A stretch of 64,000 nucleotides of DNA. Origin: Candidatus Woesearchaeota archaeon. Its GTDB lineage: Archaea > Nanobdellota > Nanobdellia > Woesearchaeales > GW2011-AR4. The position numbers and the translations under genes are program-made. The notes beneath the pieces were generated by a model. It was given only the letters and a program-made list of their open reading frames with translations, had not been told where the DNA came from and made no database searches. Below, one piece after another: positions 1 through 64,000 of the stretch. Position 1 is the first letter of the stretch. The number at the start of each line of letters is the position of its first letter. Location of the stretch: contig JACOZN010000012.1 in the NCBI GenBank assembly GCA_016181305.1, forward strand, positions 965 through 64,964, given 5' to 3'.

Positions 1-904
1 CATCAATTTCAATCTCAAAATCATCAAAACCCTGTATTTTCACAATGCGCTCCAACAGCTTTTTCAGTATGCCTTTAGGCATGAACTGGGTTTCAAGTAT
101 TGCCTGCAGCGACTCGTTTCCAAGCCTGCTTGTCTTCAGCAGCCTGTTTATAACTCCTGGATTAAGCCTGTTGCCCCTTATGATTTCTGCAAGCTCTGCA
201 TCGCTTATCTGCCCTTTCTCGACAAGCTTTGGAAGATTCTGAAAGCCCCTGTCAAATCTTGAAGCGTTTGCGGATTTGTTGTGGTTAAAAATTGAGGTCT
301 GGTTTACTGAAAAGCTCACAAATTCAGAGTCCGACAGGTTGCCTGAAGTGGCGTTCACAATCAGGGAATGCTGCCCGTCTCGCAGCTTTACAGGCGATGA
401 AAACCAGGTGCAAAGGCTGCATGCTGTGTAATTCAGCCCGTCCAGCGAATATTTTATTGTGGCATTCATGCTTGTTGAGAAATTAAAACGCACTTTCCTG
501 CTGGTATAATTCTTTGGCTCAGGGCTGTGGATTGTCAGATTAAGCTCTTGGACTTGAAGCTGCTCGGTCTGGTTTGTCCCGTTTGTCAAGTTCTGCCCTA
601 TGGAGAATGAGATGCTGTCTGCAAAAGACTCGTTTCCAATGCTGCCAACAACTTCTATTGTATGGTTGCCAAAGCTGAGGTTCAGCACTTTATCAGCCTC
701 TGTGCAATTGCTGCACATTAAGATGGATGGGCTGCTGTCAACAGAATAAGTCATGTTATCAAGACTCTGGTTAGAGTTTATATCTAGCAGTATGCTGCTG
801 TTGAGGTATGTCTGCGCTAAAGGCGATATTATTTCCAAGGCAAAAGCTGAAACTGCCAATAATGCAAGTATCGCCAACCCGGCCAAAAATTTCTCAATCT
901 TCAT
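1..904 (-). CDS. secreted/cell-surface protein, 3' end cut by window edge (absent from ORF track)
   Basis: My own minus-strand translation from the ATG at 904 gives MKIEKFLAGLAILALLAVSAFALEIISPLAQTYLNSS... and stays open to position 1. A GGAGGTG motif lies 6 nt upstream. It has an N-terminal signal peptide and many N-x-S/T sequons. Confidence 0.55.
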   Translation of the reverse strand, partial: MKIEKFLAGLAILALLAVSAFALEIISPLAQTYLNSSILLDINSNQSLDNMTYSVDSSPSILMCSNCTEADKVLNLSFGNHTIEVVGSIGNESFADSISFSIGQNLTNGTNQTEQLQVQELNLTIHSPEPKNYTSRKVRFNFSTSMNATIKYSLDGLNYTACSLCTWFSSPVKLRDGQHSLIVNATSGNLSDSEFVSFSVNQTSIFNHNKSANASRFDRGFQNLPKLVEKGQISDAELAEIIRGNRLNPGVINRLLKTSRLGNESLQAILETQFMPKGILKKLLERIVKIQGFDDFEIEID

Positions 905-1050
905 CTGCAACACCTCCAATCCAGCTTATTTATCTTTTAGTCTTCATTCCTTGCTGCGGCAAAATACTATATGTATCTTTCCCGCATATTATGCATATTG
1001 TGCATATGGTTTATTCAGATGATATTTGAGATAGGTTGAAAACCACCCCG

Positions 1051-1365
1051 TCAATAAAATGCCTCAAACAGGCCGGAAATTCCGAGCTCCTTGCATGCTA
1101 TGGCAAAATTGTTTGCTATATTCATTTCATCTTCCGGAAATTTCCTCTCGGCTGTCACCAAAATGCTGTTTGGGATTCCAAGCGCGTCGTCATATGCAAT
1201 CTCAATCCTGAAGCCCTTTTCATTCAATCTTTTTGACAAACCGGCAATCAGGGCTGCTACCTCAAAAACTCTCCGGGGGGAATCGCTGTAATTATCCACC
1301 ACAACATCCATGTCAATGCCGAACTCTTGCCTGGCCAATTGCTGCTGCATTAGCTCTGTGCTCAT
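1051..1365 (-). CDS. hypothetical small protein
   Basis: The ORF track gives 1051..1374. I prefer the ATG at 1365 (MSTELMQQQ...) because GAGGTGG sits 5 nt upstream of it. No recognisable motif. Confidence 0.5.
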   Translation of the reverse strand: MSTELMQQQLARQEFGIDMDVVVDNYSDSPRRVFEVAALIAGLSKRLNEKGFRIEIAYDDALGIPNSILVTAERKFPEDEMNIANNFAIACKELGISGLFEAFY

Positions 1366-1498
1366 TTTTACCACCTCATTTTTGCAGTTTTACTCAAAAG
1401 TTGTTGACTTATAAATAATCTGTGAAGCTTTGTTAGGGGCTTGGGTTATGGTACTGAGTTTCACAAATTTTATAAAGGGCATTTAAAGATGCATTCCT

Positions 1499-2203
1499 AT
1501 GGTGGTGGCAGTCCCGAGCTGGTTTTTTGGGGAGGATGTACTGATAGATGCCATAAGCATATTCGTTCTTGCCCTGATAGCATATTTTAACATTAAATAT
1601 TACAAAATCAAAAAAAACAAGAAAAGCCTTAATTTGACTGTGGCGTTTATTTTGCTGGCTATTTCTTTCACCCTAAATATATTCATCAATTCAGGTGTGC
1701 ATTACAACATAATGCAGATGAGCACCCTGGGCTATGGGAAGCTGGCGCTTGAAGACATTGGCTCGAATAGCTCTATTGTCTTCATCACTTACTTTTTGTA
1801 CCGCGCAGTAACCCTCATAGGGCTTTGCTTTTTTTACTCAATCTATGAGAAACAGTCAAAATCAAACATTTTTTTGCTTAGCTTTCTCATAATCTCGTTG
1901 CTGTATTTCAGCAATTCTTCCTATGTAATGTTCCACCTTGGTTATTTTGTCATACTGATGCTGGTAACACTGCAATCAATTAGGGGGTACGGGGTTAAGA
2001 AGTATCCTGCAACCAGGCTGCTGGTTTTTAGCTTGGGAACCATTACTATAAGCCAGTTTTCGCTGCTTTTTGCGGCTTTGGATGAAAAAATTTATGTAGC
2101 AGGAGAGCTGATACAGCTTGTCGGATACGTAGCTTTGCTGATAACCTTCATTGCGGTGCTTATTTATGGCAGAAAAAAGGACCAAAATAGATATTATTGG
2201 TGA
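1499..2203 (+). CDS. polytopic membrane protein, unknown function
   Basis: 234 aa ORF with about 7 hydrophobic segments. Confidence 0.6.
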   Translation: MVVAVPSWFFGEDVLIDAISIFVLALIAYFNIKYYKIKKNKKSLNLTVAFILLAISFTLNIFINSGVHYNIMQMSTLGYGKLALEDIGSNSSIVFITYFLYRAVTLIGLCFFYSIYEKQSKSNIFLLSFLIISLLYFSNSSYVMFHLGYFVILMLVTLQSIRGYGVKKYPATRLLVFSLGTITISQFSLLFAALDEKIYVAGELIQLVGYVALLITFIAVLIYGRKKDQNRYYW

Positions 2204-2438
2204 TATGCTGATGTCCGTCATTGACAAAGGAGGGCATATTAAGCCAACCCACCTGATGTACAAGTCCAACCTTTCCCACAGGCAGATGAAAGTTTACCTT
2301 GAAGAATTGCTGCAAAGGGAATTCGTCAAAAGGACGAAAAACAAGGACAGGGACTATGTGACAATTACTGAAAAAGGGCATGATTTTGCCAACAAGCTCC
2401 GGGAGATAAAGGAATTCGAGAGGGTGTTTGGGTTTTAA
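2166..2438 (+). CDS. winged helix-turn-helix DNA-binding protein (archaeal small wHTH type)
   Basis: MAEKRTKIDIIGDMLMSV...HLMYKSNLSHRQMKVYLEELLQREFV...ITEKGHDFANKL follows the pattern of small archaeal wHTH regulators. I chose the internal ATG at 2166. It overlaps the upstream gene's end. Confidence 0.65.
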   Translation: MAEKRTKIDIIGDMLMSVIDKGGHIKPTHLMYKSNLSHRQMKVYLEELLQREFVKRTKNKDRDYVTITEKGHDFANKLREIKEFERVFGF

Positions 2439-2453
2439 TATAATTGGGGGATA

Positions 2454-3728
2454 TCACAAAAACTCCCCCAATCCTTTCTGCTCAACCTTTGCCTTTATCT
2501 TTTCCTTCCCTTTATTATATTTTTCCAGATCCTTCTCCTCAAAAATCGGCACTCCGTAAACCCCGTCATAGCCGGGCTTGAAAGGGATTTTCTGGTTTCT
2601 GTTTCTTATGATGTTTTCAGCAATTTTTTCTGATGTTATTTTTTTCAATTTGTTTTCATCGGCATTTAACACAACTTCAAACTCGTTTCCAAATGCATTC
2701 GTTAATTTATAATATTCTTCCCAGACTTTTTTTGACTCGACTTTTTCCACGATAGTGCCGCCAATCACTTCTGACAAAGGAATCAGGTTCCTGAAAGAAA
2801 CTGCGTCTTTTGGCATAAATCCTTCTTCCCTGTCTGCAAGCTCCTCAACTCTCTGTGCAACCCCGACAGTCAATGGCTTTCTGCATTTGGGGCAGATGTT
2901 TTTCAGTTTAATTGATTCTCTTGGCGACAAAACAACATTGCAGTTCCTGTGCCCGGTGTAATGATATTTTCCCTCATGAGGCCACATTTCAATTGTCTCG
3001 ACAAACCCTTTTCTTTTCCTGACTGCGCCAAGCAATGCGTCATAGCTTAAGCCAATGTCAAAAATATTTGCCTCCCTTCCAAGCCGCCATGGCCAGAATG
3101 AATGTGCGTCAGAGCTGCTCAATAAGGTATATTTGTCAAGCCTTGAAAGCCGCCAGTTCATTGCAGGGTCTGAAGAAAGCCCTGTCTCAATCGCATGAAT
3201 GTGCTTTGACTGCTCCTTGAAGCACTCTTCTACAGAATCAAACCCCGACATCGAGCCGAATATCCCGTACCATGGAGTCCATGCATGCGCAGGTATTATT
3301 TCAATATCATCGTCAATTTCTTTCATCATGTCAACCAATTCAATGCATGAAAAGCCGAAAATCGGCCTGCCGTCATAATCCAGCCTGCCTTTTTTCAGCA
3401 GCGCTTTGTTTATCTGCTCAACAATATCAAAATTTCTTGCCAAAAGCAAAGTGTGTATTCTTCTTGCCTTTCCATCCTGAGTGTAAATGTTTGAAATCTC
3501 ACCCTGAAGGACAAAATTGAATCCTAATCTTGAAGTCAATATTCCAGAACCATCTTCTTTCAACTCACTTTTCAATTCAGCAAGCCATTTTGGATGCGTA
3601 AAATCTCCTGTCCCGAGAAGGTTTATTCCTTTCAATCTTGCATATTTTTCAAGATTCTGTATTGTGATGGCAGAGCTTGTGGCTCTTGAAAAGCGTGAAT
3701 GGATTTGTAAGTCTGCGATGAGGTTCAT
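2454..3728 (-). CDS. endoQ: endonuclease Q (PHP-domain, TIGR00375-type)
   Basis: Motifs: N-terminal DLQIHSRFSRA PHP motif, GTGDFTHP, PAHAWTPW, SSDAHSFWPWRLGRE, GKYHYTGHRNC, Zn-finger CPKCRKPLTVGV, C-terminal GYDGVYG. Confidence 0.8.
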   Translation of the reverse strand: MNLIADLQIHSRFSRATSSAITIQNLEKYARLKGINLLGTGDFTHPKWLAELKSELKEDGSGILTSRLGFNFVLQGEISNIYTQDGKARRIHTLLLARNFDIVEQINKALLKKGRLDYDGRPIFGFSCIELVDMMKEIDDDIEIIPAHAWTPWYGIFGSMSGFDSVEECFKEQSKHIHAIETGLSSDPAMNWRLSRLDKYTLLSSSDAHSFWPWRLGREANIFDIGLSYDALLGAVRKRKGFVETIEMWPHEGKYHYTGHRNCNVVLSPRESIKLKNICPKCRKPLTVGVAQRVEELADREEGFMPKDAVSFRNLIPLSEVIGGTIVEKVESKKVWEEYYKLTNAFGNEFEVVLNADENKLKKITSEKIAENIIRNRNQKIPFKPGYDGVYGVPIFEEKDLEKYNKGKEKIKAKVEQKGLGEFL

Positions 3729-3772
3729 AATAAGTGGGGTTTATTTGTTTTATTTAAACTTTTATAACAACA

Positions 3773-3780
3773 TTTAAATA
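3773..3780 (+). promoter_or_regulatory. TATA box (TTTAAATA) for 3803 gene
   Basis: TTTAAATA ends 22 nt before the ATG. The same octamer recurs upstream of several genes in the window. Confidence 0.45.
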
Positions 3781-3802
3781 ACCCCTTTCAAATATTTCAA
3801 TC

Positions 3803-4468
3803 ATGGCAAACAACGACATTCTGTCAGAGTTCAGCCCAAGCGATATTGCCCATTTCAAAAAAGACTTCATGCAGATGATTAAGGTAGGCGCTGAAATCGA
3901 CAGGTACTATGGAGAGGCGCAGCATGACTTGGATACCTTAATCCCGAAATATGAAAAATTGATTGAGCAGTTCAACAAAAAGTACAAAGGGATAAAAATC
4001 AAAGCCAAGAAAACGACAGAGTATTTTAAAGTAAGTGTTCTTGTAAGGGAAAAGAATGTCAAGGACTTTTTTGCCAATTCCGCATCGAGGATTTCGGGCC
4101 TGAAGGCAATCGGAAGAACCAGTTTCAACCAGGTTGACATCAGCGATGCAGAAAAATTTGCAAGGTTTCTTGACTCATTGCTGGGCAGGATTTACATATC
4201 GTACATAGAGCCTGAAAGCGGCACGAGCACAATCGCGGCTGTGGTTGACTCAAGGGAAAAGATGATTGAGATTGTTTACAATCCGGCAGAGATTATGAAC
4301 GAGAATTCCGCAGGCTTCAGGATATGCGCATTCTACGCATTGAAAGGCGGATTCAGCAGGAAAATCGAGATTTACGGCAGCGCATCGACATTCGGATTTT
4401 CAAATTTGCTTGATGAGATAGAGAAAAGGGAGTGGTATGACAGATTCAACCCGAGGTTTTTGGAGTGA
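3803..4468 (+). CDS. hypothetical protein
   Basis: 221 aa ORF with a TATA box upstream. No motif recognised. Confidence 0.5.
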   Translation: MANNDILSEFSPSDIAHFKKDFMQMIKVGAEIDRYYGEAQHDLDTLIPKYEKLIEQFNKKYKGIKIKAKKTTEYFKVSVLVREKNVKDFFANSASRISGLKAIGRTSFNQVDISDAEKFARFLDSLLGRIYISYIEPESGTSTIAAVVDSREKMIEIVYNPAEIMNENSAGFRICAFYALKGGFSRKIEIYGSASTFGFSNLLDEIEKREWYDRFNPRFLE

Positions 4469-4519
4469 CCAAACCCGCAATAAGTTTTTAAATATAAGTT
4501 GATTCTAGGCAAAAATAAA

Positions 4520-4861
4520 ATGGAAAAGTCACTTGGCGAAAGGCTCACAGAATATGTTGTAGAAGGCGCTGAAAAATTTAAAGTGGTATTAGGGCAGCTT
4601 AAAGGCAAAGTCAATGACACCCATTACGCCAGAATGGAAGATATTTATGGCGCATTAAAAAATGGCATACCGGATATCCTGAAAAATGGTGGCATATACC
4701 GCCAAATTACACAAAAGGTCATATGGAATGATGCAGATTTGATACGTATGCTTGCTGAAAAATTATATCAAGATAGAGGGGCGTATGATATTTTATTAAC
4801 AGCAAAAGGTGTGCTTGAGGAAATTGTAAACATGATGATAAAAGCAAGCCCTAAAAACTGA
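4520..4861 (+). CDS. hypothetical protein
   Basis: The ORF track starts at a TTG (4499). I prefer the first ATG at 4520 (MEKSLGERL...). No motif recognised. Confidence 0.4.
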   Translation: MEKSLGERLTEYVVEGAEKFKVVLGQLKGKVNDTHYARMEDIYGALKNGIPDILKNGGIYRQITQKVIWNDADLIRMLAEKLYQDRGAYDILLTAKGVLEEIVNMMIKASPKN

Positions 4862-4864
4862 TGT

Positions 4865-6214
4865 TTACCCGCCCATCGGCAGCCTTCCCCCGAACTTCTT
4901 CATGAACTTTGACATGTCGCCCTTGCTGCCCTTGAACATCTTTACCATTTTTTTTGACTGCCTGTACTGCTTCAGCAATTCCCTGACCTCGCTCGCCGGA
5001 ATTCCCGAGCCTCTTGAGATCCGCTCAATCCTGCCCGAGTCCACAATTTCGGGGTCTTCCAGTTCTTCTTTGGTAAAGCTGTTCATCGCAACTTTCCACT
5101 TTTTGAGCTTGCCTTCCTGCACTTGAAGCATCTCTTTTGGCAGCTTTAATGAAGAAAAGCCAGGTATCATCTCGACAATCTGCGACAAAGGGCCCATTTT
5201 TGACATCGCTTCCATCTGCTCGTACAAGTCAATAAGATTAAATTCGCCTTTCAGGAATCTTTTGCCCAAATCCTCCGCATCTTCAGCCTTTATCACATCC
5301 TTGGCTTTTTCTAGCAATGCTTCCAAGTCTCCCATGCCGAGCATTCTGCCAACAAAGCCTGCTGGATTAAAATGCTCCAAGTCATCAATCTTTTCCCCGA
5401 CACCTATGAATTTTATTGGCGCGCCTGATACAGAGCATGCAGTCAAGGCTCCCCCGCCTTTTGCAGTGCCGTCCATTTTCGAGACAACAACTCCTGTTAT
5501 GCCGCAGCTCTTGTGGAACTGCTCTGCCTGCTTCTGGGCTGCCTGCCCTATGTCAGCAGAAATAACCAAAAGATTTTCATCTGGCTCGGCTCTTTTATTT
5601 ACTTCCTCGATTTCAGCAATCAAGTCATGCGATAAAGCGTCCCTTCCGGAAGTGTCTATGATTAAAACATCAAAATCATTCAGTTCATTTTTTACATTTT
5701 CCCATATCTCAACAGCGTCTTTTGTTTTCCTGTCGGAGAATACTTTTACATTTGCTTGCTTCCCAACCTGCTCAATCTGCTCCATTGCAGCTGGCCTATG
5801 CACATCCAAGCCGACAAGAGCAGCCTTTAAGCCTCTTTTTGAGAAGTACTTCGCAAGCTTTCCAGCAGTTGTTGTTTTTCCCGAGCCGAACAGGCCGACA
5901 AGCATGATTTTGAAGGGCTTTTGCTTAACCTCAATTTTATGCTGCTCTTTCCCGAGAAAATTAACCAATTCTTCATAGACAATGTTGATTAGCTGCTCTT
6001 TTTTTGTCAGCCCTTTCGGAGATTCCTCTCCAAGAGCCCTTTTCTTTATCTTTTCAGTCAGGTCAAACACGAGTTTTACATTGACATCTGCCTGCAATAA
6101 GGCCCTTTGTATATCTTTGATTAGCTCATTGATTAGCTTCTCGTCTACGAACAATGATTTGGCTATCTTTTGCAAAGTGTTTTTCAATGAATCGCTTAAT
6201 CTTTCCAGCACCAT
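4865..6214 (-). CDS. srp54: signal recognition particle protein SRP54
   Basis: GLFGSGKTTTAGKLA P-loop, DTSGR, and a Met-rich M-domain (MEAMSKMGPLSQIVEMIPG) with a basic C-terminus. Confidence 0.95.
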   Translation of the reverse strand: MVLERLSDSLKNTLQKIAKSLFVDEKLINELIKDIQRALLQADVNVKLVFDLTEKIKKRALGEESPKGLTKKEQLINIVYEELVNFLGKEQHKIEVKQKPFKIMLVGLFGSGKTTTAGKLAKYFSKRGLKAALVGLDVHRPAAMEQIEQVGKQANVKVFSDRKTKDAVEIWENVKNELNDFDVLIIDTSGRDALSHDLIAEIEEVNKRAEPDENLLVISADIGQAAQKQAEQFHKSCGITGVVVSKMDGTAKGGGALTACSVSGAPIKFIGVGEKIDDLEHFNPAGFVGRMLGMGDLEALLEKAKDVIKAEDAEDLGKRFLKGEFNLIDLYEQMEAMSKMGPLSQIVEMIPGFSSLKLPKEMLQVQEGKLKKWKVAMNSFTKEELEDPEIVDSGRIERISRGSGIPASEVRELLKQYRQSKKMVKMFKGSKGDMSKFMKKFGGRLPMGG

Positions 6215-6250
6215 AGTAATCAGGATAAGAAAATGGTTTATAAAGATTGC

Positions 6251-7117
6251 TTATCCAAAATTCTCCATCCCGTTGCCGGTGTTAACGGCAACAACCACAT
6301 CAGAAGGCTTGAAATTATGCCTTTGCAGTGCAACAAAAGCTGCTGCTGCGCTGGGCTCCATATTTACTCCTGTTTTGCATTTCTGATAAGCGTTGTTTAT
6401 CTCTGTTTCGCTTGCTTTTATTATTTCATATTTTTGAGGATTTCCGTGTTTAAGTATCACTTCCATTATCGGGCGGTATTTTGCATAAAGCATTGCTGCT
6501 ATTGTGCTCCTGAAATCAGTTGTCACTCCGATTATCTTTGTGTTGGAAAGATGGTAATACCTCAATGCAGCAGCAAAAAGCTCTCCGCTTCCAATCGGCA
6601 ATGCAATATAGTCCGGCTTTTTGCCGTTTTTGTCAAGTTCCCTCTTTATTTCCGTGAAAATGTCCAGATAGGCATCGTCATAGAAATTTGTTGCATTTAT
6701 CCCTTTGCCTTCAAATCCCAATGTGGCTGCAATGCTCTTCATTCTTTCAGTTGTAAGTTCGCCCGACTCCAAATCAGCAGGAATGACTTTTGCTTTTTCC
6801 CCCAATCTGCTTGCAATTGCAGGATTTATGTTTTCAGGAACATAAAGCAAGGTCTGCACACCAACAGAATCCAAAAAATTCGACAGTGAATAGCCGTAAT
6901 TCCCTGAGGTTATAGCCATGACATAATCAATTCCGGCATCATAGGCATATTGCGCCACATCTTTTGCTTTCCTGCCCTTGAAAGTGCCAAAAGTATTCCT
7001 GCTTTCATCCTTAACCAGTATTGACTCTAATCCAAGCTCACTTCCATCAAGCTCTACTAAAGGAGTTTTGCCAACCTTGAATTTGCTTAGAGCTTCCACT
7101 AAGTCATGCTTTTTCAT
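6251..7117 (-). CDS. PLP-dependent enzyme, fold type II (Trp-synthase beta/threonine dehydratase-like family)
   Basis: KTPLVEL...NTFGTFKGRKA resembles the Lys-containing PLP motif, followed by ITSGNYGYS and GSGELF loops. At 288 aa the exact activity cannot be determined. Confidence 0.65.
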   Translation of the reverse strand: MKKHDLVEALSKFKVGKTPLVELDGSELGLESILVKDESRNTFGTFKGRKAKDVAQYAYDAGIDYVMAITSGNYGYSLSNFLDSVGVQTLLYVPENINPAIASRLGEKAKVIPADLESGELTTERMKSIAATLGFEGKGINATNFYDDAYLDIFTEIKRELDKNGKKPDYIALPIGSGELFAAALRYYHLSNTKIIGVTTDFRSTIAAMLYAKYRPIMEVILKHGNPQKYEIIKASETEINNAYQKCKTGVNMEPSAAAAFVALQRHNFKPSDVVVAVNTGNGMENFG

Positions 7118-7331
7118 TTTTAGATTTGATAATTACAATTCCAACGTAAATTTATTACTTAACAATAGTGTCTTGATAAATATATAAACTTTGCTATCAT
7201 TTTTTTTAATTTTAACTAGAATATTGTCTAAATTTACATTTTTATTAAAATTTTTATATGATAATTTTATTAGTTATTTATTTTTTAATAAAACAGAAAG
7301 ATTTATATAAAAATACGTATTTATTAAAAAT

Positions 7332-8300
7332 ATGGAGCAGGATTTAAAAATAGACGCTTATGACAGAAAGCTTTTGTATGAGCTTGACAAGAACTCAAAA
7401 ATTCCTTTGCAGGAGCTTTCAGCCAAGCTGAGGAAGTCAAAGCAGTTTATATTGTACCGCATGAAGCAATTGGAAGAATCCAACATCATAACAGGCTACA
7501 ATGCGATTGTTGACATGTCAAAGCTCGGATTCTTCACTTTCAGGGTTTACTTCAAGTTCCAGCAGACAACAGAAGATGATGGCAAAAAATTTATTGATTA
7601 TGTCAGGGGCAACTTAAAGCAGGTTTGGACAATAACTGACATGCACGGCAAATGGGATTATGCACTGTTTCTTGGCGTAAGGGCAATTTCAGAGTTCCAC
7701 ACAATCTGGGACGGGATAATGCTTGAATACAAGCCAAAGATCAAGACTTACAACGTCGCTGTTTATGCGCCTGTCTACAATTTCAACAGGAAATTCTTTA
7801 TTGACAATCCGCAGGATGCCATTGAAAGGGTTTACGGCGCAGGCGAGAAAGAGGACATTGATGATTTGGACTGGAGAATAATAGAAACATACTCAAATAA
7901 TGTAAGGCAGTCATCTCTTGAGATAGCAAGAAAGCTTGGTGTATCCTCTGATACAATAAGGGCAAGGATAAAAAAGCTCGAGGAAAAGAAAGTAATAACA
8001 GGCTACAAGATCGGTCTGAATCTTGAGCCCCTTGGCTTTGTTTCTTACAGGGTTGATCTGCAATTGCTATCAACTAAAAGAAACAGGGAAATCTTTGAGT
8101 TCTGCAAGAGGCACAAAAACATCTACCAGATAAACAAGTCAATCGGGGGGGCGGATTTTGAAATCGAGGTTATTATAAAGGACCTGGGCCATCTGCTGGA
8201 TTTGATAGACGAAATAAAAACTAAATTCAAAAATGTTGTCAATGATGTTGATTACTTCGGCTTTTCTACTTTCCATATTCTGCAGTACATCCCTGACTGA
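7332..8300 (+). CDS. Lrp/AsnC-family transcriptional regulator, duplicated module
   Basis: There are two HTH_AsnC-like segments (DAYDRKLLYELDKNSKIPLQELSAKL... and DDLDWRIIETYSNNVRQSSLEIARKLGVSSDTIRARIKKLEE), each followed by an effector-domain-like region. Confidence 0.8.
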   Translation: MEQDLKIDAYDRKLLYELDKNSKIPLQELSAKLRKSKQFILYRMKQLEESNIITGYNAIVDMSKLGFFTFRVYFKFQQTTEDDGKKFIDYVRGNLKQVWTITDMHGKWDYALFLGVRAISEFHTIWDGIMLEYKPKIKTYNVAVYAPVYNFNRKFFIDNPQDAIERVYGAGEKEDIDDLDWRIIETYSNNVRQSSLEIARKLGVSSDTIRARIKKLEEKKVITGYKIGLNLEPLGFVSYRVDLQLLSTKRNREIFEFCKRHKNIYQINKSIGGADFEIEVIIKDLGHLLDLIDEIKTKFKNVVNDVDYFGFSTFHILQYIPD

Positions 8301-8362
8301 TAGCTTCCAACACATTCAAACCTATCAAAAGGTATTTAAAAGAGATTAATACACTATTTGCT

Positions 8363-8968
8363 ATGCCATCCAAAAACTTCCTATTGCTGTCTATGGAAGA
8401 TGACAAGATTAAGAAAGTGTCGAATGTAATAAGCAACGACTCCTGCAGGAAGATTCTGGACTATTTGTCAGGCAAAGACGCGACAGAATCCGAGCTTGCA
8501 AAAACACTTCAGCTGCCTATATCAACGGTAAGCTATAACCTCAAGCAATTGATGGAAACAGGCTTGATTGAGTCAAAAGAATTCCACTACAGCGAGAAAG
8601 GCAAGGAAGTAAATCATTTCAGATTAGCAAACAAGTATATTATAATAGCTCCAAAAAAGACTTTCGGCATAAAGGAAAAATTAAAGGGCATCCTGCCAGT
8701 TGCATTGATTGCGTCAGGAGCAGCTTTTATTGTGCAGTTAATGAACAGGTATCTTTCGAAAACAATCGAGGCTCCGCAGCAGATGATGGCTGCAAAATCA
8801 GCTATGGCTGAAAGGGCAGCAGACTCCGGAGTTGCGTTTATGGAAGCAACAGAGCCGGCAACAGTACCAATCCTGTCCCAGAACATCGCATTGTGGTTTT
8901 TCGCAGGCGCCATATTCGCATTGCTTGTATATTTGATGATAAGTTTATTTAGGAAGAGGTTTGATTGA
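8363..8968 (+). CDS. ArsR-type HTH protein with C-terminal membrane segments
   Basis: SNDSCRKILDYLSGKDATESELAKTLQLPISTVSYNLKQLMETGLIE is an ArsR-like wHTH. Two hydrophobic segments lie near the C-terminus. Confidence 0.7.
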   Translation: MPSKNFLLLSMEDDKIKKVSNVISNDSCRKILDYLSGKDATESELAKTLQLPISTVSYNLKQLMETGLIESKEFHYSEKGKEVNHFRLANKYIIIAPKKTFGIKEKLKGILPVALIASGAAFIVQLMNRYLSKTIEAPQQMMAAKSAMAERAADSGVAFMEATEPATVPILSQNIALWFFAGAIFALLVYLMISLFRKRFD

Positions 8969-9029
8969 TAACTTCAACTCCATTTGAAGCTATCGCTGGG
9001 TATTTATATATGGGCACCTTACCGGCAGA

Positions 9030-11237
9030 ATGATGAAAATGAAAACAAACAAACTAAGTGTTGGGTTTTATCTTTGGATGGTTTTAGTAATTGGAATACT
9101 TACTGCATCATGCGTTCCAAAAATTTGGGAAAAAGGAGCGATAAAAATAGAGGCTTCTCAGGAATTAAAAAAGTTCTCGTCTGCAAATGAATTGAGGGAG
9201 TACCTGCAGAAAAACGCGCAGGCAAGCTACGGCACCAAATATTTTGGCGGCATTTCAAGAGTCATGGCAATGGGGGTTGCCGAAAGCGCGGCTCCGTCAG
9301 CCCAAAAAATGGCATCTGATTCAGGCGCATCGCAATACTCAACAACAAATATACAAGTTGAGGGAGTTGACGAGGCGGATTTTGTAAAGAACGACGGCAG
9401 GTATATTTACACGCTCACTCAAAACAGGCTGGTTATTGTCGATGCCTACCCTGCCGATAATGCAAAAATAGTCTCTGAAACGGAAATCGGCGGAATGCCG
9501 AGAAACATGCTAGTCAACAAGGACAGGCTTGTTGTGTTATCAGACGACAACGCCCAGGTGCCTTACTTTGCAGAGTTTGACTTCGTGCCAAGGCCGAGGT
9601 ACACCCAAAAAACCCATGTTTTTGTTTATGACATAGAGGACAGGAGCAGCCCGAAGCTCGTAAATGACTACAGCATAAACGGCTATTACTTTGAATCCAG
9701 GATGATTGGAGACTTTGTTTATTTCATTGCAAAGGACAATGTTTATTTTGACGGACCGATAATGCCATTGCCCGCAATAAGGGAGTCCTCAAGAATCATA
9801 GCAAAGCCTGACATTTATTATTTTGACAACCCCGAGCAGAACTATGTTTTCCACACAATTGCTTCATTCAATATCTTCAGCGATGAAGACGAGGTTAACG
9901 CAAAAACCTTCATGATGGGCTACTCCAACACGCTTTATGTCTCGCAGGATAATATTTACATTGCATACCAGAAGAACCTGCCATGGCGATATTATGAAGT
10001 GCATAACGAGGAAAGGTTTTATGATGTTGTAGTGCCGTTGCTGCCTTCTGATGTGCGCAGCGAAATAAGCAAAATCAAGGATGATTCCAGCCTAAACTCC
10101 CAGGAAAAATGGGACAAGATTTCCTCAGTTTTGGAAGACATGTACAATAATATGGAAGATGGTGGGAGGCAGGAGCTTATTGAGAAAATTGAAAAGGCCA
10201 TTGACGAGTACGAGATAAAGCTTGAAGCAGAGAGAAGAAAGACTGTAATCCATAAAATAGGCATTGACAACGGCGAGATTGAGTACAAGGCAAAAGGCGA
10301 AGTGCCCGGCTATCTGCTAAACCAGTTTTCAATGGACGAGCATGACGGCAATTTAAGGCTTGCAACCACAACCGAGATATGGGCAAGAAAATCTGTGATG
10401 TACAACAATGTCTTTGTGCTGGATGAAGGCATGAAAACAATCGGAAAGCTTGAGGCAATCGCGCCTGATGAAAGGATATATTCAGCAAGGTTCATAGGAG
10501 GCAGATTGTACATGGTTACATTCAAGAGGATTGATCCCCTGTTCGTGATAGACTTGTCATCTCCTGAGGAGCCTGAAATACTTGGCGAACTTAAAATACC
10601 GGGCTTTTCAGATTATTTGCATCCTTACGACGAGAATCACATTATAGGCATTGGAAAGGAGACAGAAGGCAATGAATGGGGCGGAGTTTCTGTCAAGGGA
10701 GTGAAGCTTGCATTGTTTGATGTTTCAGACGTGGAAAATCCAAAACAACTTGACAAGTACGAAATTGGAGACAGAGGAACTGACTCTGAGGCATTAAAAG
10801 AGCATAAGGCATTTTTATTCGACAAAGGCAAGAACCTGCTTGTTATTCCAGTCACAGAAGCCAAGGGCAAGATGGAATACGACTCAAGGCTTGGTTATTA
10901 CAGGCAGAGGCTGTGGCAGGGAGCTTATGTCTTTGGATTGACTTTGGAAGGCTTTGAAGTGAAAGGGAAAATAACCCACAATGAAGGTGATGAACAACAG
11001 GATTATTACTATTATGGCTCTCCTAATGCAGTCAGAAGAAGCCTTTACATGGATGAAGTGCTTTACACAATCTCAATGGGTAAAATAAAGGCAAATGACT
11101 TGAACGACATAGCTAACGAGATAAAAGAAGTAAAACTGCCTTACGAAAAGCAAAGATATGATTATCCTTATCCAGTCAAGGCAGTTGGAAGCCCGGGTGT
11201 TGCTGTGCCTGAAACCGAAGCTGCAGAGAGAGGATAG
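9030..11237 (+). CDS. secreted beta-propeller domain protein (COG4880/PF09826-like)
   Basis: N-terminal anchor or signal peptide. Family-typical strings: TNIQVEGVDEADFVKNDGRYIY, RIYSARFIGGRLYMVTFKRIDPLFVIDLSSPEEPEILGELKIPGFSDYLHPYDENHIIGIGKE. Confidence 0.8.
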   Translation: MMKMKTNKLSVGFYLWMVLVIGILTASCVPKIWEKGAIKIEASQELKKFSSANELREYLQKNAQASYGTKYFGGISRVMAMGVAESAAPSAQKMASDSGASQYSTTNIQVEGVDEADFVKNDGRYIYTLTQNRLVIVDAYPADNAKIVSETEIGGMPRNMLVNKDRLVVLSDDNAQVPYFAEFDFVPRPRYTQKTHVFVYDIEDRSSPKLVNDYSINGYYFESRMIGDFVYFIAKDNVYFDGPIMPLPAIRESSRIIAKPDIYYFDNPEQNYVFHTIASFNIFSDEDEVNAKTFMMGYSNTLYVSQDNIYIAYQKNLPWRYYEVHNEERFYDVVVPLLPSDVRSEISKIKDDSSLNSQEKWDKISSVLEDMYNNMEDGGRQELIEKIEKAIDEYEIKLEAERRKTVIHKIGIDNGEIEYKAKGEVPGYLLNQFSMDEHDGNLRLATTTEIWARKSVMYNNVFVLDEGMKTIGKLEAIAPDERIYSARFIGGRLYMVTFKRIDPLFVIDLSSPEEPEILGELKIPGFSDYLHPYDENHIIGIGKETEGNEWGGVSVKGVKLALFDVSDVENPKQLDKYEIGDRGTDSEALKEHKAFLFDKGKNLLVIPVTEAKGKMEYDSRLGYYRQRLWQGAYVFGLTLEGFEVKGKITHNEGDEQQDYYYYGSPNAVRRSLYMDEVLYTISMGKIKANDLNDIANEIKEVKLPYEKQRYDYPYPVKAVGSPGVAVPETEAAERG

Positions 11238-11313
11238 GCATTTATTTAATGTGCTGAGGAAATGTTTATAAATTGAATTCTGTTTCTACGCAAGAGTTGG
11301 GCTAGTGGCGTAA

Positions 11314-12318
11314 ATGGATATTGGAAGATTGGTAGCTGAGGAAGGGCAATATTATAGTAGACTAGATGATGTGCCCTTTGGGCAAGCGCCTGAAGATGGA
11401 GTGGTGGCGAGGATTTTTCAGCCTGATACATTGCTGCCAGAACAATACCTTGAAACTTTTAGAAGAAAAACTCCCAAGGAGCCTGGAGATAAATTAAGAC
11501 TTGCTGTTCTTGAAGATGCAATAATGAATTTTCAAAAATATTTAAAAGCAAGAGATAAAAGAGGGAGAGACTTAGACAGCGAAGCCGAAGGATGGATTTT
11601 AGATCAAGATGGTGATTCTCCGTTTTCTTTTGAAACTGTATGTGAAGTTTTTGGGATGAATCCAGATTATGTCAGGCAAGGGCTTATGAAGTGGAAAGAA
11701 CGCCAATTAAAAGCGCATCCGCATTATCATTCCAAGCCCAAAAAAAGCAAGCAAGACATTGGCAGCCTTCTTACGGATATGCAAAAAGATGCTTTAAGGG
11801 AGTTTATGATTGCGGCATGCAATCCAACCATTAAATACAGCCAGATAATAAAACGGGCTAAGTCAGAGATTGGCGCAAGAACCAACAGGGGTGTTGAATA
11901 TTTTCTTCGTGAATCTTACTATCGCTTTAGAGCCAATAGGATGCCATGCTATGACATGCCCTCGGCAATATATATTGCGTTGCATTATGGTATTTTAAAT
12001 CTGAACGATATCCAAAGCCAAAAACTAAAGAGCCTCGAAAAAGGTGTGGAAATGCTAACTCGTGATGAAAAAAGATTTGTTAGAGCCTACGGGAAGCTTG
12101 CATTGAGTAAAGGACGCACAGGAAACCAGTATGTTAAAGTATTTTTAAGAATCTCAAGAAAGAAATTTGCCACTCGCACAAAAGATATCTATGAAAAATT
12201 CGGAGTAGATGTTAAGAAAAAATTTGAAGCAAATACAGCATATTTGGCAATTGCCGCTTACTATCTTGATTCAAAAAGTCAGGTTAAAAAACCTTGTCCA
12301 GCAAATTGTCAACTTTGA
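11314..12318 (+). CDS. hypothetical protein
   Basis: 334 aa ORF. Its 3' end overlaps the convergent thrS 3' end by 35 nt. No assignable motif. Confidence 0.45.
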   Translation: MDIGRLVAEEGQYYSRLDDVPFGQAPEDGVVARIFQPDTLLPEQYLETFRRKTPKEPGDKLRLAVLEDAIMNFQKYLKARDKRGRDLDSEAEGWILDQDGDSPFSFETVCEVFGMNPDYVRQGLMKWKERQLKAHPHYHSKPKKSKQDIGSLLTDMQKDALREFMIAACNPTIKYSQIIKRAKSEIGARTNRGVEYFLRESYYRFRANRMPCYDMPSAIYIALHYGILNLNDIQSQKLKSLEKGVEMLTRDEKRFVRAYGKLALSKGRTGNQYVKVFLRISRKKFATRTKDIYEKFGVDVKKKFEANTAYLAIAAYYLDSKSQVKKPCPANCQL

Positions 12319-14173
12319 CGTCAAAATAAACCTTGTTGTCAATTGTCCTTAATGCAACCGCACCTTTGCTTTCTTCCTTCTCGCCAACCGTTAAGATGAG
12401 CGGGATTTTCTGCGCCTGCGCTTCCCTTACCTTGTAGCCGACGCTTTCTGTTCTTGCATCAACCTCAACTCTTAAATTATTTTCATCAAATTCTTCTTTT
12501 ATTTTATTTGCATATTTTTCAAACCTGTCGGCAACTGTCAGTATCCTGGCTTGTACAGGCGCAAGCCATAATGGAAGCTTTCCAGCATAATGCTCAACCA
12601 AAATCCCAATGAATCTTTCAAGGGAGCCAAGCAAAGCCCTGTGTATCATGACAACACTATGCTTTGCATTGTCAGCGCCGACATAAGTTGCATCAAATCT
12701 TTCAGGCAGTTGAAAATCAAGCTGGATTGTTGCAAGCTGCCACCCTCTTCCAAGGGCATCTTTTATGTGGAAGTCAATTTTTGGCCCGTAAAAAGCCCCT
12801 TCGCCTTCTTTTATTTTATATTTTATCTTGTTGTTTTCAAGGGCGTGCTTCAGGGAATTTTCTGCCTTTTCCCAATCCTCAATTTTTCCCATGAATTTCT
12901 CGGGCTTTGTGCTTAGCTCAACCTCAAAATCAAAATCAAACACCTTTTTGTAGATAAAATTCGTGAAATCCAGCACTCTGGATATTTCGCCTTCAATCTG
13001 CTCCAATGCAACAAAAATATGCGCGTCATCCTGCGACATTTTTCTCACTCTCGTAAGCCCTGCAAGAGTTCCTGAAAGCTCGTTCCTGTGCAACGGGGCA
13101 AAGTCTGCAATCCTCAATGGCAGGTCCTTGTAGCTTCTTGACTTTGACTTGTAAATCAGAAGATGTGAGGGGCAGTTCATGGGCTTGATGGCAAATTCCC
13201 TGCCTTCTGACTCAAGAGTGAACATGTGCTCCCTGAAATGCTCCCAATGCCCTGATGTCACCCACAATGACTTGTCATAAAGCAATGGGGTTATGACTTC
13301 CTGGTATCCTCTTTTCTTGTACTCTGCCCTGATAAAATTCAGCAATTGGTTGTAGATAACCGCGCCTTTCGGGTAGAAGAACGGCGCTCCCGGGCTTTCC
13401 TCAAAGAAATTAAACCATTCAAGCTCTTTTCCAAGCTTTCTATGATCCCTTTTCTCAGCCTCTTCAATTAGCTTTAAATGCTGCTCCAGCATGCTTTTAT
13501 CAGGAAAGCTTATGCCATAGATTCTCTGCAATTGCTGTTTTGTCTGGTCTCCGTGCCAATAAGCTGATGAAATCTTTGTAAGCTTGAAAGCCTTTATCTT
13601 TCCCGTACTTGGAATATGCGGTCCCCTGCACAAGTCAATGAAATCGCCCTGCCTGTATGCGCTCAGGGGCTGTTTTTCCTTGTGGAATTCCTCAACCAGC
13701 TCGATTTTGTATGGATTGTCTTTGAACAATTTTTTTGCCTCGCTTTCTGTCAATTCAATCCTCTCAACCTTGTAGTCCTTTTTCACTATTTCGTGCATTC
13801 CCTGCCCTATCCTTTCCATGTCTTCAGGAGTGAAATGGTGCGCAATGTCAAAGTCATAGTAAAATCCTTCCTCAACCAGAGGGCCTATTGTAAGCTTTGC
13901 ATCAGGAAAAAGCTCAATGACTGCCTGTGCAAGCAAATGCGCTGTGCTGTGCCTGAAAACCTCTAATCCTTCCTTGTCCCTGAAAGTCAGAATCTGCAGT
14001 GTCGAGTCTTCGTTAATGGGAACAAATAAATCTTTTAGTTTGCCGTTTACCTTTGCCACTAATGCGTCTTCCCCAAGCCTTTTGCCTATGCTGAATGCAA
14101 TTTCCCCTGCGGTTATGCCTTTTGCATACTCTCTTGCGCTGCCGTCAGGCAAAGTTATCTTGATTTTTGTCAT
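12284..14173 (-). CDS. thrS: threonyl-tRNA synthetase (with N-terminal TGS and editing domains)
   Basis: TGS-like MTKIKITLPDGSAREY, HSTAHLLAQA editing motif, class II core (FRHEQSG-like NELSGTLAGLTRVR), and an anticodon-binding C-terminus. Confidence 0.95.
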   Translation of the reverse strand: MTKIKITLPDGSAREYAKGITAGEIAFSIGKRLGEDALVAKVNGKLKDLFVPINEDSTLQILTFRDKEGLEVFRHSTAHLLAQAVIELFPDAKLTIGPLVEEGFYYDFDIAHHFTPEDMERIGQGMHEIVKKDYKVERIELTESEAKKLFKDNPYKIELVEEFHKEKQPLSAYRQGDFIDLCRGPHIPSTGKIKAFKLTKISSAYWHGDQTKQQLQRIYGISFPDKSMLEQHLKLIEEAEKRDHRKLGKELEWFNFFEESPGAPFFYPKGAVIYNQLLNFIRAEYKKRGYQEVITPLLYDKSLWVTSGHWEHFREHMFTLESEGREFAIKPMNCPSHLLIYKSKSRSYKDLPLRIADFAPLHRNELSGTLAGLTRVRKMSQDDAHIFVALEQIEGEISRVLDFTNFIYKKVFDFDFEVELSTKPEKFMGKIEDWEKAENSLKHALENNKIKYKIKEGEGAFYGPKIDFHIKDALGRGWQLATIQLDFQLPERFDATYVGADNAKHSVVMIHRALLGSLERFIGILVEHYAGKLPLWLAPVQARILTVADRFEKYANKIKEEFDENNLRVEVDARTESVGYKVREAQAQKIPLILTVGEKEESKGAVALRTIDNKVYFDVKVDNLLDKVF

Positions 14174-14176
14174 TTT

Positions 14177-14230
14177 TTGATTGTTTGAATTTTACTTGAT
14201 TTACGCTTGATTTAAATATTTTGTTGAATT
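14177..14230. repeat. five TTGAWTT direct repeats in thrS upstream region
   Basis: Units start at 14177, 14185, 14196, 14207 and 14224 (spacings 8, 11, 11, 17 nt). They flank a TTTAAATA at 14210-14217. Confidence 0.4.
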
Positions 14231-14621
14231 TTTAAAACAAAGGAAAAATTTAATTAAACAATGAGCAGCTTTCAAGCTGTTGTTGTAGTTGTAGAAGCAG
14301 TCAAAAGAGAAGTTGCGGAATTTAAAGTTAGTTTTGCATTCATAACTAAAACAATTAATATCAACTATTTAAAGTTTTCTGAAAAATTGAATAAACATCA
14401 AATTACCCCCAATAAAATTAAAACACTGGCGACCCTTTTTCTTGCTTCGCTATAATGGGGTGCCCCGCACTGCTGTTGCACTAACTCACTTTATTTTAAA
14501 GTGCAAGAATAACAAGCGGGTTTCCTCAATCACTCTGCTGAAAGAGGACGCTCTCGTGATTTTTTAATAAATTTTATATTGGACGATTTGATGTAAAAAG
14601 AACTAAGTGTAATGAATTAGA

Positions 14622-15173
14622 CTAACTTTGCTCTGATGCGCATTTCTCGCAGAGCAGTGCGCCCTTGACTTTGGTTATGTCCTCGGAATATGCCCCACAG
14701 CCCTGGCAGATTGCCTCTCGGGATATGATTCTGTCAATGGGCTTTCTTGTTTCCTCCCTGAGCTCAAATTTCTCGACCAGAAGCTCGAACAGCTGCGGCT
14801 CGATTTTCAGGATGTCCTTTAGGGTGAGCAATCCAACCATCTTGCCGTTCTCGACGGCAGGCAGGTGCCTTATGTTGGAGTCGCGCATTTTTATCAATGC
14901 GTCATAAATGTCGTCATTCGGGCTTATTGTCATAATCTCTGTCTCCATGAAATCACTTACTTTCTTTGTCAATGGATTTATGCCCTTTGCAATGACTTTC
15001 CTCACAATGTCCTGCTCTGTTATGAGCCCTTTTGACTGGTGGTTGTCCTTGATTACCAGTGCGCCGACATGGTTTTTTGCCATCATCTTCGCGCATTCCT
15101 CTAAAGAAACATCTGAAGGGACAGAAATAGGCTTTGTAGTCATGCAGTCATAAACTTTATATCCTGTTTTCAT
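14622..15173 (-). CDS. CBS-domain pair protein with C-terminal zinc ribbon
   Basis: Two CBS-like repeats (ITEQDIVRKV..., LLTLKDILK) and a C-terminal CQGCG...CEKC. Confidence 0.8.
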   Translation of the reverse strand: MKTGYKVYDCMTTKPISVPSDVSLEECAKMMAKNHVGALVIKDNHQSKGLITEQDIVRKVIAKGINPLTKKVSDFMETEIMTISPNDDIYDALIKMRDSNIRHLPAVENGKMVGLLTLKDILKIEPQLFELLVEKFELREETRKPIDRIISREAICQGCGAYSEDITKVKGALLCEKCASEQS

Positions 15174-15288
15174 AGAAAAAGAATTGTTTTTGGAGTATAT
15201 TAAGTTTTCTAATCTGATATATTTTAGAAAGGATAGGTTGGAGGTTTTAGGTTTTAATTATTAATTCCTAAAGAATAAAATGAGATTA

Positions 15289-15894
15289 TTATTTCTTGGA
15301 AAGAATAGTCCTAGTTAGTGCAATGAAATAATCTCCAAGTACGCCACGCTGTATTATTGGATCGATTTTGTACTCAGTTAATGGCATAGTCTCAATTTCT
15401 ATTCTTGTGCCACCTCTTTGTCCTAAATTCATTGTTGTTGTTTTTTCAATTCCGACGGATTCTGGTTTTCCATCTACAGGGCTTTGCCCTCCTTCGTATA
15501 TAAATAAAGAATAATCAAGACTTAGCTCATTATTTTTTCCAAAGCTAACACTTTTAGGGACAAAAGGTGATTTTCTAATTCTAGTTTTTAACATCCCATT
15601 TCCAATCGGAAGAAAATAAAAATCAACAAAGTCTTTTAAATCTGGGTTGTATCCGCTAAGCCTGTAGCCTATTGCTACCTCTTCACTTCCATCATCTTTT
15701 TGGATTCTTACTGGAAAAGTGTCTTTGCTAGCTTTAATCTGTTCTATCAGTTTATCATAATCTATATTTTGTTCTGCATAAACAGCAGGTGGATTCAACA
15801 TGTCAGCAGTTGGAATAATAGCGGTGCCTGCACCAATGATAACAGAAGCTGATTTTCCTATTCCAGAGTTTGCAATTTTTGACATTAGCCCCAT
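15289..15894 (-). CDS. hypothetical protein
   Basis: 201 aa ORF with a weakly hydrophobic N-terminus. It looks AT-richer than its neighbours by eye. Confidence 0.45.
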   Translation of the reverse strand: MGLMSKIANSGIGKSASVIIGAGTAIIPTADMLNPPAVYAEQNIDYDKLIEQIKASKDTFPVRIQKDDGSEEVAIGYRLSGYNPDLKDFVDFYFLPIGNGMLKTRIRKSPFVPKSVSFGKNNELSLDYSLFIYEGGQSPVDGKPESVGIEKTTTMNLGQRGGTRIEIETMPLTEYKIDPIIQRGVLGDYFIALTRTILSKK

Positions 15895-16003
15895 TTGTAT
15901 CAGTATGCATTAAGCTTAATTTCTATTTAAATCTTTTCTTTTTTATCACTTTATTGTAGCTACAACAGAAAAATTTATAAACTGTCATTTTATCCACCCT
16001 AGT

Positions 16004-16465
16004 ATGGAAACTAATTGCGTTTCATACGAAAATTTGATGGGTTCGCTACGTGAAATTTCCAGAAGCAAGCATGTCAACCCAACAATGCACCATTATGCAG
16101 ATGAGTCTGTTAAATTTCTTCAAAAACACCCAAAAACATCAGAATTGCTGGAAGAAGCGCTTTCTAATACGCCATGCAAAGACATTGCGGAAATAGTTCA
16201 AAGACTTGCCGCAGGAAGAAGAGATTTGGTTATAGCTGATGAGGCTATTAAATTGGAAAAAGGATTATCATTTTACTCAAGAGAAATTGAAAAAGCAGCA
16301 AACATGGCAGCTAACACCGTTGAAGGTGTAGGTATTATTGTAGGTACGGAAATTAGTAGTTCGTGGAAAAGCTTCAAAGAAAATGTTTATTATGGTGCAA
16401 CAGGCGCAGGTGTTTTAGCAGCATTAGTTCTTGCAGCACTCGCAGTTAAGTGGTATAGGAAATAA
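16004..16465 (+). CDS. hypothetical tail-anchored protein
   Basis: 153 aa with a single C-terminal hydrophobic segment (GAGVLAALVLAALAVKWY). Confidence 0.45.
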   Translation: METNCVSYENLMGSLREISRSKHVNPTMHHYADESVKFLQKHPKTSELLEEALSNTPCKDIAEIVQRLAAGRRDLVIADEAIKLEKGLSFYSREIEKAANMAANTVEGVGIIVGTEISSSWKSFKENVYYGATGAGVLAALVLAALAVKWYRK

Positions 16466-16501
16466 AGGCAAGCGAAAATTGCCAACAATTAGAGAAAATA
16501 T

Positions 16502-18484
16502 TTACCCCATCAAAATCTCAACGTCTTTTCCAAAAACCCTCTTCAAGTCCTCGAATATCGGCTCTTTTATAGACGGCTTTTGAGGCGCTTGCGCATTTGC
16601 CAGCGCTTTTTCCAACTCTTCCAAAGAACTCTTCTCGATAGTATCTAAAGAGCCATCATCATTTATCTTTGCCTTGCTCAGTTCCTTCTCCTCGTTGTCA
16701 ATGTCATGGATTATGTAAGCAGTATTATTAAGCAGAATAACCTCTCCGAACTTGCTGCCGTGCTTCACCCTTATCTTAACCCTTTCAAGCTCCCTCGCCC
16801 TTTTTCTCTGCATGTGCTCGACAAGGAATTTTATCAAGGAGCCTGCCTCCTGATGCACCTTTTCTATCTCAACCTTTGAAAGCCTTTTCTCGTCAAAATC
16901 CTTTTTTGCCTTTACAATATCCTGTATTGTCCTGAAAAACTTTGCAGGCAGTTTGCCTTCCGAAACAAGCTTGTCCTCGGCAAAATGTATGAGCTCGTTG
17001 TCTTTCGCCTTTTCAACCCCCTCGAGCTTTAGAACATCCCTCAGCACGGTAGTTATTGTATCGTAAAGATTGAGCATCTCCCTCTCGTCCCTTATCCTTT
17101 CTATCTGAGTGAACAATCTTTTTATTCTTTTCAGGTACTTGTCGCCGTCGCTGAGCAGCTCGTCAATCTCCTTGCCTGAAAGCTCCTTTTTCTCCCCGTG
17201 CTCTATGGCTTTTCTTGTCTCTACAACCCTCTCCATAATCTTTACAAACTTCTCTTCAAGCAGCTTTTCCTTCTGCACGAAAATCTGCCTCATTAATTGC
17301 CCTGTTTCCTTTGGGCTTGGAGGGGCTACTCCATAAAGCATTAAAGCTGCCTGGCTTGGCGTCAATAATGCATAGTAAATGTCTTCCATTCCAATTTCAT
17401 TTAGCTTTAATTGTACTCTTCTTATAACCTGCTCGCCTGAACCCATGAACATGTCAATGGCTTCCGCACTTGGCTTTATTTTGCCCATTTTCAGCAGCTG
17501 CTTCCAGGGCATGAAAATGCCCCTGTCAAAAAATGGCACTCCGTCTCGGAGCAATGTGAATATTACCGGGTTTGCCTCTCTCAAAGAATCCCAGAAATCA
17601 GTCAAAATGTAAACCTGGATGTTGATCTTATTTTTTATTCCTGTAAGCTCGCCTGCCTCGATTCCCATTCCTATGATTATTGCCCTCAGCTTGTCTTTTA
17701 GCTCCGCCCTTGTCATCTTCTTGACATCGGTATCGTCTATGACAATCCAGACATCAATGTCGCTTGAAGGAGTGGCTTTGCCCTGAACAAGCGAGCCGGC
17801 AAGCACATAGCTTACAATGTACTTCTCGAATTTCTTCAGCACCATTGTCTTGTGGACTTCTGCTATTTTAATTGCCTGGAGCATTCCTGTGTCATGTATA
17901 GGCGCCGACAATGCTATAAGCTGCAGCAGCTCATATTTAGCGTCAAAGCAGTTCTGCCATAGCTCTGAAAGAATCAGGGTTTGAGGCGTTAAATTATGGT
18001 CGATTTCCTTTGAGATGCTTTCAACTATTGCAGTTAATTTGTCTTTCAGCTCTATTTTTGACATTGTCCTGCTGTCCGAGTCATCAACCAAAACAAGAAC
18101 ATGGATTTTGTCTTTGTCTTCGGGCTTTGGCTCTGCCTTTTGTGGCTGCATCTCTGCCTGAGACGGCTGTATCTGCTGCAGTTGCTGCATCTCCTCGGGC
18201 TTTGGAGGCGGCATCAATGCAATGCCGATAATATACTTGTCAAATTTCTCAAGAACTCTTTTCTGGAATTTCTCCAGCTTTGACTTTATGGCTTTAAGCT
18301 TTTCCTGCACATCGCCCGGAAGCTTTGAAAGAGCCTCTGCTTCTTTAGCATCAGGCGGAGGGCTTTCACTGCTCTCTTTTTCCTTATACTGCTTCTTGTC
18401 TTTCTTAGCCATTCCAACCCCATTTTTGATAATTTTGTTTGCTTTATAAATGTTTGCCTTGATGAATCCAGAGCTTATTTTCAA
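16502..18484 (-). CDS. nucleotidyltransferase (Pol-beta superfamily) domain protein, tandem NTase-like halves
   Basis: GSLVQGKATPSSDIDVWIVIDD matches the G-S...D-x-D NTase motif. It is preceded by a degenerate copy (IHVLVLVDDSD). The start could instead be the ATG at 18412 (MAKKDKK...). Confidence 0.6.
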   Translation of the reverse strand: MKISSGFIKANIYKANKIIKNGVGMAKKDKKQYKEKESSESPPPDAKEAEALSKLPGDVQEKLKAIKSKLEKFQKRVLEKFDKYIIGIALMPPPKPEEMQQLQQIQPSQAEMQPQKAEPKPEDKDKIHVLVLVDDSDSRTMSKIELKDKLTAIVESISKEIDHNLTPQTLILSELWQNCFDAKYELLQLIALSAPIHDTGMLQAIKIAEVHKTMVLKKFEKYIVSYVLAGSLVQGKATPSSDIDVWIVIDDTDVKKMTRAELKDKLRAIIIGMGIEAGELTGIKNKINIQVYILTDFWDSLREANPVIFTLLRDGVPFFDRGIFMPWKQLLKMGKIKPSAEAIDMFMGSGEQVIRRVQLKLNEIGMEDIYYALLTPSQAALMLYGVAPPSPKETGQLMRQIFVQKEKLLEEKFVKIMERVVETRKAIEHGEKKELSGKEIDELLSDGDKYLKRIKRLFTQIERIRDEREMLNLYDTITTVLRDVLKLEGVEKAKDNELIHFAEDKLVSEGKLPAKFFRTIQDIVKAKKDFDEKRLSKVEIEKVHQEAGSLIKFLVEHMQRKRARELERVKIRVKHGSKFGEVILLNNTAYIIHDIDNEEKELSKAKINDDGSLDTIEKSSLEELEKALANAQAPQKPSIKEPIFEDLKRVFGKDVEILMG

Positions 18485-18516
18485 TATAGAAAATAAATAA
18501 CGAGCATATATCGAAC

Positions 18517-18648
18517 CGAAAGATTTAAATACAAGTTACATTACTAAGTAGTAGTAACAAATTAGCTTCTTAGGGGTGAATAAAATATAGATACTCCAGA
18601 AGCGAAAAGCTTAAATACAAGTGTTATTATGATAAAGTAGTAACAAAT
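18517..18648 (+). repeat. two 46-nt imperfect direct repeats, each carrying a TATA-like box
   Basis: 18517-18562 and 18603-18648 match at 35/46 positions by my alignment, sharing TTAAATACAAGT and AGTAGTAACAAAT blocks. Confidence 0.6.
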
Positions 18649-18703
18649 CATAAACAAAGTTAATAAAAACCAAAGTTATACCAAAACAAAGGGGGAAAAG
18701 AAA

Positions 18704-19396
18704 ATGGGAGAAGCTGCAAAGAATCTTGAACAGATGGTGGGTCTTGACGAATTGACAACCAAGGTAAAGGACTTTCAGGATAGTCCTTCTTTTAGGCTTT
18801 TGCAGAATAGCTTGCATAAGGTTGCCACTGATTATTATGATGCTGTTGATGGAAAAGCAGAAACTAAAGAGCTTGTTCTTGATGAAACCAGGGCAAGGGA
18901 TTTGGCAAACAAGCTGTGGGACACTGCTGCAGAGCAGATTGTGGTTAACTATCTAGCTAAAGGAAAACCAAGCAAAATCAAGGAATTAATGAGCTTAAAG
19001 GACGAGAAAGACCCGGCAACCGGCAAGCCACAATGGGAGTCTTTTATCAGGGAGCATTTGGGAATGAACAGGGATGAATTGTATGAAGCCCTCAAGACAA
19101 GAAGTGTAGTGAAGCGCGGTGAAATAGACGCTGTCATAGTAAAGCCGATTTATGATGCGCATGCAAATGCATTTACATCAAAGGCTGTCGCTACAAAAAT
19201 TGACTCAATAGAAAAGGCAAATGCAGCTCTGGACTACTTGAAGCAGCTGAAAAATGCAAATCCAAAGACATACGAAGCATTCAATATTCCGACAACGGTG
19301 AACAGCGTAGAGCAGGCGCAAAGGCTCTATGTAAGCGCAACACAGCTGTTGTCAAAAGACTACAAGCCAAAAGTAGCTGAAACGTATAAAAAGTAG
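18704..19396 (+). CDS. hypothetical soluble protein
   Basis: 230 aa, preceded by AAGGGGGAAAAG. No motif recognised. Confidence 0.55.
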   Translation: MGEAAKNLEQMVGLDELTTKVKDFQDSPSFRLLQNSLHKVATDYYDAVDGKAETKELVLDETRARDLANKLWDTAAEQIVVNYLAKGKPSKIKELMSLKDEKDPATGKPQWESFIREHLGMNRDELYEALKTRSVVKRGEIDAVIVKPIYDAHANAFTSKAVATKIDSIEKANAALDYLKQLKNANPKTYEAFNIPTTVNSVEQAQRLYVSATQLLSKDYKPKVAETYKK

Positions 19397-19464
19397 CCTG
19401 AAAACCGATTTCTTTTATTTTTTAATTTTTCTTTTCAATCTTACAGGCAGGACTAAAGAATAAA

Positions 19465-20835
19465 ATGCCGTTAGGAAGCTACAGGGTTTTGAGCGAGAAG
19501 TACATAAGGCCTCTTTCTGATAGCCCTGCCCCTGAAATTGCTCTCAAAGATAGGAAGTCAATGCAGATTGACGAGCCAAATACAACAGGCTCTTACGGGC
19601 ACGCTGCTCCAATTATGCTTATAGCCAAAGACGGGCTTATAAGCAGGACTTCAAACAACAGGTTCAGGTTTTCTGCAGACGACGTGGACAAAAACGGCAC
19701 GGGCTTCACAAATGATGATTATGGGCAGGGGAAATGGAAATTCGCAGGCGAAGGCAACTATTCTGCCAGGCACAATATAATCCAGAAAATGCCTGAGGTT
19801 GCATATTTTACAGGAATCACTCCTTTGGGCTTGTACATGCATGAAAAGGATACACACCCTAATTTGTTTGCAACTCCAAGAATTGTTGAGGCTGTTGATC
19901 CCAATAGAATAGGGTTTTATGATTATAGAAAACCATCGCAGGATAACAGAAACTTAATGTTTGACAGCATAAACAGGCTGAATTATGAGTCATCTGAATG
20001 GATTAGTTTTCTTGCAGGGAAAGGCATCTCAATTGACACATCAAAAAATCCAGGAGTGCTCGGATTGGGAGTGGAGCAGAGTCCATTTGCAGCAGGATAC
20101 TATCCAAAGCAGGGCTATTTGATGACTGAAATGAATTTCCACAACACAGCCAAAAGAATTATTTCAAGGTATGGACTGGAAGATAAGCCTGAAGCAATTG
20201 AAGCCATGAAGCGCTCAATACTGCTCCATGAGATTGCGCATGTCCTCGGTGTTGGGGGCAAGAAGAGGGATGAAGCATTTCAAGGCAGGCTGCAGTATGA
20301 ATTCTACTCAAGGATGGCTGAAAAATTCAAAGGCACAAAGATGGCAAGAGTTTACAGGGCGCTTGCAGAGGAAGGCGCGGACTATGCAGCATGGTATTCA
20401 AGGACAAGATGGGGAGAACTTTTTGACATAAAGGAAAAAGAAAGCCCGATAGAGTTTTTGATTGCAAAGCTTGAGGCTGACGGAATTGCACTTGAATTAA
20501 GGGGCGAAAAGCTTGAGAGTTATGTAAGCGCAAGGTTTAAGGAAACTTATGGCGCCCTCCGTAACGGCGAGCCGTCCCATAAGAAATCAGCAGGCAGGGG
20601 CTCAAAATCAAGCCAGAAGGCAAAAAATCTGGAAGTTATTGTAGAAGACGACAGCAATTCAAAAGAAGAAATCAGCGAGAAAGGAAGCAATCAAAAAAGA
20701 TACAGCAAAGTAGTCAGCCTTTCAGAATACAAAAGCATGAACGACGCCAAGAAATACGCAAAGGAAGATTCAAAAGAGTCAAAAGAGCAGGAAGAATCTG
20801 AATCACAGCAGTCTGAAACTGCCGAGGCTGCATAG
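19465..20835 (+). CDS. hypothetical protein with HExxH motif and acidic/lysine-rich tail
   Basis: LLHEIAHVLG contains HExxH. The last ~90 aa are low-complexity K/E/S-rich. The metalloprotease call is inference from one motif only. Confidence 0.45.
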   Translation: MPLGSYRVLSEKYIRPLSDSPAPEIALKDRKSMQIDEPNTTGSYGHAAPIMLIAKDGLISRTSNNRFRFSADDVDKNGTGFTNDDYGQGKWKFAGEGNYSARHNIIQKMPEVAYFTGITPLGLYMHEKDTHPNLFATPRIVEAVDPNRIGFYDYRKPSQDNRNLMFDSINRLNYESSEWISFLAGKGISIDTSKNPGVLGLGVEQSPFAAGYYPKQGYLMTEMNFHNTAKRIISRYGLEDKPEAIEAMKRSILLHEIAHVLGVGGKKRDEAFQGRLQYEFYSRMAEKFKGTKMARVYRALAEEGADYAAWYSRTRWGELFDIKEKESPIEFLIAKLEADGIALELRGEKLESYVSARFKETYGALRNGEPSHKKSAGRGSKSSQKAKNLEVIVEDDSNSKEEISEKGSNQKRYSKVVSLSEYKSMNDAKKYAKEDSKESKEQEESESQQSETAEAA

Positions 20836-20863
20836 AAAAATTTATATTTGGAAAAAATAATAA

Positions 20864-21691
20864 TTAAGCAAGTTTCTCAACAACTTTAGCCATAAACATT
20901 CTTCCAAACACAAGGCTGGACAGTATGAGAATTATAGACATTGGCATGATAAGCACGCTTTTTTCCATGAAATAGTACAGCAAAAACGCCGACATAAAAA
21001 ATAAAAAAATATTGATAAAATAAACAGCCAGAATGTAGTGTATTTTCTTTATTCCAATAATCAAAGTCCTTTGAATTACATTTTTTAGTTCAGTCTTCTG
21101 CGCTAATGCTATTGAAACAAGCATAAAGTAGGCAAGGATTATGGAAAGTATCAAAAATGGAACGTATTTCGTGAGCAGTTTTGCGCTCACTTCCGCAATG
21201 CCTGTAATTGGAATGTTAAGCAGCGAGTAGAAGAAAATGAAAACCAAGCCCAAATAAGCCAATGAAATGACAAATATTTTTAAAAAATTCCTTGTTAGCT
21301 GATTAAGGCTGGTTTTATGGATTACCTTATGCACAACAGCCCATTCAATTGACATAAAAAGTATTGGCAATATAAAAATATAAACCAAATAAATCCTAAA
21401 ATTCTTCACTATCTCATTAAAATTCCTGCTTATGAGCAAGGGGTCGTCTCCCAGAATGCTTTTCTGCTCCAGAATGCTCGATGCAACTGACTCTTCGTCA
21501 AGCCTTAAGCTGCTTAGGTATTCGTCAATTGCCCTCTGGCTTTCAATCATTTTGGGGACATAAATGTAGCTGATTTGAAACATTGCTGCGAAAAACCCAG
21601 CCTGCAGGGCTAGCATCAAAAAAAACATCAGCTTGTTTTTCCAAACCAAAGCAAATGATTCTTTCAGAGAATTATAAATTATTTTTGGCAT
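20864..21691 (-). CDS. polytopic membrane protein, terminal gene of island module A
   Basis: The ORF track gives 20864..21712. I prefer the ATG at 21691 (MPKIIYNSL...), which lies 1 nt after the stop of the 2179-aa gene. About 6 TM segments. It resembles the 252-aa protein of module B in size and topology and shares a K-I-H motif. Confidence 0.6.
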   Translation of the reverse strand: MPKIIYNSLKESFALVWKNKLMFFLMLALQAGFFAAMFQISYIYVPKMIESQRAIDEYLSSLRLDEESVASSILEQKSILGDDPLLISRNFNEIVKNFRIYLVYIFILPILFMSIEWAVVHKVIHKTSLNQLTRNFLKIFVISLAYLGLVFIFFYSLLNIPITGIAEVSAKLLTKYVPFLILSIILAYFMLVSIALAQKTELKNVIQRTLIIGIKKIHYILAVYFINIFLFFMSAFLLYYFMEKSVLIMPMSIILILSSLVFGRMFMAKVVEKLA

Positions 21692-21692
21692 T

Positions 21693-24600
21693 TTATGTTT
21701 TGCAGCACACAACGCTGGATGTAGCCTGTTCTTCTATAGCCCCTAAGCACGGGAAGCCTGCAGTCACAAACTGCTTTGAAGTACATGATGTGATATCTTT
21801 GCATGAGCCATATCCATTATCCTTGTCGCCGCACAGCACCTCAAATTTTGTATTAAATGTATCCTGCCCTGCCCGGCTTTTGCTTGTGGCAGTAACCTTT
21901 CCCTGGTATTCTCCGGCAATGCTAAACTCGCTTGTCTGGATTGTGCCTTCAAACACATTCTGCACGGTGGTGGGATTAAAAGTTGCAGTCTTTTCGATTG
22001 AATCAGGACTTGTGTAATAAAATATTATGTCTTTCACGTCACTTGGATTTTTCATTGTTGTGGATATTTTAACAGCTTCTATCTGGTCTTTGCTTACCTG
22101 GGAAGGCTCGACTTTTGCGTCTTTTATAAGAGCGCCCTGCAAGCCGACTCCCTGCGGCCTTTTTGTCTCAATCCTTATAGGTATTATTTTCTGCTGCGGC
22201 TTGTCTGGGTAAAGCACAGGGTCGTTAAAGGAGCATTCCTCAGGATTGCTGAATGAATCAACATTTTGCTTTAAGTGGTACAAAGCAAGCACTAAATTTC
22301 TCGGCGTTGATTGCGGAGTTGCTGCTGTTGTCTGCCTCACTGGCCTTACCTCCAGAGTTCCGCCTACAACGCCGACAGGCTTGTCTGCTCCCTGCGGCTT
22401 TTCCTTCCGCAATGCTGTCCTGCCGTCAGCTGCAAGCTGCAGATTCGCGCTTTTAATCTTCAGCTTAACCCCCTCTTTCTGGATTATAAATGCGCCTTCA
22501 TCCCTGTTTAAATATTCGGACTCTGATATTTTCTTAATGGCTGAGGGGTCTAAAACGCTTACGGAATCCTCGTCGCCGAAGAAGTTTATTGCGCCGTCAT
22601 TATTCATGTCGTAGAACTTAACAAAAACGCGCACTATCTGCTCATTGCTCAATTCCACCGGCTCGATATCCAGGCCCCTTTTGTCGCCAACAATCTGCTC
22701 TACCTGCAAGTCAGACGGCAGGCTTATTGTAACCCTGTACTGATGCGTGCCGTTTGATACTATGGGAACAATATCCTTTTCAACGCCGTCCAAAGTAGCC
22801 CTCAGGCATTTATCCTGCCCTATTTTGTTTACTGTGGCGTCTATGCCTATTGCACTGCCAACGCTGAAAACGAGCTCTTCTCTTTTGTTTATGTCAACGC
22901 CGTCTATCCTCACGTCAGTGAAATAGGCAATTCCCTTCCTGTTTGCAAATGTCGCTCCGTCGCCGCATATGAACGATCCTGACAATTCATCAAGCCTGCA
23001 GTCTAAAATGTCCCTTGCAGTCCTGTCTATCAACGGAAAGTAAAACACTCCGTCATCGTAGCCTTGAGGATAGCAGTTCGGCTTGATGTTTGCCTGTATC
23101 TTCCTGTCAGTCCTTAGCGTGAATTTCAGATGATCATACCTAACATTGTCGTCTATAACTCGCCTGCCTGAAGGAATTGCCTTTTCCTCAAGGACATTCT
23201 GCTTAAGCCTTCCATTAAACACCAATGGCCCTTTTCTTTCATCTGCAAGATTTATGCAGTCGCACTGGCTGTAGGCAGCTGACGTGCCCAAAGCGCCTGT
23301 ATAGGCAATTGAAGGCGCCCCCAATGCCCCGCAGTTTATCTGGTTGGGGTACAAGTCAAGCTGCTTTCTTCCAACGCATGCCAATTGAACATCATACCTC
23401 TCAAAGTCGCAGCCCGGGTTGATTATCCAGGACGCCCTGTACTCGTATTTTGGGGTAAACCTGACTGGATCAACAGTCAGAAATTCCCTGCTTCTTGTTA
23501 TCGGCTGCACCAATGTTGCAAATGGAGTTGCGTATGCGGCATCAACAATGTTTTTCACATTGATTTCCCAGTCATAGCCGAAAGCCCCAAGGCATATTTT
23601 TCTTGCAACGCTTTCCTCTCCTGTGCCGAGGATTTCGTTAAGCTTCGCATTTCCATACTCGTTTCTTAGCTGCTGCTGCAAGTCAGTAATGCCTTCATGA
23701 ATTCCCTTGAATCCTGACTTTACATATTCTATTATGCTGTCGCTCTGCGCATTGACGTCTGTGCCAGACTCTTGCGGAGTGCAGCCGTCTACAAACCACC
23801 TTATAACCTGCCATATCGCGCTGCACAGGTATTGCGTGAACAATTCCTTGCACGCCCCTGAGTCTCCCCTTCCTGTTGTTCTCACTTGTATTAAGCACGT
23901 TGACATTGATGTCATAAGATTCTTGATGAACTGTATCCTGTTGCTTATCCCTGCAAGGTGCACGCATTGCACCGCAGCCCAGTGGTCCTTGAAAGGGTCA
24001 ACTGCCATCACAGTCTCGGGCTTGAACGGCTCGTAAATCCAGTGGTTCTGCCCGAAGCATGCAGGCAGGTCTCTTCCCTCAATGTATCTTTTCGGGTTGT
24101 ATTCATTATGCACAACAGACGTGTCATCCACATCTCTTGCCTCAAACTTTTCCTTGAAATACCTGTAGCTCCATTTCATCTGTTCAAAATCAGTTGAGCC
24201 AAGCCCTTGTGTCTCCGCAGATGCGCTGGCTTTTTTTGGCTCATGGACTGGGCTTTGGGTTTCATACACTGCCTTGTCATCAGGGCTGTAGTAATTTGTT
24301 GTCAGTTTTGTTTCCTTTGCATTTATGCAGCAGCATTCCTCCCTTGTTGCAGTCAAGTCGCTTACTGCTTCGGCATTATTGCCTGTGTAGAAGCAGTCAT
24401 TTGTGTAGCCTGCTGTAAGCGCAGATTGGATGGAGTATATACTGCCATTAATTGCCGAAATTTGCTTATTTTGGTTGAATGACCTGCAAGTGTCGACTTT
24501 TGTGCACGCATACCCAATTTTATTTGATGATTTTGATTTTGGGTCTGGCTCTATTTGAATTGGGGTTCCTCCAAGATTTACTTTATTCTTTTTTTGCTGG

Positions 24601-27600
24601 TCTTGCGGCTTTACCCCGCAAATCTCTGCACAGCTCTTTTGCTGGGCGGTTATATAATGGAATTCATCTTTTTTGACTGCATAACTTATTGTAATTTCAG
24701 ATGGGCCAGTCAAGCGCTCTAATTCATATAGGTTGCCAGTAGATTGTTTTCCCAGCCTGAAAAGCGCTTTCTTTCCTCCTTTTTCCACCTTAAAGCACTT
24801 ATCATCAATGTTGTATATTTCTTTATTTAGCTGAAACGAAGCTGCCACATCCCTGCATTTCTCTGGATTTAAAGGCAGCCCTCTTACGCTCTGGTCAACT
24901 CCGCACCCTTCAATGCTTGTAACTTTATTGTATAAATCCGTATCATCCTTCTTCTCAGTCCATTTTGCAGGGGCTGCATGCCCGAACACCCTGTCGCAGC
25001 TCCACCTGAACCAGTTGTATGCGCTCGCCTCTGACTCCCATGCGCCTGCAGACGCAGGGAAGCACTTTCTCAGGTCAGCGTCAGTGACATATTTCATCTG
25101 GAAGCTGCCTTTCTTCTCGGCAATGTCCTCCATCATCCTCTGGCAGTCATCCTTGTCGCCTTTGTTGGCAGGCTTCAAAGGCTTTTTCTCAAAAAGCTCG
25201 AAAATCTCCGAGGCTCCCAGCCCCCTTTTCAGAATCAAAAACGGCTTTTCCTCCCAGAAAGCAATCCATCTCCTGTAAATGCCAAGAACCAGGTTCAATC
25301 CGAATGATGCAATGCAGCCGACTGCTGCAAAATCAAGCAGCTTGTCAATCTGCTCCTGCACTGAAGTCAAAGTCTTTATGGAGCTCTGCAAAAAATTTAC
25401 AAAGTCAAAAAGCAGCCAGTCAGGCAAAAATTTCCTGGGATCTATTATGGTGCTGTCAACAACATAGCTTACCTGCTCGCAAGTTGTCTGCGTTTCTGTC
25501 TCCAGAACACCGTCATTGTCCATGTCGTGCTGGTATGTTATTTTCACCTTCACAGGGAATGTGAGTTCCTTGTTGATAGCCTTCAGGAAGCTTTTCCAGT
25601 CCTTTTCCAAAAATGAGTCCATGCCCGGGAATCTTGAAAGCGTCATAGCCGAGTAAGAAACCGTGTTGTCAGGCGGGTTGAGCAGCTTCGGGCTATTGCT
25701 TGAAGGCATAATCTGGCAGCTTATATTGAACCTCGGGTCAAGCAGCTCCCTTGTGCTGCACGCCTTTGATAATAAGACTCCTTTTATCTTTGGATTTATG
25801 CCTCTTCCTATGTAAGAGTAATTAAAGATAAAGTAAATGGTTTCTGTGCCTTCTGCCATCCTTTCAGTGCTGAGGAATGGCGGGCTCTGGTAATTGGCAA
25901 GGGGAATCACGTCCCAGCTTTGGTTGCCGCTCCAGCATGTGCCAATCCTGACGCTTCTTGTCGCAAAGCCCCTCTGCCCCGTGGCGTCAGTTGCAATCAC
26001 AACAAGCGTTGTTGTTTTTGAATCCTTGGCTTCCTCAAGGCTTGTGTCCCTGAAATCCGAGACAGGCACCTCCCTGAGGCGGGCAGCGCCGCCGAAAATT
26101 GCAGTCAAATCCACATTCTCAAACTTGAAATTCCCGCTGCTGTCCGATGTTGTCGAGAAATCAGCCCCTGTGCTGCATAAAGATTTTGAAGCGACATTGA
26201 ACCTGCATTTTGCATCAAGCTGGGGCTCTGCAATATTTTGGACTTCATTAGCCAATCCGCTTAATTCAAAAGTGGCGTTGAAGCTGCTGAAAGGGGTCCT
26301 GTCAACAAACAGATGAACTCTGGCATTCGGCTTTGTTGTCCCAATAACGTTAACTTCGTTGGCTGCATTCTCGAAAAGCAGGGCGCCGCTTGGGGGGCTT
26401 GTTATCTTTACATCAGGCTTCTTTGTATCAAGCACAACATTCCTTTCAAAAACAACGCTGTTTTCAGCCCTGTCTTCGAATACAAGCTTTATGAAATAAT
26501 TTCCATCGCCTTTGTTCAGCCTTATTCCAAAATTAAAGACTCCGCTGCCGTTGAGCACGAGGACAGGTTTTCTGAAGTCCTCAAGTATGTCGACTTCAGG
26601 ATATTTGAGGTTCAATATCGCTCCCCCTTTCAGGGTGGTTGCTGCAACAGGCCCTGATTTCGGCCCTTCGTTTGCAAAGTTATTGACTGCTGAAACCTCG
26701 TATGTGTAGGTTTTCCCGCTGTCAACCAAGGCATCTATGAACAGGTTAAAATTTGCCGGCTTTGTCAGCGCAATCGGGCTCGAATCCTCCCTATAAACAA
26801 CATAATGGCTGAAATCCTTGTCTTTGGACTCGTCCCAGTGCAGCTCGACAAAATTCTGCCCTATCCTGGTGGCATTCAGCCCTGCAATCCTTGAGGGCAC
26901 TGCAGTGTCGTTGGCTTTTGCGTCGACAAAAACCTTTATCAGCGCCTGCTCGTTCACAAAGCCGCTTATTGTAAGATTCTGTTTTGATGTGAGGGACGGA
27001 ATGTCGTCAAGCTGCACAACAGGCTTTTCAGTGTCGACACTAACCTCGAATATTTTCTGGTTTCTGTTGCCTGACTTGTCAGCAACTGTTATCTTTACAA
27101 TATTGTCATTGTTCAGCTGAATCTGGCTGAAGACAAACCTGCCTGAGCTTCCGACTTCGTTCCCGCTGAGGCTTCTTTTTGGGATTCCCATGTCATTGAC
27201 GAACAGGCTTACGGACGAGAAAGGCTCTGTGGAGCCGACTATGTCAATCACCCTCCTGTTTACAAACCTGGGGATTGAGGCATTGATGAAAGGAGGGGTT
27301 ATGTCCCTTCCCGCAGTGAAGTTCCGGCCTGAGGAGTTTGCGCAGTTGCCTGATGCGTCGCACGACTTGACAATGAAAATGTATCTTGTATTTTTTACAA
27401 GCCCGTCTATCACAATTGAATGGTTGGTTACAAGCTGGGTTGAGCTTTTGATTTTGTCGGTCCTGTTGGTGCCGTAAAGCACTATCGTTGTTGCATTCTC
27501 GTCAGTCAGCCATGTTGCCCTTGCAGTTGTATCAGCCACAGGAAGTATGTCTACGCTTGTTATTGCAGGAGCAGAAGAATCAACTGCGCCTGTCGAGGCT

Positions 27601-28232
27601 GCCAAGGTGTTTGACTGGGCGCCTTCATTGCCGCTGGCATCAACCGCAGAAACCCTGTAGCTAAAGGAGCTTTTTGCCTGCAATCCCGTGTCATTAAATG
27701 TGTTTGCCGTTGAATTGCCCACAACTGCAAAATTCCTGTAAATCAAATAGTGGCTCAGGTCTGGGATATTCATGCTGTTCCATGAAATAGATATCGAATC
27801 CTGTGTTGAAGACAATGCGCTCAGGCCAGTGACTTGCGGAGGAGGCGTTATGTCTGCTGTCCTGAAAGTGTAAAAGCTGTTTGAGTTGTTGTCTGTTGCT
27901 GAGCTGCCCGCCAAGTTCATGGACTCAACTGCAAAAAAGTATGTTGTATCGCTCTCAATCCCGCTTATTACCGTCACCGTGTGGTTATTGACGAAGTTGT
28001 CATGGACTTGCTTGAATCCCAGGGCCGATGTCTTGCCGTAATGCACTTTTCCGTCTGCCATCTCGTCTGTAGTCCACTCGATTGTTGCGGAGTTTGAGGT
28101 TACCTTTGTAGCCCTTGCATTGGATATTGTAAGTCCATAAACATTTGCAGTGTAGAAAGGCAGCGTCAGAACCAGCTGTATCATGAGCACGGTCATCAAT
28201 TCAGTTATTTTTAACTTGGCTTTTGAATTCAT
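21693..28232 (-). CDS. giant secreted Cys-rich surface protein (2179 aa), FN3/Ig-like N-terminal repeats
   Basis: Uninterrupted 6.5 kb ORF. The signal peptide ends LVLTLPFYTANVYG. At least 4 FN3-like units are present (ATIEWTTDE..., ISISWNS...YLIYRN, ARATWLTDE..., VELHWDES...YVVYRE). There is one internal hydrophobic segment and many Cys in the C-terminal ~1300 aa. Confidence 0.85.
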   Translation of the reverse strand: MNSKAKLKITELMTVLMIQLVLTLPFYTANVYGLTISNARATKVTSNSATIEWTTDEMADGKVHYGKTSALGFKQVHDNFVNNHTVTVISGIESDTTYFFAVESMNLAGSSATDNNSNSFYTFRTADITPPPQVTGLSALSSTQDSISISWNSMNIPDLSHYLIYRNFAVVGNSTANTFNDTGLQAKSSFSYRVSAVDASGNEGAQSNTLAASTGAVDSSAPAITSVDILPVADTTARATWLTDENATTIVLYGTNRTDKIKSSTQLVTNHSIVIDGLVKNTRYIFIVKSCDASGNCANSSGRNFTAGRDITPPFINASIPRFVNRRVIDIVGSTEPFSSVSLFVNDMGIPKRSLSGNEVGSSGRFVFSQIQLNNDNIVKITVADKSGNRNQKIFEVSVDTEKPVVQLDDIPSLTSKQNLTISGFVNEQALIKVFVDAKANDTAVPSRIAGLNATRIGQNFVELHWDESKDKDFSHYVVYREDSSPIALTKPANFNLFIDALVDSGKTYTYEVSAVNNFANEGPKSGPVAATTLKGGAILNLKYPEVDILEDFRKPVLVLNGSGVFNFGIRLNKGDGNYFIKLVFEDRAENSVVFERNVVLDTKKPDVKITSPPSGALLFENAANEVNVIGTTKPNARVHLFVDRTPFSSFNATFELSGLANEVQNIAEPQLDAKCRFNVASKSLCSTGADFSTTSDSSGNFKFENVDLTAIFGGAARLREVPVSDFRDTSLEEAKDSKTTTLVVIATDATGQRGFATRSVRIGTCWSGNQSWDVIPLANYQSPPFLSTERMAEGTETIYFIFNYSYIGRGINPKIKGVLLSKACSTRELLDPRFNISCQIMPSSNSPKLLNPPDNTVSYSAMTLSRFPGMDSFLEKDWKSFLKAINKELTFPVKVKITYQHDMDNDGVLETETQTTCEQVSYVVDSTIIDPRKFLPDWLLFDFVNFLQSSIKTLTSVQEQIDKLLDFAAVGCIASFGLNLVLGIYRRWIAFWEEKPFLILKRGLGASEIFELFEKKPLKPANKGDKDDCQRMMEDIAEKKGSFQMKYVTDADLRKCFPASAGAWESEASAYNWFRWSCDRVFGHAAPAKWTEKKDDTDLYNKVTSIEGCGVDQSVRGLPLNPEKCRDVAASFQLNKEIYNIDDKCFKVEKGGKKALFRLGKQSTGNLYELERLTGPSEITISYAVKKDEFHYITAQQKSCAEICGVKPQDQQKKNKVNLGGTPIQIEPDPKSKSSNKIGYACTKVDTCRSFNQNKQISAINGSIYSIQSALTAGYTNDCFYTGNNAEAVSDLTATREECCCINAKETKLTTNYYSPDDKAVYETQSPVHEPKKASASAETQGLGSTDFEQMKWSYRYFKEKFEARDVDDTSVVHNEYNPKRYIEGRDLPACFGQNHWIYEPFKPETVMAVDPFKDHWAAVQCVHLAGISNRIQFIKNLMTSMSTCLIQVRTTGRGDSGACKELFTQYLCSAIWQVIRWFVDGCTPQESGTDVNAQSDSIIEYVKSGFKGIHEGITDLQQQLRNEYGNAKLNEILGTGEESVARKICLGAFGYDWEINVKNIVDAAYATPFATLVQPITRSREFLTVDPVRFTPKYEYRASWIINPGCDFERYDVQLACVGRKQLDLYPNQINCGALGAPSIAYTGALGTSAAYSQCDCINLADERKGPLVFNGRLKQNVLEEKAIPSGRRVIDDNVRYDHLKFTLRTDRKIQANIKPNCYPQGYDDGVFYFPLIDRTARDILDCRLDELSGSFICGDGATFANRKGIAYFTDVRIDGVDINKREELVFSVGSAIGIDATVNKIGQDKCLRATLDGVEKDIVPIVSNGTHQYRVTISLPSDLQVEQIVGDKRGLDIEPVELSNEQIVRVFVKFYDMNNDGAINFFGDEDSVSVLDPSAIKKISESEYLNRDEGAFIIQKEGVKLKIKSANLQLAADGRTALRKEKPQGADKPVGVVGGTLEVRPVRQTTAATPQSTPRNLVLALYHLKQNVDSFSNPEECSFNDPVLYPDKPQQKIIPIRIETKRPQGVGLQGALIKDAKVEPSQVSKDQIEAVKISTTMKNPSDVKDIIFYYTSPDSIEKTATFNPTTVQNVFEGTIQTSEFSIAGEYQGKVTATSKSRAGQDTFNTKFEVLCGDKDNGYGSCKDITSCTSKQFVTAGFPCLGAIEEQATSSVVCCKT

Positions 28233-28249
28233 TTTATTGCTTATTTATC

Positions 28250-30178
28250 TCATTTTAATTCAGGGGCGGGGACATTTTTTGAGTACGAGCTGAGCCCGGA
28301 AACAAACAAAAGCATCTCATCCTCTGATGCAGGCCCCTGCTCCACCACATGGAACACGATTTCATTTGCATTTAACAATGCGCTTTTGCTTGCCTTCAGC
28401 TCGCCGATGTAGCCTGCTACAATACTTTCTTCGTCTGTGACATAAATTTCCACGTCATAAGACGCGTCCCTGTCCGCAATCTTGAGCGGGAATTGCGACT
28501 CCTGCGGGTAGGCTGCAAAGCTCTCGAATCCAAAGTCCTTTCCTTTTATTGATATAGAGGCTTTTTCATTCGGAGCCAGGCTGCTTGAAACAGATGGATT
28601 TGAAAGCAGGTGCTTCACAACCATGTAGTTATTGAATTCTTTTACTGGGTTGAGCGCCAGCACATACGAGCGCCCGTCAACATCAGTCTGTATAAAGGAT
28701 GCAGCATCGCCAAAGCCTCCCTTTTCGCCCTTTATGACGCCGTAGACGCAGTACGGGAACAATCTTGTTATGCCTGCTGCAGCTCCGAGGCTGAGCCAGT
28801 CGCTCTGCCCCATGCCGCAATAATAGCGCCCGCATACAAAGGTCAAATTCACGCCTTTTATGTCATCTCCCGTCGAATTGTCGACGGTAAAAATCGTCAC
28901 CTCATTCTGCACATTGCTGCAGTAGTCATCCTGGCTTAAGTCCGGGGGAATATCAAACAATGTCGCGCCTGACTTAAGCCTGTTGGGCTGGTTGTGGTCA
29001 ATGGAAGCCCTGAATGCAAAGCTGAACTGGTAAGGCTTGTTTGACTCAGTCTCCTGGTCAAAGATTGAGGCAACAACAGGGAAATTTATGTCGTATGTGA
29101 AATGCCATATCTGTAGGCAGAAGAACGAAAGCTTGTCAGTCCCTTTTTGCGCATTGCTCCTCAAAATGCCGTTTTCGCTGGGCCTCGCGTAAATACTCAT
29201 TGGCCAGCCTTCATAGGCAAACGAGACTTTCATATTGCTGTATTTTCCCGGGTCTTTGTCTATCTCCCATATGTAATGCTGCTGGAAATAAGTGTCTGAG
29301 TAGACACTCCTGCCGGCAGGGTTCGGAACATACAAATTTGGGTTGTAGTCTGTGCCCTTTACCCTTATGTAAGGCAGGTTGATCCTCAGCAAATTCTTTA
29401 ATTTCTCTTTTATGCTGCTAAGCTGCCATGTCTTCGGGCTGCAGCCCGCCTCTACATCTGTGGTAGGAATGTCCACGTCCATGGACATCAGGTCTATTGC
29501 CTTTCTCTCTATAAAATAATCCTTGTTCTCCCTTTCCATAATCAGCTTTGCAGCCTCGTACACTTTCTTAAATCTTATTGGAAGCGTGTAGCCAAACCTT
29601 TCAAGAAGCGCCTTGAAATTGCCTTCCTTTCCAATGACCTCCACATGGTAATCCAGCTCTACAGAGACATCATTCTCGTTGAACTTCACTGCGGCAACCG
29701 GCTTTTTCAATTCGTTTATCTCGAATCTTCCGCTGAACGGCTCGAAATCACTGATGCAGCTTTTCAATTCCGACTCTATGTGGCTTGCGAGCTGCTGGTT
29801 TATGAATTCCTCTGTCGGGACAGCCTCAATGCCGTCATGCCACCAGTACGGCATTTTGAAGCCTCCGGCGGGAAATGCCGCCAGATACGCCCTTTGGTCG
29901 CTTTTTATACTTTCAGGCACGCTTATGTAGCCGCCGCCCAGCCCTATTCTTTCCAGGCCGTCCTGCGCAACACTTTTTATGCAGTCTTCTATATAGACTT
30001 TCACGGGAAGCGCCTCGGGCTGCACAACTTCCACAATATCCCGGAATATCTGCCTCTGGTAAAGAAAATAAACAACCCCTGAAAGCAGGATTACCATGGC
30101 TATTATTATGAAAATTGCCGCCTGTGATTTTGAACTGCGGATTAATGCAGTGAATTTACCTCTTTTTTTTATGCTCAT
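28250..30178 (-). CDS. KxQ-anchor / GGY-domain family protein (642 aa), paralog 1
   Basis: N-terminus is ...RSSKSQAAIFIIIAMVILLSGVVYFLY, then CIKSVAQDGLERIGLGGGY, LKSCISDFEPF, VSVELDYHVEV, LPIRFKKVYEAA. These motifs are shared with 3 other ORFs. Confidence 0.8.
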   Translation of the reverse strand: MSIKKRGKFTALIRSSKSQAAIFIIIAMVILLSGVVYFLYQRQIFRDIVEVVQPEALPVKVYIEDCIKSVAQDGLERIGLGGGYISVPESIKSDQRAYLAAFPAGGFKMPYWWHDGIEAVPTEEFINQQLASHIESELKSCISDFEPFSGRFEINELKKPVAAVKFNENDVSVELDYHVEVIGKEGNFKALLERFGYTLPIRFKKVYEAAKLIMERENKDYFIERKAIDLMSMDVDIPTTDVEAGCSPKTWQLSSIKEKLKNLLRINLPYIRVKGTDYNPNLYVPNPAGRSVYSDTYFQQHYIWEIDKDPGKYSNMKVSFAYEGWPMSIYARPSENGILRSNAQKGTDKLSFFCLQIWHFTYDINFPVVASIFDQETESNKPYQFSFAFRASIDHNQPNRLKSGATLFDIPPDLSQDDYCSNVQNEVTIFTVDNSTGDDIKGVNLTFVCGRYYCGMGQSDWLSLGAAAGITRLFPYCVYGVIKGEKGGFGDAASFIQTDVDGRSYVLALNPVKEFNNYMVVKHLLSNPSVSSSLAPNEKASISIKGKDFGFESFAAYPQESQFPLKIADRDASYDVEIYVTDEESIVAGYIGELKASKSALLNANEIVFHVVEQGPASEDEMLLFVSGLSSYSKNVPAPELK

Positions 30179-30194
30179 TTTTACACCATATTTA

Positions 30195-30350
30195 TCATTT
30201 GGATTTCTTATTCAGCGCCTTCACGTCAATCTTGCTCAGGTCAATCTCCACATAGTCCTTCTCCGTCAGATTAAGAACCTTGACTATATCAGAAGGCACC
30301 CTTACAACAAGCCCTCCGCTTGTCTTCATCAGCTTTTTTGTGTACTTCAT
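30195..30350 (-). CDS. AbrB/SpoVT-like small DNA-binding protein (51 aa; absent from ORF track)
   Basis: My own translation: MKYTKKLMKTSGGLVVRVPSDIVKVLNLTEKDYVEIDLSKIDVKALNKKSK. The G-x-V-x-(I/V)P...L-x-L...D-x-V pattern is typical of the swapped-hairpin AbrB fold. It ends 16 nt before the 642-aa gene. Confidence 0.6.
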   Translation of the reverse strand: MKYTKKLMKTSGGLVVRVPSDIVKVLNLTEKDYVEIDLSKIDVKALNKKSK

Positions 30351-30457
30351 TTCATATATGAAATATAGATATTTTATATATTTTTTATATATTTCTCAAT
30401 ATTAAAAAGGATAGATTTATATATAAATTATATATGAGATTTATAAATATTGCGGTT

Positions 30458-31216
30458 TTACAGCCTCTGGGCTTCCTCAGCCAGAGTGGAGGCGTAGTAC
30501 CTTGCAAAAGCTATGTACGCCAGCAGGATCAGCGCCTGAAAAACTTCCGAGTACCTGTATTTGGCTGAATTTGTTATCCTTGAAATTGCATAAAGCAGGG
30601 AGAGCATCGCAGCGTAAGGCAGAAGAAAAAGATGAATCTTCGCGAAATTAAGCTTGACCGCCTCGATTATCGACTTCAAATTCCGCCTCTTCATGAAAAT
30701 CGTGTACAGCGTGTTGGTGAGGTAAAGCGCCAATATTGCAATTATAACTACAAACACCTGGACAGCCGCGGGCTCCACAAGCCAAAAAATTGCAGAAACC
30801 AGCAGAAGCCAAAACCCCATCCAGGCCAAGTTCAAGCCGAGAAACCTTGAGATCAGCGCAAGGCTTATTCTTGTTTTTGTAGTTTTTGCCCATATGATTC
30901 CCTTGAGGATGCTTGCGGTGAATATTATGGCAACCATTAGGAGTATGGCTGAAAAAATAATGAGGTAATAGAACTGGGACAGCAGCTGGTAAGCTTTGTC
31001 ATAGCCGATGGCAGCCAAATCAGAAGGAGACTGCAGCGGTATTGAGTAGCCTTTTTCTTTTATCCTCTGCAGCCAGAATAGGATGAAATAGCCTGACAGG
31101 AAATAGAACAGCGCATCAAGTATTATTACCAGTATAATTTCCAGGCCGATTTTTTTGACCGATGAAACAAGGACATTGGTGTTCCATTCAAGAAAATCCG
31201 CTTTTTTATTCTTCAT
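30458..31216 (-). CDS. polytopic membrane protein, terminal gene of island module B
   Basis: 252 aa, about 6 TM segments. It starts 5 nt after the 1455-aa gene and parallels the 20864..21691 product. Confidence 0.7.
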   Translation of the reverse strand: MKNKKADFLEWNTNVLVSSVKKIGLEIILVIILDALFYFLSGYFILFWLQRIKEKGYSIPLQSPSDLAAIGYDKAYQLLSQFYYLIIFSAILLMVAIIFTASILKGIIWAKTTKTRISLALISRFLGLNLAWMGFWLLLVSAIFWLVEPAAVQVFVVIIAILALYLTNTLYTIFMKRRNLKSIIEAVKLNFAKIHLFLLPYAAMLSLLYAISRITNSAKYRYSEVFQALILLAYIAFARYYASTLAEEAQRL

Positions 31217-31221
31217 TTTGG

Positions 31222-34200
31222 CTAAAAGTCATTTATGTCGCTGCTGCCGCCTGTTCCGGTAGATGTTGTGGCAGTTGCTGTTGTGCCTGAAATCGGTGTT
31301 GGCTCTCCTGAAGACTCGACTATTGTGTTGCACAATTCCTTGTCCTCGAGCTTCCATCTCAGCGGTATCTCGTCAAACACTATGCAGACTTGGGTGTACA
31401 AAAACGCGCTTTCCTGAACTATTGCATTTCTGCCCATCCTGCCGAAAGTCGAGCCTCTTTTTATTTCCACATCGCTCTTGAAAACATTCACTCTCCTCTC
31501 GCCTTTCAGGAGAACATTGACGTTCATCTCCTCAGGCGCCCTTGGGTCCTTGTCATAGTCGCCGTTCCTGATATTGAATGTTATCATGTAAATGAATTCC
31601 TGCCCGGTACCTGTTTCGATTGCCTCTGTCCTTCTGGCTTCGATATGCGCTCCTATCTGCGCCAAGCCTTGCGGAGTTTCTGCAAAGGCAACTCCCTCGT
31701 CTTCGCCGTCAATATACTGGCTGCAGATTGCGCTGCTCCAGTACTCTGTTCCCAGGTACAGGGTAGCAAATGCCCTGTCAATCTTGTCGCGCCACTGCAT
31801 CAGGGAATCCTCGTCGAAGAACAATGTTGCATAGTATCCCAGGCCCCTGAATTCTGTAAATATTCTTTCCACTTCTGCAAAGAAGCGCTGCGAGTTCAGC
31901 TGCTTTAATGTGAAGCCCTCCTTGCCTTTTTTGCCGTGAACCATCTGGTTGTCGGCTGCTGTTTGCATCAAAGCCAAAATCTCAGAGTCTGCATCTACAA
32001 ATTTTTTCTTCCCCTCTGAATCCAGGTAGTATAAAGTTGGACCGGATAGCAAACCACTTCCTTCAAAGATGCATTCATCCACTGGACATATAGCAGTGAA
32101 AACTTTAATCTTGCCATAGTTAGTGTCAGTAGGATCAAAGCCAAAGGTTTTGTCTATTTCCATGTAACCGCGCGGGGTATCAATTTTTATTCTGTCCTTA
32201 TCGCTATAATCAAATTCGTATTTTTGGCCATCTTTCACAAATTTAACCTCCTGAAGTTCCCCTTTGCTGTTGAATGTTCTTGAAGTAGCGCCTTCTCCAA
32301 GCGTAGGAACACCATCTTCGAGCTTAACACTACCTTCATAAACTTTTTCTATGCCATCTTTAGTTACCTCTCTTTTTACCAAGTCTTTCTGCATTGTCAA
32401 AATATTTTCGCCTTCGAAATTCAGATGCAATCCGCTTTTGTCGCCTATAACGCCTTGCTGGGTTTTGGTTAAATCAACGCCTGCCTTCACAGCCTCAGTT
32501 AATATCTGGTTGCGCCTGTTTTCGTCAGTTACAAGATTTGGGTTTGTGCTTTGCAACTCACTAAATGATTTTCCGCTGAGTTGTGTGGTTTTGCCGTCAA
32601 CAGTGACTTTTACTTCAGCCTTGTCTGTGAGCTGTGCTTGCTTTGGCTCGTATTTTACCTCTATCCTTGAGCCGTCTGCAAGGGTTGTTGTTTCTATCTT
32701 CTGGAATTTCTCCGGATTTAGGGGGTTGTCTGTTATTGTGGTTTTTGTCCGCCTGTCTTCAAATATTTCTGTTCTTGTTTCCTTAATTAAAGACTTGTCT
32801 TTTCCGTATTTTCTGTCTGTAGCAATTTCTGTAGCGCCATCTTTTACAATAACCCTTTGGTCTCCGCCAGGCGCTGTAACTGTTATTGCTCCAGTTTGGG
32901 CATTGTAACTAAATCCCTTCTTGAAGTCAACGCCTTTTAATAATGAAGCATCCGTTGTTATTTCCACGCCGCCATAAACAATCTTCTGTTTGCCTTCAAC
33001 AGGGTTGAAAATTTCAAGCTCATACTGCTTATTGTCTCTTCCTAAAACCAGAATTTTTTCTTTGACAGCAGGCGAAACTGTTCTAGCAGGCGCTGAAACT
33101 GAGAGTATATCAGGCGGTGCGCCCTCCTTTATTTCTTTTGTTGTGCTTCTGACATCTTCTTCGCCCTGAACCAAAACTCTGCCATATTCAACCCTGACAC
33201 AGCTTATTGTTGGCGGGCATTTTCCAACTGGATATTTTTCGAGAGTTTGTGGGTTCACGTCCCTTGCTTTTTGGTCGTCCTCTTGATTAATATAAGTTTG
33301 TTTAGCCAAAGGCTGCGGTTGTTGTATTTGGCGTGGAGCAGGAGAAGGTGCTGAACGCTGTTCCACTAGTGCAGTGGATGCATACTTTTCCAAAAGTACA
33401 AGCTGCCCATTTGGCTCTACCCTGTAAACTTCACTTTCAGTAGTAATATAGTATTTATTATCGGCATCTTTGTAATTAAAACCGACAATATTGCCACTTT
33501 CTTCATCAATTACCGGGCTGGCTTTTAACTCACGATTTCCTGAGAGTATGTAATATTCCCCTCCTTTTTTAATTGCAGGGCCTATTGTTGCTTGTAGTTG
33601 GGTTTCAGTCGCTGGCGTTTCTGGAATTGTTGTAGACTTTTCTTCAATTATATTTACAGTCGCTCTTGATAAGCCATCTGTTAGTCTTACTTCTATTTTT
33701 TTACCCTTATACTTCTCCAATTCTCCCCCTTCTAATGCTCCAACAACCTGATTATTATTGTTGACAATAGTTCCATCTTCTCTTACATTGTATTCTCCCA
33801 ATGTTGTATCTGGATTGTCAGCGAAATCTTGTATTCTTTGATATTTCGGCTTTTCTTGCGAATCTGGTTTACTTGCATCAGCTGGCGCTTGTGCTTCTTG
33901 TATTAAACGAAGAGCTTCACTATGAATTTCATTATATTCATCGGGAGAAACAGTTTCATCAGGATAACAAAGATCGCAGCCCCCCAGTGTTCTAACCCTC
34001 ATTAATTTCAAATTCTCTATGCTGTCTCCGTCAAGATAATACTCCTCTGAGCCTATTTGTATATATTCATTTTTCTGTGCAATCTCAAGAAGCTCAGTAT
34101 CGTATTGCTCTTGGGTTTTTCCCTGTGTTGATACATCAAAAATTTTTCCTAATGGGTTTTCAATGACTTGTGATTCTACAACGCTCTTGATTTCAACATC

Positions 34201-35589
34201 ATAGCTATATGAACCCCTTGGATCTCCTTGTACATTTTTTACAAGAAATTCTTTACTTTGACTTCTGAAAACTTCACCTTCAAGAGGTATGACAAAAATA
34301 CCTTTGGGTACGCCAGTTTCATAAAATCCATAAGCCTCGTCATAATAATACCCTCTTAATCCTGATAAAGTTCCGTAGAAATCCTCTGGTGGTGGATTGT
34401 AAAGTCTGAATGTGTGAACTTCACCATCTTTATCGGTAAATGTTAAAGTTTCCGGAGCTTCCCTTATATCAACTATACCCAATTTTCTGTAGTTTAGGCT
34501 ATTTGACTTTCCAATTTCGGTATTAAGTTTTTCTGGCTCTTGAGTTGCTGAAATTTGTGATATGCTTGCACCAAAATCTTCATTTTGCTGGTAGTCTGTA
34601 TTTTTTCCCAAGTAGCTAAGGTAAACACCTTTGTCGACATTTATGCCGTCTATTATTCCGTACCAATCATCAACTTTTGGATCAAATTTTCCATCACCAT
34701 CAATATCTACCCAGTCTATATAACCCCTGCCTTCAAATTCCCTCCTATATTGGACAGTTTTTATTGTTCCTTGTTGCTGTGTTTCCGAAATCGTACTAAT
34801 CCCCGGAAAACTTGAGCTTTTTTTGATACCCTGGAGATATTCCTGATATGCTTCCTGTGCTTCTTCATTTTCAGGAGGGGCTCCGATTTCAGTCAGTTGC
34901 TGAGCTACATCCTCTAGCTCGGGATTGACAAAAGAAAGCTTATGCACGTCCTTGGCAGGGTACTCCTTTTTGCCGAATAGGCCATAGAATGTAACCTTCC
35001 ATTCTTTTGCGTTATTATCCCAAATGAATATTGCTTTGTCATATAAAAATGGGTCACGCACTTCAGAACGGAAGTAATAGGCTTGATTTTTTGTGGCTCT
35101 TTGCAGTGACTCTGATTTCTTGTCGCTTAAAATCTGGAATCCTGTTATGCGGGCAAGTTTTGAAATTATTGTTATTTCTTCTTCCACAAACTCCCCTTCA
35201 TCCGCAACCTCGCTTTCAGGCAGCCCTGTGAAAGTCTTGTCAAGCCTTGCTGTCCCGTCTGCTTCAACAATCAACAGCCCATTCTGTTCCTCCGGGTTCC
35301 TTACTTTTATGTACAATGAAACATAAGAGTTGAAGCTGTCGAGGTAATACACATAGCCGTTGATTATCTGGTACCATCCCTCGTTTAAATGGCTTAGCTC
35401 ATTCACATTTCTGACTTCAATGGTTTTCAGCCCAAACCCATTTTCGCTTATTGCAGTTTCCTTAGCAACATTGGCTGTTATATTATTTTCATAAACAATA
35501 GATGTTGCCAGTACAAGAGACAAAATTATAATTATGGTTGTGAATACAAGCAGCGCTTCTGCCATTTTACCTGGGATTTTTTGCTTCAT
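31222..35589 (-). CDS. giant anchored/secreted protein (1455 aa)
   Basis: Uninterrupted 4.4 kb ORF with an N-terminal signal anchor (ALLVFTTIIIILSLVLATSIVY). The C-terminal ~250 aa resemble part of the 2179-aa protein. The tail is Thr/Gly-rich. Confidence 0.85.
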   Translation of the reverse strand: MKQKIPGKMAEALLVFTTIIIILSLVLATSIVYENNITANVAKETAISENGFGLKTIEVRNVNELSHLNEGWYQIINGYVYYLDSFNSYVSLYIKVRNPEEQNGLLIVEADGTARLDKTFTGLPESEVADEGEFVEEEITIISKLARITGFQILSDKKSESLQRATKNQAYYFRSEVRDPFLYDKAIFIWDNNAKEWKVTFYGLFGKKEYPAKDVHKLSFVNPELEDVAQQLTEIGAPPENEEAQEAYQEYLQGIKKSSSFPGISTISETQQQGTIKTVQYRREFEGRGYIDWVDIDGDGKFDPKVDDWYGIIDGINVDKGVYLSYLGKNTDYQQNEDFGASISQISATQEPEKLNTEIGKSNSLNYRKLGIVDIREAPETLTFTDKDGEVHTFRLYNPPPEDFYGTLSGLRGYYYDEAYGFYETGVPKGIFVIPLEGEVFRSQSKEFLVKNVQGDPRGSYSYDVEIKSVVESQVIENPLGKIFDVSTQGKTQEQYDTELLEIAQKNEYIQIGSEEYYLDGDSIENLKLMRVRTLGGCDLCYPDETVSPDEYNEIHSEALRLIQEAQAPADASKPDSQEKPKYQRIQDFADNPDTTLGEYNVREDGTIVNNNNQVVGALEGGELEKYKGKKIEVRLTDGLSRATVNIIEEKSTTIPETPATETQLQATIGPAIKKGGEYYILSGNRELKASPVIDEESGNIVGFNYKDADNKYYITTESEVYRVEPNGQLVLLEKYASTALVEQRSAPSPAPRQIQQPQPLAKQTYINQEDDQKARDVNPQTLEKYPVGKCPPTISCVRVEYGRVLVQGEEDVRSTTKEIKEGAPPDILSVSAPARTVSPAVKEKILVLGRDNKQYELEIFNPVEGKQKIVYGGVEITTDASLLKGVDFKKGFSYNAQTGAITVTAPGGDQRVIVKDGATEIATDRKYGKDKSLIKETRTEIFEDRRTKTTITDNPLNPEKFQKIETTTLADGSRIEVKYEPKQAQLTDKAEVKVTVDGKTTQLSGKSFSELQSTNPNLVTDENRRNQILTEAVKAGVDLTKTQQGVIGDKSGLHLNFEGENILTMQKDLVKREVTKDGIEKVYEGSVKLEDGVPTLGEGATSRTFNSKGELQEVKFVKDGQKYEFDYSDKDRIKIDTPRGYMEIDKTFGFDPTDTNYGKIKVFTAICPVDECIFEGSGLLSGPTLYYLDSEGKKKFVDADSEILALMQTAADNQMVHGKKGKEGFTLKQLNSQRFFAEVERIFTEFRGLGYYATLFFDEDSLMQWRDKIDRAFATLYLGTEYWSSAICSQYIDGEDEGVAFAETPQGLAQIGAHIEARRTEAIETGTGQEFIYMITFNIRNGDYDKDPRAPEEMNVNVLLKGERRVNVFKSDVEIKRGSTFGRMGRNAIVQESAFLYTQVCIVFDEIPLRWKLEDKELCNTIVESSGEPTPISGTTATATTSTGTGGSSDINDF

Positions 35590-38500
35590 TTTTTTGTTTT
35601 AACCGGCGTAAAGCCAGAATCTCCTGTTGTCTTTTTTGGCTTTGACTTGTCCTTCAAGTCCAATCTCGAGCAATAATCTTCCCTTACCTTAAATCCTTCA
35701 TCTATAATATTTTTCACATTGCCTATGACTTCCCCTGTTTTCGCCAATAGCCTCCAGCCTTCGCATGCTGTGAATACTGCAGTAGAGGTTGGCGCCGGTG
35801 CAGGGCAAGTCGTCTTGCACAGCAATGCAACTCCGACTCCCAAGGCTGAAAAGGGGTTTGACAAGGCGTCCTTTATTATTCCGGTAAAGTGGTCGAACAC
35901 GGCAGTGTAGGGAATCAGTGCAAAAAGCTCTCCGTAAACATACTTGCAGGTTGAAAATGCTTTCAGGTCCTCGCATGCGGTCACTGGCAGCCCATCCTGC
36001 GCAACAGCGTTTTCCAAACAATCAGCATACAGGCATTTAATCTGCCTGTACTTGTCCAATCCGTAAATTATTCCGGGAATGCACGCAAACAAAGTAGCAA
36101 CTATGAGGTTTCTCTGCGGGTTCATGTATTCTGCAAAGCCTCCTTTGATTTGGTCGCCCACTTTAACCTGCCCTCCAAGAGAATACTTTCCTTCCCCTCC
36201 AGAAACATATTCAGGACTTGGTGTAGGCAGGTATTTTGCTCCGGGCAGGCTGTTAATCATGCCCTTTACGTTATTCTGCCAATATCCTAAAACCCATGGC
36301 GCCCATTGGCAGTTGACAAACTTGCAAGCCTTGACTCCAAAGTCTATGAAGGCATTTTGTGCAGCTTCTTCCCCGGCTTGCTGCGCCCCGCATTGGGCTG
36401 TCTTGGCGTTATAAGCTGCAGTACAAACCGGAATTCCTATTATAGGCAGTCCCCCTTTATAACAATTGTCAGTGAAAATTCCAAGAAGTACTGTTATGGT
36501 GTACATCACAGTAATAATATTGTACAGCGTAGCAAACAATTGGCATATCTTTTTTGCAATGGTGAAAAACTTGTTAAGGCTGGAGATAGCCTTGAAAATG
36601 CCCTCTGCATCATCCTTTGCGTCTTTTATCTTGCGCTGGATTTCGCTGCTTACCTCCCCTAATGGAAGATTTGAAAACAGGAGATTTATCTTTGCAGTTT
36701 CTATCTCCGGGTTTCGTGTTATGTCTGTACCGCTTCCAATCTTCGAGAATATGTTGAAAGAGCAGCTTAGGCTTGCATTGCTGAGCTTGAAGTCATCTTT
36801 CTTCAACGTTATCTTTATGACAGGCGACGTGCTTCCTGGCTCTGTGTTGAAAGTGTCAACGCTGTCCACGATTGATGTGTCGCCTGAGCAGCTTGCAGAC
36901 CCAATGAAAACAGTCGAGACAGCCTTTGTTGCTGATTTCTGGCTTAAGTCAACTTCGCAGAAAACCCTTTGGTTTATCAGCGGACCAAGCTGCCTGTCAA
37001 TTGTTTCAGGAGAGCACTCGGCTTCGCTCGTCCAGAAATTAGGCACAGTGGCGTTTTCCAGGCCATAAGTCTTCAATGACTTTGTAACAATAAGCGTGTT
37101 GCCTGCATTGTCGCTGAAGTTGAACGTTATGAAATCAGAGGCTTCAAGGTTTATGGGGTCAGTAAGCCATATGCATATGTTCTCGTCTGCCTGTATCTTT
37201 TCGCATTCTCCCTTGGCATCCGAGGCATCGCTTATGAAGCTGGAAAAGTCGGCTGATACAAAAACATCGTTGTCTTCTGTGACATTTGCAACTACAGCAA
37301 TCTTGTCGCCTATCTTGAAAAAGCCTGCAAATGCCTGGGCTAAGCCGCCTACATTGGTTATGTTCATGCTCTTCAACTGAGGGGCATCCTGGTCAAGCTT
37401 TACCTCAAGCTGCGTCTCTTCAGCAACTGAGTTTCCAAGCAAATCCGTTGTGTCAGAGCCTATGGAAATTGTGGAAACTGGCCTGAACCTGACATCTTCC
37501 CAGATGCATGTCCATCCTGACTCCTGAATGCAATTTGACGCTTTGAGCTTGGCTCCGTCAACAACAAGTATTGCGTCTTCCGGGCTCAAGCCCGTTGAGT
37601 CGTCGAAAACAGCTGTTACAACATTGCCTGATGCTTTGCCTATCAGCTGCCCGTCTGCCAAAGTGGACGTTGACAAGAGCTGCAAAACAGGCCCTTCCTC
37701 GTCCAAAGAAAGAAGCTTTGTAATTGTGACGCTTCCTTTGTTTCCTGACTTGTCAGAAGCATTGATTATGATATTCTTGAAGCCGCCAGTGCCTGGCTTG
37801 AGCTCAACAGCCCATGCGCATGCGCTTGTGCCGCCTTGCAGTGTGCACGATGCCTTTGCATTTTTTAAGGCTTGGCTGGGGTTTAATGCTGACAAATCAG
37901 CTGTTACTGAACTCAGGCTTAAGTCATCCCCAGATATATTGACAGCCACAACTGCGTCCGAGCCAACAGAGGAATAGGTGCTAATTGCTATGTCTTTTAC
38001 AAAAATGCCAAAAGTGCCGGGCAATGCCAAAGGAGGAGTGTTGTCTATTGTAAATGTTGCCGATGCATCGTCTGAAACCTGGCTGAATTTGTCGGTTGCC
38101 TTTGCAAACACAGAATTCAGGCCGTCGTCAAATACGCCGGAGTTAATGGATATGTTGGAGCTGTAAATGCACTCGCTTGAAGAAATGTCAACCTTTTGGC
38201 TGAGCGAGCTGTCCAGCGTGAAAAACTCTATGCTTTTTATTCCTGCGCACTTGCCGCCGCAGGACGGCTCGTCGCATGCAAAGTCCGCAATGCTGTAAGT
38301 GATGTTAATGTTCTGTCCTGAGGAAAACTTGCTCTTTGGAATGGTTAGCTTAACTTCAGGCGGCTTGTTGTCTATAGCCAATGAGCTTTGCTTTGAGTCG
38401 TCAAGAGTTTTGTCGTCCCTGTAAAGGTTTATTGTGACAGGGAATGATGTTGCATCAAATAATTCTGTGCCGCTGCTTGGGTATCTCAGCGTGCACAAAA

Positions 38501-38774
38501 AGCTTCCATTGGACAATGCATCGCACTTGTCAAACTGAATTCCTGGATCTGCCCCTACAACAATCTGCTCCGGAGTTATCGTGTCTCCGGCAATTGAAGC
38601 CTGCGCTTCCAAGTTGATGAAGTCCTCTTCGCGCGCAAATCCCTGGATATTGTCGCTTCCCTTCACAGACACTGTGCCTATGCCTGCATAGGCGCTTGTA
38701 GTGTAAAAAGGAATTGTCAGCACTAAGACTATCAGGAACGATGCAACAAACTGCATGTATTTTTCATTGCTCAT
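35586..38774 (-). CDS. giant secreted Cys-rich protein (1062 aa)
   Basis: The signal peptide ends LVLTIPFYTTSAYA, the same motif as the 2179-aa protein. It has Ig-like repeats, then hydrophobic segments and a Cys-rich C-terminal region (ACEDLKAFSTC). ATGA overlaps occur at both ends. Confidence 0.85.
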   Translation of the reverse strand: MSNEKYMQFVASFLIVLVLTIPFYTTSAYAGIGTVSVKGSDNIQGFAREEDFINLEAQASIAGDTITPEQIVVGADPGIQFDKCDALSNGSFLCTLRYPSSGTELFDATSFPVTINLYRDDKTLDDSKQSSLAIDNKPPEVKLTIPKSKFSSGQNINITYSIADFACDEPSCGGKCAGIKSIEFFTLDSSLSQKVDISSSECIYSSNISINSGVFDDGLNSVFAKATDKFSQVSDDASATFTIDNTPPLALPGTFGIFVKDIAISTYSSVGSDAVVAVNISGDDLSLSSVTADLSALNPSQALKNAKASCTLQGGTSACAWAVELKPGTGGFKNIIINASDKSGNKGSVTITKLLSLDEEGPVLQLLSTSTLADGQLIGKASGNVVTAVFDDSTGLSPEDAILVVDGAKLKASNCIQESGWTCIWEDVRFRPVSTISIGSDTTDLLGNSVAEETQLEVKLDQDAPQLKSMNITNVGGLAQAFAGFFKIGDKIAVVANVTEDNDVFVSADFSSFISDASDAKGECEKIQADENICIWLTDPINLEASDFITFNFSDNAGNTLIVTKSLKTYGLENATVPNFWTSEAECSPETIDRQLGPLINQRVFCEVDLSQKSATKAVSTVFIGSASCSGDTSIVDSVDTFNTEPGSTSPVIKITLKKDDFKLSNASLSCSFNIFSKIGSGTDITRNPEIETAKINLLFSNLPLGEVSSEIQRKIKDAKDDAEGIFKAISSLNKFFTIAKKICQLFATLYNIITVMYTITVLLGIFTDNCYKGGLPIIGIPVCTAAYNAKTAQCGAQQAGEEAAQNAFIDFGVKACKFVNCQWAPWVLGYWQNNVKGMINSLPGAKYLPTPSPEYVSGGEGKYSLGGQVKVGDQIKGGFAEYMNPQRNLIVATLFACIPGIIYGLDKYRQIKCLYADCLENAVAQDGLPVTACEDLKAFSTCKYVYGELFALIPYTAVFDHFTGIIKDALSNPFSALGVGVALLCKTTCPAPAPTSTAVFTACEGWRLLAKTGEVIGNVKNIIDEGFKVREDYCSRLDLKDKSKPKKTTGDSGFTPVKTKK

Positions 38775-40894
38775 TTTAACTGGAATGACGGCTGCAGGGC
38801 AGCCTGGTATGTTTTTGAGTAATCCTCAACCCTGTTCATCTGCTCAATGTCCTCTATCACCCTCTGGCTTTCAGGCACATCTGCAATGCCTATGCTGACT
38901 GCATAAAGCACGATTGTATTGTGCTTTTCAAGCTCGTTTGCGCCAATCGTGAAATTCAGCTTAAGCCCTCCCTCATTGAAATTCTCTCCATAATCAATTT
39001 TTTGTATTGTAAAGCATTCTTTGCCTCCGAAAAATCCCTTCTTGACGCACTTCTGCCTTTCGGGAATCACTATCATTTCGTTGAGCAATAGTGTTATGTC
39101 AGCCGAGTAAGCGCCTGGCGCAATTTCTATTTCGCTTGACTCTTTCTGCTGCCCTTCGTAGCCGGCAATTGAGGAAAAATCAAGCTCGGTGCCGTCGCTG
39201 ATTCTTGTCAGTACAACAGATGCCGACTCTTTGCTGCTCAAATCAGCAGCGGCATCGGAAAACTGCCATCCTTGCGGAGTCTTTACGACACTTTTTTTCC
39301 TGACAATCAGGTTTTTTGTGTAGATTGGGGTGAGCTGCGCCTCAACAGAATCTTCCCTGCCTGCTTTCGGGTCATACTCAACAGCCTTTCCTATGTAGCC
39401 GTCTTTGACTATGCTGACACTTCCGCCAACTCCAACAGGGAACTGCTCCTTCAAAATCCCGTTTGCATCTGTTGCGCCTATAAAGCAGCTTTCTCCTATA
39501 ATAGTGTAAAGCACCTGCGCATCTTCAACTGATTTTTTTGCTGCCGCATCAGCAGCATGTATTGTTATGTTGCCGCTTGTCCTTGAGTCGCAGAGCAGTG
39601 TCCTTTCCGACAATGAAGCCCTTTCCAAAGGAGCAAATCCAGCAGGCATGGGCTTGTTGTTCCTTATGTTGCCTTCAAGGAAGAAATTAAATGAGTAGCC
39701 CTGCCCGTTCAGCGCAAGGGGGTCCTGCACTTCAACCATCACAGGAAACGACAAGTCATACACAAACCTGTACTGCTGTATTCCGAAAAATGAAATCAGG
39801 CTGTTTGCAGAACTCGGCATGCACCGCTCGCCATTGCAGTTGAGCTCAAAGTACGCAGGCCAGAAATCAAGGTAAGTGAAATAAGCTGCAAGGTTTCTGA
39901 ATGAGCTGTTCGCAACAGGGATTATGGTTGAGTCGTAAAGCCTTTGGGCAAGCTCCGACTCAAATTCGTTCCTCTCGTAATTGTAAGTTCCGTCAACCTG
40001 GAAAAGAGGTATGTAAGATGTAAGCAGCCCGGTAACCTTATTTTTAACGTCGCTTTTCCTCCAGCTTGTTGACGAGCCGAACTTGAACTGCAGGTCCGAC
40101 ATGGGAGGCAGTTTTGACTTGTCAGTGCCTGAAAAAGCCACAAGCAAATTCAGGGCGTGCTTCTCAATGTAGCGGTGCTTTATCTCCATGTTTGTAATCT
40201 TTGTAGCCAGGTCATAGATTTTGTCAAGATTTATCGGAATTCTTGCAACGGACTGGCTCAGCCTTGTATTTGCAGCTTCTTTTTCTATATCCAGCGGATA
40301 GTCCACTATGACCAAAACATCGCTGGACGCTATTGTGACATCCGCATTTAATTTTCCGGCTTCGCTGATTTTGAATCCCTGGTCTGCAAATGGCTCGAAA
40401 TTTCTTGTGCATTCCCTGAACTTCAGGTTGATATGCCTTTCCAGCTGCTTTTCAATCGAATTGTCAGTTTGCCTGAGCTCGGGCCTTTTGGAAGAAAACC
40501 TGCAGTCGCCTTTGCAGCTGTTCGCCGACTTTAAATACCACCAGTACGCAGTTTTCAGCCCGGAGCCTTTTGTGAACTCGACAGCATCGCTTTCTGTGGG
40601 GTTTTGTGTTATTATGAACGCCTCCCTGTTCAGGCTCTTGTCTGCAAAGCTTATGTAGCCGCCCTGCTTTCCTATTATATTCAGCCCTTCCACTGCAACA
40701 GAATAAGCGCAGTCGTCCAGGTATTTTTTCACAGGGTCAAATTCAAGAGGCACCTGCTCCTGCACAATCCTCACTTCAGGCTCGAGCGGCTTGGCAATCT
40801 TCTGGGTGGTGTAGAAAAATATAGCGCCTCCGAGTATTATGACCAAGCCGACTATCATGAAAATTGTCGTCTGTGATTTTCTATTCAATTTCAT
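38771..40894 (-). CDS. KxQ-anchor / GGY-domain family protein (707 aa), paralog 2
   Basis: MKLNRKSQTTIFMIVGLVIILGGAIFFY, CAYSVAVEGLNIIGKQGGY, FRECTRNFEPF, VLVIVDYPLDI, IPINLDKIYDLA. Confidence 0.8.
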   Translation of the reverse strand: MKLNRKSQTTIFMIVGLVIILGGAIFFYTTQKIAKPLEPEVRIVQEQVPLEFDPVKKYLDDCAYSVAVEGLNIIGKQGGYISFADKSLNREAFIITQNPTESDAVEFTKGSGLKTAYWWYLKSANSCKGDCRFSSKRPELRQTDNSIEKQLERHINLKFRECTRNFEPFADQGFKISEAGKLNADVTIASSDVLVIVDYPLDIEKEAANTRLSQSVARIPINLDKIYDLATKITNMEIKHRYIEKHALNLLVAFSGTDKSKLPPMSDLQFKFGSSTSWRKSDVKNKVTGLLTSYIPLFQVDGTYNYERNEFESELAQRLYDSTIIPVANSSFRNLAAYFTYLDFWPAYFELNCNGERCMPSSANSLISFFGIQQYRFVYDLSFPVMVEVQDPLALNGQGYSFNFFLEGNIRNNKPMPAGFAPLERASLSERTLLCDSRTSGNITIHAADAAAKKSVEDAQVLYTIIGESCFIGATDANGILKEQFPVGVGGSVSIVKDGYIGKAVEYDPKAGREDSVEAQLTPIYTKNLIVRKKSVVKTPQGWQFSDAAADLSSKESASVVLTRISDGTELDFSSIAGYEGQQKESSEIEIAPGAYSADITLLLNEMIVIPERQKCVKKGFFGGKECFTIQKIDYGENFNEGGLKLNFTIGANELEKHNTIVLYAVSIGIADVPESQRVIEDIEQMNRVEDYSKTYQAALQPSFQLK

Positions 40895-40960
40895 TTTATT
40901 GTTTTATTTTTTAATGAATTTTTTTATTATGTTTTATTCTAAATCTATTTTTAATTTAAA

Positions 40961-41131
40961 TCATTCCTTTTTATCGTTACTTAATTCCCTCTGTATCAGC
41001 TCCAAGTCGTACATCTTCTGCTCCATCAGCTCCCTGGCTAGCATTGACTTCTTCTTGCCAAGCTTTCTGGAAACCTTTTCCAGCAGCTCGTTGATTTCTT
41101 TTGATACAGTAATGCGTATTTGAATACTCAT
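40961..41131 (-). CDS. ribbon-helix-helix (CopG/Arc-like) small DNA-binding protein (56 aa; absent from ORF track)
   Basis: My own translation: MSIQIRITVSKEINELLEKVSRKLGKKKSMLARELMEQKMYDLELIQRELSNDKKE. It shows a beta-strand (IRITVS) followed by two helices. It is the first gene of module B. Confidence 0.65.
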   Translation of the reverse strand: MSIQIRITVSKEINELLEKVSRKLGKKKSMLARELMEQKMYDLELIQRELSNDKKE

Positions 41132-41155
41132 TTTTACCTATTAGTATACATTTTT

Positions 41156-41173
41156 TATACTTATTTAAGTATA
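41156..41173. promoter_or_regulatory. 18-bp palindrome TATACTTATTTAAGTATA in RHH-gene promoter
   Basis: Perfect 8-bp arms around a TT centre, 25-42 nt upstream of the RHH ATG. It overlaps a TATA-like TTAAATAAG on the minus strand. Confidence 0.45.
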
Positions 41174-41237
41174 ACTATTTAAAGTTTCCTATTAAAAAAC
41201 AGCCATAAATTCAATAATTTATACATAAAATAGTATA

Positions 41238-41266
41238 AATAAAGTATTAATAAAGAATTAATAAAG
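41238..41266. repeat. three AATAAAG units at exact 11-bp period in divergent promoter region
   Basis: Units at 41238, 41249 and 41260. The extended form is ATTAATAAAG x2. Confidence 0.5.
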
Positions 41267-41299
41267 TATATATAAGGCTTACAAAACAAAATAACAAAC

Positions 41300-41307
41300 T
41301 TTAAATA
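41300..41307 (+). promoter_or_regulatory. TATA box for 41331 gene
   Basis: TTTAAATA ends 23 nt before the ATG. Confidence 0.45.
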
Positions 41308-41330
41308 CAATATGCTTCAAAAAAGCATTA

Positions 41331-42557
41331 ATGGCTGAAAAAAGTCTGGCTGATTACATTAAAAGCATGTCCCAAAAGGGCTACGATTCTTCCTCAATAA
41401 GGAACATATTGCTAAGGTATGGCTACAGCCAAAGGGATATTGACAGCGCAATGGGCTCTGCCACAAGCCATACCATAAGGCATGAAATTCATTTGTCCCA
41501 TACAACTGCATTGGTGATTATATTCCTCATTGTTTCTGCTGTGGGGGCTGTATCACTCATTTACCACAGCCCGTCAAAAACTCCCTCAAAGCTGCTGGAC
41601 CTGAACCTTGAGCCTGTGGCAACTACAGTCGAGGCGGGGCAAAACATTGTTTTTCTCAAGGAGCTTTCCAACCTAGGCTCTTCAGAAAGATATGATGTTG
41701 TCATAAAGCAGGATCTCATAGATCCGTTGACAAGCAGGATAATAACCCAAAAAATCGAGACAAGGGCAATAGAAACTTTCGGCTCGACACAGACAAGGAT
41801 TCTCGTGCCAAAAGAAGCAAAGCCTGGCGACTATATTTTAAGGGCTGTGGTAGAATACGGGGATAAAAAGGCAATTGCCACCCTGCCTGTAAAAATCGTG
41901 TCTTTTGCCGCTGAAACCTGTTTTGACGGCATAAAAAACCAGGACGAATCGTCTGCTGACTGCGGCGGAGCCTGCAAGCCCTGCGAAACCCAGGCAATTG
42001 AATGTGATGACAACAACCAATGCACGAATGATGTCGTGGAAAACGGCGCTTGCATAAACAAGCCGATAGCGCCATGCTGCGGGAACAAGGTATGCGAAGC
42101 TGAGGAGCAGGGCAGCTGCAGTGCAGACTGCATAAAAATTGAGCAACCCGCAATATCAAGCGAAACTCTGGACGACATAAAAGAGCTTGCAAGAGTTGAT
42201 CCGGCTAAGGCGCTGCAGCAGTGCATGAGGCAGGAGCTCCCCGACTATAAGGACGAGTGCATAAGCAACATTGCAGAGGTCCAGCGCAGCAAAGGCTACT
42301 GCCCGCAGATAACAAGCCCGAGGGCGAGGGATGTGTGCTATTTGAACATCGCAAAGCTTGCCAACGACAACTCAATATGCAGGGACATATCCACAGAAGG
42401 CAGGCGTGATTCATGCTACATGACATTTGTGCTCGACAACAAGGATTATTCAGTCTGCGGCAGCATAACAAACAAGCAGCTCAGGCAGTCATGCGAGTCA
42501 TTGAGGCAGCTGAATGACTTGAATCAAGCATCACAAAATCAAGCAGAGATTAGTTAG
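41331..42557 (+). CDS. membrane-anchored Cys-rich extracellular protein (408 aa)
   Basis: Small N-terminal helical domain, one TM, an Ig/CARDB-like segment, then Cys-rich modules (CFDGIKNQDESSADCGGACKPC; CDDNNQCTNDVVENGACINKPIAPCCGNKVC) and repeated C-x-D/N-x-C units. Confidence 0.75.
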   Translation: MAEKSLADYIKSMSQKGYDSSSIRNILLRYGYSQRDIDSAMGSATSHTIRHEIHLSHTTALVIIFLIVSAVGAVSLIYHSPSKTPSKLLDLNLEPVATTVEAGQNIVFLKELSNLGSSERYDVVIKQDLIDPLTSRIITQKIETRAIETFGSTQTRILVPKEAKPGDYILRAVVEYGDKKAIATLPVKIVSFAAETCFDGIKNQDESSADCGGACKPCETQAIECDDNNQCTNDVVENGACINKPIAPCCGNKVCEAEEQGSCSADCIKIEQPAISSETLDDIKELARVDPAKALQQCMRQELPDYKDECISNIAEVQRSKGYCPQITSPRARDVCYLNIAKLANDNSICRDISTEGRRDSCYMTFVLDNKDYSVCGSITNKQLRQSCESLRQLNDLNQASQNQAEIS

Positions 42558-42590
42558 AAAACAATTAAAAAAATCATTAAAATTAAATAA

Positions 42591-42672
42591 AATCACGAGA
42601 GCGACTTTATCGAAAATCCATTGGATTTTCGGAAATGATCGGAAATGCAAAGCATTTGCCGACATTGTGATT
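42591..42672 (+). other. structured intergenic element (nested hairpins) between the 408-aa and 613-aa genes
   Basis: Outer arms are AATCAC(42591-96)/GTGATT(42667-72). Inner hairpins are CGAAAATCC-att-GGATTTTCG (42611-42631) and CGGAAATGC-aaa-GCATTTgCCG (42640-42661). Confidence 0.45.
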
Positions 42673-42733
42673 AACAGCAAGATGAAAGTGAACCGCTTTT
42701 AATGAGTTTAGTAAATCAGTAGGCGAGGCAAAT

Positions 42734-44575
42734 ATGTATATATTCAAGCACAGGCAAAAACTGCGGAAAAAGAGGATTTACAGCAAAGCCCAGATGTCTG
42801 TATTCTGGATTATGGGCTTGGTTATGTTTATAGCGCTGGTTGCAGGCTTGTTCGTCTATAACGACTTAAGGACGGCTAAGATTAAGGAAGGGGCAAAAAA
42901 TGACCTGAGCTCGCAGGCAGAGGAAATTGAGAAATTTGTGAACGACTGCATAAGAAAAGAGGCGTTTGAGGGATTGAAAAGGCTTGGGCAGACTGGCGGC
43001 TATCTTGAAATCCCGAAAATCATAAGCTTCAAGGGCACAGGCTATTGGTACCTGGATGAGGTTAACATACAGCCAATCCTCAACCAGACTCAGGAAAGGC
43101 TGCTCGAGCACATCAGTGCAAACGTGCCAAAATGCGTTGACGACGAAAGAATAAAAGAGCTTGGGTTTGCAGTCCAAAAAGGGGCTATAAAAACGACAAT
43201 CGAGTTCGGAAATGCCGATGTGACAGTGAAGATAGAGTATCCAATAAGGCTTGAGAGGGAAAAATTCACAAAGGATTTCTCTGGTTTTTTCAACTCTTTT
43301 GACATAAGGTACAGGGCTGTGTTCGAGGCTGCCACAGAGGTGAATGAAAGGCTTTTCGACGCTGACTTCGACATCAAGAACCCATTGAAAAAATTGGATT
43401 ACCTGAAAAGCCTTGAATTTGATGTGTCATACAAGAGCCCTGAAACTGATGTAATGGTGTTTACAGTAACAGACAAGAAATCAATTCTGCCGACAAATGA
43501 GCTTTATACTTTCAGCTTTGCTGCGAGGCTCGGCACCTCTGACTTGAAGAAGTTCATTGACTTGCAGGACAACAGCGCCACAAATCCGGTATTTTTGCCC
43601 TACACAATTTATTCTGTTGACAAGAAGGCTCAGCTTGACATTTCATCAGGAACAACAATAAGCCTTGAAGGGCAGCCTGTAAAGGCGATAAGCGTTGAGC
43701 AAGCTTATCCAAATGAAGTCACAACAAAAGACGTCCCTGTCTACAAGAAAAACGACAAGATAATGCAAAAGCAGGACATAATCTATGTGATAGACAATCC
43801 CATATATACCTTTGAGCCTTCCGGGATTTTATTCAACAAGCACCAAAAGCTGGCTTTGTATTATGAGGATGAAATAAAGGCGAGCAAAGGCGTTGGAATT
43901 CTAATGGGAAAGAATGGCTTCTGGATTCCTATTCCGTCAAAGCACGAGCCTGAGCAGAAAAGGGTGTTTGCCAGCATACTAGGGTTTACTGAATTTACTG
44001 CTGTGAACTGCGCATCGCAAAAACTCAAGACAACAATTGCAGAGCATTTCTTTGAGCCAGCCCCTCCATGTTTTATATTCGGGGCATTGAGCATAATTGC
44101 TGTATTGGCAGTGGTTGTTACGCTTATCGGTGGTGGGCCTGTATTATTCGGACTTTTTGGCGGTCCAACTGCTGCTGAAGGTGGAATTATAAGTGCCATA
44201 GGCCAAGGCTTTATTAGCGGTTCAGAAGCTATCGGCATCGGCGGCATTACTTTTGGTGCTACCGCTGCCACAGTTGGAACTGTCCTTACAGGGCTAACAT
44301 TAGTTACTATAGCAGGCTCTATACTCGGAGCCACAACAGACGTCTTCTACGAAAAATCCCCTGAAAACTGCGAAACTTTCTATCCAGTCTGCGACCAGAA
44401 CATAAATATAGAAAAAGAGCTGAAAGACGGCACAGGGGACTGCATTCCGGACAGCGGCGCAAGGGTTGCCGCAGGAGCGCCTGCAAACGTATGCGCCCAG
44501 GTGAAGAAATGCGACTCATTGAGCAAGTTCTTCTGCAAGCCGTGCAGCGTGAAGTGTAGTGCGCAGTTTTATTGA
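42734..44575 (+). CDS. KxQ-anchor / GGY-domain family protein (613 aa), paralog 3, with Gly-rich membrane region and Cys-rich tail
   Basis: ...IYSKAQMSVFWIMGLVMFIALVAGLFVY, CIRKEAFEGLKRLGQTGGY, VPKCVDD, VTVKIEYPIRL, FDIRYRAVFEAA. The C-terminus has a ~90 aa G/A/I/T-rich hydrophobic stretch followed by 8 Cys in the last ~70 aa. Confidence 0.8.
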   Translation: MYIFKHRQKLRKKRIYSKAQMSVFWIMGLVMFIALVAGLFVYNDLRTAKIKEGAKNDLSSQAEEIEKFVNDCIRKEAFEGLKRLGQTGGYLEIPKIISFKGTGYWYLDEVNIQPILNQTQERLLEHISANVPKCVDDERIKELGFAVQKGAIKTTIEFGNADVTVKIEYPIRLEREKFTKDFSGFFNSFDIRYRAVFEAATEVNERLFDADFDIKNPLKKLDYLKSLEFDVSYKSPETDVMVFTVTDKKSILPTNELYTFSFAARLGTSDLKKFIDLQDNSATNPVFLPYTIYSVDKKAQLDISSGTTISLEGQPVKAISVEQAYPNEVTTKDVPVYKKNDKIMQKQDIIYVIDNPIYTFEPSGILFNKHQKLALYYEDEIKASKGVGILMGKNGFWIPIPSKHEPEQKRVFASILGFTEFTAVNCASQKLKTTIAEHFFEPAPPCFIFGALSIIAVLAVVVTLIGGGPVLFGLFGGPTAAEGGIISAIGQGFISGSEAIGIGGITFGATAATVGTVLTGLTLVTIAGSILGATTDVFYEKSPENCETFYPVCDQNINIEKELKDGTGDCIPDSGARVAAGAPANVCAQVKKCDSLSKFFCKPCSVKCSAQFY

Positions 44576-46149
44576 GGGTTATTTTTAAAATGATTGTAGT
44601 AAGCCATAACTTCTTTTACATAATCCCTCGTAGTGTAACCTGGCACAATAACTACATCAGGAACTGAGCGCTCTTTGGCGACTCTGGTGGGGCCAGCCTT
44701 GCTGTAACCTGCAGCAATCAATTGTAAGTTCCCGTTAAAGCGTTCTGTAAGATATGTGAGGACAGCCATTGATGCATCAGTAGCTGTATACTTATCCTTT
44801 TTAACTTCATTCCAGTCGTATGTCCCATATACTTCCCTTTGATTGACATCCTTCACAGCTATGTAGTTTAAGTGTCCTATCCCGTGATTTCCTTGGCTTG
44901 GTCCTACATAAGGGTCAAATTTTGACTCAACTGCAAATATGGCTTTGACAAGATTTTTATCAACTTTTAAGCTGGACAATTCTATCCTATTCACAATATC
45001 CTGATTTTTCGGAATATTTGTTTTTTCAACTAATCCTATATCCCTCTTAAACCTCTCACTTTCTCCCGATGGTATTTCAGCGTTGAACTTTACGCCCCTA
45101 ATTACAACTTCAGCATTTGTATTTGACTCAGTATTAGGCGGAATATTGGGATTCCATTTTACATTCGGCACCCTTATCTGCACATTCGAGTCTTTGTATT
45201 GAATCTCTGCATCGCCGTTTTTCAGGGCATTTAATAGCTTGATATTCTGGTCCGCATTATTTGCGCTCCTGTATGTTTCTCCCGGGAAAGTTTCTTCATA
45301 TTTTATTTTCCTCGCCTCGAAATTATTGCTGCCATAGCCTGCCTCCTTGAATACATCAGATATGGATTTGTCAGTGCCCAAAACAACAAAATTCCTTACA
45401 GGAGTAAGTGTATAGCCCAAATCATCCTCGACAAAAGAAAACCTGACCGGGCGGTTTTCAGCCATCAATTTAATGCCGTCAAATATCGTCTCTTCCTGCC
45501 GCGGCAGCACATATATATTGCTGTTTGCAAAGTCTATATAACGTTTATCGGATTTGCTAAATTTGTATCCTTTGCCGTCAAAGACTATGTCTGCTCCGGG
45601 AAGAGTTGTTGTCTTAGAATCGCCCTCAAACCTTATTGTATTTGTCTTTTCGTTATAGAAAAACTTGGTGTTTTTCCCTATTTTCTGCTCTAAAACCCTG
45701 GAGTTGTCGCCAGCAACGCCGCTAATCTCGCTGGAATATTGGTTGTATTTAACCCCATTGGAGTTTTCTATGGGCAAGCCATTAAACGGGCTATTTTTAA
45801 TTGAAAACACACCCTTTTCAATTGAAAAGCCGTCCAGTTGTTTGGAGTATGTGCCCTTGCCGGTAAACACTGCTCCGCTGTCTTTAAGAGTGGCAGTTGC
45901 ATCAACAACGCGAACCTTGCCGAGAAAATCAGCTGGAATTTCAGCAGAGCTTCCGAAAGTTAATGTCAGGGAATTTGATTCTTTATTGTAGTAAAAACTA
46001 TCGCCCACTATTTTAATGCCTATATTTTTATCAATCCATTTTGCCCTGTCTTCTTGTGTTCCACACTTGTCATAGTCGTCGCATGCGCCCTGCACAAAGG
46101 CACCAAGCGCAAAAAGTGCAATAATCCAGACCAAAATTATTTTTTTCAT
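44569..46149 (-). CDS. secreted protein with C-terminal SLT (lytic transglycosylase / GH23-like) domain
   Basis: I prefer the ATG at 46149 (MKKIILVWIIALFALGAFVQGA signal peptide), 1 nt after the stop of the 256-aa gene. The C-terminus reads LVKAIFAVESKFDP...GNHGIGHL...AVLTYL...LIAAGYSKAGPTRV, which fits the SLT pattern (A-I-x-x-x-E-S, G-L-M-Q-like, Y-L, A-Y-N-A-G). Confidence 0.7.
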   Translation of the reverse strand: MKKIILVWIIALFALGAFVQGACDDYDKCGTQEDRAKWIDKNIGIKIVGDSFYYNKESNSLTLTFGSSAEIPADFLGKVRVVDATATLKDSGAVFTGKGTYSKQLDGFSIEKGVFSIKNSPFNGLPIENSNGVKYNQYSSEISGVAGDNSRVLEQKIGKNTKFFYNEKTNTIRFEGDSKTTTLPGADIVFDGKGYKFSKSDKRYIDFANSNIYVLPRQEETIFDGIKLMAENRPVRFSFVEDDLGYTLTPVRNFVVLGTDKSISDVFKEAGYGSNNFEARKIKYEETFPGETYRSANNADQNIKLLNALKNGDAEIQYKDSNVQIRVPNVKWNPNIPPNTESNTNAEVVIRGVKFNAEIPSGESERFKRDIGLVEKTNIPKNQDIVNRIELSSLKVDKNLVKAIFAVESKFDPYVGPSQGNHGIGHLNYIAVKDVNQREVYGTYDWNEVKKDKYTATDASMAVLTYLTERFNGNLQLIAAGYSKAGPTRVAKERSVPDVVIVPGYTTRDYVKEVMAYYNHFKNNPQ

Positions 46150-46150
46150 C

Positions 46151-46921
46151 CTATTTTTCCATCGCAAAGCTGAATATGTAGTCATCTCCATCCACTTTAG
46201 TTGCATTGTCAAAAATAGTGAAAATCATAGAATCTTTCTCTGAAACAACATCAATAAAGACATTGTTTTCCGAGGCCAAGTCGATGAGGCAGTCTATGCA
46301 CAAGGCTCCATTGTCCCTTATTTTGCCTTCTGTTATGTTTGAAGCTAGGATGTATATTGTATTGAGCCTGACAGGGACCTCCGCCCTGAAATAGGGTATT
46401 TGAGTTTCTGCGCCTTCCTTGGAAATTGTAATTGGATAATTAATGTCAACTAAAACGCTTTCAGTGCCTATGGTTGATTTGACAGAGATGGCGCCTCCTT
46501 CAATCCTTGCCCCCTGGAAGTCCTGAAGCCCCTCAATGCATTGCGGCAGCTGCTCCGCTACATAGCCCGATATCTGCATCTCGACAGAGCTTCTTGAAGG
46601 CATTGTATTCCTGCTTTGATAGGCATAGTAAGGCACCTCGTCGTAGAAATAGGTTAGCTTTGGTTCAGGCACCTTGTAGTATCCCCCGTACAATCCCGTG
46701 TAAACAACTGAGTCTTTGGCTGTTTCACTCACGCAGAAATCAATGTTCAGCTTGGCAGGCAGCAGCGAGGAGGGCGCGTCTGCAACATTGACAATTTCGC
46801 TTGCTGCTTCAGCCTCCGCCCTTGTTTTGTTTATAGCAACATAGCTGATGAAAGAAGCAGCTATCACCAGCACTAGCCCAAATATAAGAAACAATGCAAC
46901 TTGGGTTTTTTTGCTCGCCAT
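46151..46921 (-). CDS. KxQ-anchor / GGY-domain family protein (256 aa), minimal paralog 4
   Basis: MASKKTQVALFLIFGLVLVIAASFISY, CVSETAKDSVVYTGLYGGY, LPQCIEGLQDF, VLVDINYPITI, VPVRLNTIYILA. It consists of little more than the shared domain. Confidence 0.75.
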   Translation of the reverse strand: MASKKTQVALFLIFGLVLVIAASFISYVAINKTRAEAEAASEIVNVADAPSSLLPAKLNIDFCVSETAKDSVVYTGLYGGYYKVPEPKLTYFYDEVPYYAYQSRNTMPSRSSVEMQISGYVAEQLPQCIEGLQDFQGARIEGGAISVKSTIGTESVLVDINYPITISKEGAETQIPYFRAEVPVRLNTIYILASNITEGKIRDNGALCIDCLIDLASENNVFIDVVSEKDSMIFTIFDNATKVDGDDYIFSFAMEK

Positions 46922-47515
46922 CTTTTTTGCCCGTTATTTCTTTATCTTAAATCATACTTAATAAATCTTTTGCGGAGCCCTGATTTTGCCGTATTTGCCT
47001 AAGAAATTTTATATAAAATATATAATGTAAAAACAAAAGCTTTAAATATAACATCGTTATAAGTAGCTCAATAAAATGGCAAATGGCATAAAGTGGATGG
47101 AAGTGAGTATTCTAAGTCTAATTAGGACTATCCACACAACAGCTACAACAGCTGTGATGTGCTGATTGCCAATTTTAACCTTAATTTTCTAAAACAAGAT
47201 TGGAGGTGTTAAAATTGGTACAAAAGACTAAACTAAGCAATGCGGAAAAGAAAGATTTTGAAGAATTCCTTCAAAATTTGTTGGTAGTAGACTTCAACAA
47301 CCGAAATGAAGAATCGAAATACAAGTGAAAATGGGATATAAACATTTAAATATCCACTGGCTTGACAGCCATTTCATGATTAGGCAAGATTATTATAGAT
47401 GCTGTTATTGTTGCTAGTTCTGGTTGTTTTTACTTAAGCGAGGCGGTATATCCCTAAAAATATATCCAAATTATTTTTTCACAAAATTTGTGTTTTCCAA
47501 AAAAATGGTTTTATT

Positions 47516-48277
47516 ATGAAAACAAAATATTATACTCAAAAATTGAATTTTTATGAATTGGTAGGTATAATTTTAGGAGATGGCTGCATCTACAATTACC
47601 CCACTAAAGGGATATACGGGCTTGAAATTTCAGGAAATGCTGAAGAAGATCATGAATATTTTTTGAAAATTTCAAGTTTTATTGAAAATTTAATCGGCAA
47701 AAAACCTAGGATAGTTACAAAAATTGAAAAACTTGGCAAAAGTCTAAGGCTGGTAGTTTATAGCAAAAAATTTGCTGAATACCTAATTAATGATATCGGC
47801 ATAACGTGTCAAAATAAAACTTTTGAGGGGGCTATCCCGAGAAGGTTTTTAGATTGGAAATATATCCGACATATTATAAGGGGACTCTTTGAAACGGATG
47901 GTTCGTTATATTTTTCAAAAGTTAAAGGGGTTTCTCGCTATCCAAGAGTCGAAATTAAAACCTCCAGCAAGATACTTGCAAATCAAATCATTGATATTTT
48001 AGAGCAAAAATCTTTTAAACCACATAAAAGAACCAATACATCGGATAGCACAATTGGAATATACGTGAGTGGCCCAATAATGTTAGAAAAATGGGTTCAA
48101 GAAATCGGGTTTGGAAGCAATAAAAATTTAAGTAAATACTTAGTTTGGAAGAAACTAGGATATTACATACCTAAAACCTCCTTAAATGAGAGAATAAACA
48201 TATTAAATGATGAAAATCATATTCAAGCGAGGGTGCCCAAGCGGCTAATTGTTACAGCAGAATGTACAAGTCGGTAG
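47516..48277 (+). CDS. LAGLIDADG-family homing endonuclease, double-motif, free-standing
   Basis: Two LAGLIDADG-type motifs (LVGIILGDGCI and IIRGLFETDGSLY). The ORF looks AT-richer than its surroundings by eye. Its last 51 nt run into the tRNA-Cys 5' exon and first intron. Confidence 0.8.
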   Translation: MKTKYYTQKLNFYELVGIILGDGCIYNYPTKGIYGLEISGNAEEDHEYFLKISSFIENLIGKKPRIVTKIEKLGKSLRLVVYSKKFAEYLINDIGITCQNKTFEGAIPRRFLDWKYIRHIIRGLFETDGSLYFSKVKGVSRYPRVEIKTSSKILANQIIDILEQKSFKPHKRTNTSDSTIGIYVSGPIMLEKWVQEIGFGSNKNLSKYLVWKKLGYYIPKTSLNERINILNDENHIQARVPKRLIVTAECTSR

Positions 48278-48371
48278 GGGAGCGGCTGCAAAGCAGCCAT
48301 ACGAGCTTTTCAAGCGATGAAATGATTGCGCCAAGCCCGCTTTATCATGGGTTCGAGTCCCATCCCTCGCT
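48227..48371 (+). tRNA. tRNA-Cys(GCA) with two introns (48242..48270 in D-loop; 48292..48335 at 37/38)
   Basis: Hand fold: acceptor GCGAGGG/CCCTCGC, U8, D-stem CCC/GGG with A13-A22, D-loop AGUCGGU, anticodon stem AGCGG/CCGCU, loop CUGCAA+C, variable UUAUC, T-arm AUGGG-UUCGAGU-CCCAU, discriminator U73. Lengths are 72 nt mature plus 29 plus 44, which equals the 145 nt span. Confidence 0.7.
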
Positions 48372-48376
48372 TTTTT
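48371..48376 (+). terminator. oligo-T tract after tRNA
   Basis: TTTTTT starts at the discriminator position. This resembles the oligo-T signal typical of archaeal termination. Confidence 0.4.
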
Positions 48377-48417
48377 AATAAAAACAATTAAAAACATGCA
48401 AAATAATTTCTTGTAAA

Positions 48418-49818
48418 ATGCCGTTAAAACTTTACAATACCTTAACAAGAAAAAAGGAAGTGTTCAAGCCGATAAAAAATAAGGCTGTCCATCTCTATTC
48501 CTGCGGGCCAACGGTTTATGACTATGCCCACATCGGCAATTTCAGGGCTTATGTCTGCAGCGACATTCTTAAGCGCTATCTAAAATACAAGGGCTTCAAG
48601 GTAAAGCATGTGATGAATATAACAGATGTAGATGACAAGACAATAAAAGGCGCAAATCAGCAAGGAATTTCTTTGAAGGAGTATACAAAAAAATTTGAAG
48701 AAGCTTTCCTGAATGACATTGGGGCATTGAACATTGACAAAGCAGAAATTTTTCCAAAAGCGACCGAGCACATAAAAGATATGGTTGTAATAGTAAAAAA
48801 ATTATTAAAAAATAATGTTGCCTATAAAAGCGATGACGGCAGTATTTATTACGATATTTCAAAATTTAAAAATTATGGAAAACTGTCTCATGCAAAAATA
48901 AAGTCGCTGAAAGAAGGCGCAAGGGTAAGGCAGGATTCTTATGAAAAAGAGGAAGCTCACGATTTCGCATTGTGGAAGGCTTATGACAAGGAAGATGGAA
49001 ATATTTTCTGGAACACGGAGGTTGGCAAAGGGCGCCCGGGATGGCACATTGAATGCAGTGCAATGTCGATGAAGTATCTTGGCAGTCATTTTGATATCCA
49101 TGCAGGCGGGGTTGACTTGGTTTTCCCGCATCACGAAAATGAGATTGCCCAAAGCGAGGCTTTTACAGGAAAAAAATTCGTGAATTACTGGTTCCACAAC
49201 GAGCACCTGCTTGTTGGCGGACACAAGATGTCTAAGTCTTTGGGGAATTTCTACACTTTGAGGGACTTGCTGCAAAAAGGCTACAATCCAAAGGCAATAA
49301 GGTATCTTTTGCTTTCTGTCCATTACAGACAACAGCTCAATTTCACAGAAGAGGCTGTAAAAGCGGCGGAAAATTCCATTCGAAGATTGGAAGATTTTAT
49401 GATTAAATTAAAGGAGCTTAAAAGTGATATAAAAAATGAAAACATTGAAAAATTAATAAAAAAGACAAAAAAAGAATTTGAAAAAGAGATGGACGATGAC
49501 TTGAACATTTCAAATGCGCTGGCCCATGTTTTTGAATTTGTGAAAGAAATTAATACATTGATGATGGAAGGCAAAATAGGCAAGGGTGATGCAAAAAAAA
49601 TTATGAGTTTTGTGGGGGTTTTTGATAAAGTCCTTGGCGTTCTCGAAAAAAAAGAAGAAAAACTAAGCACTGAACTGAAAAAATTAATTGATGAGCGGGA
49701 GAAGGCAAGAAAGGAAAAAAATTATGAGAAAGCGGACAGAATAAGGCAGCAGTTAAGTGAAAAAGGGATAATTCTTGAGGATACAAGGGATGGTGTTAGG
49801 TGGAAGAAGGCAGGTTAA
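48418..49818 (+). CDS. cysS: cysteinyl-tRNA synthetase
   Basis: HIGN (HIGH-type) and KMSKSLGN motifs, with CGPTVYD and WHIECSAM strings typical of CysRS. Confidence 0.95.
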   Translation: MPLKLYNTLTRKKEVFKPIKNKAVHLYSCGPTVYDYAHIGNFRAYVCSDILKRYLKYKGFKVKHVMNITDVDDKTIKGANQQGISLKEYTKKFEEAFLNDIGALNIDKAEIFPKATEHIKDMVVIVKKLLKNNVAYKSDDGSIYYDISKFKNYGKLSHAKIKSLKEGARVRQDSYEKEEAHDFALWKAYDKEDGNIFWNTEVGKGRPGWHIECSAMSMKYLGSHFDIHAGGVDLVFPHHENEIAQSEAFTGKKFVNYWFHNEHLLVGGHKMSKSLGNFYTLRDLLQKGYNPKAIRYLLLSVHYRQQLNFTEEAVKAAENSIRRLEDFMIKLKELKSDIKNENIEKLIKKTKKEFEKEMDDDLNISNALAHVFEFVKEINTLMMEGKIGKGDAKKIMSFVGVFDKVLGVLEKKEEKLSTELKKLIDEREKARKEKNYEKADRIRQQLSEKGIILEDTRDGVRWKKAG

Positions 49819-49821
49819 ACC

Positions 49822-52245
49822 TCAAAAATCAACCATAATTTCAACATCCTTCTCAGGAGCTTTCCCTCTTGTCGGCTCGAAAATTATCTGCTCTGCCGCT
49901 GTCGCTGCCTTTATCTCTGCTTCAACCCCGTCAAAGTCAATCTCTTCTATCTTTGCCTTTATCGTAAGTTTTTTTATCGGGGTTTTCAGTGAAAGCTGCT
50001 TTTCTGATTTCTTTTTTCTCACAAACTCTATGACTTCGACAACAAAGTCCCCGATTCTTTCTGCATGTTCGTCAATAATATTAATGTCAGGCCATTTTGT
50101 AAGATGCACGCTCTTGGTTTTTTCATGCTTCTTGTAGTAAATCTGGTACAATTCTTCTGTTATGAACGGCATTATGGGCGCCATCAGTTTTATGATTGTC
50201 AATAAAGTGTTGTACAAGCCGTATTGCGCAGACAATCTTGCATCCGAGCCTCTTTTTTCTGCATTGTAAATCCTGTCTTTTATTATTTCAAGGTAATTGT
50301 CGCAAAATGTATGCCAGAAGAATGTTTCTGTTGCGAGCTTTGTATGGGAGTACTCGTAGTTCATGAAATTTTCAGTGCTTTCCTTCACAACTTTGCTGAG
50401 CTTTGACAGAATCCACCTGTCCATCATTTCTATTTTGCCCGGGCGTTCCCCTTTATAGTCAGAAAGGTGCATGAATGCAAACTTTGAGGCATTCCATATC
50501 TTTGTAGTGAACTTCTGCCCCGTCACCAAGTCTTTTTCCTGGAACGGCAGGTCGTCTCCCAAGCGCGAGCCTGCTGCCCAGAATCTCAGCGAGTCTGCGG
50601 AATATTTCTTTATCATCTCTCTCGGGTCGATGACATTGCCCTTGCTCTTGCTCATCTTCTTTCCTTTTGGGTCCAAAGCCCAGCCTGAAATCATCACATT
50701 ATGCCATGGAATGTTCTTGTGGTGAAAATAGCTTTTTACAACAGTGTTGAAGAGCCAGAAAGTGATTATGTCGTGAGCCTGCGGGCGCAAGCTCATTGGG
50801 TGCAATGATTTTTGCAGTTTTTTGTCTTCAAATAATTCAATTGCAATGTCCGGTGTCAATGAAGAAGTTGCCCATGTGTCCAGAACATCTTTTTCTCCTA
50901 TAAATTCATTGGAACCGCACTTGCACTTTTTCAAAGGCTTGTCAACTAAAGGGTCAACAGGCAATTGTTTTTCATCTGCCGCAATTATTGCATTGCACTT
51001 CTTGCAGTACCACACAGGAATCGGAATTCCAAAATGCCTCTGCCTTGAAATGTTCCAGTCCCACTTCAGGCCCTGAATCCAGTTCTCGTACCTTGCGCGC
51101 ATGTGCCCCGGATACCATTTTATTTTCCTGCCGTATTTTATGAAATCATCTTTCAGGTCAAGGTATTTTATAAACCATTGGTCCACTGCCACATATTCTA
51201 TATCCGTTTCGCATCTTTCATGGGTATTGACAACGTGTTTTATTTTTTCAAGCTTTGCTATCGCACCTTCTTTTTGCAGGTCTTCTATGACTTTCTTCCT
51301 TGCTTCCTCGCTTCTCATTCCCTTATACCGCCCGGATAGCTCATTGTATTTTCCATCGAGCCCCATCACCTCCACAGGCTTGATGCCAGGATGCCTCTGC
51401 AGCCATTCAATGCAGTCAAGGCTTCCATAAGTGCAGTAGTAAACAAGCCCTGAGCCGTATTCAATATCTGTAAATTCATCAGGGATGATTTCCACAAGCC
51501 TGCCTGTGATGGGCATTCTTGCCTTTTTCCCGCTTATATGCCTGTATCTTTTGTCATCAGGATGGAATGATATGCCGACGCATCCGTAAATAAGCTCGGG
51601 CCTTGTTGTTGCAAAGACTATTTTTTCGCTGCTGCCTTCAACTTCAACTTGAATATGGACAAGCTGCGATTCCCTTTCAGCGTCTTTAAGCTCCACCTGA
51701 GCTATCGCTGTAAGGCAGTTTGGGCAGAACATTATGGGGTATTTTTTTTTCTCCAGCCTTCCCATTTTATAAAGCTCTATAAAGCTTTTTTGTGATATTC
51801 TCTGTGAATGCTTGTTTATGGTTGAATAAAAGATATTGAAATCGGCACTGGTGCCCAGCCGCCTCCAATCATAAACAAAGTCACTTCTTAGTTCTTCAAC
51901 AGTTGTATAGCACAATTTAACAAATTCCTGCCTTGGCATGAATTGTCCCTTCACATTTTTCATCTTTTCAATCATTCTCTCTGTGGCTAGCCCGTTATCA
52001 TCAACTCCAAAAGGATAAAACACATTCTTGCCGATCATCCTCTGGAACCTTACAACAAAGTCCTGCTGCGAATATGAGAAAGAATGCCCGAGGTGCATCT
52101 TGCCGCTTACTGTAGGAGGCGGAGTGTCAACAGAATAAATCTCTGCCTTGCTTTCGGGGTTAAAAGCATACACTTTTTCTTTTTCCCAGAACTCAAGCCA
52201 TTTGGGCTCTGAAACCTTGGCGTCATAATTCTTTGGAAGTTCCAT
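49822..52245 (-). CDS. valS: valyl-tRNA synthetase (archaeal type)
   Basis: TPPPTVSGKMHLGH, the GVDDNGLATE region, KMSKSKGN, and a CP1 editing insertion. 807 aa. Confidence 0.85.
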   Translation of the reverse strand: MELPKNYDAKVSEPKWLEFWEKEKVYAFNPESKAEIYSVDTPPPTVSGKMHLGHSFSYSQQDFVVRFQRMIGKNVFYPFGVDDNGLATERMIEKMKNVKGQFMPRQEFVKLCYTTVEELRSDFVYDWRRLGTSADFNIFYSTINKHSQRISQKSFIELYKMGRLEKKKYPIMFCPNCLTAIAQVELKDAERESQLVHIQVEVEGSSEKIVFATTRPELIYGCVGISFHPDDKRYRHISGKKARMPITGRLVEIIPDEFTDIEYGSGLVYYCTYGSLDCIEWLQRHPGIKPVEVMGLDGKYNELSGRYKGMRSEEARKKVIEDLQKEGAIAKLEKIKHVVNTHERCETDIEYVAVDQWFIKYLDLKDDFIKYGRKIKWYPGHMRARYENWIQGLKWDWNISRQRHFGIPIPVWYCKKCNAIIAADEKQLPVDPLVDKPLKKCKCGSNEFIGEKDVLDTWATSSLTPDIAIELFEDKKLQKSLHPMSLRPQAHDIITFWLFNTVVKSYFHHKNIPWHNVMISGWALDPKGKKMSKSKGNVIDPREMIKKYSADSLRFWAAGSRLGDDLPFQEKDLVTGQKFTTKIWNASKFAFMHLSDYKGERPGKIEMMDRWILSKLSKVVKESTENFMNYEYSHTKLATETFFWHTFCDNYLEIIKDRIYNAEKRGSDARLSAQYGLYNTLLTIIKLMAPIMPFITEELYQIYYKKHEKTKSVHLTKWPDINIIDEHAERIGDFVVEVIEFVRKKKSEKQLSLKTPIKKLTIKAKIEEIDFDGVEAEIKAATAAEQIIFEPTRGKAPEKDVEIMVDF

Positions 52246-52283
52246 TTCAAGTAGTAGTTTTTATTTGGTATTTAAAAGTTTAA

Positions 52284-52505
52284 TTATTCAAGAAACATCT
52301 TTTTGCCTAAACTGCAGAGGAGCGCGCTTAACTTCTGCCTTGCTTTTTCATAATTTCCCTGTTTTATGTCAGAATAAACATCAATATTTATGCTCCCGGG
52401 GACAGTGCTTGCGCTGAATTTGCCGTCATCCCTGATGTCAAGCATCAATAAGCCGTATTTCCCGCTTTTGGCAAGTTCTTCCGCAGTTATAAACTTCATT
52501 TTCAC
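52284..52505 (-). CDS. rhodanese-like domain fragment (73 aa)
   Basis: LLMLDIRDDGKFSASTVPGSINID resembles the rhodanese N-terminal half. A possible C-x-x-G-x-x loop (CSLGKK) sits right before the stop. It overlaps the rfcL stop by 4 nt. Confidence 0.4.
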   Translation of the reverse strand: MKMKFITAEELAKSGKYGLLMLDIRDDGKFSASTVPGSINIDVYSDIKQGNYEKARQKLSALLCSLGKKMFLE

Positions 52506-53713
52506 TTAGCCTGTTTCAGCCACCCAACCTCTTCGTCATTTAAATCAAGCTGGCTTATAATATTGCCCCTCATCTCCTTATTTTTGAACATTATCGGGAG
52601 ATAAGGCATTGTGCTTTTCAGGATGTCTTTTTGCGAGGCATGGGTTTTCTCGGCTATTTTGCCTGCAATCGCCTTTTTCTTCAATGACTTCTGCTTTGCC
52701 CACCATAATTTCAGGATCCTCCCGGTCGGCTTGTACTCAACAAGGTTCTTGTGCTTCTCCTTTTTTGCAGAGGCTATTCCAGCCGTAATCAGTGCATTTA
52801 TGTAAATCAAAAACCTATAATGCTGCCATCTCCTTATCCTCCTGTTGAAGACATCGGCTTTGCTCAGCATGTCATATGCCTTTGCAAGCTCTTCGGGCTT
52901 TGTGTACTCTTTCGGAAGGTTCTCGTCAATCCACAACAGTTGCTCGTTCAAGTCCTCTTCAACGCTGTCAAATGCGGAAATTGCGATCTTCAGGTCTGTT
53001 GTCTTGAACACCTTGTTCAATGCCGTCATTATGCTGTCAGTCTTGTTCCTGTCAGCAAGCTCTTCAAGGCTCTCTTTTGTCAGCTCTTTTTTAGCTTGGG
53101 TTAATGTTTGCAAATCATTTATGGCTGCTCTTGCATCGCCCCCTCCCCTTCTTGAAAGCGCTTTTAGGACATCTTCATCATACTTTATTTTTTCATTATC
53201 GCAGATGCTCTTTAATATTTGGAAAATTGACAGGTAACCAAGCTGCTTAAACTCGATTAAATTTGACTTGCCTCTCAAGGAGCTGAATTTGTTGTCAAAT
53301 GGGTTTGTGGCTGTCAAAATTATTGGGAATGCGGAATCTTCAATTAATTTTGTTATGGCCTGTATGCCGCCCCGGTCCTCGTGCCCTGACAAGCCGTCAA
53401 TCTCGTCAACAAGAATTATCTTGCCCTTTGCAAAAAGGCTTTGCTGCTTTATGGCATTGCCGACCTTTTGGTTGATTTGCTCTGCATTCCTGAAATCAGA
53501 TGCATTGACTTCTATAACCTCAAAGCCAATCTCATTTGCAATTGCATAAACCGAGCCTGTCTTTCCAGTTCCGCTTGGCCCGTAGATTAATGCAGAATTC
53601 TTTTTCTCATTCCTGAAATTGAGTATAAACTTCTTTAACTGCTTAACAACATCATCCTGCCCGATTATGTCTTTTTCAGTTTTCGGGATGTATTTGCGGA
53701 TTAAAGGCTGCAT
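52502..53713 (-). CDS. rfcL: replication factor C large subunit
   Basis: LIYGPSGTGKTGSVYAIANEIGFEVIEVNASDFRN Walker A context, ILVDEIDG Walker B, and a basic C-terminal PCNA-interacting-like tail. Confidence 0.85.
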   Translation of the reverse strand: MQPLIRKYIPKTEKDIIGQDDVVKQLKKFILNFRNEKKNSALIYGPSGTGKTGSVYAIANEIGFEVIEVNASDFRNAEQINQKVGNAIKQQSLFAKGKIILVDEIDGLSGHEDRGGIQAITKLIEDSAFPIILTATNPFDNKFSSLRGKSNLIEFKQLGYLSIFQILKSICDNEKIKYDEDVLKALSRRGGGDARAAINDLQTLTQAKKELTKESLEELADRNKTDSIMTALNKVFKTTDLKIAISAFDSVEEDLNEQLLWIDENLPKEYTKPEELAKAYDMLSKADVFNRRIRRWQHYRFLIYINALITAGIASAKKEKHKNLVEYKPTGRILKLWWAKQKSLKKKAIAGKIAEKTHASQKDILKSTMPYLPIMFKNKEMRGNIISQLDLNDEEVGWLKQAK

Positions 53714-53752
53714 AGCAGCTAGTGTTATTTTTGGTTTTATTAAGGTATTGGT

Positions 53753-54589
53753 TTATCTATTCTGATAATCTCCAAATCTAGCTCTTGTCTCTTTAACATA
53801 ATTGTAGGTTTCATTCACTATAAAGCTTATTGCTTCAGTCGCCTGCTTTTCATTCAAGTCTTTTGTCATAACGCAGTAGAATACCCTGCTTTCGTCAATG
53901 TAAATTATGCCGCAGTCATGAAAATACCTGTAACCGACATAATATGTCTCGCCGAACTTATGGGCTATAGCAATATCGCTGGGTATGTTAGCGGCTTTTT
54001 TAACATCAAAGGCTGAATCAGAAAGGAATGACAGCAGGCGCTCTGAATTCTCGGGCTCAAGAACCGTGGAAAAATACAGGCTGGAGAATAAGGTAGACAT
54101 TGCCTTCGGGCTTAATAAATTTGGGCGCTCTGCTGTTTCGCCTTCCTCAAAGTCTGCATTAACATCAATGCCGTAATAGTCCAGAACCAGCTGAAAATCC
54201 CCAGTATCGATTTGATGGAGCAATACCCTATAAGCCGTATTGTCTGACTCTTTCAGCATTTTTTCAAGCAAAACTCCGACAGGCAGCTGCTTTTCCTTGG
54301 TTTTGTAAAGCTCTCCAAAGCTGCTTGTCCTGTCCGAATCATCAATCTTAAGCAGGGTATCAAAGCTCAGCTCGCCGCTTTCAATCTTTTTTGTTATCAG
54401 GATTGCAACAGGCAGCTTAATCAGGCTTGCCGGGAAGAATCCTGTCCTTTCATTTATTCCCATGTATGCGCCGTTGCGGAAGTTCTCAACATATACTGAT
54501 ACGTTAAGGTTATTTTTTTTGATATAATCATTGATTTCTTCTTTCAATGGCGCAAAGCTCACTATCAGAAAACTCTTTGGCTCAAGCAA
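53753..54589 (-). CDS. serine hydrolase of class A beta-lactamase / PBP-like fold
   Basis: S-x-x-K (PASLIK), S-D-N (ESDNTA) and a K-x-G-like motif (HKFGE) occur in the canonical order. The listed start is non-ATG, so the N-terminus is uncertain. Confidence 0.6.
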   Translation of the reverse strand: MLEPKSFLIVSFAPLKEEINDYIKKNNLNVSVYVENFRNGAYMGINERTGFFPASLIKLPVAILITKKIESGELSFDTLLKIDDSDRTSSFGELYKTKEKQLPVGVLLEKMLKESDNTAYRVLLHQIDTGDFQLVLDYYGIDVNADFEEGETAERPNLLSPKAMSTLFSSLYFSTVLEPENSERLLSFLSDSAFDVKKAANIPSDIAIAHKFGETYYVGYRYFHDCGIIYIDESRVFYCVMTKDLNEKQATEAISFIVNETYNYVKETRARFGDYQNR

Positions 54590-54711
54590 TCCTGCATATA
54601 TTCTAGTCGATAAAAGCCCTTGGCTTCCGGCTTTTTCCAGCTTTATTATATTTTTCTGAGCTATTTAAAACAGAATTATGTCATCACTTTAAAATAAACA
54701 CAATCAAAACC

Positions 54712-54719
54712 TTTAAATA
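54712..54719 (+). promoter_or_regulatory. TATA box for transporter gene
   Basis: TTTAAATA ends 22 nt before the ATG at 54742. Confidence 0.45.
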
Positions 54720-54741
54720 ATGCATTGGTGAATTTATAATT

Positions 54742-56208
54742 ATGGGGGCAAATAACACAAGGCTTTTTGTATTATTGCTGACAGTTGCAGCAGCATTGGG
54801 CATAGGCAACATGTGGATTTACCCTTATCATTCCTTTAATTACACGGGATTGTTTTTCATCCCATACATCATTGCATTGATTGTTTTGGGAATGCCTTTG
54901 CTTATGCTTGAGCTTTCTATGGGGCAGTATTTCAACAAGAACATAGTTGACTTGTTTGCTTCGGTAAGAAAATGGTTCAGCAGCATCGGCTGGCTCATGC
55001 TGTTTAATGCTTTCATTGCAATGAGCTTCTCTGCAGTCATACTTTCATGGCACATCATTTATCTTTTTGTGTCTTTTGGCTTGCAGTGGAAAAATGGCGC
55101 TTCAAAATACTTTTTCAGCAATGTAATTCAGGCTTCTGACGGGTTTCATGGATTTGCAAGTTTTTCTTTGCCTGTGTTCATAGCTTTGATTATGGCTTGG
55201 CTTATAATATTTTTTTATATTAGGAAAGGCTTTGCAACCATAAAAAAGGCTTTTCTAGCCACATTTCCGGTTTTTGCCTTTTTGATGCTGCTGTTTTTTG
55301 TTTATTCTCTAAGTTTGGACAATGCTCTTCATGGTGTTTATTCATTTTTGAAGCCTAATCTAAAGGGCTTGCTTAAAGGAGAGGTTTGGCTTGCGTCTTT
55401 TGCACTTGCGCTGACTTCGCTTGGGCTTTCGTTTGGCATTTTTCATGCCTTAGGAAGCAAGAGTGAAAAGGGCTTTTTGGCTGGGTATTCTTTAATAGCT
55501 ATTGCTTCCAAGCTTCTTGTCAGCATTGCTATTGGATTTATTATGTTTTCAATTCTTGGTTTTTTAAGCATGAAGCAGTCAGTTGAATTGAGCCAGATTG
55601 TGTTTGCGGATTTCAGCTCTTTTTTTACAATATTGGCTCAGGCACTGCCTTTCTTTTACAAGCCAACCTTGCTTAGCTTCTTGTTTTTTGCGTTTTTTTC
55701 AGTGTTTTTTATATTTGGCGCTGCATCGCTTGGCTATGCAATCTCTCATGTGCTTGTGCACAAGTTTAACACAAAGCAGGTGAATGCTGCAATCCTTGTT
55801 TCTGGATTCGGCTTTTTGCTTGGCTTGATTTTTGTGATAAAGCCAGGCATTTACATTATGGAATTAGTAACGCATTTTTTCTATTATAATGTGCTGATTG
55901 CCATTCTGCTTGAAGTTGTCGCAATCGGCTGGTTTTTTAACATTGACAAGCTGTCGCAGCACATAAACCAGCATTCAATCCTGAAGATTGGCGGGCTGTG
56001 CAAGCTCATTGCAAGGTATATTGCGCCTTTGACCATAATTTTGCTTCTTTTTCTCCAGATAAGGGCTGATTTACTTGTGAATTACGGCTTTTTTGTCAAT
56101 TACAGCAAATACCAGTTGTGGGCTTTGCTTGCTTTCGGTATTGGAACTGTTGCAGCTCCTTTGGTTGCTGCATTTTTAATGCCGCAGAGGCTGCTGGATA
56201 GGGGATAG
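54742..56208 (+). CDS. sodium-dependent transporter, NSS/SNF family
   Basis: GIGNMWIYPY...FFIPYIIALIVLGMPLLMLELSMGQY matches the NSS TM1-TM2 signature. About 11-12 TM segments. Confidence 0.85.
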   Translation: MGANNTRLFVLLLTVAAALGIGNMWIYPYHSFNYTGLFFIPYIIALIVLGMPLLMLELSMGQYFNKNIVDLFASVRKWFSSIGWLMLFNAFIAMSFSAVILSWHIIYLFVSFGLQWKNGASKYFFSNVIQASDGFHGFASFSLPVFIALIMAWLIIFFYIRKGFATIKKAFLATFPVFAFLMLLFFVYSLSLDNALHGVYSFLKPNLKGLLKGEVWLASFALALTSLGLSFGIFHALGSKSEKGFLAGYSLIAIASKLLVSIAIGFIMFSILGFLSMKQSVELSQIVFADFSSFFTILAQALPFFYKPTLLSFLFFAFFSVFFIFGAASLGYAISHVLVHKFNTKQVNAAILVSGFGFLLGLIFVIKPGIYIMELVTHFFYYNVLIAILLEVVAIGWFFNIDKLSQHINQHSILKIGGLCKLIARYIAPLTIILLLFLQIRADLLVNYGFFVNYSKYQLWALLAFGIGTVAAPLVAAFLMPQRLLDRG

Positions 56209-56251
56209 TAACCATAACCTTTTTATTCTAAGTTTTTTAACTCAGTCTAAA

Positions 56252-57169
56252 ATGGACTTCCTCTCAATAGTTTTGATAATCTTGGGATTGAGCCTTTTTG
56301 AGATAATAATAAGCATAGACAATGCAGTCATAAATGCCGATGTCCTGGGCACAATGTCCAAGAGAAGCAGGAGATGGTTTTTAATCTGGGGCATTATAAT
56401 AGCGGTTTTTCTTGTTAGGGGACTGTTGCCGTGGCTTATAATATGGATGAGCAATCCAAGCCTTGGCGCAATTGGCGCCTTGACTGCCTCTTTCAGCTCT
56501 GACCCAAGGGTTGCTGAAACTATAAAAGAGTCAGCTCCCATATTGCTTGCCGGCGGAGGCACTTTCCTTGTGTTTTTGTTCTTCCACTGGATATTCCTTG
56601 AGCCAAAGCACTATGGATTAGTTGGAGAAGAGTTTATACACCGGCAGGGGGTTTGGTTTTTTGCAGTTGTTTCTGTTTTGCTTTCATTCATTGTCTGGCA
56701 GGCTATAAAAATCAATCCACTGATGGCTTTCGGCGCTGTGATTGGCTCGACTGCGTTCTTCATAACGCATGGATTCAAGGAGAATGCCGAGAAGATGGAG
56801 AGGGAGATGATTGAAGGCGCCAAGATGACTGATTTGGCGAAGATATTTTACCTTGAGGTTATTGACGCAACCTTCTCAATTGACGGTATTTTGGGTGCTT
56901 TTGCCTTCACATTCTCCATACCTTTGATTTTGATAGGCAATGGGATTGGCGCTTTGGTTGTAAGGCAGCTTACAATAAGCAACATAGAGAATGTCAAGAA
57001 GTACAAATATTTGAAGAACGGCGCAATGTACTCAATATTCGCGCTTGGTGTTGTAATGCTTGCAGACAGCTTTGGAATGCACATTCCCCAATGGGTTTCG
57101 CCGGTAGTGACTTTTGCCATAATCGGGTTTTTCTTCTGGAAGTCTTATAAAGAGGCTAAAAAAGGATAA
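56252..57169 (+). CDS. DUF475/TerC-related integral membrane protein
   Basis: EIIISIDNAVINA and EVIDATFSIDGILGAFA are the paired SxDN/SxDG motifs of this family. Confidence 0.65.
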   Translation: MDFLSIVLIILGLSLFEIIISIDNAVINADVLGTMSKRSRRWFLIWGIIIAVFLVRGLLPWLIIWMSNPSLGAIGALTASFSSDPRVAETIKESAPILLAGGGTFLVFLFFHWIFLEPKHYGLVGEEFIHRQGVWFFAVVSVLLSFIVWQAIKINPLMAFGAVIGSTAFFITHGFKENAEKMEREMIEGAKMTDLAKIFYLEVIDATFSIDGILGAFAFTFSIPLILIGNGIGALVVRQLTISNIENVKKYKYLKNGAMYSIFALGVVMLADSFGMHIPQWVSPVVTFAIIGFFFWKSYKEAKKG

Positions 57170-57202
57170 ATTAAAAAACACTATAAGGAATTTTAATAGA
57201 AA

Positions 57203-58741
57203 ATGGAAAAGCCCAAACTAACCATTGATGAAATGGCAGCCTTCTGCAAGAGGAAGGGCTTTGTGTACCCAAGTGCCGAGATATACGGCGGAATAGCGGG
57301 CTTCTATGACTTTGGGCATCTTGGGATTGAATTAAAGAACAACATCAAGCAGGAATGGTGGAAAACCTTTGTGCAGCGGCGTGACGACATTGTGGGCATA
57401 GACGGCAGCATTGTGACTCATCCAATGGTCTGGAAAGCATCCGGGCATATTGACGGCTTCACAGATATTCTTGTTGACTGCAAAAAATGCGGAATGAGGT
57501 ACAGGGCAGACACTCTTATAGAGGACAAGCTGAAGATTGCAGCAGACGGCATGCAAATCCAGGAAATAAGCAAAAGGATAAAAGAAAGCAGAATAAGATG
57601 CCAGAAGTGCGGAAGCGAATTAGGCGAGCCGAAAAGATTTAATTTGATGTTCACAACAAATGTGGGGCCTGTGCAGAGTTCAAGCTCTGCCGCTTTCCTG
57701 CGCCCTGAGACAGCCCAGCTTATTTTTGCCAACTTCAGGTTAGTTCAGGAAAATGCAAGATTGAAATTGCCGTTCGGAATTGCGCAGACGGGCAAGGCTT
57801 TCAGGAACGAAATATCACCAAGAGACTTTCTTTTCAGGATGAGGGAGTTCGAGCAGATGGAGATGGAATACTTCGTGCATCCTGAAAAATATGATGAATG
57901 CAATTTCATTGACGATGTGATTGAATATGAATTGAATGTCCTGTCAGCAGAGATGCAGAAAAAAAGCCAGAATATGCAAAAAATGGCTATAAAAGAGTGC
58001 TTGAGCAGAAAAATCATAAAGACAAAGTGGCATGCCTACTGGCTTGCCCTGATGCACAAGTGGTTTGTTGACCTGGGCGCGGATTCAAGCCATTTCAGGG
58101 TAAGGCAGCATGTAAAGGATGAATTGTCGCATTATGCCCTGGACACATGGGACTTGGAGTATGAGTTTCCATTCGGGTGGAAGGAATTGCAGGGGCTTTC
58201 CAACAGGACAGACTTTGACCTGAAGCAGCACATCCAGCATTCAAAAACTGACCTGAGCATTTTTGATGAGGAAACAAAGAAAAAGATAATTCCCCATGTC
58301 ATCTGCGAGCCTTCACAGGGAGTTGAAAGGGCATTCCTTGTTTTCATGTTTGACGCTTACCACTATGATAAGTCAAGGGATAATGTAGTGCTGAAACTGC
58401 ATCCAAAGCTGTGCCCTGTAAAGTTTGGAGTTTTTCCATTGGTTTCCAACAAGGCCGATATTGTTAAGAAAGCAAGGGACATTTATGACGAACTGAAGCA
58501 GGAGTGGGCTTGCATTTTTGACTTGGGAGGAAGCATTGGAAGAAGGTATGCAAGAGCCGATGAAGCAGGAGTTTATGCCTGTGTTACAATTGACCATGAA
58601 AGCCTTGAGGACGAAATGGCTACAGTAAGAAGCAGGGACACGACAGAGCAGGTAAGGGTCAAGATTTCTGAAGTGAAAGATATTTTAAAGAAATTTATGG
58701 AAGGGGAGAAATTAAGTAAATTAGGGAAGAGTGTGGAGTAA
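57203..58741 (+). CDS. glyS: glycyl-tRNA synthetase (archaeal/eukaryal alpha2 type)
   Basis: RKGFVYPSAEIYGGIAGFYDFGHLG, FLRPETAQ, GKAFRNEISPR, EPSQGVERA motifs. Confidence 0.95.
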   Translation: MEKPKLTIDEMAAFCKRKGFVYPSAEIYGGIAGFYDFGHLGIELKNNIKQEWWKTFVQRRDDIVGIDGSIVTHPMVWKASGHIDGFTDILVDCKKCGMRYRADTLIEDKLKIAADGMQIQEISKRIKESRIRCQKCGSELGEPKRFNLMFTTNVGPVQSSSSAAFLRPETAQLIFANFRLVQENARLKLPFGIAQTGKAFRNEISPRDFLFRMREFEQMEMEYFVHPEKYDECNFIDDVIEYELNVLSAEMQKKSQNMQKMAIKECLSRKIIKTKWHAYWLALMHKWFVDLGADSSHFRVRQHVKDELSHYALDTWDLEYEFPFGWKELQGLSNRTDFDLKQHIQHSKTDLSIFDEETKKKIIPHVICEPSQGVERAFLVFMFDAYHYDKSRDNVVLKLHPKLCPVKFGVFPLVSNKADIVKKARDIYDELKQEWACIFDLGGSIGRRYARADEAGVYACVTIDHESLEDEMATVRSRDTTEQVRVKISEVKDILKKFMEGEKLSKLGKSVE

Positions 58742-58879
58742 TTGGTGAAACGGCTCGGGCTCTGGTAATAATAAACATATCTGAAAAGGTCACTTACCAC
58801 TGGACATCCTTGCCCAAACTATTTAAACCCCAAAATTATGCTAATTTTTATATAATCTTTATAATCTAAAACCAAAATC

Positions 58880-58887
58880 TTTAAATA
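58880..58887 (+). promoter_or_regulatory. TATA box of nrdJ promoter
   Basis: TTTAAATA lies 20 nt upstream of the first NrdR-like box. Confidence 0.45.
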
Positions 58888-58906
58888 TAACTACTCCCTC
58901 AAAAAT

Positions 58907-58922
58907 ACACTACATATAGTGT
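58907..58922. promoter_or_regulatory. NrdR-box-like palindrome 1 (ACACTACATATAGTGT)
   Basis: 15/16 match to the published NrdR box consensus acaCwAtATaTwGtgt, as I recall it. Confidence 0.55.
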
Positions 58923-58938
58923 ATAGACGACACCCAAT

Positions 58939-58954
58939 ATACTACCTATTGTGT
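58939..58954. promoter_or_regulatory. NrdR-box-like palindrome 2 (ATACTACCTATTGTGT)
   Basis: 13/16 match to the same consensus. The start-to-start distance to box 1 is 32 bp, the usual tandem spacing. Confidence 0.45.
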
Positions 58955-59025
58955 TTTCGGCAAAGTGGTAAAAATAGGGAAAAAAGCAGAATCAGCGTCT
59001 AAAAACATAAAAAAGAGGTTAGAAA

Positions 59026-60765
59026 ATGGAAGCAATACAAAGAATCAGGAAAAGGGACGGCACGGTAGTTGTATTTGACCAGAACAAAATAACAAATGCC
59101 ATATTCAAGGCAGCCCAGTCAGTAGGCGGCAAGGACAGGAAAATTGCACAGCAGCTGAGCGACAGGGTAGTTGAAGAGCTTGAAAAGCTTGGAAAAACAG
59201 CCCCTTCTGTTGAGGAAATCCAGGACATTGTGGAAAAGGTCCTTATTGGGCAGGGTCATGCCTCTACAGCAAAAGCTTACATTCTTTACAGGCAGCAAAG
59301 GTCCGAAGTCAGGAAAGAAAAGCAGCTGGTTCTGGAAAAGGAAGAGATTGACGAGGTTGACAAAAGGTTTGATGTAAACGCGTTGAGGGTTTTAAAGGCA
59401 AGATACCTGAGAAAAGATGCGACTGGAAAATTGACAGAAACCCCAAAGCAGCTGTTCACAAGGGTTGCTGTCCATGCTGCACTGCCTGACTTGTTCTATG
59501 ACAAGAGAGTTTTTGATATCGAAAGCAGGCAGCCGGAAAACGAGCCGGAAAGCTTCAGCCCTGTTGCAAACGAAGATAAATACAGCATTGGCAATTACAT
59601 TCTGAACAGGTATCATCTCGAAGCGCTGAAGAGAATGTACGACAGGTTCAACGACAACAAACAAATGCGTGTTTCATGGAGCAAGTTCTTTGACATGATT
59701 AAAAAAGGTGAATTCAACAATTACGAGAACAATGTTGACGAGCTTTACAATCTGATGACTCACAAGCTCTTCATGCCAAACACCCCTGCAATTGCAAATT
59801 TTGGCAATCCCTTGGGCATGGGATCCGCTTGTTTTGTGCTCCGTGTGCCAGATTCAATCGAAGGTATAATGGAAGCCCTAAAGAGCACCGCAATTGTTTT
59901 TAAAGCTGGTGGCGGAATGGGCTACAACTTCAGTGAATTAAGACCAGAAGGAGACTTTGTGTCCTCAACAGGAGGAGTAGCTTCAGGACCATTGAGCTTT
60001 ATGCGATTGTTTGACACAATGACAGAGGTGATAAAACAAGGCGGCATCAGGAGAGGCGCAAATATGGGCATTTTAAACTCCAACCATCCTGACATTGAGA
60101 AATTTATAACAGCAAAGGACGGCAACAAGGCATTGAGAAACTTCAACATAAGCGTATTGATAATGTCTGACTTTTGGGACTATTATGGCAAGAACGAGCC
60201 ATATCCATTGGTTAACCCGAAAGACGGCAAGGTTGTAAAGTATGTAAATCCAAGAGTGCTGTTTGACAAGATTGTCTACCAGGCATGGGAATCAGCAGAG
60301 CCCGGGGTCATCTTTTTTGACAAGGTGAATGAGTACAACCCTTTCTTTGAGCATCTTGGACCAATTGTAACAACTAATCCCTGCGGAGAAGTTTTATTGT
60401 ATCCAAACGAGCCATGCAACCTAGGCTCAATCAATGTGTGGGCTTTTGCAAGGACTGACTATGACGGAAACAATTATGTTGACTGGGAAAGCTTAAAGAT
60501 TGTTGTAAAAAGTTGCACAAGGTTCCTCGACAATGTCATTGATGTCAATAACTTCCCGTTAAAAGCAATTGAGGGGATGAGCTTAGCCACAAGAAAAATT
60601 GGGCTGGGGGTTATGGGTGTTGGCGACTTGCTTTACGAATTAAGATTGCCTTATAATACAGAGGAAGGCAGGAAGTTCATGGAGCAGTTGATTGAATTCA
60701 TAGCCTATTGGAGCAAAGTTGAAAGCATTGAGCTTGCAAAAGCAAGTAAGGGGGGCTTACCTTAA
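59026..60765 (+). CDS. nrdJ: adenosylcobalamin-dependent (class II) ribonucleotide reductase, N-terminal fragment with ATP-cone
   Basis: ATP-cone (IRKRDGTVVVFDQNKITNAI), then NTPAIANFG, CFVL, GGGMGYNFSELRPEGD, TNPCGE. It terminates just after a G6 run. Confidence 0.85.
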   Translation: MEAIQRIRKRDGTVVVFDQNKITNAIFKAAQSVGGKDRKIAQQLSDRVVEELEKLGKTAPSVEEIQDIVEKVLIGQGHASTAKAYILYRQQRSEVRKEKQLVLEKEEIDEVDKRFDVNALRVLKARYLRKDATGKLTETPKQLFTRVAVHAALPDLFYDKRVFDIESRQPENEPESFSPVANEDKYSIGNYILNRYHLEALKRMYDRFNDNKQMRVSWSKFFDMIKKGEFNNYENNVDELYNLMTHKLFMPNTPAIANFGNPLGMGSACFVLRVPDSIEGIMEALKSTAIVFKAGGGMGYNFSELRPEGDFVSSTGGVASGPLSFMRLFDTMTEVIKQGGIRRGANMGILNSNHPDIEKFITAKDGNKALRNFNISVLIMSDFWDYYGKNEPYPLVNPKDGKVVKYVNPRVLFDKIVYQAWESAEPGVIFFDKVNEYNPFFEHLGPIVTTNPCGEVLLYPNEPCNLGSINVWAFARTDYDGNNYVDWESLKIVVKSCTRFLDNVIDVNNFPLKAIEGMSLATRKIGLGVMGVGDLLYELRLPYNTEEGRKFMEQLIEFIAYWSKVESIELAKASKGGLP

Positions 60766-61531
60766 GGATGAGCAGCACTTTGACTGGGGCAGGCTCGCTG
60801 AAGATGTAAAAAAGTATGGAATAAGGAATGGCTACACAACAATAATTGCGCCGACAGGCAGCATTTCAATGATTGCAGGCTGCTCGTCAGGCATGGAGCC
60901 AGTCTACTCACTTGTTTTTGAGAAAAATGTCAAGGTTGGAAGCTTTTATTATGTGGACCCTGCTGCTGAAAAAGTGCTGAGGGAAGAAGGCCTGCTCAAC
61001 GACAAGCTGATGGAAGACATCAACGAGCACAAAGGCAGCATACAGATGATTGAGTACGTGCCTGAAACTATAAGAAGGGCATTGGTGACAGCAATGGATA
61101 TAACTCCTGAAGAGCATATAAGGGCGCTTGCCTCATTCCAGAAATGGGTTGACTCAAGCATTTCAAAAACAAACAACTTCCCTGCAGACGCAACTCTGGA
61201 GCACATGAGGGACAGCTACATTTTGGCTTACAAGCTTGGCTGCAAGGACGTAACTGTCTTCAGAGACAGCAGCATAAAGGATCAGGTGCTTGTTGCCCCA
61301 AAAGCCAAGGAGAAGAAGGAAGAATCCAAAATGGAAGTTGACATAAAGCCTGAAATGAAAAAAATGATAAAGGAATCCGAAAGCGGGCTGGTTTTTGCTA
61401 ACGGCAACGGAAGTGAGGCAAAGCCCACATCAAAATATACAATAAAGAACTGCCCTGAATGCGGCACAAAACTTGAGTTAAAAGAAGGCTGCCTGCACTG
61501 CCCGGGCTGCGGCTGGGGCTTGTGCATTTAA
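60719..61531 (+). CDS. nrdJ: class II ribonucleotide reductase, C-terminal fragment (continues previous ORF after a frameshift near 60750-60755)
   Basis: GIRNGYTTIIAPTGSISMIAGCSSGMEPVYSLVF, KTNNFP, and a C-terminal Zn ribbon CPECG...CPGCG. The true continuation starts at ...GAYLKDEQ. Confidence 0.8.
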   Translation: MKALSLQKQVRGAYLKDEQHFDWGRLAEDVKKYGIRNGYTTIIAPTGSISMIAGCSSGMEPVYSLVFEKNVKVGSFYYVDPAAEKVLREEGLLNDKLMEDINEHKGSIQMIEYVPETIRRALVTAMDITPEEHIRALASFQKWVDSSISKTNNFPADATLEHMRDSYILAYKLGCKDVTVFRDSSIKDQVLVAPKAKEKKEESKMEVDIKPEMKKMIKESESGLVFANGNGSEAKPTSKYTIKNCPECGTKLELKEGCLHCPGCGWGLCI

Positions 61532-61533
61532 CT

Positions 61534-61554
61534 TTTTGTTCTATTTTTTATTTT
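61534..61554 (+). terminator. oligo-T tracts after nrdJ
   Basis: T5, T6 and T4 runs lie within 25 nt of the stop. Confidence 0.35.
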
Positions 61555-61854
61555 AAACCCTGAAAAAGAGATGCTATTTTGTTGGATATAACAGCCAACT
61601 AGATTAATTTATGGGATTTAAAGTTAGATAATAATCATAAAAACAATTCAAAAACTAATAAAAAATCAAAAAACGTCGCTTCCCAGCATCTGCAACAACG
61701 GCATAAATCCGTTGACACTTTGAGGGTTTCGCTTCGCTCAAGCCCTCAATGGGAACCTAGCTCAGGACTGAACGCCTAGCTGTTTGAAATGAATAGGCGA
61801 AGCGGAGAGGCTGGGCAAGTAAGGTAATAACAATCACATTGCCTGCCGTGCCGA

Positions 61855-61972
61855 CGAAATCAAGAGATTTCGCGGACACAATCAAAATCGAAGATTTTGA
61901 TGTGCAGAAAATTTGAAAAATTTTCTCGCACAGAAAATTGGAAAGCAATTTTCTTGTGCCGCCGAGCACAAG
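61855..61972 (+). repeat. array of five contiguous short hairpins/palindromes upstream of adenosyltransferase gene
   Basis: CGAAATC-aaga-GATTTCG (61855-72); ATCAAAATC-gaa-GATTTTGAT (61881-901); TGTGCAGAAAATTT-gaa-AAATTTTCTcGCACA (61901-32); AGAAAATTG-gaaag-CAATTTTCT (61932-54); CTTGTGC-cgccga-GCACAAG (61953-72). Confidence 0.6.
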
Positions 61973-62016
61973 ATTTGCGAAGCGGATTGAAAAAATTAAA
62001 ACAAATTTCAAATAAA

Positions 62017-62622
62017 ATGGCTTTAACAAAAATAAAGAATGAAATCAAGGTGAAGGGCGATGACAGCAGGGAAAGCCTCGGGCTAGTCCATGTCATAACA
62101 GGCGACGGCAAGGGCAAGACAACCTCTTCACTTGGAATTGCCGTTAGGGCAGTCGGCAGCAATCTAAGGGTCCATATGATCCAGTTCCTGAAAAGCGGGT
62201 TCACAGGAGAGATTTACTCTGCAAAAAAGCTGGGCTTTGATATAGAGCAGTTCGGCGTTGACGCTATAAAGCAAAAGCAACTGAGCCAGTTTAAGGACGC
62301 AACTGGCACTTTTGTGTTTCATCCTGATGTGCAGGAAAAAGAGGCTGCATTGCTTGGCTGGGAGCATGCAAAAAACACTATCAAGAGCGGAAAATATGAT
62401 GTTGTTATCCTGGATGAGATAAACTGCGTGCTTGCGAAGGAACTTGTGCCGCTGCATGAAGTTCTTGACATTGTAAAAAGCCACGGAAAGGTTGAGATTG
62501 TAATGACGGGAAGGGACGCCCCAAAAGCATTGATTGACGCTGCCGATTACGTCAACATCGTGCAGGGCATAAAGCATCCGTGGCAGAAGGGGATTGTTGC
62601 GAGGAAAGGGATTGAGTATTAA
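62017..62622 (+). CDS. cobA: ATP:cob(I)alamin adenosyltransferase (CobA/CobO/BtuR type)
   Basis: GLVHVITGDGKGKTTSSLGIAVRAVG P-loop, MIQFLKSG, VVILDEINCVL. I chose the internal ATG at 62017 (MALTKIK...), because the ORF track extension upstream covers the hairpin array. Confidence 0.85.
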   Translation: MALTKIKNEIKVKGDDSRESLGLVHVITGDGKGKTTSSLGIAVRAVGSNLRVHMIQFLKSGFTGEIYSAKKLGFDIEQFGVDAIKQKQLSQFKDATGTFVFHPDVQEKEAALLGWEHAKNTIKSGKYDVVILDEINCVLAKELVPLHEVLDIVKSHGKVEIVMTGRDAPKALIDAADYVNIVQGIKHPWQKGIVARKGIEY

Positions 62623-62874
62623 TTTGATTACTTCTTTTTAAATTGGAAATAAGAGTATACAAAATAATAAATAATGGGTATTATTATTGCCAATACTAAA
62701 ATAATAAAATCATAGTAACAATAACTTGGTACAGCTCATTCTATTTCAGAAGTGCATCCTATCACAGTGCAATTTCTTAACAGATTTAAAATTAGACGAT
62801 ATAATATAAAGAGCACTATTAATGTAGAAATTGTTTTAAATATAGTTGGTTTTAAAAATCCTTTCCACTCCATT

Positions 62875-63153
62875 TCAGATCATCTGCTCAATAACCCTAG
62901 CCATCTTGAAATCATCATGAGTCAAGCCGTTTGCCTCGTAAGTTGTTAGATGGATGGCCACTATGGTGTTTTTAATGGTGATGTCGGGAAAATGGCGCTG
63001 CCTTTCAGCTTCTTCGCCAACCTTATGAACAAATTCCATTGCCTCGTTGAAGCTGTTGAAATGAAACTCTTTGGTTATGCCGTTGCCAAACATTTCCCAT
63101 CCTTGAAGCTCTTCAAGCCTTTCATGGATGTCCTTGATGGATAAGTGCTCCAT
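62875..63153 (-). CDS. pterin-4-alpha-carbinolamine dehydratase (PCD/DCoH family)
   Basis: 92 aa. LQGWE..., FNSFNEAMEFV, RHFPDITIKNTIVAIHLTTYEANGLTHDDFKMA matches the HHPD...L-T-H...G-L-T-x-x-D pattern. Confidence 0.85.
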   Translation of the reverse strand: MEHLSIKDIHERLEELQGWEMFGNGITKEFHFNSFNEAMEFVHKVGEEAERQRHFPDITIKNTIVAIHLTTYEANGLTHDDFKMARVIEQMI

Positions 63154-63237
63154 ACTGCACCCTTTAAATTGATTTTATATAAATTTTGTGATAATATTTA
63201 TAAACAAAAATAGATAATCTATACTAATGTATTTGGT

Positions 63238-63597
63238 TTGAAGGTGTCTGAGCGTGTTGCAAACTATTTATTCCTCACTTTTGGAAAAGAGCACCATGAC
63301 TTGGCTTTGCAAGAGATAAAGGAAGCCAAAAATCCAGAAGAAAATACGGCTGGATTGTACCATTTTGCTGTTGAGTTTGAGAATCTTAAGCAATTGGCGG
63401 AGATTTACTTCAGGCTGAAAAGATTAAAAGTCCGATTCTCGCCTGTCAACCATGGGATAAGCAAAACTATTTATTTTGAGGACCCTGACGGCAACGGAAT
63501 AGAGGTTTATGTTGATACTAGGAATGAAAGAAAGGAGTGGAAAGGAATGTCATCTTTCATACAAGAAGAGGATTTTGAAAAATGGCTGAAAAAATAA
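63238..63597 (+). CDS. VOC (glyoxalase/extradiol dioxygenase-like) family fragment
   Basis: GKEHHDLAL, GLYHFAVEF, IYFEDPDGNGIEVY. It has a TTG start and appears to lack the N-terminal beta-alpha-beta module. Confidence 0.5.
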   Translation: MKVSERVANYLFLTFGKEHHDLALQEIKEAKNPEENTAGLYHFAVEFENLKQLAEIYFRLKRLKVRFSPVNHGISKTIYFEDPDGNGIEVYVDTRNERKEWKGMSSFIQEEDFEKWLKK

Positions 63598-64000
63598 AAC
63601 TATCAAAAAATGCATTGATGATACTTGAGCAGCGCTATCTGAAGAAAAACGATAAAGGCAAAGTAATTGAAAAGCCCGAAGACTTGTTCAGGAGGGTCGC
63701 CAACAACATAGCGCAGGCAGATTCAAAATACAAGAATAGTAAAAAAAACATAAAACAAACAGAGAATGAATTCTACAATTTGATGGCTTCTCTGGACTTT
63801 TTGCCGAACTCTCCAACCTTGTTCAATGCAGGGAGAAAACTGCAGCAATTGGCAGCCTGCTTTGTATTGCCAATTGAGGATGATATACATTCAATCTTCA
63901 AGACTTTGCACGATGCTGCCCTAGTCCACAAGACAGGCGCAGGCACAGGCTTTAATTTCTCAAAATTAAGGCCAAAAGGCGACATGATAGAAAGCGCAGG
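63582..64000 (+). CDS. nrdJ: second class II ribonucleotide reductase (no ATP-cone), 3' end cut by window edge (absent from ORF track)
   Basis: My own translation from the ATG at 63582: MAEKIKLSKNALMILEQRYLKKNDKGKVIEKPEDLFRRVANNIA...LPNSPTLFNAG...ACFVLPIEDD...GAGTGFNFSKLRPKGD. It stays open to the window end. Confidence 0.8.
   Translation, partial: MAEKIKLSKNALMILEQRYLKKNDKGKVIEKPEDLFRRVANNIAQADSKYKNSKKNIKQTENEFYNLMASLDFLPNSPTLFNAGRKLQQLAACFVLPIEDDIHSIFKTLHDAALVHKTGAGTGFNFSKLRPKGDMIESA

What the first reader, a model, noticed from the sequence alone, without database searches (positions are those of the whole stretch)
20864..46921. 26-kb island: two tandem co-linear modules plus a divergent third set, encoding an unassigned envelope/cell-contact apparatus
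Module B (41131 down to 30458, minus strand) runs RHH 56 aa, 707 aa, 1062 aa, 1455 aa, then a 252-aa polytopic membrane protein. Module A (30350 down to 20864, minus strand) runs AbrB-like 51 aa, 642 aa, 2179 aa, then a ~276-aa polytopic membrane protein. Both modules therefore share the order regulator, KxQ/GGY-domain anchor protein, giant Cys-rich secreted protein(s), membrane protein. Genes within a module are tightly coupled. There are ATGA overlaps at 38771-38774 and 35586-35589, a stop-N-ATG junction at 21689-21695, and 5-17 nt gaps elsewhere. A third set (41331-46921) adds two more family members, a Cys-rich anchored protein and an SLT-domain secreted protein. About 8,000 codons are devoted to extracytoplasmic, disulfide-rich proteins. 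I can find no secretion or pilus ATPase, PilC-like platform, prepilin peptidase, sortase/archaeosortase signal, glycosyltransferase, integrase or capsid gene. Apart from FN3/Ig-like repeats, none of the large proteins carries a motif I can assign. My hypothesis is a surface structure for attachment to, or interaction with, a partner cell, as expected for a DPANN-type episymbiont. This is inference only.
Basis: partly seen in the sequence, partly recalled or inferred. Interest (0 to 1): 0.9.

Follow-up and report, generated by a model that had tools for sequence, protein, structure and literature searches.

The report
Conserved Woesearchaeal pilin-anchored surface-protein locus
This 26-kb stretch is not a mobile island but a gene cluster kept in the same order and place across Woesearchaeota, encoding four pilin-like membrane-anchored proteins, each next to a large secreted partner, a few of which carry bacterial cell-wall-cutting enzymes, so it is a good candidate for the still-unknown machinery by which these tiny archaea touch other cells.

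Summary
"Island" is wrong. The same order recurs in 38 metagenomic and about 10 genomic Woesearchaeota loci, next to the same housekeeping genes. That order is C408, RHH, ~710 aa, ~1050 aa, a variable giant, ~255-aa membrane protein, AbrB, ~640 aa, ~2150 aa, ~280-aa membrane protein.

The "KxQ/GGY anchor proteins" belong to a very large family that Pfam and NCBIfam do not detect (8,068 cluster representatives). Their N-terminus is K-[KR]-[GAS]-Q-[IVL]-[TS]-x-F plus about 20 hydrophobic residues. This matches the EppA-type class III (type IV prepilin) cleavage site of Methanococcus pilins.

Each of the four copies sits beside a large secreted or anchored Cys-rich protein. The same pairing recurs in other archaeal contigs that carry the family.

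The only enzymatic domains in the variable parts of the partners are peptidoglycan hydrolases:
- SLT in 7 of 37 orthologs of the 1455-aa protein.
- A separate SLT gene in this window.
- Amidase_2 in one ortholog of the 2179-aa protein.

Structure models found only generic beta-sandwiches. The conserved cores match nothing solved.

My best reading is a vertically inherited surface complex anchored by pilin-like proteins, used for contact with other cells and, in some lineages, with bacterial walls. Cleavage, assembly and target are all inferred.

The parts
40961..41131 (-). 56-aa small DNA-binding protein, first gene of module B (RHH/CopG-like, weak evidence)
   Evidence: Its best PDB sequence hit is the CopG repressor, residues 4-37 on 4-37, E 0.13. 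It is 85-96% identical in orthologous loci and always sits first in the operon.
38771..40894 (-). P707: pilin-like anchor protein of module B. It has a class III-type N-terminus (RKS|QTTIF), a hydrophobic helix, the GGY alpha/beta domain and three beta-sandwich domains.
   Evidence: AF2 model has pLDDT 82.9: helix 5-31, linker, alpha/beta domain 50-430, beta-sandwiches 440-700. Orthologs are 54-94% identical and number at least 255 clusters. Foldseek matches only tandem beta-sandwiches.
35586..38774 (-). G1062: Sec-secreted giant protein with Ig-like arrays and a Cys-rich C-terminal region holding 2-3 hydrophobic segments. Its start overlaps the stop of P707 (ATGA).
   Evidence: Orthologs are 34-92% identical and always follow P707. 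hhalign against the 2179 family gives probability 93%. The conserved signal peptide is LVLTIPFYT.
31222..35589 (-). V1455: N-terminally anchored protein. The N-domain (about 120 aa) and the C-domain (about 250 aa, ending in DF) are conserved. The middle is hypervariable, and in 7 of 37 orthologs it carries an SLT domain (not in this copy).
   Evidence: Conservation profile. Ortholog lengths range from 820 to 1907 aa. SLT in L004, L007 and L009 at E 4e-27 to 8e-19 and in 4 of 34 further orthologs. Alignment of the N-terminal regions.
30458..31216 (-). M252: polytopic (5-6 TM) membrane protein that ends module B
   Evidence: Hydropathy. Orthologs are 29-93% identical and always follow V. No Cys or His and no protease motif is conserved. 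It is a distant paralog of M282.
30195..30350 (-). 51-aa AbrB/SpoVT/MazE-like small DNA-binding protein, first gene of module A
   Evidence: Pfam MazE_antitoxin E 2.4e-4, 21.4 bits, below the cut-off of 24.7. Weak PDB hits to MazE. It is 80-96% identical in orthologous loci.
28250..30178 (-). P642: pilin-like anchor protein of module A (SKS|QAAIF)
   Evidence: Paralog of P707, E 8e-45. Orthologs are 30-93% identical in the same position.
21693..28232 (-). G2179: Sec-secreted giant. It has three FN3 domains, Ig-like arrays, one hydrophobic helix (966-987), a Cys-rich conserved core (988-1800, nearly all Cys invariant) and a variable C-terminal 380 aa.
   Evidence: Pfam fn3 E 1.4e-15. 53 full-length orthologs are 39-82% identical. 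Invariant Cys. Conservation profile. Ortholog P0170 has a C-terminal Amidase_2, E 5.6e-27. The AF2 core has pLDDT 66 and no PDB fold match.
20864..21691 (-). M282 (275 aa from ATG 21691): polytopic membrane protein that ends module A
   Evidence: Orthologs in L012 (52%) and L013 (30%) lie directly after the giant gene.
41132..41330 (.). AT-rich divergent intergenic region between the RHH gene and the C408 gene. It holds the palindrome TTATACTTA-aa-TAAGTATAA (41155-41174), a possible operator.
   Evidence: This is weak, because AT-rich DNA gives many such repeats by chance.
41331..42557 (+). C408: conserved, divergently transcribed protein. It has a cytoplasmic N-terminal domain, one TM helix and an extracellular Cys-rich region (20 Cys).
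   Evidence: Orthologs are 44-95% identical and always divergent from the RHH gene.
42734..44575 (+). P613: third pilin-like family member (SKA|QMSVF). It has a Gly-rich hydrophobic stretch (about aa 430-530) and a Cys-rich tail. It is an accessory gene, absent from some loci.
   Evidence: Ortholog in L017, preceded by an AbrB-like gene and followed by 775-aa and 286-aa secreted proteins.
46151..46921 (-). P256: minimal family member, consisting of the class III-type N-terminus and the GGY domain only (KKT|QVALF)
   Evidence: L001 has a 253-aa ortholog (45% identical) that is also followed by an SLT gene.
44569..46149 (-). Secreted SLT (GH23 lytic transglycosylase) protein, translationally coupled to P256 (TAG-G-ATG). 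It has a Sec-type signal peptide after M22 of the longest ORF.
   Evidence: Pfam SLT E 1.2e-6, 28.6 bits against a cut-off of 21.3, residues 416-514. The catalytic E-S motif (AVESK) aligns with the SLT of orthologs. Local SLT HMM E 2e-49; this HMM was built from four SLT segments including this protein, so that score is partly circular and the Pfam hit is the independent evidence. Junction.

Best explanation
The region is a vertically inherited, order-wide conserved locus of Woesearchaeota (GTDB Nanoarchaeota) that builds a cell-surface protein complex.

Shown:
- Four paralogous proteins carry an N-terminus identical in form to the EppA-type class III (type IV prepilin) signal peptide: a short basic leader, [KR]-[GAS], then Q at +1 and about 20 hydrophobic residues. 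A conserved 'GGY' alpha/beta domain follows and, in the long members, tandem beta-sandwich domains.
- Each is encoded directly beside, and three of the four directly upstream of and start/stop-coupled to, a large Cys-rich protein with a Sec signal peptide or membrane anchor.
- Two such anchor+giant pairs are each led by a small DNA-binding protein and closed by a small polytopic membrane protein. These are the two ancient, duplicated modules.

Inferred:
- The pilin-like proteins are cleaved by a prepilin peptidase encoded elsewhere in the genome.
- They stay in the membrane, or sit in a short pilus-like stalk, held by their N-terminal helix.
- They dock the secreted giants, holding them at the cell surface.
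- The conserved parts of the giants form the scaffold.
- The hypervariable middle of the 1455-aa protein and the variable C-terminus of the 2179-aa protein are the outward-facing, target-specific parts.
- In a minority of lineages those parts, or an extra partner gene as in this window, are peptidoglycan hydrolases (SLT, Amidase_2). At least there, the complex is used against bacterial cell walls, for attachment, feeding or killing.
- The RHH and AbrB proteins autoregulate the two operons.
For: Synteny:
- The same gene order is found in L001/L012, L002 and L013, in 9 genome loci and in 38 metagenome loci.
- The same housekeeping genes flank it.

Class III signal:
- A logo from 140 family representatives has K at -3, K/R at -2, G/A/S at -1, Q at +1 in 140/140, I/V/L at +2, T/S at +3, F at +5 in 131/140 and G at +9. 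The median leader is 6 residues.
- The experimentally mapped EppA sites of M. maripaludis pilins are RAQI, KGQV, KGQL and KGQI, and EppA requires Q at +1 (PMC4371748).
- Archaeal class III proteins are commonly encoded away from the pilus machinery, and may be large non-pilin proteins (PMC4858521; bioRxiv 10.64898/2026.04.22.720090).

Family size: 8,068 representatives at E<=1e-3 and 5,729 at E<=1e-10.

Anchor and partner pairing:
- In this window: 707 with 1062 (ATGA overlap), 642 with 2179 (17-nt gap), 256 with the SLT protein (1-nt gap), and 613 next to C408.
- Elsewhere: two 251/257-aa genes, each with an overlapping 734/785-aa secreted protein, in L014; a 947-aa member followed by a secreted Lon_C protein in L016; an AbrB-like gene, a 613 ortholog and 775-aa and 286-aa proteins in L017.

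Extracytoplasmic location:
- Signal peptides or anchors are present, Cys counts are mostly even, and nearly all Cys in the 2179 core are invariant.
- P707 has FN3, Ig and CnaB-like domains.

Peptidoglycan hydrolases are the only enzyme domains found.

Conserved scaffold against variable regions.

Independent literature notes large extracellular SLT proteins specific to Woese- and Pacearchaeota and proposes bacterial partners (PMC8204110; PMC9723730).
Against: - No prepilin peptidase, pilus ATPase or platform gene is in the window or in any fetched flank. I could not inspect the rest of any genome.
- The +5 residue is F, not the E of Epd pilins.
- In the AF2 model the hydrophobic helix is separated from the globular domain by a low-confidence linker (residues 32-49). 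Foldseek finds no type IV pilin among its matches. These may therefore be signal-anchored proteins whose conserved N-terminus reflects shared ancestry rather than processing.
- In all 255 kb of fetched loci the motif occurs only in family members, so it is not independently shown to be a general class III signal in these organisms.
- Peptidoglycan hydrolase domains are a minority: 7 of 37 V orthologs and 1 of 53 G2179 orthologs. This window's own V1455 and G2179 lack them.
- Physical interaction between anchors and giants has not been tested.
- The polytopic membrane proteins have no assigned role.
Confidence: 0.5

Rival explanations
1. The locus encodes the organism's own structural envelope, a two-component S-layer-like lattice. 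The pilin-like proteins act as membrane stalks and the giants as canopy, as with SlaB and SlaA. Cell contact is not its primary role.
For: - The proteins are highly conserved (50-70% identity) and the locus is universal, chromosomal and vertically inherited.
- P707 is a membrane-anchored rod of tandem beta-sandwiches, and its third-best PDB match is the S-layer stalk SlaB (8qox_B, E 8e-6).
- Stalk and giant are co-transcribed, like slaAB.
- No S-layer protein has been assigned in Woesearchaeota; this rests on my own knowledge, and none turned up in my searches.
Against: - No S-layer Pfam or NCBIfam family matches.
- The SlaB match has TM-score <=0.19 and comes from generic beta-sandwiches.
- A hypervariable 800-1900-aa protein and hydrolase cargo are not expected of a lattice.
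- Two paralogous modules plus extra anchor-partner pairs look like a display platform rather than one lattice.
Confidence: 0.22
2. The four proteins are true minor or tip pilins. Together with their giant partners (PilY1-like) they prime or cap a real type IV pilus, assembled by an Epd-type machine elsewhere in the genome. The function is generic adhesion.
For: - The class III site is EppA-type.
- Archaeal Epd-type loci contain several minor pilins plus large PilY-like adhesins, and pilin genes often lie outside the main locus (PMC4858521).
- System 1 type IV filament loci occur in DPANN.
- CPR episymbionts use type IV pili to bind hosts (PMC11623550, listed; abstract start only, not read).
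Against: - No pilin fold was detected, and the helix is detached from the domain in the model.
- At 250-950 aa these proteins are far larger than known minor pilins.
- No major pilin, ATPase, platform or peptidase gene lies near any of about 60 loci.
- The dedicated polytopic membrane proteins have no counterpart in type IV pilus systems.
Confidence: 0.15
3. It is a horizontally acquired island: an integrated element, provirus or polymorphic-toxin cassette.
For: - GC is slightly raised.
- Small RHH and AbrB/MazE-like genes are present.
- The variable C-terminal and central regions resemble polymorphic toxins.
- A LAGLIDADG gene lies next door.
Against: - The order and flanks are the same in about 50 loci spanning 25-95% identity.
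- There is no integrase, tRNA, capsid or terminal repeat.
- There are no PHROG hits beyond FN3, no PADLOC hits and no immunity-like gene that co-varies with the variable ends.
Confidence: 0.03

Closest known systems
EppA-processed (Epd / 'system 1') type IV pilins of Methanococcus maripaludis
   Same: A short basic leader, a [KR]-[GA]-Q-[IVL] processing site with an obligatory Q at +1, then a hydrophobic helix of about 20 residues. Genes are often encoded outside the pilus locus. Large adhesin-like partners occur in such loci.
   Different: The +5 residue is F, not E. A 200-900-aa extracellular part follows whose fold matches no pilin. The helix is joined to it by a flexible linker. No ATPase, platform or peptidase lies in cis. 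Cleavage has not been shown.
Sulfolobales bindosome (class III signal-peptide substrate-binding proteins displayed by BasEF)
   Same: It uses a prepilin-type N-terminus to hold large non-pilin proteins at the cell surface. Its genes sit with their functional partners rather than with the pilus machinery.
   Different: The cargo there is solute-binding proteins next to ABC transporters. Here it is a novel GGY domain next to giant secreted proteins.
SlaA/SlaB two-component S-layer of Sulfolobus
   Same: A membrane-anchored stalk of tandem beta-sandwiches is co-transcribed with a protein of more than 1000 aa. There is a weak Foldseek match to SlaB.
   Different: The topology is opposite (N-terminal anchor here). 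There is no sequence homology. Extra membrane proteins, regulators and a hypervariable component are present.
Large extracellular SLT-domain proteins of Woese-/Pacearchaeota (fam00969, Castelle et al. 2021; GH23 genes, Vigneron et al. 2022)
   Same: Probably the same genes as the SLT-bearing orthologs of the 1455-aa protein and the 547-aa protein here. Both papers propose action on bacterial walls.
   Different: In the passages I read, those papers treat the SLT proteins alone. They do not describe the conserved multi-gene locus, the pilin-like partners or the fact that most orthologs lack SLT.
Bacterial minor-pilin/PilY1 tip complexes and type IV pili of episymbiotic Saccharibacteria
   Same: Pilin-like proteins work with a giant Sec-secreted adhesin, in an ultrasmall, host-dependent organism.
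   Different: There is no homology, and no pilus has been demonstrated here.

Membership tests
Class III (type IV prepilin) signal-peptide proteins, EppA type | Short positively charged leader, then [KR]-[GAS] at -2/-1, at the extreme N-terminus | tested here: met
   All four window proteins and 140 of 149 family representatives have it. The median leader is 6 residues.
Class III (type IV prepilin) signal-peptide proteins, EppA type | Glutamine at +1 (required by EppA) followed by a hydrophobic stretch of about 20 residues | tested here: met
   Q is at +1 in 140/140 motif-aligned sequences, and +2 to +22 are hydrophobic. The requirement comes from PMC4371748.
Class III (type IV prepilin) signal-peptide proteins, EppA type | Glutamate at +5 (typical of Epd and bacterial pilins) | tested here: not met
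   The +5 residue is F in 131/140.
Class III (type IV prepilin) signal-peptide proteins, EppA type | Actual cleavage by a prepilin peptidase, and presence of that peptidase in the genome | not testable with these tools
   No Peptidase_A24 gene is in the window or in any fetched flank. The rest of each genome could not be reached.
Type IV pilins (structural) | A continuous N-terminal alpha-helix packed on an antiparallel beta-sheet, with fold similarity to solved pilins | tested here: not met
   The AF2 model has helix 5-31, a disordered stretch 32-49, then an alpha/beta domain. No type IV pilin is among the Foldseek PDB matches.
Type IV filament system locus | Secretion ATPase, platform protein and pilin encoded together | tested here: not met
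   None was found in 64 kb of window or in the Pfam-annotated flanks of the seven loci fetched with annotation. The other ~50 loci were checked only against the window's own locus proteins and an SLT HMM.
GH23 / SLT lytic transglycosylase (547-aa protein) | Pfam SLT above the gathering score, with the catalytic Glu-Ser motif | tested here: met
   28.6 bits against a cut-off of 21.3, E 1.2e-6. The AVES motif aligns to the ES motif of strong SLT orthologs.
Archaeal S-layer proteins | Match to a known S-layer family or fold | tested here: inconclusive
   There are no Pfam or NCBIfam hits. There is only a low-TM beta-sandwich match to SlaB.
Genomic island / integrated mobile element | Integrase or recombinase, tRNA or repeat boundaries, and variable presence among relatives | tested here: not met
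   No tRNA, no integrase, and the locus and flanks are conserved in about 50 loci.
RHH (CopG/Arc/MetJ) and AbrB/SpoVT regulators | Significant profile match | tested here: inconclusive
   The 56-aa protein's best PDB hit is CopG, E 0.13 over the full fold. The 51-aa protein matches Pfam MazE_antitoxin at E 2.4e-4, below the cut-off.

The most novel reading that the evidence does not exclude
The locus encodes a previously undescribed surface organelle specific to Woesearchaeales and related DPANN archaea. A novel, very large family of EppA-type prepilin-like proteins (the GGY domain) serves as a universal docking module. It plugs interchangeable giant effector or adhesin proteins, including peptidoglycan hydrolases, into the cell surface. 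This would be the molecular basis by which these archaea attach to and breach bacterial partners, making it the first inter-domain (archaeon-on-bacterium) contact apparatus to be defined.
Probability: 0.3. Interest if true: 0.85.

Novelty: new variant of a known kind. Interest (0 to 1): 0.72.

Why it matters
Woesearchaeota are among the most abundant and diverse uncultured archaea. No host, attachment structure or envelope protein is known for them.

This locus gives a concrete and nearly universal set of candidate genes, about 20 kb in a genome that is probably small. It links them to the type IV pilin processing pathway. It also ties the previously noted 'large SLT proteins' to a defined multi-protein system.

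The GGY prepilin-like family has more than 5,700 clusters at E<=1e-10 and no Pfam or NCBIfam match. It would be worth a family definition on that basis alone.

If the anchor-plus-cargo logic holds, the variable cargo could be read as a predictor of partner type, bacterial or archaeal, across DPANN genomes. The proteins would also be targets for antibodies or cryo-ET labelling in enrichment cultures.

Tried and rejected
- Pfam, NCBIfam, PHROGs and PADLOC on all locus proteins gave only FN3/Ig, one SLT and a weak MazE hit.
- PDB sequence searches found nothing but FN3, or nothing at all. The queries were profiles of the 707 and 2179 families and the 1062 protein.
- The AF2 model of P707 was searched with Foldseek against PDB and BFVD. 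Only tandem beta-sandwich (CnaB/transthyretin-like) matches came back, with TM <=0.17. The N-terminal GGY domain matched nothing.
- The AF2 model of the G2179 core (aa 940-1810) reached only pLDDT 66, with no Foldseek hit below E 0.25.
- I asked whether the polytopic membrane proteins could be prepilin peptidases or archaeosortases. I rejected this: no conserved Asp pair or GxGD motif, no Cys, and no Pfam hit.
- I asked whether G2179 is a fusion of G1062 and V1455. I rejected this: only the Ig arrays align, and V1455 matches neither.
- I expected SLT to be a core feature after seeing 3 of 5 scanned proteins with it. The unbiased metagenome set cut this to a minority.
- The homolog search with V1455 returned only 10 proteins because of the word-index cap.
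- Cluster look-ups gave almost no taxon names for the wider family.
- Pfam scans of ten long family members found one esterase-like fusion and nothing else.
- N-glycosylation sequon density is only slightly higher in the giants than in cytoplasmic proteins, which is not decisive.
- Inverted repeats in the promoter regions cannot be interpreted in such AT-rich DNA.
- Literature searches found no description of this locus.

Full report
**1.

Gene junctions:
- ATGA overlaps at 38771-38774 and 35586-35589.
- TAA-A-ATG at 21689-21695.
- Gaps of 5, 16 and 17 nt elsewhere.
- A further coupled junction, TAG-G-ATG at 46147-46153, between the 256-aa gene and the SLT gene. This moves the likely start of the SLT gene to ATG 46149.

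The window is an archaeal chromosome. SRP54, RFC, several aminoacyl-tRNA synthetases and ribonucleotide reductase flank the region. The 2179-aa protein is 100% identical to a protein of a Candidatus Woesearchaeota MAG, locus tag HYT53_03705, on a 68-kb contig. There are no tRNAs or Rfam RNAs in the window.

**2. It is a conserved locus, not an island**

Homologs of the 707-aa protein are 54-94% identical in at least 255 clusters. All named ones are Woesearchaeota or Nanoarchaeota.

On long contigs the whole arrangement recurs:
- small RHH;
- ~715 aa;
- ~1040 aa;
- a protein of variable length;
- ~255-aa membrane protein;
- AbrB-like, 51 aa;
- ~630 aa;
- ~2150 aa;
- ~280-aa membrane protein.

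The same neighbours recur too: ValRS, CysRS and RFC on one side and a nucleotidyltransferase on the other. Nine genome loci and 38 metagenome loci show the same order wherever sequence is available, at identities down to about 25-30%.

The 408-aa Cys-rich gene is always divergent from the RHH gene. The other genes of the 'third set' (613-aa, SLT and 256-aa) are accessory. They are absent from L002 and partly present in L001.

**3. The two modules are an ancient duplication, in part**

| Position | Module B vs module A | Result |
|---|---|---|
| Anchor | 707 vs 642 | BLASTP E 8e-45 |
| Giant | 1062 vs 2179 families | hhalign probability 93% over Ig-like arrays, plus a shared, strikingly conserved signal peptide [FL][LI]IxLV[LI]T[LI]PFYTxSxY[AG] |
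| Membrane protein | 252 vs 282 | hhalign probability 87%, E 4e-6, 178 columns |
| Regulator | RHH vs AbrB | different folds |
| Variable protein | 1455 | no counterpart in module A |

**4. What the 'KxQ/GGY' proteins are**

The N-terminal ~250 residues shared by the four paralogs define a very large family. A profile search of 1.84 billion cluster representatives gave 8,068 hits at E<=1e-3, 5,729 at E<=1e-10 and 1,113 at E<=1e-30. None of the four window proteins nor the ten long members scanned matches any Pfam or NCBIfam model in this domain.

Many members are stand-alone proteins of about 250 aa, like the 256-aa one here.

The N-terminal logo from 140 representatives is K(-3), K/R(-2), G/A/S(-1), Q(+1, 100%), I/V/L, T/S, x, F(+5, 94%), then hydrophobic residues with G at +9. 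The median leader is 6 residues. The experimentally mapped EppA cleavage sites of M. maripaludis pilins are RAQI, KGQV, KGQL and KGQI, and EppA needs Q at +1 (PMC4371748).

Limits on this reading:
- The +5 residue is F, not E.
- The motif is confined to family members in all the DNA I fetched. Its conservation could therefore reflect shared ancestry.
- The AF2 model of P707 (pLDDT 82.9) shows the hydrophobic helix (5-31) joined by a disordered linker to an alpha/beta domain (50-430), followed by three beta-sandwich domains (440-700).
- Foldseek matches only the beta-sandwiches: TIE protein, SlaB, Gram-positive CnaB pilins and phage tail proteins. It finds no type IV pilin.

These proteins therefore work like class III-anchored display proteins, as in the Sulfolobus bindosome, rather than being demonstrable pilins.

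**5. Anchor-partner pairing**

Every family member in the window is adjacent to a large secreted or anchored Cys-rich protein:
- 707 with 1062;
- 642 with 2179;
- 256 with the SLT protein;
- 613 with C408.

Three of the four are start/stop-coupled or nearly so (17-nt gap for 642 with 2179).

The same cassette appears in other archaeal contigs that carry the family (only L017 is named as Woesearchaeota):
- In L014, a 251-aa and a 257-aa member each overlap the start of a 734-aa or 785-aa Sec-secreted protein.
- In L016, a 947-aa member precedes a secreted Lon_C protein.
- In L017, an AbrB-like gene, a 613 ortholog and two secreted proteins follow one another.

This recurring adjacency is my main reason to propose that the GGY proteins dock secreted partners. 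The interaction itself is inferred.

**6. The giants**

G2179:
- It has 53 full-length orthologs of constant size, 39-82% identical.
- Residues 1-1800 are conserved and nearly every Cys is invariant.
- The last 380 residues are variable.
- One ortholog (P0170) ends in an Amidase_2 domain, E 5.6e-27.

V1455:
- The N-terminal anchor domain (about 120 aa) and the C-terminal domain (about 250 aa, ending in DF) are conserved.
- Everything between differs in sequence and length, from 820 to 1907 aa.
- The only Pfam domain found in that middle region across 37 orthologs is SLT. It is strong in L004, L007 and L009 (E 4e-27 to 8e-19) and present in 4 of 34 others. That is 7 of 37.
- This window's copy lacks it. 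The window instead has the separate SLT gene coupled to P256 (Pfam E 1.2e-6, above cut-off, catalytic ES motif present). L001 has the same arrangement.

Peptidoglycan hydrolases are therefore recurrent but not universal cargo. The literature had noted the large SLT proteins of these lineages and proposed bacterial partners (PMC8204110, PMC9723730). It did not describe the locus or the pilin-like partners.

The conserved cores have no solved or predicted-viral structural relatives.

**7. How it most likely works**

Shown:
- a conserved operon structure;
- class III-type N-termini;
- extracytoplasmic, disulfide-rich partners;
- a conserved scaffold with variable regions;
- sporadic peptidoglycan hydrolases.

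Inferred:
- a prepilin peptidase encoded elsewhere trims the GGY proteins;
- their N-terminal helix holds them in the membrane or in a short pilus-like stalk;
- they hold the Sec-exported giants at the surface;
- the variable regions face outward and determine what the cell binds or degrades, which in some lineages is bacterial murein;
- the small DNA-binding proteins autoregulate each module;
- the polytopic membrane proteins act in anchoring or assembly, with no defined role.

I put this at about 0.5.

Rivals:
- An S-layer-like structural envelope (0.22).
- True minor-pilin and PilY-like tip complexes of a real pilus (0.15).
- The mobile-island reading, which is essentially excluded (0.03).

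**8. Novelty and score**

By logic, the nearest known things are class III signal-peptide display systems (Epd pilins, the bindosome) and minor-pilin/PilY1 complexes. By architecture, the nearest is SlaA/SlaB. Membership in the type IV pilin family fails on fold and on locus composition, and passes only on the signal-peptide form.

I rate it a new variant of a known kind. The residual chance that it is a distinct organelle for archaeon-bacterium contact is about 0.3.

Interest is 0.72:
- It is real, large, nearly universal in an abundant uncultured order, and unannotated.
- It turns the question of how and on whom Woesearchaeota live into testable predictions.
- Function is still inferred, and part of the story (the SLT proteins) was already in the literature.

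Noticed in passing
window 28140-28232 and 38685-38774 (N-termini of the 2179- and 1062-aa proteins): The Sec-type signal peptides of the two giant families are conserved far beyond what a generic signal peptide needs: [FL][LI]IxLV[LI]T[LI]PFYTxSxY[AG]. This holds across orthologs and between paralogs that otherwise share under 20% identity. It may be a dedicated sorting signal, comparable in spirit to YSIRK-type signals.
   Followed up: partly
window 42734-44575 (613-aa protein, aa ~430-530): A long Gly-rich, glycine-zipper-like hydrophobic stretch is followed by a Cys-rich tail, in a pilin-like family member. It could be a membrane-inserting segment.
   Followed up: no
window 47516-48277; L014 6080-6838: A free-standing LAGLIDADG endonuclease-like gene lies directly beside the locus. 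Another lies 3 kb from the pilin-like gene pairs in an unrelated contig.
   Followed up: no
window 53753-54589: A class A beta-lactamase-family gene (Pfam Beta-lactamase2, E 7e-41) sits in an archaeal chromosome, 7 kb from a locus with peptidoglycan-hydrolase links. It may be another gene directed at bacterial walls or antibiotics.
   Followed up: no
window 59026-61531: The ribonucleotide reductase large subunit is split into two overlapping ORFs (barrel domain positions 1-332 and 361-522). This could be a frameshift, an assembly error or a real split.
   Followed up: no
window 19465-20835 (and 18704-19396): A 456-aa acidic-tailed protein with no Cys, no TM helix and no Pfam hit is convergent on module A. 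It is a conserved neighbour in L012 (39% identity) and could be a cytoplasmic component of the system.
   Followed up: partly
L004, L009, L010, L011 (genome contigs record titles): Four loci with clear Woesearchaeota-type copies of the cluster come from MAGs titled 'uncultured Methanosarcinales archaeon'. This is probably mislabelling or mis-binning.
   Followed up: no
L016 10001-14659: A 947-aa family member has an esterase-like domain (DUF676, E 3e-5) and a C-terminal TM helix. A secreted Lon_C protease-like protein follows it. This shows that the GGY module is combined with other enzyme types.
   Followed up: partly
window 41155-41174: The perfect palindrome TTATACTTA-aa-TAAGTATAA lies 24 nt upstream of the RHH start codon and is a candidate operator. 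It is not distinguishable from chance in this AT-rich spacer.
   Followed up: no

What the first reader, a model, noticed from the sequence alone, without database searches (positions are those of the whole stretch)
21693..38774. The 2179-aa protein looks like a fusion counterpart of the adjacent 1062-aa and 1455-aa pair
The 2179-aa and 1062-aa proteins share an unusual signal-peptide end: LVLTLPFYTANVYG versus LVLTIPFYTTSAYA. Further in, 2179 has GACKELFTQYLC where 1062 has TACEDLKAFSTC, with the same A-C-x2-L-x5-C spacing, in both cases after a hydrophobic segment. Downstream of that, 2179 reads CLGAFGYDWE...ATLVQPITRSREF...YEYRASWIINPGCDFERYDVQL. This parallels the 1455-aa C-terminal region LGTEYWSSAIC...AQIGAHIEARRTE...FIYMITFNIRNGDYDKD...MNVNVLL. 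The 1062 and 1455 genes overlap by ATGA. This fits a gene fission or fusion event between the duplicated modules and implies that the two products act together. The alignment was done by eye and is tentative.
Basis: inference. Interest (0 to 1): 0.6.

Follow-up and report, generated by a model that had tools for sequence, protein, structure and literature searches.

The report
Split and unsplit giant surface-protein paralogues
In a tiny uncultivated Woesearchaeota archaeon, the 2179-aa secreted giant is the unsplit sister of the neighbouring 1062-aa and 1455-aa proteins, which are the two halves of a duplicated giant that broke into two genes.

Summary
The window carries two tandem modules of an undescribed Woesearchaeota surface-protein operon: 707-1062-1455-252 and 642-2179-282.

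The flanking genes are clear paralogues. 642 matches 707 at E 6e-46, and 252 matches 282 at hhalign probability 99.9.

Pairwise BLASTP and phmmer see nothing between 2179 and 1062 or 1455, but profiles do:
- An A-family profile built from 2179[1395-1640] hits 1062-family proteins at E 9e-7. The iteration then merges both families over a Cys-bearing predicted helical hairpin (2179 1402-1481, 1062 876-962).
- The conserved C-terminal domain of 1455 aligns with 2179 1538-1741 (hhalign P 2e-3 to 2e-4). The predicted strand order matches.
- Related orders have one module with one giant. The stretch after its hairpin matches both 2179 (P 3.8e-6) and 1455 (P 4.5e-6).
- Single-ORF 1062+1455 fusions exist in relatives.

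So the ancestor was one giant. The module duplicated in this order, and one copy split, most likely by fission. That the two products reassemble, and that the function is cell contact, are both inferences.

The parts
38771..40894 (-). 707-aa D1 protein: pilin-like N-terminus (KSQ + hydrophobic helix) and a ~600-aa ectodomain. It heads module 1.
   Evidence: (E 6e-46 to the 642-aa protein).
35586..38774 (-). 1062-aa B protein: the N-terminal half of the split module-1 giant.
   Evidence: (homologues in 123 of 151 genomes of the order).
38685..38774 (-). B signal peptide ending LVLTIPFYTTSAYA (aa 1-30).
   Evidence: The motif is shared with the A family.
36789..37145 (-). B pre-helix domain (aa 544-662), collinear with 2179 aa 738-870.
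   Evidence: hhalign P 2.3e-4 over 115 columns.
36483..36539 (-). B hydrophobic Cys-bearing helix (aa 746-764). Not a conserved membrane span.
   Evidence: Only ~44% of family members reach a membrane-span hydrophobicity score.
35889..36149 (-). B hairpin motif (aa 876-962; C..PGI..L.KYRQI.C...CL...G...C......C), containing TACEDLKAFSTC.
35586..35589 (-). ATGA stop/start overlap of the 1062 and 1455 genes.
31222..35589 (-). 1455-aa C protein: N-terminal anchor, ~1200-aa lineage-variable region, then the conserved C-terminal domain.
   Evidence: Only aa ~1200-1450 are conserved across the order.
35485..35589 (-). C N-terminal signal anchor or pilin-like leader (aa 1-35).
31294..31902 (-). C-domain (aa 1230-1432): helices followed by a beta sandwich. 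Counterpart of 2179 aa ~1510-1741.
30458..31216 (-). 252-aa M1 polytopic membrane protein. It closes module 1.
28250..30178 (-). 642-aa D2 protein, paralogue of the 707-aa protein. It heads module 2.
21693..28232 (-). 2179-aa A protein: the unsplit giant of module 2.
   Evidence: (homologues in 109 of 151 genomes of the order).
28134..28232 (-). A signal peptide ending LVLTLPFYTANVYG (aa 1-33).
26013..28133 (-). A ectodomain with fn3 and Ig-like repeats (aa 34-740).
   Evidence: (PF00041 E 1.4e-15).
25623..26021 (-). A pre-helix domain (aa 738-870).
25272..25340 (-). A hydrophobic Cys-bearing helix (aa 965-987).
24030..25271 (-). Cys-rich insert (aa 988-1401) that 1062 lacks. Outgroup giants have a comparable ~500-aa spacer.
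23790..24029 (-). A hairpin motif (aa 1402-1481), containing GACKELFTQYLC. Predicted as two long helices.
23010..23705 (-). A region homologous to the 1455 C-domain (aa 1510-1741), with a Cys-rich loop inserted in the beta sandwich.
20864..21712 (-). 282-aa M2 polytopic membrane protein, paralogue of the 252-aa protein. It closes module 2.

Best explanation
The region holds two anciently duplicated modules of one Woesearchaeota surface-protein operon. Each module is a pilin-like D protein, a giant secreted G protein and a polytopic membrane M protein.

In module 2 the giant is intact (2179 aa). In module 1 the giant has been cut into two translationally coupled genes:
- 1062 keeps the signal peptide, the Ig-like arrays, the pre-helix domain and the Cys-bearing helical hairpin.
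- 1455 keeps the beta-sandwich domain that follows the hairpin in an unsplit giant. It sits behind a newly acquired N-terminal membrane anchor and a long variable region.

Shown here: the homology of each segment, the collinearity, the existence of single-ORF 1062+1455 forms, and the single-module, single-giant state in sister orders.

Inferred:
- The split was a fission.
- The 1062 tail and the 1455 C-domain dock outside the cell to rebuild the hairpin-plus-sandwich unit. This would tether the anchor-less 1062 protein to the membrane through 1455.
- Both modules display variable adhesive or lytic ectodomains for contact with other cells.
For: - Paralogy of the flanks: 642 against 707 gives E 6e-46. 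252 against 282 gives hhalign probability 99.9.
- Conserved gene order D-B-C-M-D-A-M in six other genomes of the order.
- A-B homology: a jackhmmer round-2 A-family profile hits B-family proteins at E 9e-7 and 1.6e-6. All sub-threshold hits are B family, and the search converges reciprocally on 170 A plus 170 B sequences (alignment). Pre-helix domains align at P 2.3e-4. The signal-peptide motif is shared.
None of 200 permutations reaches the real score. AF2 secondary structure agrees in 65% of paired columns, against 42% mean and 53% maximum for slid controls.
- Outgroup: a profile of the post-hairpin region matches A at P 3.8e-6 and C at P 4.5e-6, while controls give 0.41-0.82.
- Fused B+C ORFs were confirmed in five genomes by HMM hits to both domains. 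Nine B-family ORFs carry a fused-length tail. About 15 genomes of the order have the C-domain at the end of a 1240-1660-aa ORF.
- Outgroup orders have one motif copy per genome (36 of 36 matching genomes). All 18 re-searched copies lie in a giant of 1142-2980 aa, and the 10 fetched loci show a D-G-M arrangement.
- ATGA coupling of 1062 and 1455.
Against: - Direct pairwise comparison of the window's own proteins is not significant.
- jackhmmer does not bridge A-downstream and C.
- One hhalign run with a larger but less diverse alignment gave only P 0.065 (A-B) and 0.15 (A-C).
- The A-core model is poor in the helical part (pLDDT 30-60). The two models could not be superposed.
- Foldseek gives no significant fold assignment for either model.
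- On the B-family tree the fused forms need 4 changes (at least 2 forced), so fission or refusion happened more than once.
- No experiment or co-fold shows that 1062 and 1455 bind.
- The functional reading rests on domain content of relatives.
Confidence: 0.8

Rival explanations
1. Fusion, not fission. The ancestor had separate B-like and C-like genes. The 2179 family, the outgroup giants and the scattered B+C ORFs are secondary fusions.
For: Fused B+C forms are not one clade on the B tree: 4 changes, and one fused form is sister to a split form at 100/94 support. Fusion by loss of a stop at an ATGA junction is mechanically easy.
Against: All 18 outgroup genomes re-searched have one giant ORF carrying the motif. 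In the 10 fetched loci that ORF also carries the post-motif domain. The A paralogue is unsplit at this junction in nearly all genomes examined; G022 is split, but at a different point. Fused B+C linkers lack the anchor helix that split C proteins carry. Together these would require many independent fusions.
Confidence: 0.1
2. Only 1062 is a true paralogue of 2179. The resemblance of the 1455 C-domain to 2179 is a generic beta-sandwich similarity or chance, and 1455 is an unrelated pilin-like accessory protein.
For: jackhmmer never links them. Direct hhalign P values are modest (0.15 to 1.8e-4). Both models hit only generic Ig-like or ApaG-type sandwiches, weakly.
Against: The outgroup profile matches both at P about 4e-6 in one register, with clean controls. 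The C HMM hits an outgroup giant just after its motif (E 5e-5). The permutation null is never reached. Strand-by-strand secondary structure agrees. B+C fusions place the C-domain exactly where A has the matching region.
Confidence: 0.07
3. The split is an assembly or annotation artefact, or a pseudogenising frameshift. Module 1 would really encode one giant in this genome.
For: Several B homologues in other genomes show in-frame stops.
Against: The split form with a short tail is found in 167 of 176 sampled B-family sequences. The downstream gene has its own conserved K-rich leader and anchor helix. The ATGA junction is a clean stop/start overlap.
Confidence: 0.02

Closest known systems
Large extracellular SLT-domain proteins of Woesearchaeota and Pacearchaeota (fam00969, module 98; Castelle et al. 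2021, PMC8204110)
   Same: Same lineage, same size class, secreted. Relatives of both 1455 and 2179 carry PF01464 (SLT), PF02557 (M15 peptidase), PF01510 or PF01471 in their variable parts. Proposed role: attachment to or attack on other cells' walls.
   Different: The paper describes one protein family by its lytic domain. It does not describe the two-module operon, the hairpin-plus-sandwich core or the split/unsplit relationship. The window's own 2179 and 1455 carry no lytic domain.
Modular type IV pilins, minor-pilin tip complexes and archaeal class III signal-peptide proteins (for example the EppA or PibD substrates)
   Same: The D proteins (642, 707) and probably 1455 start with a short basic leader, K-[SG]-Q or KG, and a hydrophobic helix, followed by a large globular part. 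A T2SSE ATPase and T2SSF platform are encoded elsewhere in the genome, near another D paralogue.
   Different: No ATPase, platform or prepilin peptidase lies in the cluster. No Peptidase_A24 match was found in the 78%-complete genome. The ectodomains match no pilin family. The giants have ordinary signal peptides, not pilin leaders.
Gene fission and Rosetta-stone pairs (split genes whose products reassemble; the fused form in other genomes predicts interaction)
   Same: Adjacent, translationally coupled genes whose products together equal one polypeptide in paralogues and in other species.
   Different: The downstream half acquired its own export and anchor signal and a >1000-aa variable insert. 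It is therefore more than a simple cut, and reassembly would have to occur outside the cell.

Membership tests
Duplicated D-G-M surface-protein module of Woesearchaeota (undescribed in print; defined here and in earlier scan notes) | A pilin-like D gene directly upstream of the giant. | tested here: met
   707 lies before 1062 and 642 before 2179. The D HMM hits the same position in 6 ingroup clusters and in 9 of 10 fetched outgroup loci; the tenth is cut by the contig end.
Duplicated D-G-M surface-protein module of Woesearchaeota (undescribed in print; defined here and in earlier scan notes) | The giant carries the Cys-bearing helical hairpin motif. | tested here: met
   Both 2179 (E 3.3e-28) and 1062 (E 6.5e-32) match the motif model. 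159 of 201 genomes of the phylum sample match it.
Duplicated D-G-M surface-protein module of Woesearchaeota (undescribed in print; defined here and in earlier scan notes) | The hairpin is followed by the beta-sandwich domain, in the same or the next polypeptide. | tested here: met
   2179 aa 1510-1741 in cis; 1455 aa 1230-1432 in trans.
Duplicated D-G-M surface-protein module of Woesearchaeota (undescribed in print; defined here and in earlier scan notes) | A 5-6-helix M membrane protein closes the module. | tested here: met
   252 and 282, hhalign probability 99.9. The same arrangement is seen in 8 of 10 fetched outgroup loci.
Type IV pilin / archaeal class III signal-peptide proteins (D proteins and 1455) | Short basic leader, small residue at -1, then a ~20-aa hydrophobic helix at the extreme N-terminus. 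| tested here: met
   MKLNRKSQTTIFMIVGLVIILGG (707) and ...SSKSQAAIFIIIAMVILL (642). 1455-family N-termini read ..AKGLVSL.TIIVLL.
Type IV pilin / archaeal class III signal-peptide proteins (D proteins and 1455) | A prepilin peptidase (Peptidase_A24: PibD, FlaK or EppA) is present in the genome. | tested here: inconclusive
   No PF01478 match in the own genome, but the assembly is only 78% complete.
Type IV pilin / archaeal class III signal-peptide proteins (D proteins and 1455) | An assembly ATPase (T2SSE) and platform protein (T2SSF) are available. | tested here: met
   Both lie on contig C2 at 27930-30338, not in this cluster.
Type IV pilin / archaeal class III signal-peptide proteins (D proteins and 1455) | Leader cleavage and incorporation into a filament. 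| not testable with these tools
   Needs proteomics or imaging.
SLT-domain giant proteins of DPANN (Castelle 2021 fam00969) | A lytic transglycosylase (PF01464) domain in the protein. | tested here: not met
   No SLT domain in 2179, 1062 or 1455. Present in some 1455 and 2179 homologues and in a separate 547-aa protein at 44569-46212.
Integral membrane anchoring of the giants by the central hydrophobic helix | A conserved membrane-span-grade hydrophobic segment. | tested here: not met
   Only 44-49% of family members reach a Kyte-Doolittle score of 1.6. Fused B+C forms and many A members are clearly amphipathic there.

The most novel reading that the evidence does not exclude
The D-G-M module is the structural core of a so-far undescribed cell-surface organelle of the Nanoarchaeia, present once in several orders and twice in Woesearchaeales. 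The hairpin-plus-sandwich unit would be its docking joint. In module 1 the joint has been split so that a membrane-anchored piece (1455) captures a freely secreted adhesin (1062) outside the cell. That would be a natural split-protein tether, letting the cell exchange or release the adhesive or lytic head.
Probability: 0.25. Interest if true: 0.8.

Novelty: new variant of a known kind. Interest (0 to 1): 0.55.

Why it matters
The operon is conserved in most genomes of one of the most diverse DPANN lineages. None of its protein families matches a Pfam, NCBIfam or PDB entry beyond generic fn3/Ig repeats.

Showing that the fourth family (1455) is the severed tail of the giant reduces the system to three components: D, G and M. 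It defines the conserved core, a hairpin plus a sandwich. It dates the duplication to the base of, or within, this order. It also gives a concrete, testable protein-protein interaction: the 1062 tail with the 1455 C-domain.

That gives structural and biochemical work on how these uncultivated episymbionts present adhesins or wall-cutting enzymes a defined starting point.

Tried and rejected
- BLASTP and phmmer between the window's own proteins found no signal beyond the signal peptide.
- First hhalign runs with close homologues were suggestive only (P 0.005 and 0.022). They weakened with a larger but redundant alignment (P 0.065 and 0.15). I did not accept them until divergent and outgroup sequences were added.
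- jackhmmer from the 2179 downstream region, or from the 1455 C-domain, never crosses between the families.
- Pfam and NCBIfam give only fn3 for 2179 and nothing for the rest.
- Foldseek of both AF2 models against PDB, and of the C model against BFVD, gives no hit at E <= 0.001. There are only weak ApaG-type or Ig-like sandwich matches.
- I rejected the reading of the central hydrophobic helix as a transmembrane anchor, which would put the Cys-rich C-terminal half in the cytoplasm. The segment is not conserved as hydrophobic, and fused forms have no span between the B and C parts.
- The C-domain HMM finds nothing in outgroup genomes through the genome search. With filters off it hits one outgroup giant.
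- Literature searches found no description of the module.
- No rRNA, tRNA (by ARAGORN) or Rfam element lies in the window.
Full report
**What is there.** The window is contig C18 of a 1.07-Mb, 78%-complete genome. Database names of close homologues place it in the Woesearchaeota/Nanoarchaeota. Seven genes lie on the minus strand between 20864 and 40894: 707, 1062, 1455, 252, 642, 2179 and 282 aa. 707/1062 and 1062/1455 overlap by ATGA. Pfam and NCBIfam recognise only fn3 repeats at the N-terminus of 2179.

**The observation.** Direct pairwise tests do not support homology. BLASTP of 2179 against 1062 finds only the signal peptide (E 0.004). BLASTP of 2179 against 1455 finds nothing. phmmer within the genome finds nothing. 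The flanking genes are clear paralogues: 642 against 707 gives E 6e-46 over the full length, and the 252 and 282 families align at hhalign probability 99.9. The region is therefore two modules, D-B-C-M and D-A-M, where A is 2179, B is 1062 and C is 1455.

**Families and synteny.**
- A homologues occur in 109 of 151 sampled genomes of the order. The most conserved part is aa 1377-1814.
- B homologues occur in 123 of 151 genomes. The most conserved part is aa 877-1040.
- Of 1455, only the last ~220 aa are conserved (38 of 151 with the protein as query, 95 of 151 with a profile).
- The order D-B-C-M-D-A-M recurs in six other genomes that were fetched whole.

**A and B are homologous.** A profile of the A family, built from 2179 aa 1395-1640, hits B-family proteins in jackhmmer round 2 at E 9e-7, 1.6e-6 and 2.4e-5 in a database of 7011 sequences. 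That database includes all ORFs of the own genome. Every sub-threshold hit is a B-family member. The search converges on all 170 A and 170 B sequences, and the reverse search from 1062 aa 861-1062 does the same. Single family HMMs also cross-hit divergent members in both directions.

The shared segment is 2179 aa 1402-1481 and 1062 aa 876-962. Upstream, the pre-helix domains align at P 2.3e-4. The odd signal-peptide end, [LI]P[FL]Y..[VA]Y[AG], is typical of both families. On a tree of the motif region, A and B are separated by a 100/100 branch.

**A and C are homologous.**
- hhalign of the A downstream region against the C-domain gives P 0.0018 with all sequences, and P 1.8e-4 over 116 columns in one alignment with a more divergent A subset.
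- None of 200 column-permuted C alignments reaches the real score: 25.3 against a mean of 13.3, sd 2.6 and maximum 23.7.
- The AF2 models are of A aa 1385-1830 (pLDDT 62.6, beta part 80-92) and C aa 1190-1455 (pLDDT 76, beta part above 90). Both show helices followed by strands of matching length and order. DSSP states agree in 80 of 124 paired columns, against 42% mean and 53% maximum for slid controls.
- jackhmmer alone does not bridge the two, and Foldseek gives no significant fold assignment.

**The outgroup settles both homology and polarity.** Within the order, the motif model mostly finds two copies per genome, one in a ~1000-1200-aa ORF and one in a ~1700-2300-aa ORF. It finds exactly one copy in each of the 36 matching genomes from other orders of the class. 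In the 18 re-searched, the copy lies in a giant ORF of 1142-2980 aa. In the 10 fetched loci the arrangement is a single D-G-M module.

A profile of the region just after the motif in ten such giants matches the A downstream region at probability 87, P 3.8e-6 (2179 aa 1510-1626). It matches the C-domain at probability 87, P 4.5e-6 (1455 aa 1241-1407), through the same columns. Controls give P 0.51 (reversed C), 0.82 (M) and 0.41 (B upstream).

**Fused and split forms.** B-family proteins are bimodal. 167 have a tail of about 55-200 aa after the motif. Nine have tails of 545-742 aa, and five of these are confirmed to carry the C-domain in the same ORF. About 15 genomes of the order have the C-domain at the end of a 1240-1660-aa ORF. 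Fused linkers have no hydrophobic span. Split C proteins start with a conserved basic leader and anchor helix. Fused forms sit among deep, poorly resolved B branches and need at least two changes.

**Interpretation.** The ancestor of the class had one module with one giant. The module was duplicated in tandem in this order. In one copy the giant shortened and, in most lineages including this one, was cut between the hairpin and the sandwich. The downstream piece gained its own export and anchor signal and a long variable region. Relatives of both 1455 and 2179 carry SLT, M15, amidase or PG-binding domains in their variable parts. This fits the published idea that large Woesearchaeota proteins engage bacterial walls (PMC8204110).

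The central hydrophobic helix is not a conserved membrane span, so the giants are probably wholly extracellular. Docking of the 1062 tail onto the anchored 1455 C-domain would then tether 1062. This docking and the cell-contact role are inferences.

**Comparison with known systems.** The D proteins and 1455 have archaeal pilin-type N-termini. A T2SSE/T2SSF pair lies on another contig, about 6 kb from a small D paralogue. No Peptidase_A24 was found in the incomplete genome, and nothing in the cluster matches a described pilin or pilus family. Earlier notes of this scan describe the same two-module operon in other genomes. The new point here is that the extra fourth family is the severed C-terminal part of the giant.

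Noticed in passing
G000 contig C2:27930-30338 and C2:35837-36571 (outside the window): A T2SSE ATPase and two T2SSF platform genes lie about 6 kb from a small paralogue of the 642/707 family. This is a possible assembly motor for the pilin-like proteins of this cluster.
   Followed up: partly
window 35566-35589: The source annotation starts the 1455 gene 8 codons downstream (1447 aa, P0236), which would remove the ATGA overlap. Homologue N-termini (K-rich leader before the anchor helix) favour the longer start.
   Followed up: partly
homologues P0019, P0041, P0043, P0050, P0054 (2179 family); P0238, P0240, P0248, P0255, P0266, P0278, P0282, P0283 (1455 family): Relatives of both giants carry murein-directed domains (PF02557 M15/VanY, PF01464 SLT, PF01510 amidase_2, PF01471 PG_binding_1) in their variable parts. 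The window's own copies do not.
   Followed up: partly
G022:C1:44245-52200 (loci L107, L108): In one relative the A giant is itself in two ORFs of 1578 and 1066 aa. It is cut before the hairpin motif, at a different point from the B/C cut.
   Followed up: no
window 42734-46921: Further members of the D family (613 aa on the plus strand, 256 aa on the minus strand) flank a secreted SLT-domain protein (547 aa, 44569-46212). The island therefore extends beyond the two modules.
   Followed up: partly
B homologues in G110, G075, G135, G076, G068, G122: Several 1062-family genes in other genomes contain 1-4 in-frame stop codons (TGA, TAA or TAG) within otherwise full-length matches. These could be pseudogenes, assembly errors or recoding. 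I did not examine them.
   Followed up: no
window 22000-30000 and 36000-40000: The giant and D genes have higher G+C (0.46-0.47) than the flanks (0.40-0.42), while the 1455 variable region is lower (0.40-0.41).
   Followed up: no
G119:C7:77755-79956, G076:C41:16734-19835, G018:C1 (three motif copies): Some genomes of the order carry a third copy of the B-type giant, so module number varies beyond two.
   Followed up: no

What the first reader, a model, noticed from the sequence alone, without database searches (positions are those of the whole stretch)
28250..46921. Four-member paralog family: pilin-like K-[S/A/T]-Q N-terminus plus a conserved ~200-aa two-cysteine 'GGY' ectodomain
The ORFs at 28250..30178, 38771..40894, 42734..44575 and 46151..46921 align block by block. 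(1) A basic N-terminus is followed by KSQAAIFIII / KSQTTIFMIV / KAQMSVFWIM / KTQVALFLIF, with the hydrophobic segment ending in Y. (2) C-x6-8-GL-x3-G-x2-GGY: CIKSVAQDGLERIGLGGGY / CAYSVAVEGLNIIGKQGGY / CIRKEAFEGLKRLGQTGGY / CVSETAKDSVVYTGLYGGY. (3) A second Cys: LKSCISDFEPF / FRECTRNFEPF / VPKCVDD / LPQCIEGLQDF. (4) VSVELDYHVEV / VLVIVDYPLDI / VTVKIEYPIRL / VLVDINYPITI. (5) LPIRFKKVYEAA / IPINLDKIYDLA / FDIRYRAVFEAA / VPVRLNTIYILA. The K-x-Q-hydrophobic start resembles archaeal class III (type IV pilin-like) signal peptides, whose [KR]-[GAS] cleavage site is followed by Q at +1. Only the KAQ version fits the strict [KR][GA] rule. The 256-aa member is essentially the bare domain, while the others carry 350-450 aa variable C-terminal extensions. 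I cannot name any described family with this signature.
Basis: seen in the sequence. Interest (0 to 1): 0.8.

Follow-up and report, generated by a model that had tools for sequence, protein, structure and literature searches.

The report
Pilin-like escort proteins for secreted giants
Four related genes in this tiny symbiotic (DPANN) archaeon belong to a very large, unnamed protein family that starts like a pilus subunit, has a fold unlike any solved structure, and almost always sits directly in front of a gene for a large secreted surface protein, which suggests it tethers or displays that protein on the cell.

Summary
The four ORFs are true paralogs (pairwise BLASTP E 1e-12 to 1e-46 without the TM segment), and the family HMM finds only these four in the window. 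The window is from a Candidatus Woesearchaeota (DPANN) genome.

The family is large: 9,260 clusters at 50% identity. It has no Pfam, NCBIfam, PHROG or PDB match. A confident AlphaFold model (pLDDT 94) has no Foldseek neighbour.

Across 165 relatives the N-terminus is a short basic leader, then [KR]-[G/A/S/T]-Q-x-[TS]-x-F and about 20 hydrophobic residues. This matches the KGQ[IVL]/RAQI sites of Methanococcus pilins cut by the Gln-dependent prepilin peptidase EppA. So the pilin-like reading is supported by sequence, but cleavage is untested and no pilus machinery lies nearby.

The new result is context. In 91 of 102 cases a same-strand gene follows directly (median gap -4 nt). It usually encodes a large protein with a classical Sec signal peptide (72/73) and usually no anchor of its own (47/60). 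Pairing is subtype-specific.

Best reading: a pilin-like adaptor that tethers or displays its cognate secreted partner. I class it as a new variant of the type IV filament theme, with an uncharacterised domain.

The parts
46151..46921 (-). D256: short ('bare domain') family member. Leader MASKKT, then Q7 and a hydrophobic helix, then a globular alpha/beta 'GGY' domain (C63, G79-G80-Y81, C128, C209-x2-C212).
   Evidence: ORF. Family HMM E 3e-82. AF2 model pLDDT 94.4, pTM 0.82, helix 4-41 then domain. No PDB or viral fold match. Identical to NCBI HYT53_03760 'hypothetical protein', Ca. Woesearchaeota.
44569..46149 (-). S547: partner of D256. Secreted protein with a C-terminal SLT lytic-transglycosylase domain. 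The likely true start is the ATG at 46149, one base after the D256 stop, giving the Sec-type signal peptide MKKIILVWIIALFALGAFVQG.
   Evidence: Pfam SLT 1.2e-06, above the curated cut-off. Junction sequence. Same gene order with a 4-nt overlap in relative L001.
42734..44575 (+). C613: family member with the only -1 Ala (KA|Q). Core domain, then a unique tail of Gly-rich hydrophobic/TM segments (about 440-535) and a Cys-rich C-terminus. No downstream partner; it converges on S547.
   Evidence: ORF. HMM E 3e-50 over the whole domain. TM and Cys counts. The tail has no relatives among the loci.
38771..40894 (-). B707: long-form family member (leader MKLNRKS|Q), made of core domain, insertion and a conserved beta-rich extension.
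   Evidence: ORF. HMM E 2e-47. Homologous to A642 over about 600 aa. The extension is shared by 45 long forms.
35586..38774 (-). G1062: partner of B707; its start overlaps the B707 stop by 4 nt. Sec-type signal peptide, Ig-like ectodomain, TM near residue 746, Cys-rich C-terminal tail (31 Cys).
   Evidence: ORF coordinates. Weak Big_3_3 hit. TM and Cys. G1062-type proteins lie directly downstream of B707-like members in 8 loci and never downstream of A642-like ones.
31222..35589 (-). G1455: third gene of the operon; its start overlaps the G1062 stop by 4 nt. N-terminal hydrophobic segment. Only the C-terminal ~200 aa is conserved elsewhere.
   Evidence: ORF. Relatives at the same operon position in 10 loci.
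30458..31216 (-). M252: polytopic membrane protein (about 5-6 TM, no Cys) between G1455 and A642. Not a recognisable A24 peptidase.
   Evidence: ORF. TM prediction. No Pfam hit. No G-x-[GA]-D-x-[KR] motif. Relatives at the same position in L023, L043 and L065.
28250..30178 (-). A642: long-form family member (18-aa leader, KS|Q19). Core GGY domain 26-231, insertion, last core strand 379-401, then tandem beta-sandwich (Ig/CnaB-like) stalk domains about 420-615.
   Evidence: ORF. Split HMM match. AF2 pLDDT 83.5. Foldseek local matches to the TIE protein, SpaA, the streptococcal ancillary pilin and CnaB2. More than 100 orthologues, all 'hypothetical'.
21693..28232 (-). G2179: partner of A642 (17-nt gap). 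Sec-type signal peptide, fn3 repeats, TM near residue 965, about 1,200-aa Cys-rich C-terminal region (46 Cys).
   Evidence: Pfam fn3 1.4e-15. TM and Cys. G2179-type proteins lie directly downstream of A642-like members in 16 loci and never downstream of B707-like ones.
20864..21712 (-). M282: polytopic membrane protein that closes the operon (overlaps the G2179 end).
   Evidence: ORF. 6 TM. Relatives after G2179-type genes in L041 and L049.
41331..42557 (+). X408: Cys-rich single-pass membrane protein in the same neighbourhood. Association is looser.
   Evidence: ORF. 20 Cys and 1 TM. Relatives near family members in 9 loci.

Best explanation
The four ORFs belong to a very large, so far unnamed, DPANN-archaeal family of surface proteins. 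Each has an EppA-type class III (prepilin-like) signal peptide, a retained hydrophobic N-terminal helix, and a globular ~200-aa 'GGY' domain whose fold has no detectable relative.

Each member is co-transcribed, and apparently translationally coupled, with the gene immediately downstream. That gene encodes a large protein exported by the ordinary Sec/signal-peptidase-I route, usually without a membrane anchor of its own.

Proposed mechanism:
1. The family member is inserted into the membrane.
2. A prepilin peptidase trims it before Gln+1.
3. It stays attached through its N-terminal helix, either in the membrane as a stalk or incorporated into a type IV filament as a minor or tip pilin.
4. Its GGY domain captures the cognate secreted partner, so adhesins and cell-wall-active enzymes (such as the SLT transglycosylase next to D256) are held and displayed on the cell surface and not lost to the medium.
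5. Long forms (A642, B707) add Ig/CnaB-like beta-sandwich spacers and serve the giant TM/Cys-rich partners G2179 and G1062.

Shown here: paralogy, family size, motif conservation, lack of any fold match, gene coupling, subtype-specific pairing, and partner signal-peptide type.

Inferred: peptidase cleavage, physical binding of the partner, and the location (membrane stalk or filament).
For: Paralogy: BLASTP E 1e-12 to 1e-46.

Family size: 9,260 clusters at E<=1e-3 and 2,582 at E<=1e-30.

Signal: -2 K/R 158/165; -1 G/A/S/T 164/165; +5 F 156/165; Q at median position 6. Q invariant or at least 90% conserved in alignments. KRGQ, KKGQ and HRGQ in homologs. This is the same site as the experimentally studied EppA substrates KGQV/KGQI/KGQL/RAQI, with +1 Gln required (PMC4371748). 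S, A and G interchange at -1 among orthologues. Unrelated small pilin-sized proteins in the same DPANN loci carry the same [KR][GA]Q-hydrophobic start, so it is a shared targeting or processing signal. Epd-type 'System 1' TFF machineries are reported in DPANN (bioRxiv 10.64898/2026.04.22.720090).

Structure: a protruding helix 4-41 followed by a compact domain, pLDDT 94.

Coupling: 91/102 members have a same-strand downstream gene; median gap -4 nt; median partner 777 aa. In the window the junctions are a 4-nt overlap (B707/G1062), a 17-nt gap (A642/G2179) and a 1-nt gap (D256/S547).

Pairing specificity: A642-like to G2179-type 16:0; B707-like to G1062-type 8:0.

Partners: 72/73 have Sec-type signal peptides. 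47/60 have no other hydrophobic segment; for short-form partners 35/38.

The long-form extension resembles the stalk domains of Gram-positive pilins and adhesins.

Precedents: class III-signal proteins that are not filament subunits and are encoded away from TFF loci (the Sulfolobus bindosome; bioRxiv 10.64898/2026.04.22.720090); minor pilins plus a Sec-exported PilY-type tip adhesin (PMC4858521).
Against: No prepilin peptidase, TFF ATPase or platform protein is in the 64-kb window or in any of 81 related loci. Whether this genome has one could not be checked.

Pfam's Class_IIIsignal model does not hit the four proteins at E<=0.1.

Position +5 is Phe, not the Glu found in EppA substrates and bacterial pilins (PMC4371748).

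Three of the four window members have Ser or Thr at -1 and fail a strict [GA] rule.

The AF2 model shows a lower-confidence linker (residues ~40-50, pLDDT 65-76) between the helix and the domain, not the pilin arrangement where the helix packs on a beta-sheet. Foldseek finds no pilin among the neighbours.

Binding to the partner is inferred from gene order only. No fused ('Rosetta-stone') protein was found.

C613 has no downstream partner.
Confidence: 0.55

Rival explanations
1. Uncleaved signal-anchor stalk, following the logic of SlaB/SlaA two-component S-layers. The N-terminal helix is a permanent membrane anchor and is never processed. The family member is the membrane-bound stalk that holds the large Sec-secreted partner as part of the cell envelope, with no pilus machinery involved.
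For: No TFF genes or peptidase near any member. A linker separates the helix from the domain in the model. Partners lack anchors. Gene pairs are tightly coupled. Ser or Thr at -1 in 42/165 members. +5 is Phe, not Glu. Known precedent (my knowledge): Sulfolobales SlaA, a large secreted canopy protein, is held by the membrane-anchored SlaB encoded in the same operon.
Against: A plain anchor does not explain the near-invariant Gln, the K/R at -2, the small residue at -1 and the very short leader. It also does not explain why unrelated small proteins in the same genomes share this exact start or why it coincides with the EppA cleavage motif (PMC4371748). SlaB is anchored at its C-terminus, so the topology differs.
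Confidence: 0.2
2. Private membrane-bound chaperone or assembly factor (Lif/foldase-like). The family member transiently helps its cognate large, often Cys-rich partner to fold, form disulfides or cross the S-layer after Sec export. It is not part of the final surface structure.
For: There is one dedicated upstream gene per partner, with translational coupling and subtype-specific pairing. Conserved Cys pairs occur in the domain. Many partners are Cys-rich, with 40-70 Cys. Precedent (my knowledge): lipase-specific foldases are N-terminally anchored and encoded next to their lipase.
Against: The long forms carry Ig/CnaB-like stalk domains typical of structural surface proteins. Most short-form partners are not Cys-rich (median 1.06% Cys). 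The prepilin-type signal is not needed for a chaperone. Nothing in the fold resembles known foldases or thiol-disulfide oxidoreductases.
Confidence: 0.12
3. Autonomous adhesins or pilus subunits whose adjacency to large genes is only operon organisation. The family members are the functional surface proteins (major or minor pilins) and do not bind the downstream products.
For: Class III-type signal. Multiple paralogs per genome, as is common for pilins. Mid-size forms carry their own Ig-like C-terminal modules (P0017), like modular pilins. C613 lacks a partner.
Against: The near-universal -4-nt coupling to a large Sec-secreted gene across divergent lineages, and the strict subtype-to-partner correspondence, are hard to explain without a functional link. 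A ~230-aa globular domain on a flexible linker is atypical for a filament-forming major pilin.
Confidence: 0.1

Closest known systems
EppA-processed Epd pilins of Methanococcus maripaludis (class III signal peptides; Pfam Class_IIIsignal/DUF361)
   Same: Short basic leader and a [KR]-[GA]-Q-[IVL] site followed by about 20 hydrophobic residues (KGQV, KGQI, KGQL, RAQI; PMC4371748). Genes are often encoded outside the pilus operon (PMC4858521). Epd-type 'System 1' is reported in DPANN (bioRxiv 10.64898/2026.04.22.720090).
   Different: +5 is Phe, not Glu. -1 also accepts Ser and Thr. The Pfam model does not hit. The mature part is a ~200-aa domain with no detectable structural relative, or 600-800 aa in long forms, not a small pilin. 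It is always followed by a large partner gene.
Bacterial minor pilins plus the PilY1 tip adhesin (and the archaeal PilY-like/DUF2341 proteins of Epd and subsystem 4A loci)
   Same: The logic is the same: pilin-like proteins with a prepilin signal are encoded next to a large adhesin that is exported by Sec with an ordinary signal peptide and is presented by the pilins (PMC4858521; bioRxiv 10.64898/2026.04.22.720090).
   Different: No sequence or fold relation to minor pilins. Partners have no PilY/DUF2341 match. The ratio of adaptor to cargo genes is one to one. There is no linkage to pilus machinery genes.
Sulfolobus bindosome substrate-binding proteins and other non-pilin class III-signal proteins
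   Same: Large functional ectodomains behind a prepilin-type signal and a retained hydrophobic helix. They are encoded away from the TFF machinery and are thought to be held at the surface by the helix (bioRxiv 10.64898/2026.04.22.720090).
   Different: Those proteins are solute-binding proteins linked to ABC transporters. Here the domain is uncharacterised and the linked gene is a large secreted protein.
Modular type IV pilins (e.g. Streptococcus sanguinis PilB/PilC) - from my own knowledge
   Same: A pilin N-terminus with extra functional modules grafted on at the C-terminus, comparable to the long forms (A642, B707) and to the 330-370-aa forms with Ig-like tails.
   Different: The module next to the helix is not a pilin fold. 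The grafted modules in the long forms are generic stalk beta-sandwiches.
SlaA/SlaB two-component S-layer of Sulfolobales - from my own knowledge
   Same: An operon pairs a large secreted, anchorless protein with a membrane-anchored stalk protein that holds it.
   Different: SlaB is anchored at its C-terminus and has no prepilin-like signal. There is no sequence or structural similarity.

Membership tests
Archaeal class III (prepilin-type) signal peptide proteins, EppA-substrate subtype | Short positively charged leader that ends in K/R at -2 and a small residue (G/A) at -1 | tested here: met
   -2 is K/R in 158/165. -1 is G 74, A 48, S 33, T 9. Q sits at median position 6. In the window only C613 has G/A at -1; A642 and B707 have S and D256 has T. 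S, A and G alternate among A642 orthologues.
Archaeal class III (prepilin-type) signal peptide proteins, EppA-substrate subtype | Gln at +1 (required by EppA; PMC4371748) | tested here: met
   Q is invariant in the four paralogs and in a 14-sequence alignment. It is at least 90% conserved in alignments of 120 and 57 sequences.
Archaeal class III (prepilin-type) signal peptide proteins, EppA-substrate subtype | About 20 uncharged hydrophobic residues directly after the cleavage site, forming an N-terminal helix | tested here: met
   Motif scan. AF2 helix 4-41 in D256 and 16-46 in A642.
Archaeal class III (prepilin-type) signal peptide proteins, EppA-substrate subtype | Glu at +5 (typical of EppA substrates and bacterial type IV pilins; PMC4371748) | tested here: not met
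   +5 is Phe in 156/165 relatives and in all four window members.
Archaeal class III (prepilin-type) signal peptide proteins, EppA-substrate subtype | Match to Pfam Class_IIIsignal (PF04021/DUF361) | tested here: not met
   No Pfam family at E<=0.1 covers the N-terminus of any of the four.
Archaeal class III (prepilin-type) signal peptide proteins, EppA-substrate subtype | Actual cleavage by an A24 prepilin peptidase encoded in the same genome | not testable with these tools
   No A24-like gene in the window or in 81 loci. The rest of the genome is not available. Needs proteomics or a complete genome.
Type IV pilin / archaeal pilin fold (filament subunit) | Globular domain built on the C-terminal half of the N-terminal helix, or an Ig-like beta-sandwich as in archaeal pilins; structural similarity to solved pilins | tested here: not met
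   Foldseek against the PDB: no hit at E<=1e-3, TM<=0.2, and no pilin among the top 50. A lower-confidence linker separates the helix from the domain. The only sequence hint is a non-significant E 0.6-0.7 match of the helix to 8tob 'Fimbrial protein'.
Type IV filament (TFF) system component | Genomic association with a TFF ATPase, platform protein and peptidase | tested here: not met
   None in the window or in the 81 loci. Walker-A candidates were Rad50 and SRP54/FtsY. Absence of linkage is common for archaeal pilin genes (PMC4858521), so this does not exclude function with a distant TFF locus.
PilY1-type tip adhesin system (for the partner proteins) | Partner carries a PilY/DUF2341 or related domain | tested here: not met
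   Pfam on the window partners and on 42 short-form partners gives no such domain. Hits were only fn3, a weak Ig-like match, SLT, PG_binding_1/2 and DUF1615.

The most novel reading that the evidence does not exclude
DPANN archaea of the Woese-, Pace- and Nanoarchaeota lineages use a dedicated, massively diversified two-gene 'adaptor plus cargo' system. A pilin-like protein with a previously unseen fold is processed by an EppA-type peptidase and loaded onto a type IV filament or held in the membrane. It specifically docks one Sec-secreted partner: a giant adhesin, a Cys-rich membrane-active protein or a peptidoglycan-lytic enzyme. The cell surface that contacts the host would then be assembled combinatorially from such pairs. 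The 26-kb cluster in this window (three pairs plus C613) would encode a host-attachment or host-penetration apparatus.
Probability: 0.3. Interest if true: 0.85.

Novelty: new variant of a known kind. Interest (0 to 1): 0.72.

Why it matters
DPANN archaea live attached to other cells, and how they recognise, hold and breach their hosts is largely unknown. A 2016 census of archaeal type IV pili could not identify the cognate pilins of nanoarchaeal machineries (PMC4858521).

This family has thousands of clusters, often several copies per genome. It carries a prepilin-type signal, a domain with no relatives in Pfam or the PDB, and a near-obligate link to large secreted proteins. That makes it a concrete and testable candidate for the missing connection between the secretion or pilus apparatus and the giant surface proteins of these organisms.

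It also gives a simple genomic rule for finding DPANN surface cargo: take the gene that follows a GGY-domain gene. That cargo includes peptidoglycan-targeting enzymes, which hint at bacterial hosts. The domain also deserves a Pfam entry and an experimental structure.

Tried and rejected
1. Known families. Pfam, NCBIfam and PHROGs scans of all four proteins and of the cluster returned nothing relevant. PADLOC was not run.

2. Fold recognition. Foldseek of the D256 model against the PDB and BFVD gave no credible neighbour. PDB sequence-profile searches gave only non-significant hits.

3. Virus or mobile-element origin of the cluster: rejected. PHROG hits are only generic fn3 repeats, and the cluster is syntenic between housekeeping genes in a second Woesearchaeote.

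4. Rosetta-stone test. The long-form extensions and the C613 tail have no relatives among partner proteins, so there is no fusion evidence for the proposed interaction.

5. M252 or M282 as the missing prepilin peptidase: rejected. They have no G-x-[GA]-D-x-[KR] motif and no Pfam hit.

6. TFF ATPases near family members. The four Walker-A candidates are Rad50 and SRP54/FtsY.

It worked only with an N-terminal pattern taken from DPANN sequences, so the 'DPANN-only' distribution is biased by design. The word-indexed search with the 120-sequence alignment added almost nothing, and cluster look-ups returned no organism names.

It was redone with database orthologues.

9. Szabo et al. 2007 (the FlaFind rule) is not held in the library. 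The FlaFind-like pattern used is from memory.

Full report
**1. Observation**

The four ORFs exist exactly as described: A642 (28250-30178, -), B707 (38771-40894, -), C613 (42734-44575, +) and D256 (46151-46921, -). All five quoted blocks align in register.

Pairwise BLASTP E-values are 2e-15 to 6e-46. With the first 45 residues removed they are still 1e-11 to 6e-39, so the similarity does not come from the hydrophobic segment. A642 and B707 are homologous over about 600 residues.

A family HMM run on all six frames finds these four and nothing else. No other real ORF in the window starts with K-x-Q followed by a hydrophobic stretch.

**2. Where it comes from**

D256 is identical to the NCBI protein HYT53_03760 of a Candidatus Woesearchaeota archaeon. 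The rest of the window is archaeal housekeeping: SRP54, Lrp/AsnC regulators, ThrRS, CysRS, a class I aaRS, RFC and ribonucleotide reductase.

The paralogs lie in a cluster of about 26 kb (20.8-46.9 kb) of large secreted or membrane proteins with slightly raised GC.

**3. The family**

None of the four has a Pfam, NCBIfam or PHROG match.

An exhaustive profile search of 1.84 billion representative proteins finds 9,260 clusters at 50% identity with E<=1e-3, 7,276 at E<=1e-10 and 2,582 at E<=1e-30. Most are about 250 aa 'bare domain' proteins like D256.

A scan of one genome per species, using an N-terminal pattern, gave 274 confirmed relatives. All 79 retrieved loci are titled Woesearchaeota, Pacearchaeota, Nanoarchaeota/Nanoarchaeia, Diapherotrites, unclassified 'archaeon', or 'uncultured Methanosarcinales'. 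The last label is on TPA bins that carry the same operon and are probably mislabelled. Because the pattern came from DPANN sequences, the apparent restriction to DPANN is provisional.

In 81 loci I found 102 members in two main size classes, about 240-270 aa and about 600-880 aa, with a few of 330-360 aa.

**4. N-terminus**

- In 165 relatives, position -2 is K/R in 158. Position -1 is G 74, A 48, S 33, T 9. Position +5 is F in 156. The Gln sits at median position 6, so the leader is very short.
- Gln is invariant or at least 90% conserved in independent alignments.
- Homologs show canonical KRGQ, KKGQ and HRGQ.
- This is the site of the experimentally characterised M. maripaludis Epd pilins (RAQI, KGQV, KGQV, KGQL, KGQI). 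Their peptidase EppA requires +1 Gln (PMC4371748).
- Among A642 orthologues, -1 alternates S 60, A 36, G 12. The Ser and Thr in three of the window members therefore look like tolerated small residues.
- Unrelated small proteins (113-300 aa) in the same loci start the same way, for example MFSKKGQGLSLNVIIVAAIALIV. That argues for a general targeting or processing signal in these organisms.
- Epd-type 'System 1' TFF loci are reported in DPANN (bioRxiv 10.64898/2026.04.22.720090).
- Differences from EppA substrates: +5 is Phe and not Glu, and the Pfam Class_IIIsignal model does not hit.
- No peptidase, TFF ATPase or platform gene occurs in the window or in any locus. Archaeal pilin genes are commonly unlinked from the machinery (PMC4858521).

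**5. Structure**

D256 modelled with 120 homologs gives pLDDT 94.4 and pTM 0.82. The model has a helix at 4-41, a lower-confidence linker at about 42-50, then a compact alpha/beta domain.

Foldseek finds nothing in the PDB (no E<=1e-3, TM<=0.2) and nothing credible in BFVD. PDB sequence profiles are also negative. The domain is therefore not a recognisable pilin fold and may be new. The AlphaFold DB could not be searched.

A642 (pLDDT 83.5) shows the same module with an insertion of about 150 aa before its last strand. After it come tandem beta-sandwiches that match Ig/CnaB-type stalk domains of Gram-positive pilins and adhesins: TIE, SpaA, the streptococcal ancillary pilin and CnaB2. This extension is conserved in all 45 long forms and absent from partner proteins.

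**6. Context, the main new finding**

- Of 102 members, 91 have a same-strand gene immediately downstream.
- The gap has a median of -4 nt (10th-90th percentile -38 to +22).
- The downstream product has a median length of 777 aa and reaches 2,931 aa.
- In the window, the B707 stop overlaps the G1062 start by 4 nt, A642 is 17 nt from G2179, and the D256 stop is 1 nt from the ATG of the SLT protein.
- Pairing is subtype-specific. A642-like members precede G2179-type partners 16 times and never G1062-type. B707-like members precede G1062-type 8 times and never G2179-type.
- The whole order B707-G1062-G1455-M252-A642-G2179-M282 recurs in many loci, including L023, L036, L042, L043, L055, L059 and L065.
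- Partners carry classical Sec/SPase-I-type signal peptides in 72 of 73 cases and not class III ones.
- 47 of 60 complete partners have no further hydrophobic segment. For short-form partners the figure is 35 of 38.
- Most partners have no Pfam domain. The few that do have PG_binding_1 (2), SLT, PG_binding_2, DUF1615 or an Ig-like domain, plus fn3 in G2179.

**7. Interpretation**

The simplest model that covers all of this is an adaptor. A prepilin-type surface protein stays attached through its N-terminal helix, either in the membrane or in a type IV filament. Its GGY domain holds the cognate Sec-secreted partner. This is comparable in logic to minor pilins with PilY1, to bindosome proteins, or to SlaB/SlaA. 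I put it at about 0.55.

The rivals are:
- An uncleaved signal-anchor stalk (0.2).
- A private foldase or assembly factor (0.12).
- Autonomous pilins or adhesins with incidental adjacency (0.1).

Cleavage and partner binding are inferred, not shown.

**8. Novelty**

The signal type and the general 'pilin presents a secreted adhesin' logic are known. The domain, the family, its size, and the one-adaptor-one-cargo gene architecture in DPANN do not appear in the literature I could search or in the family databases.

I therefore class it as a new variant of a known kind. There is a real chance (about 0.3) that it is a distinct surface-display system central to DPANN-host contact.

Noticed in passing
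window 59026-61531 (+): The ribonucleotide reductase large subunit is split into two ORFs that overlap in different frames: 59026-60765 (ATP-cone, N domain, barrel positions 1-332) and 60719-61531 (barrel positions 361-522). This could be a frameshift, a pseudogene or an assembly error.
   Followed up: no
window 47516-48277 (+): A free-standing LAGLIDADG homing-endonuclease-like ORF lies between D256 and the CysRS gene. The syntenic relative (L001) has unrelated 168-aa and 45-aa ORFs at that spot, which suggests a mobile insertion.
   Followed up: partly
window 44569-46149 (-); also partners in L-loci (alignment A9): An archaeon encodes a secreted SLT-type lytic transglycosylase. Elsewhere, partners of family members carry PG_binding_1, PG_binding_2, SLT or DUF1615 domains. 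This peptidoglycan-directed cargo hints at interaction with bacteria.
   Followed up: partly
window 53753-54589 (-): A beta-lactamase-family (PF13354, E 7e-41) ORF in a DPANN archaeal genome.
   Followed up: no
window 21693-28232, 35586-38774, 42734-44575: G2179, G1062 and C613 share an unusual layout: a large ectodomain, then one or more hydrophobic/TM segments in mid-protein, then a strongly Cys-rich C-terminal region (46, 31 and 12 Cys). These tails are conserved within each partner type across loci but have no database annotation.
   Followed up: partly
window 41331-42557 (+) and 31222-35589 (-): X408, a Cys-rich single-pass membrane protein, has relatives near family members in 9 loci. 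In G1455 only the C-terminal ~200 aa is conserved (10 loci), and it is always at the same operon position. Both are further uncharacterised parts of the cluster.
   Followed up: partly
window 22000-30000 and 36000-40000: GC content is 0.46-0.47 in the cluster, against 0.37-0.42 in the flanking housekeeping regions.
   Followed up: no
L024, L028, L035, L042, L049, L054, L057, L059, L070: Contigs titled 'uncultured Methanosarcinales archaeon' (TPA bins) carry the same family. L042 and L059 carry the full DPANN-type operon. The taxonomic labels are probably wrong.
   Followed up: no
L039 3900-4241, L045 3874-4218, L018 10462-10968, L034 17720-18184, L073 5812-6291 and 6929-7729, L048 9133-10035: Small, unrelated, unannotated proteins start with [KR][GA]Q and a hydrophobic helix. 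They are candidate true pilins of these DPANN archaea.
   Followed up: partly
window 4865-6214 (-); L078 1790-5159: SRP54 in the window, and SRP54 plus FtsY in L078, lie within about 20 kb or less of family members. This is probably coincidence, but it was seen twice.
   Followed up: no
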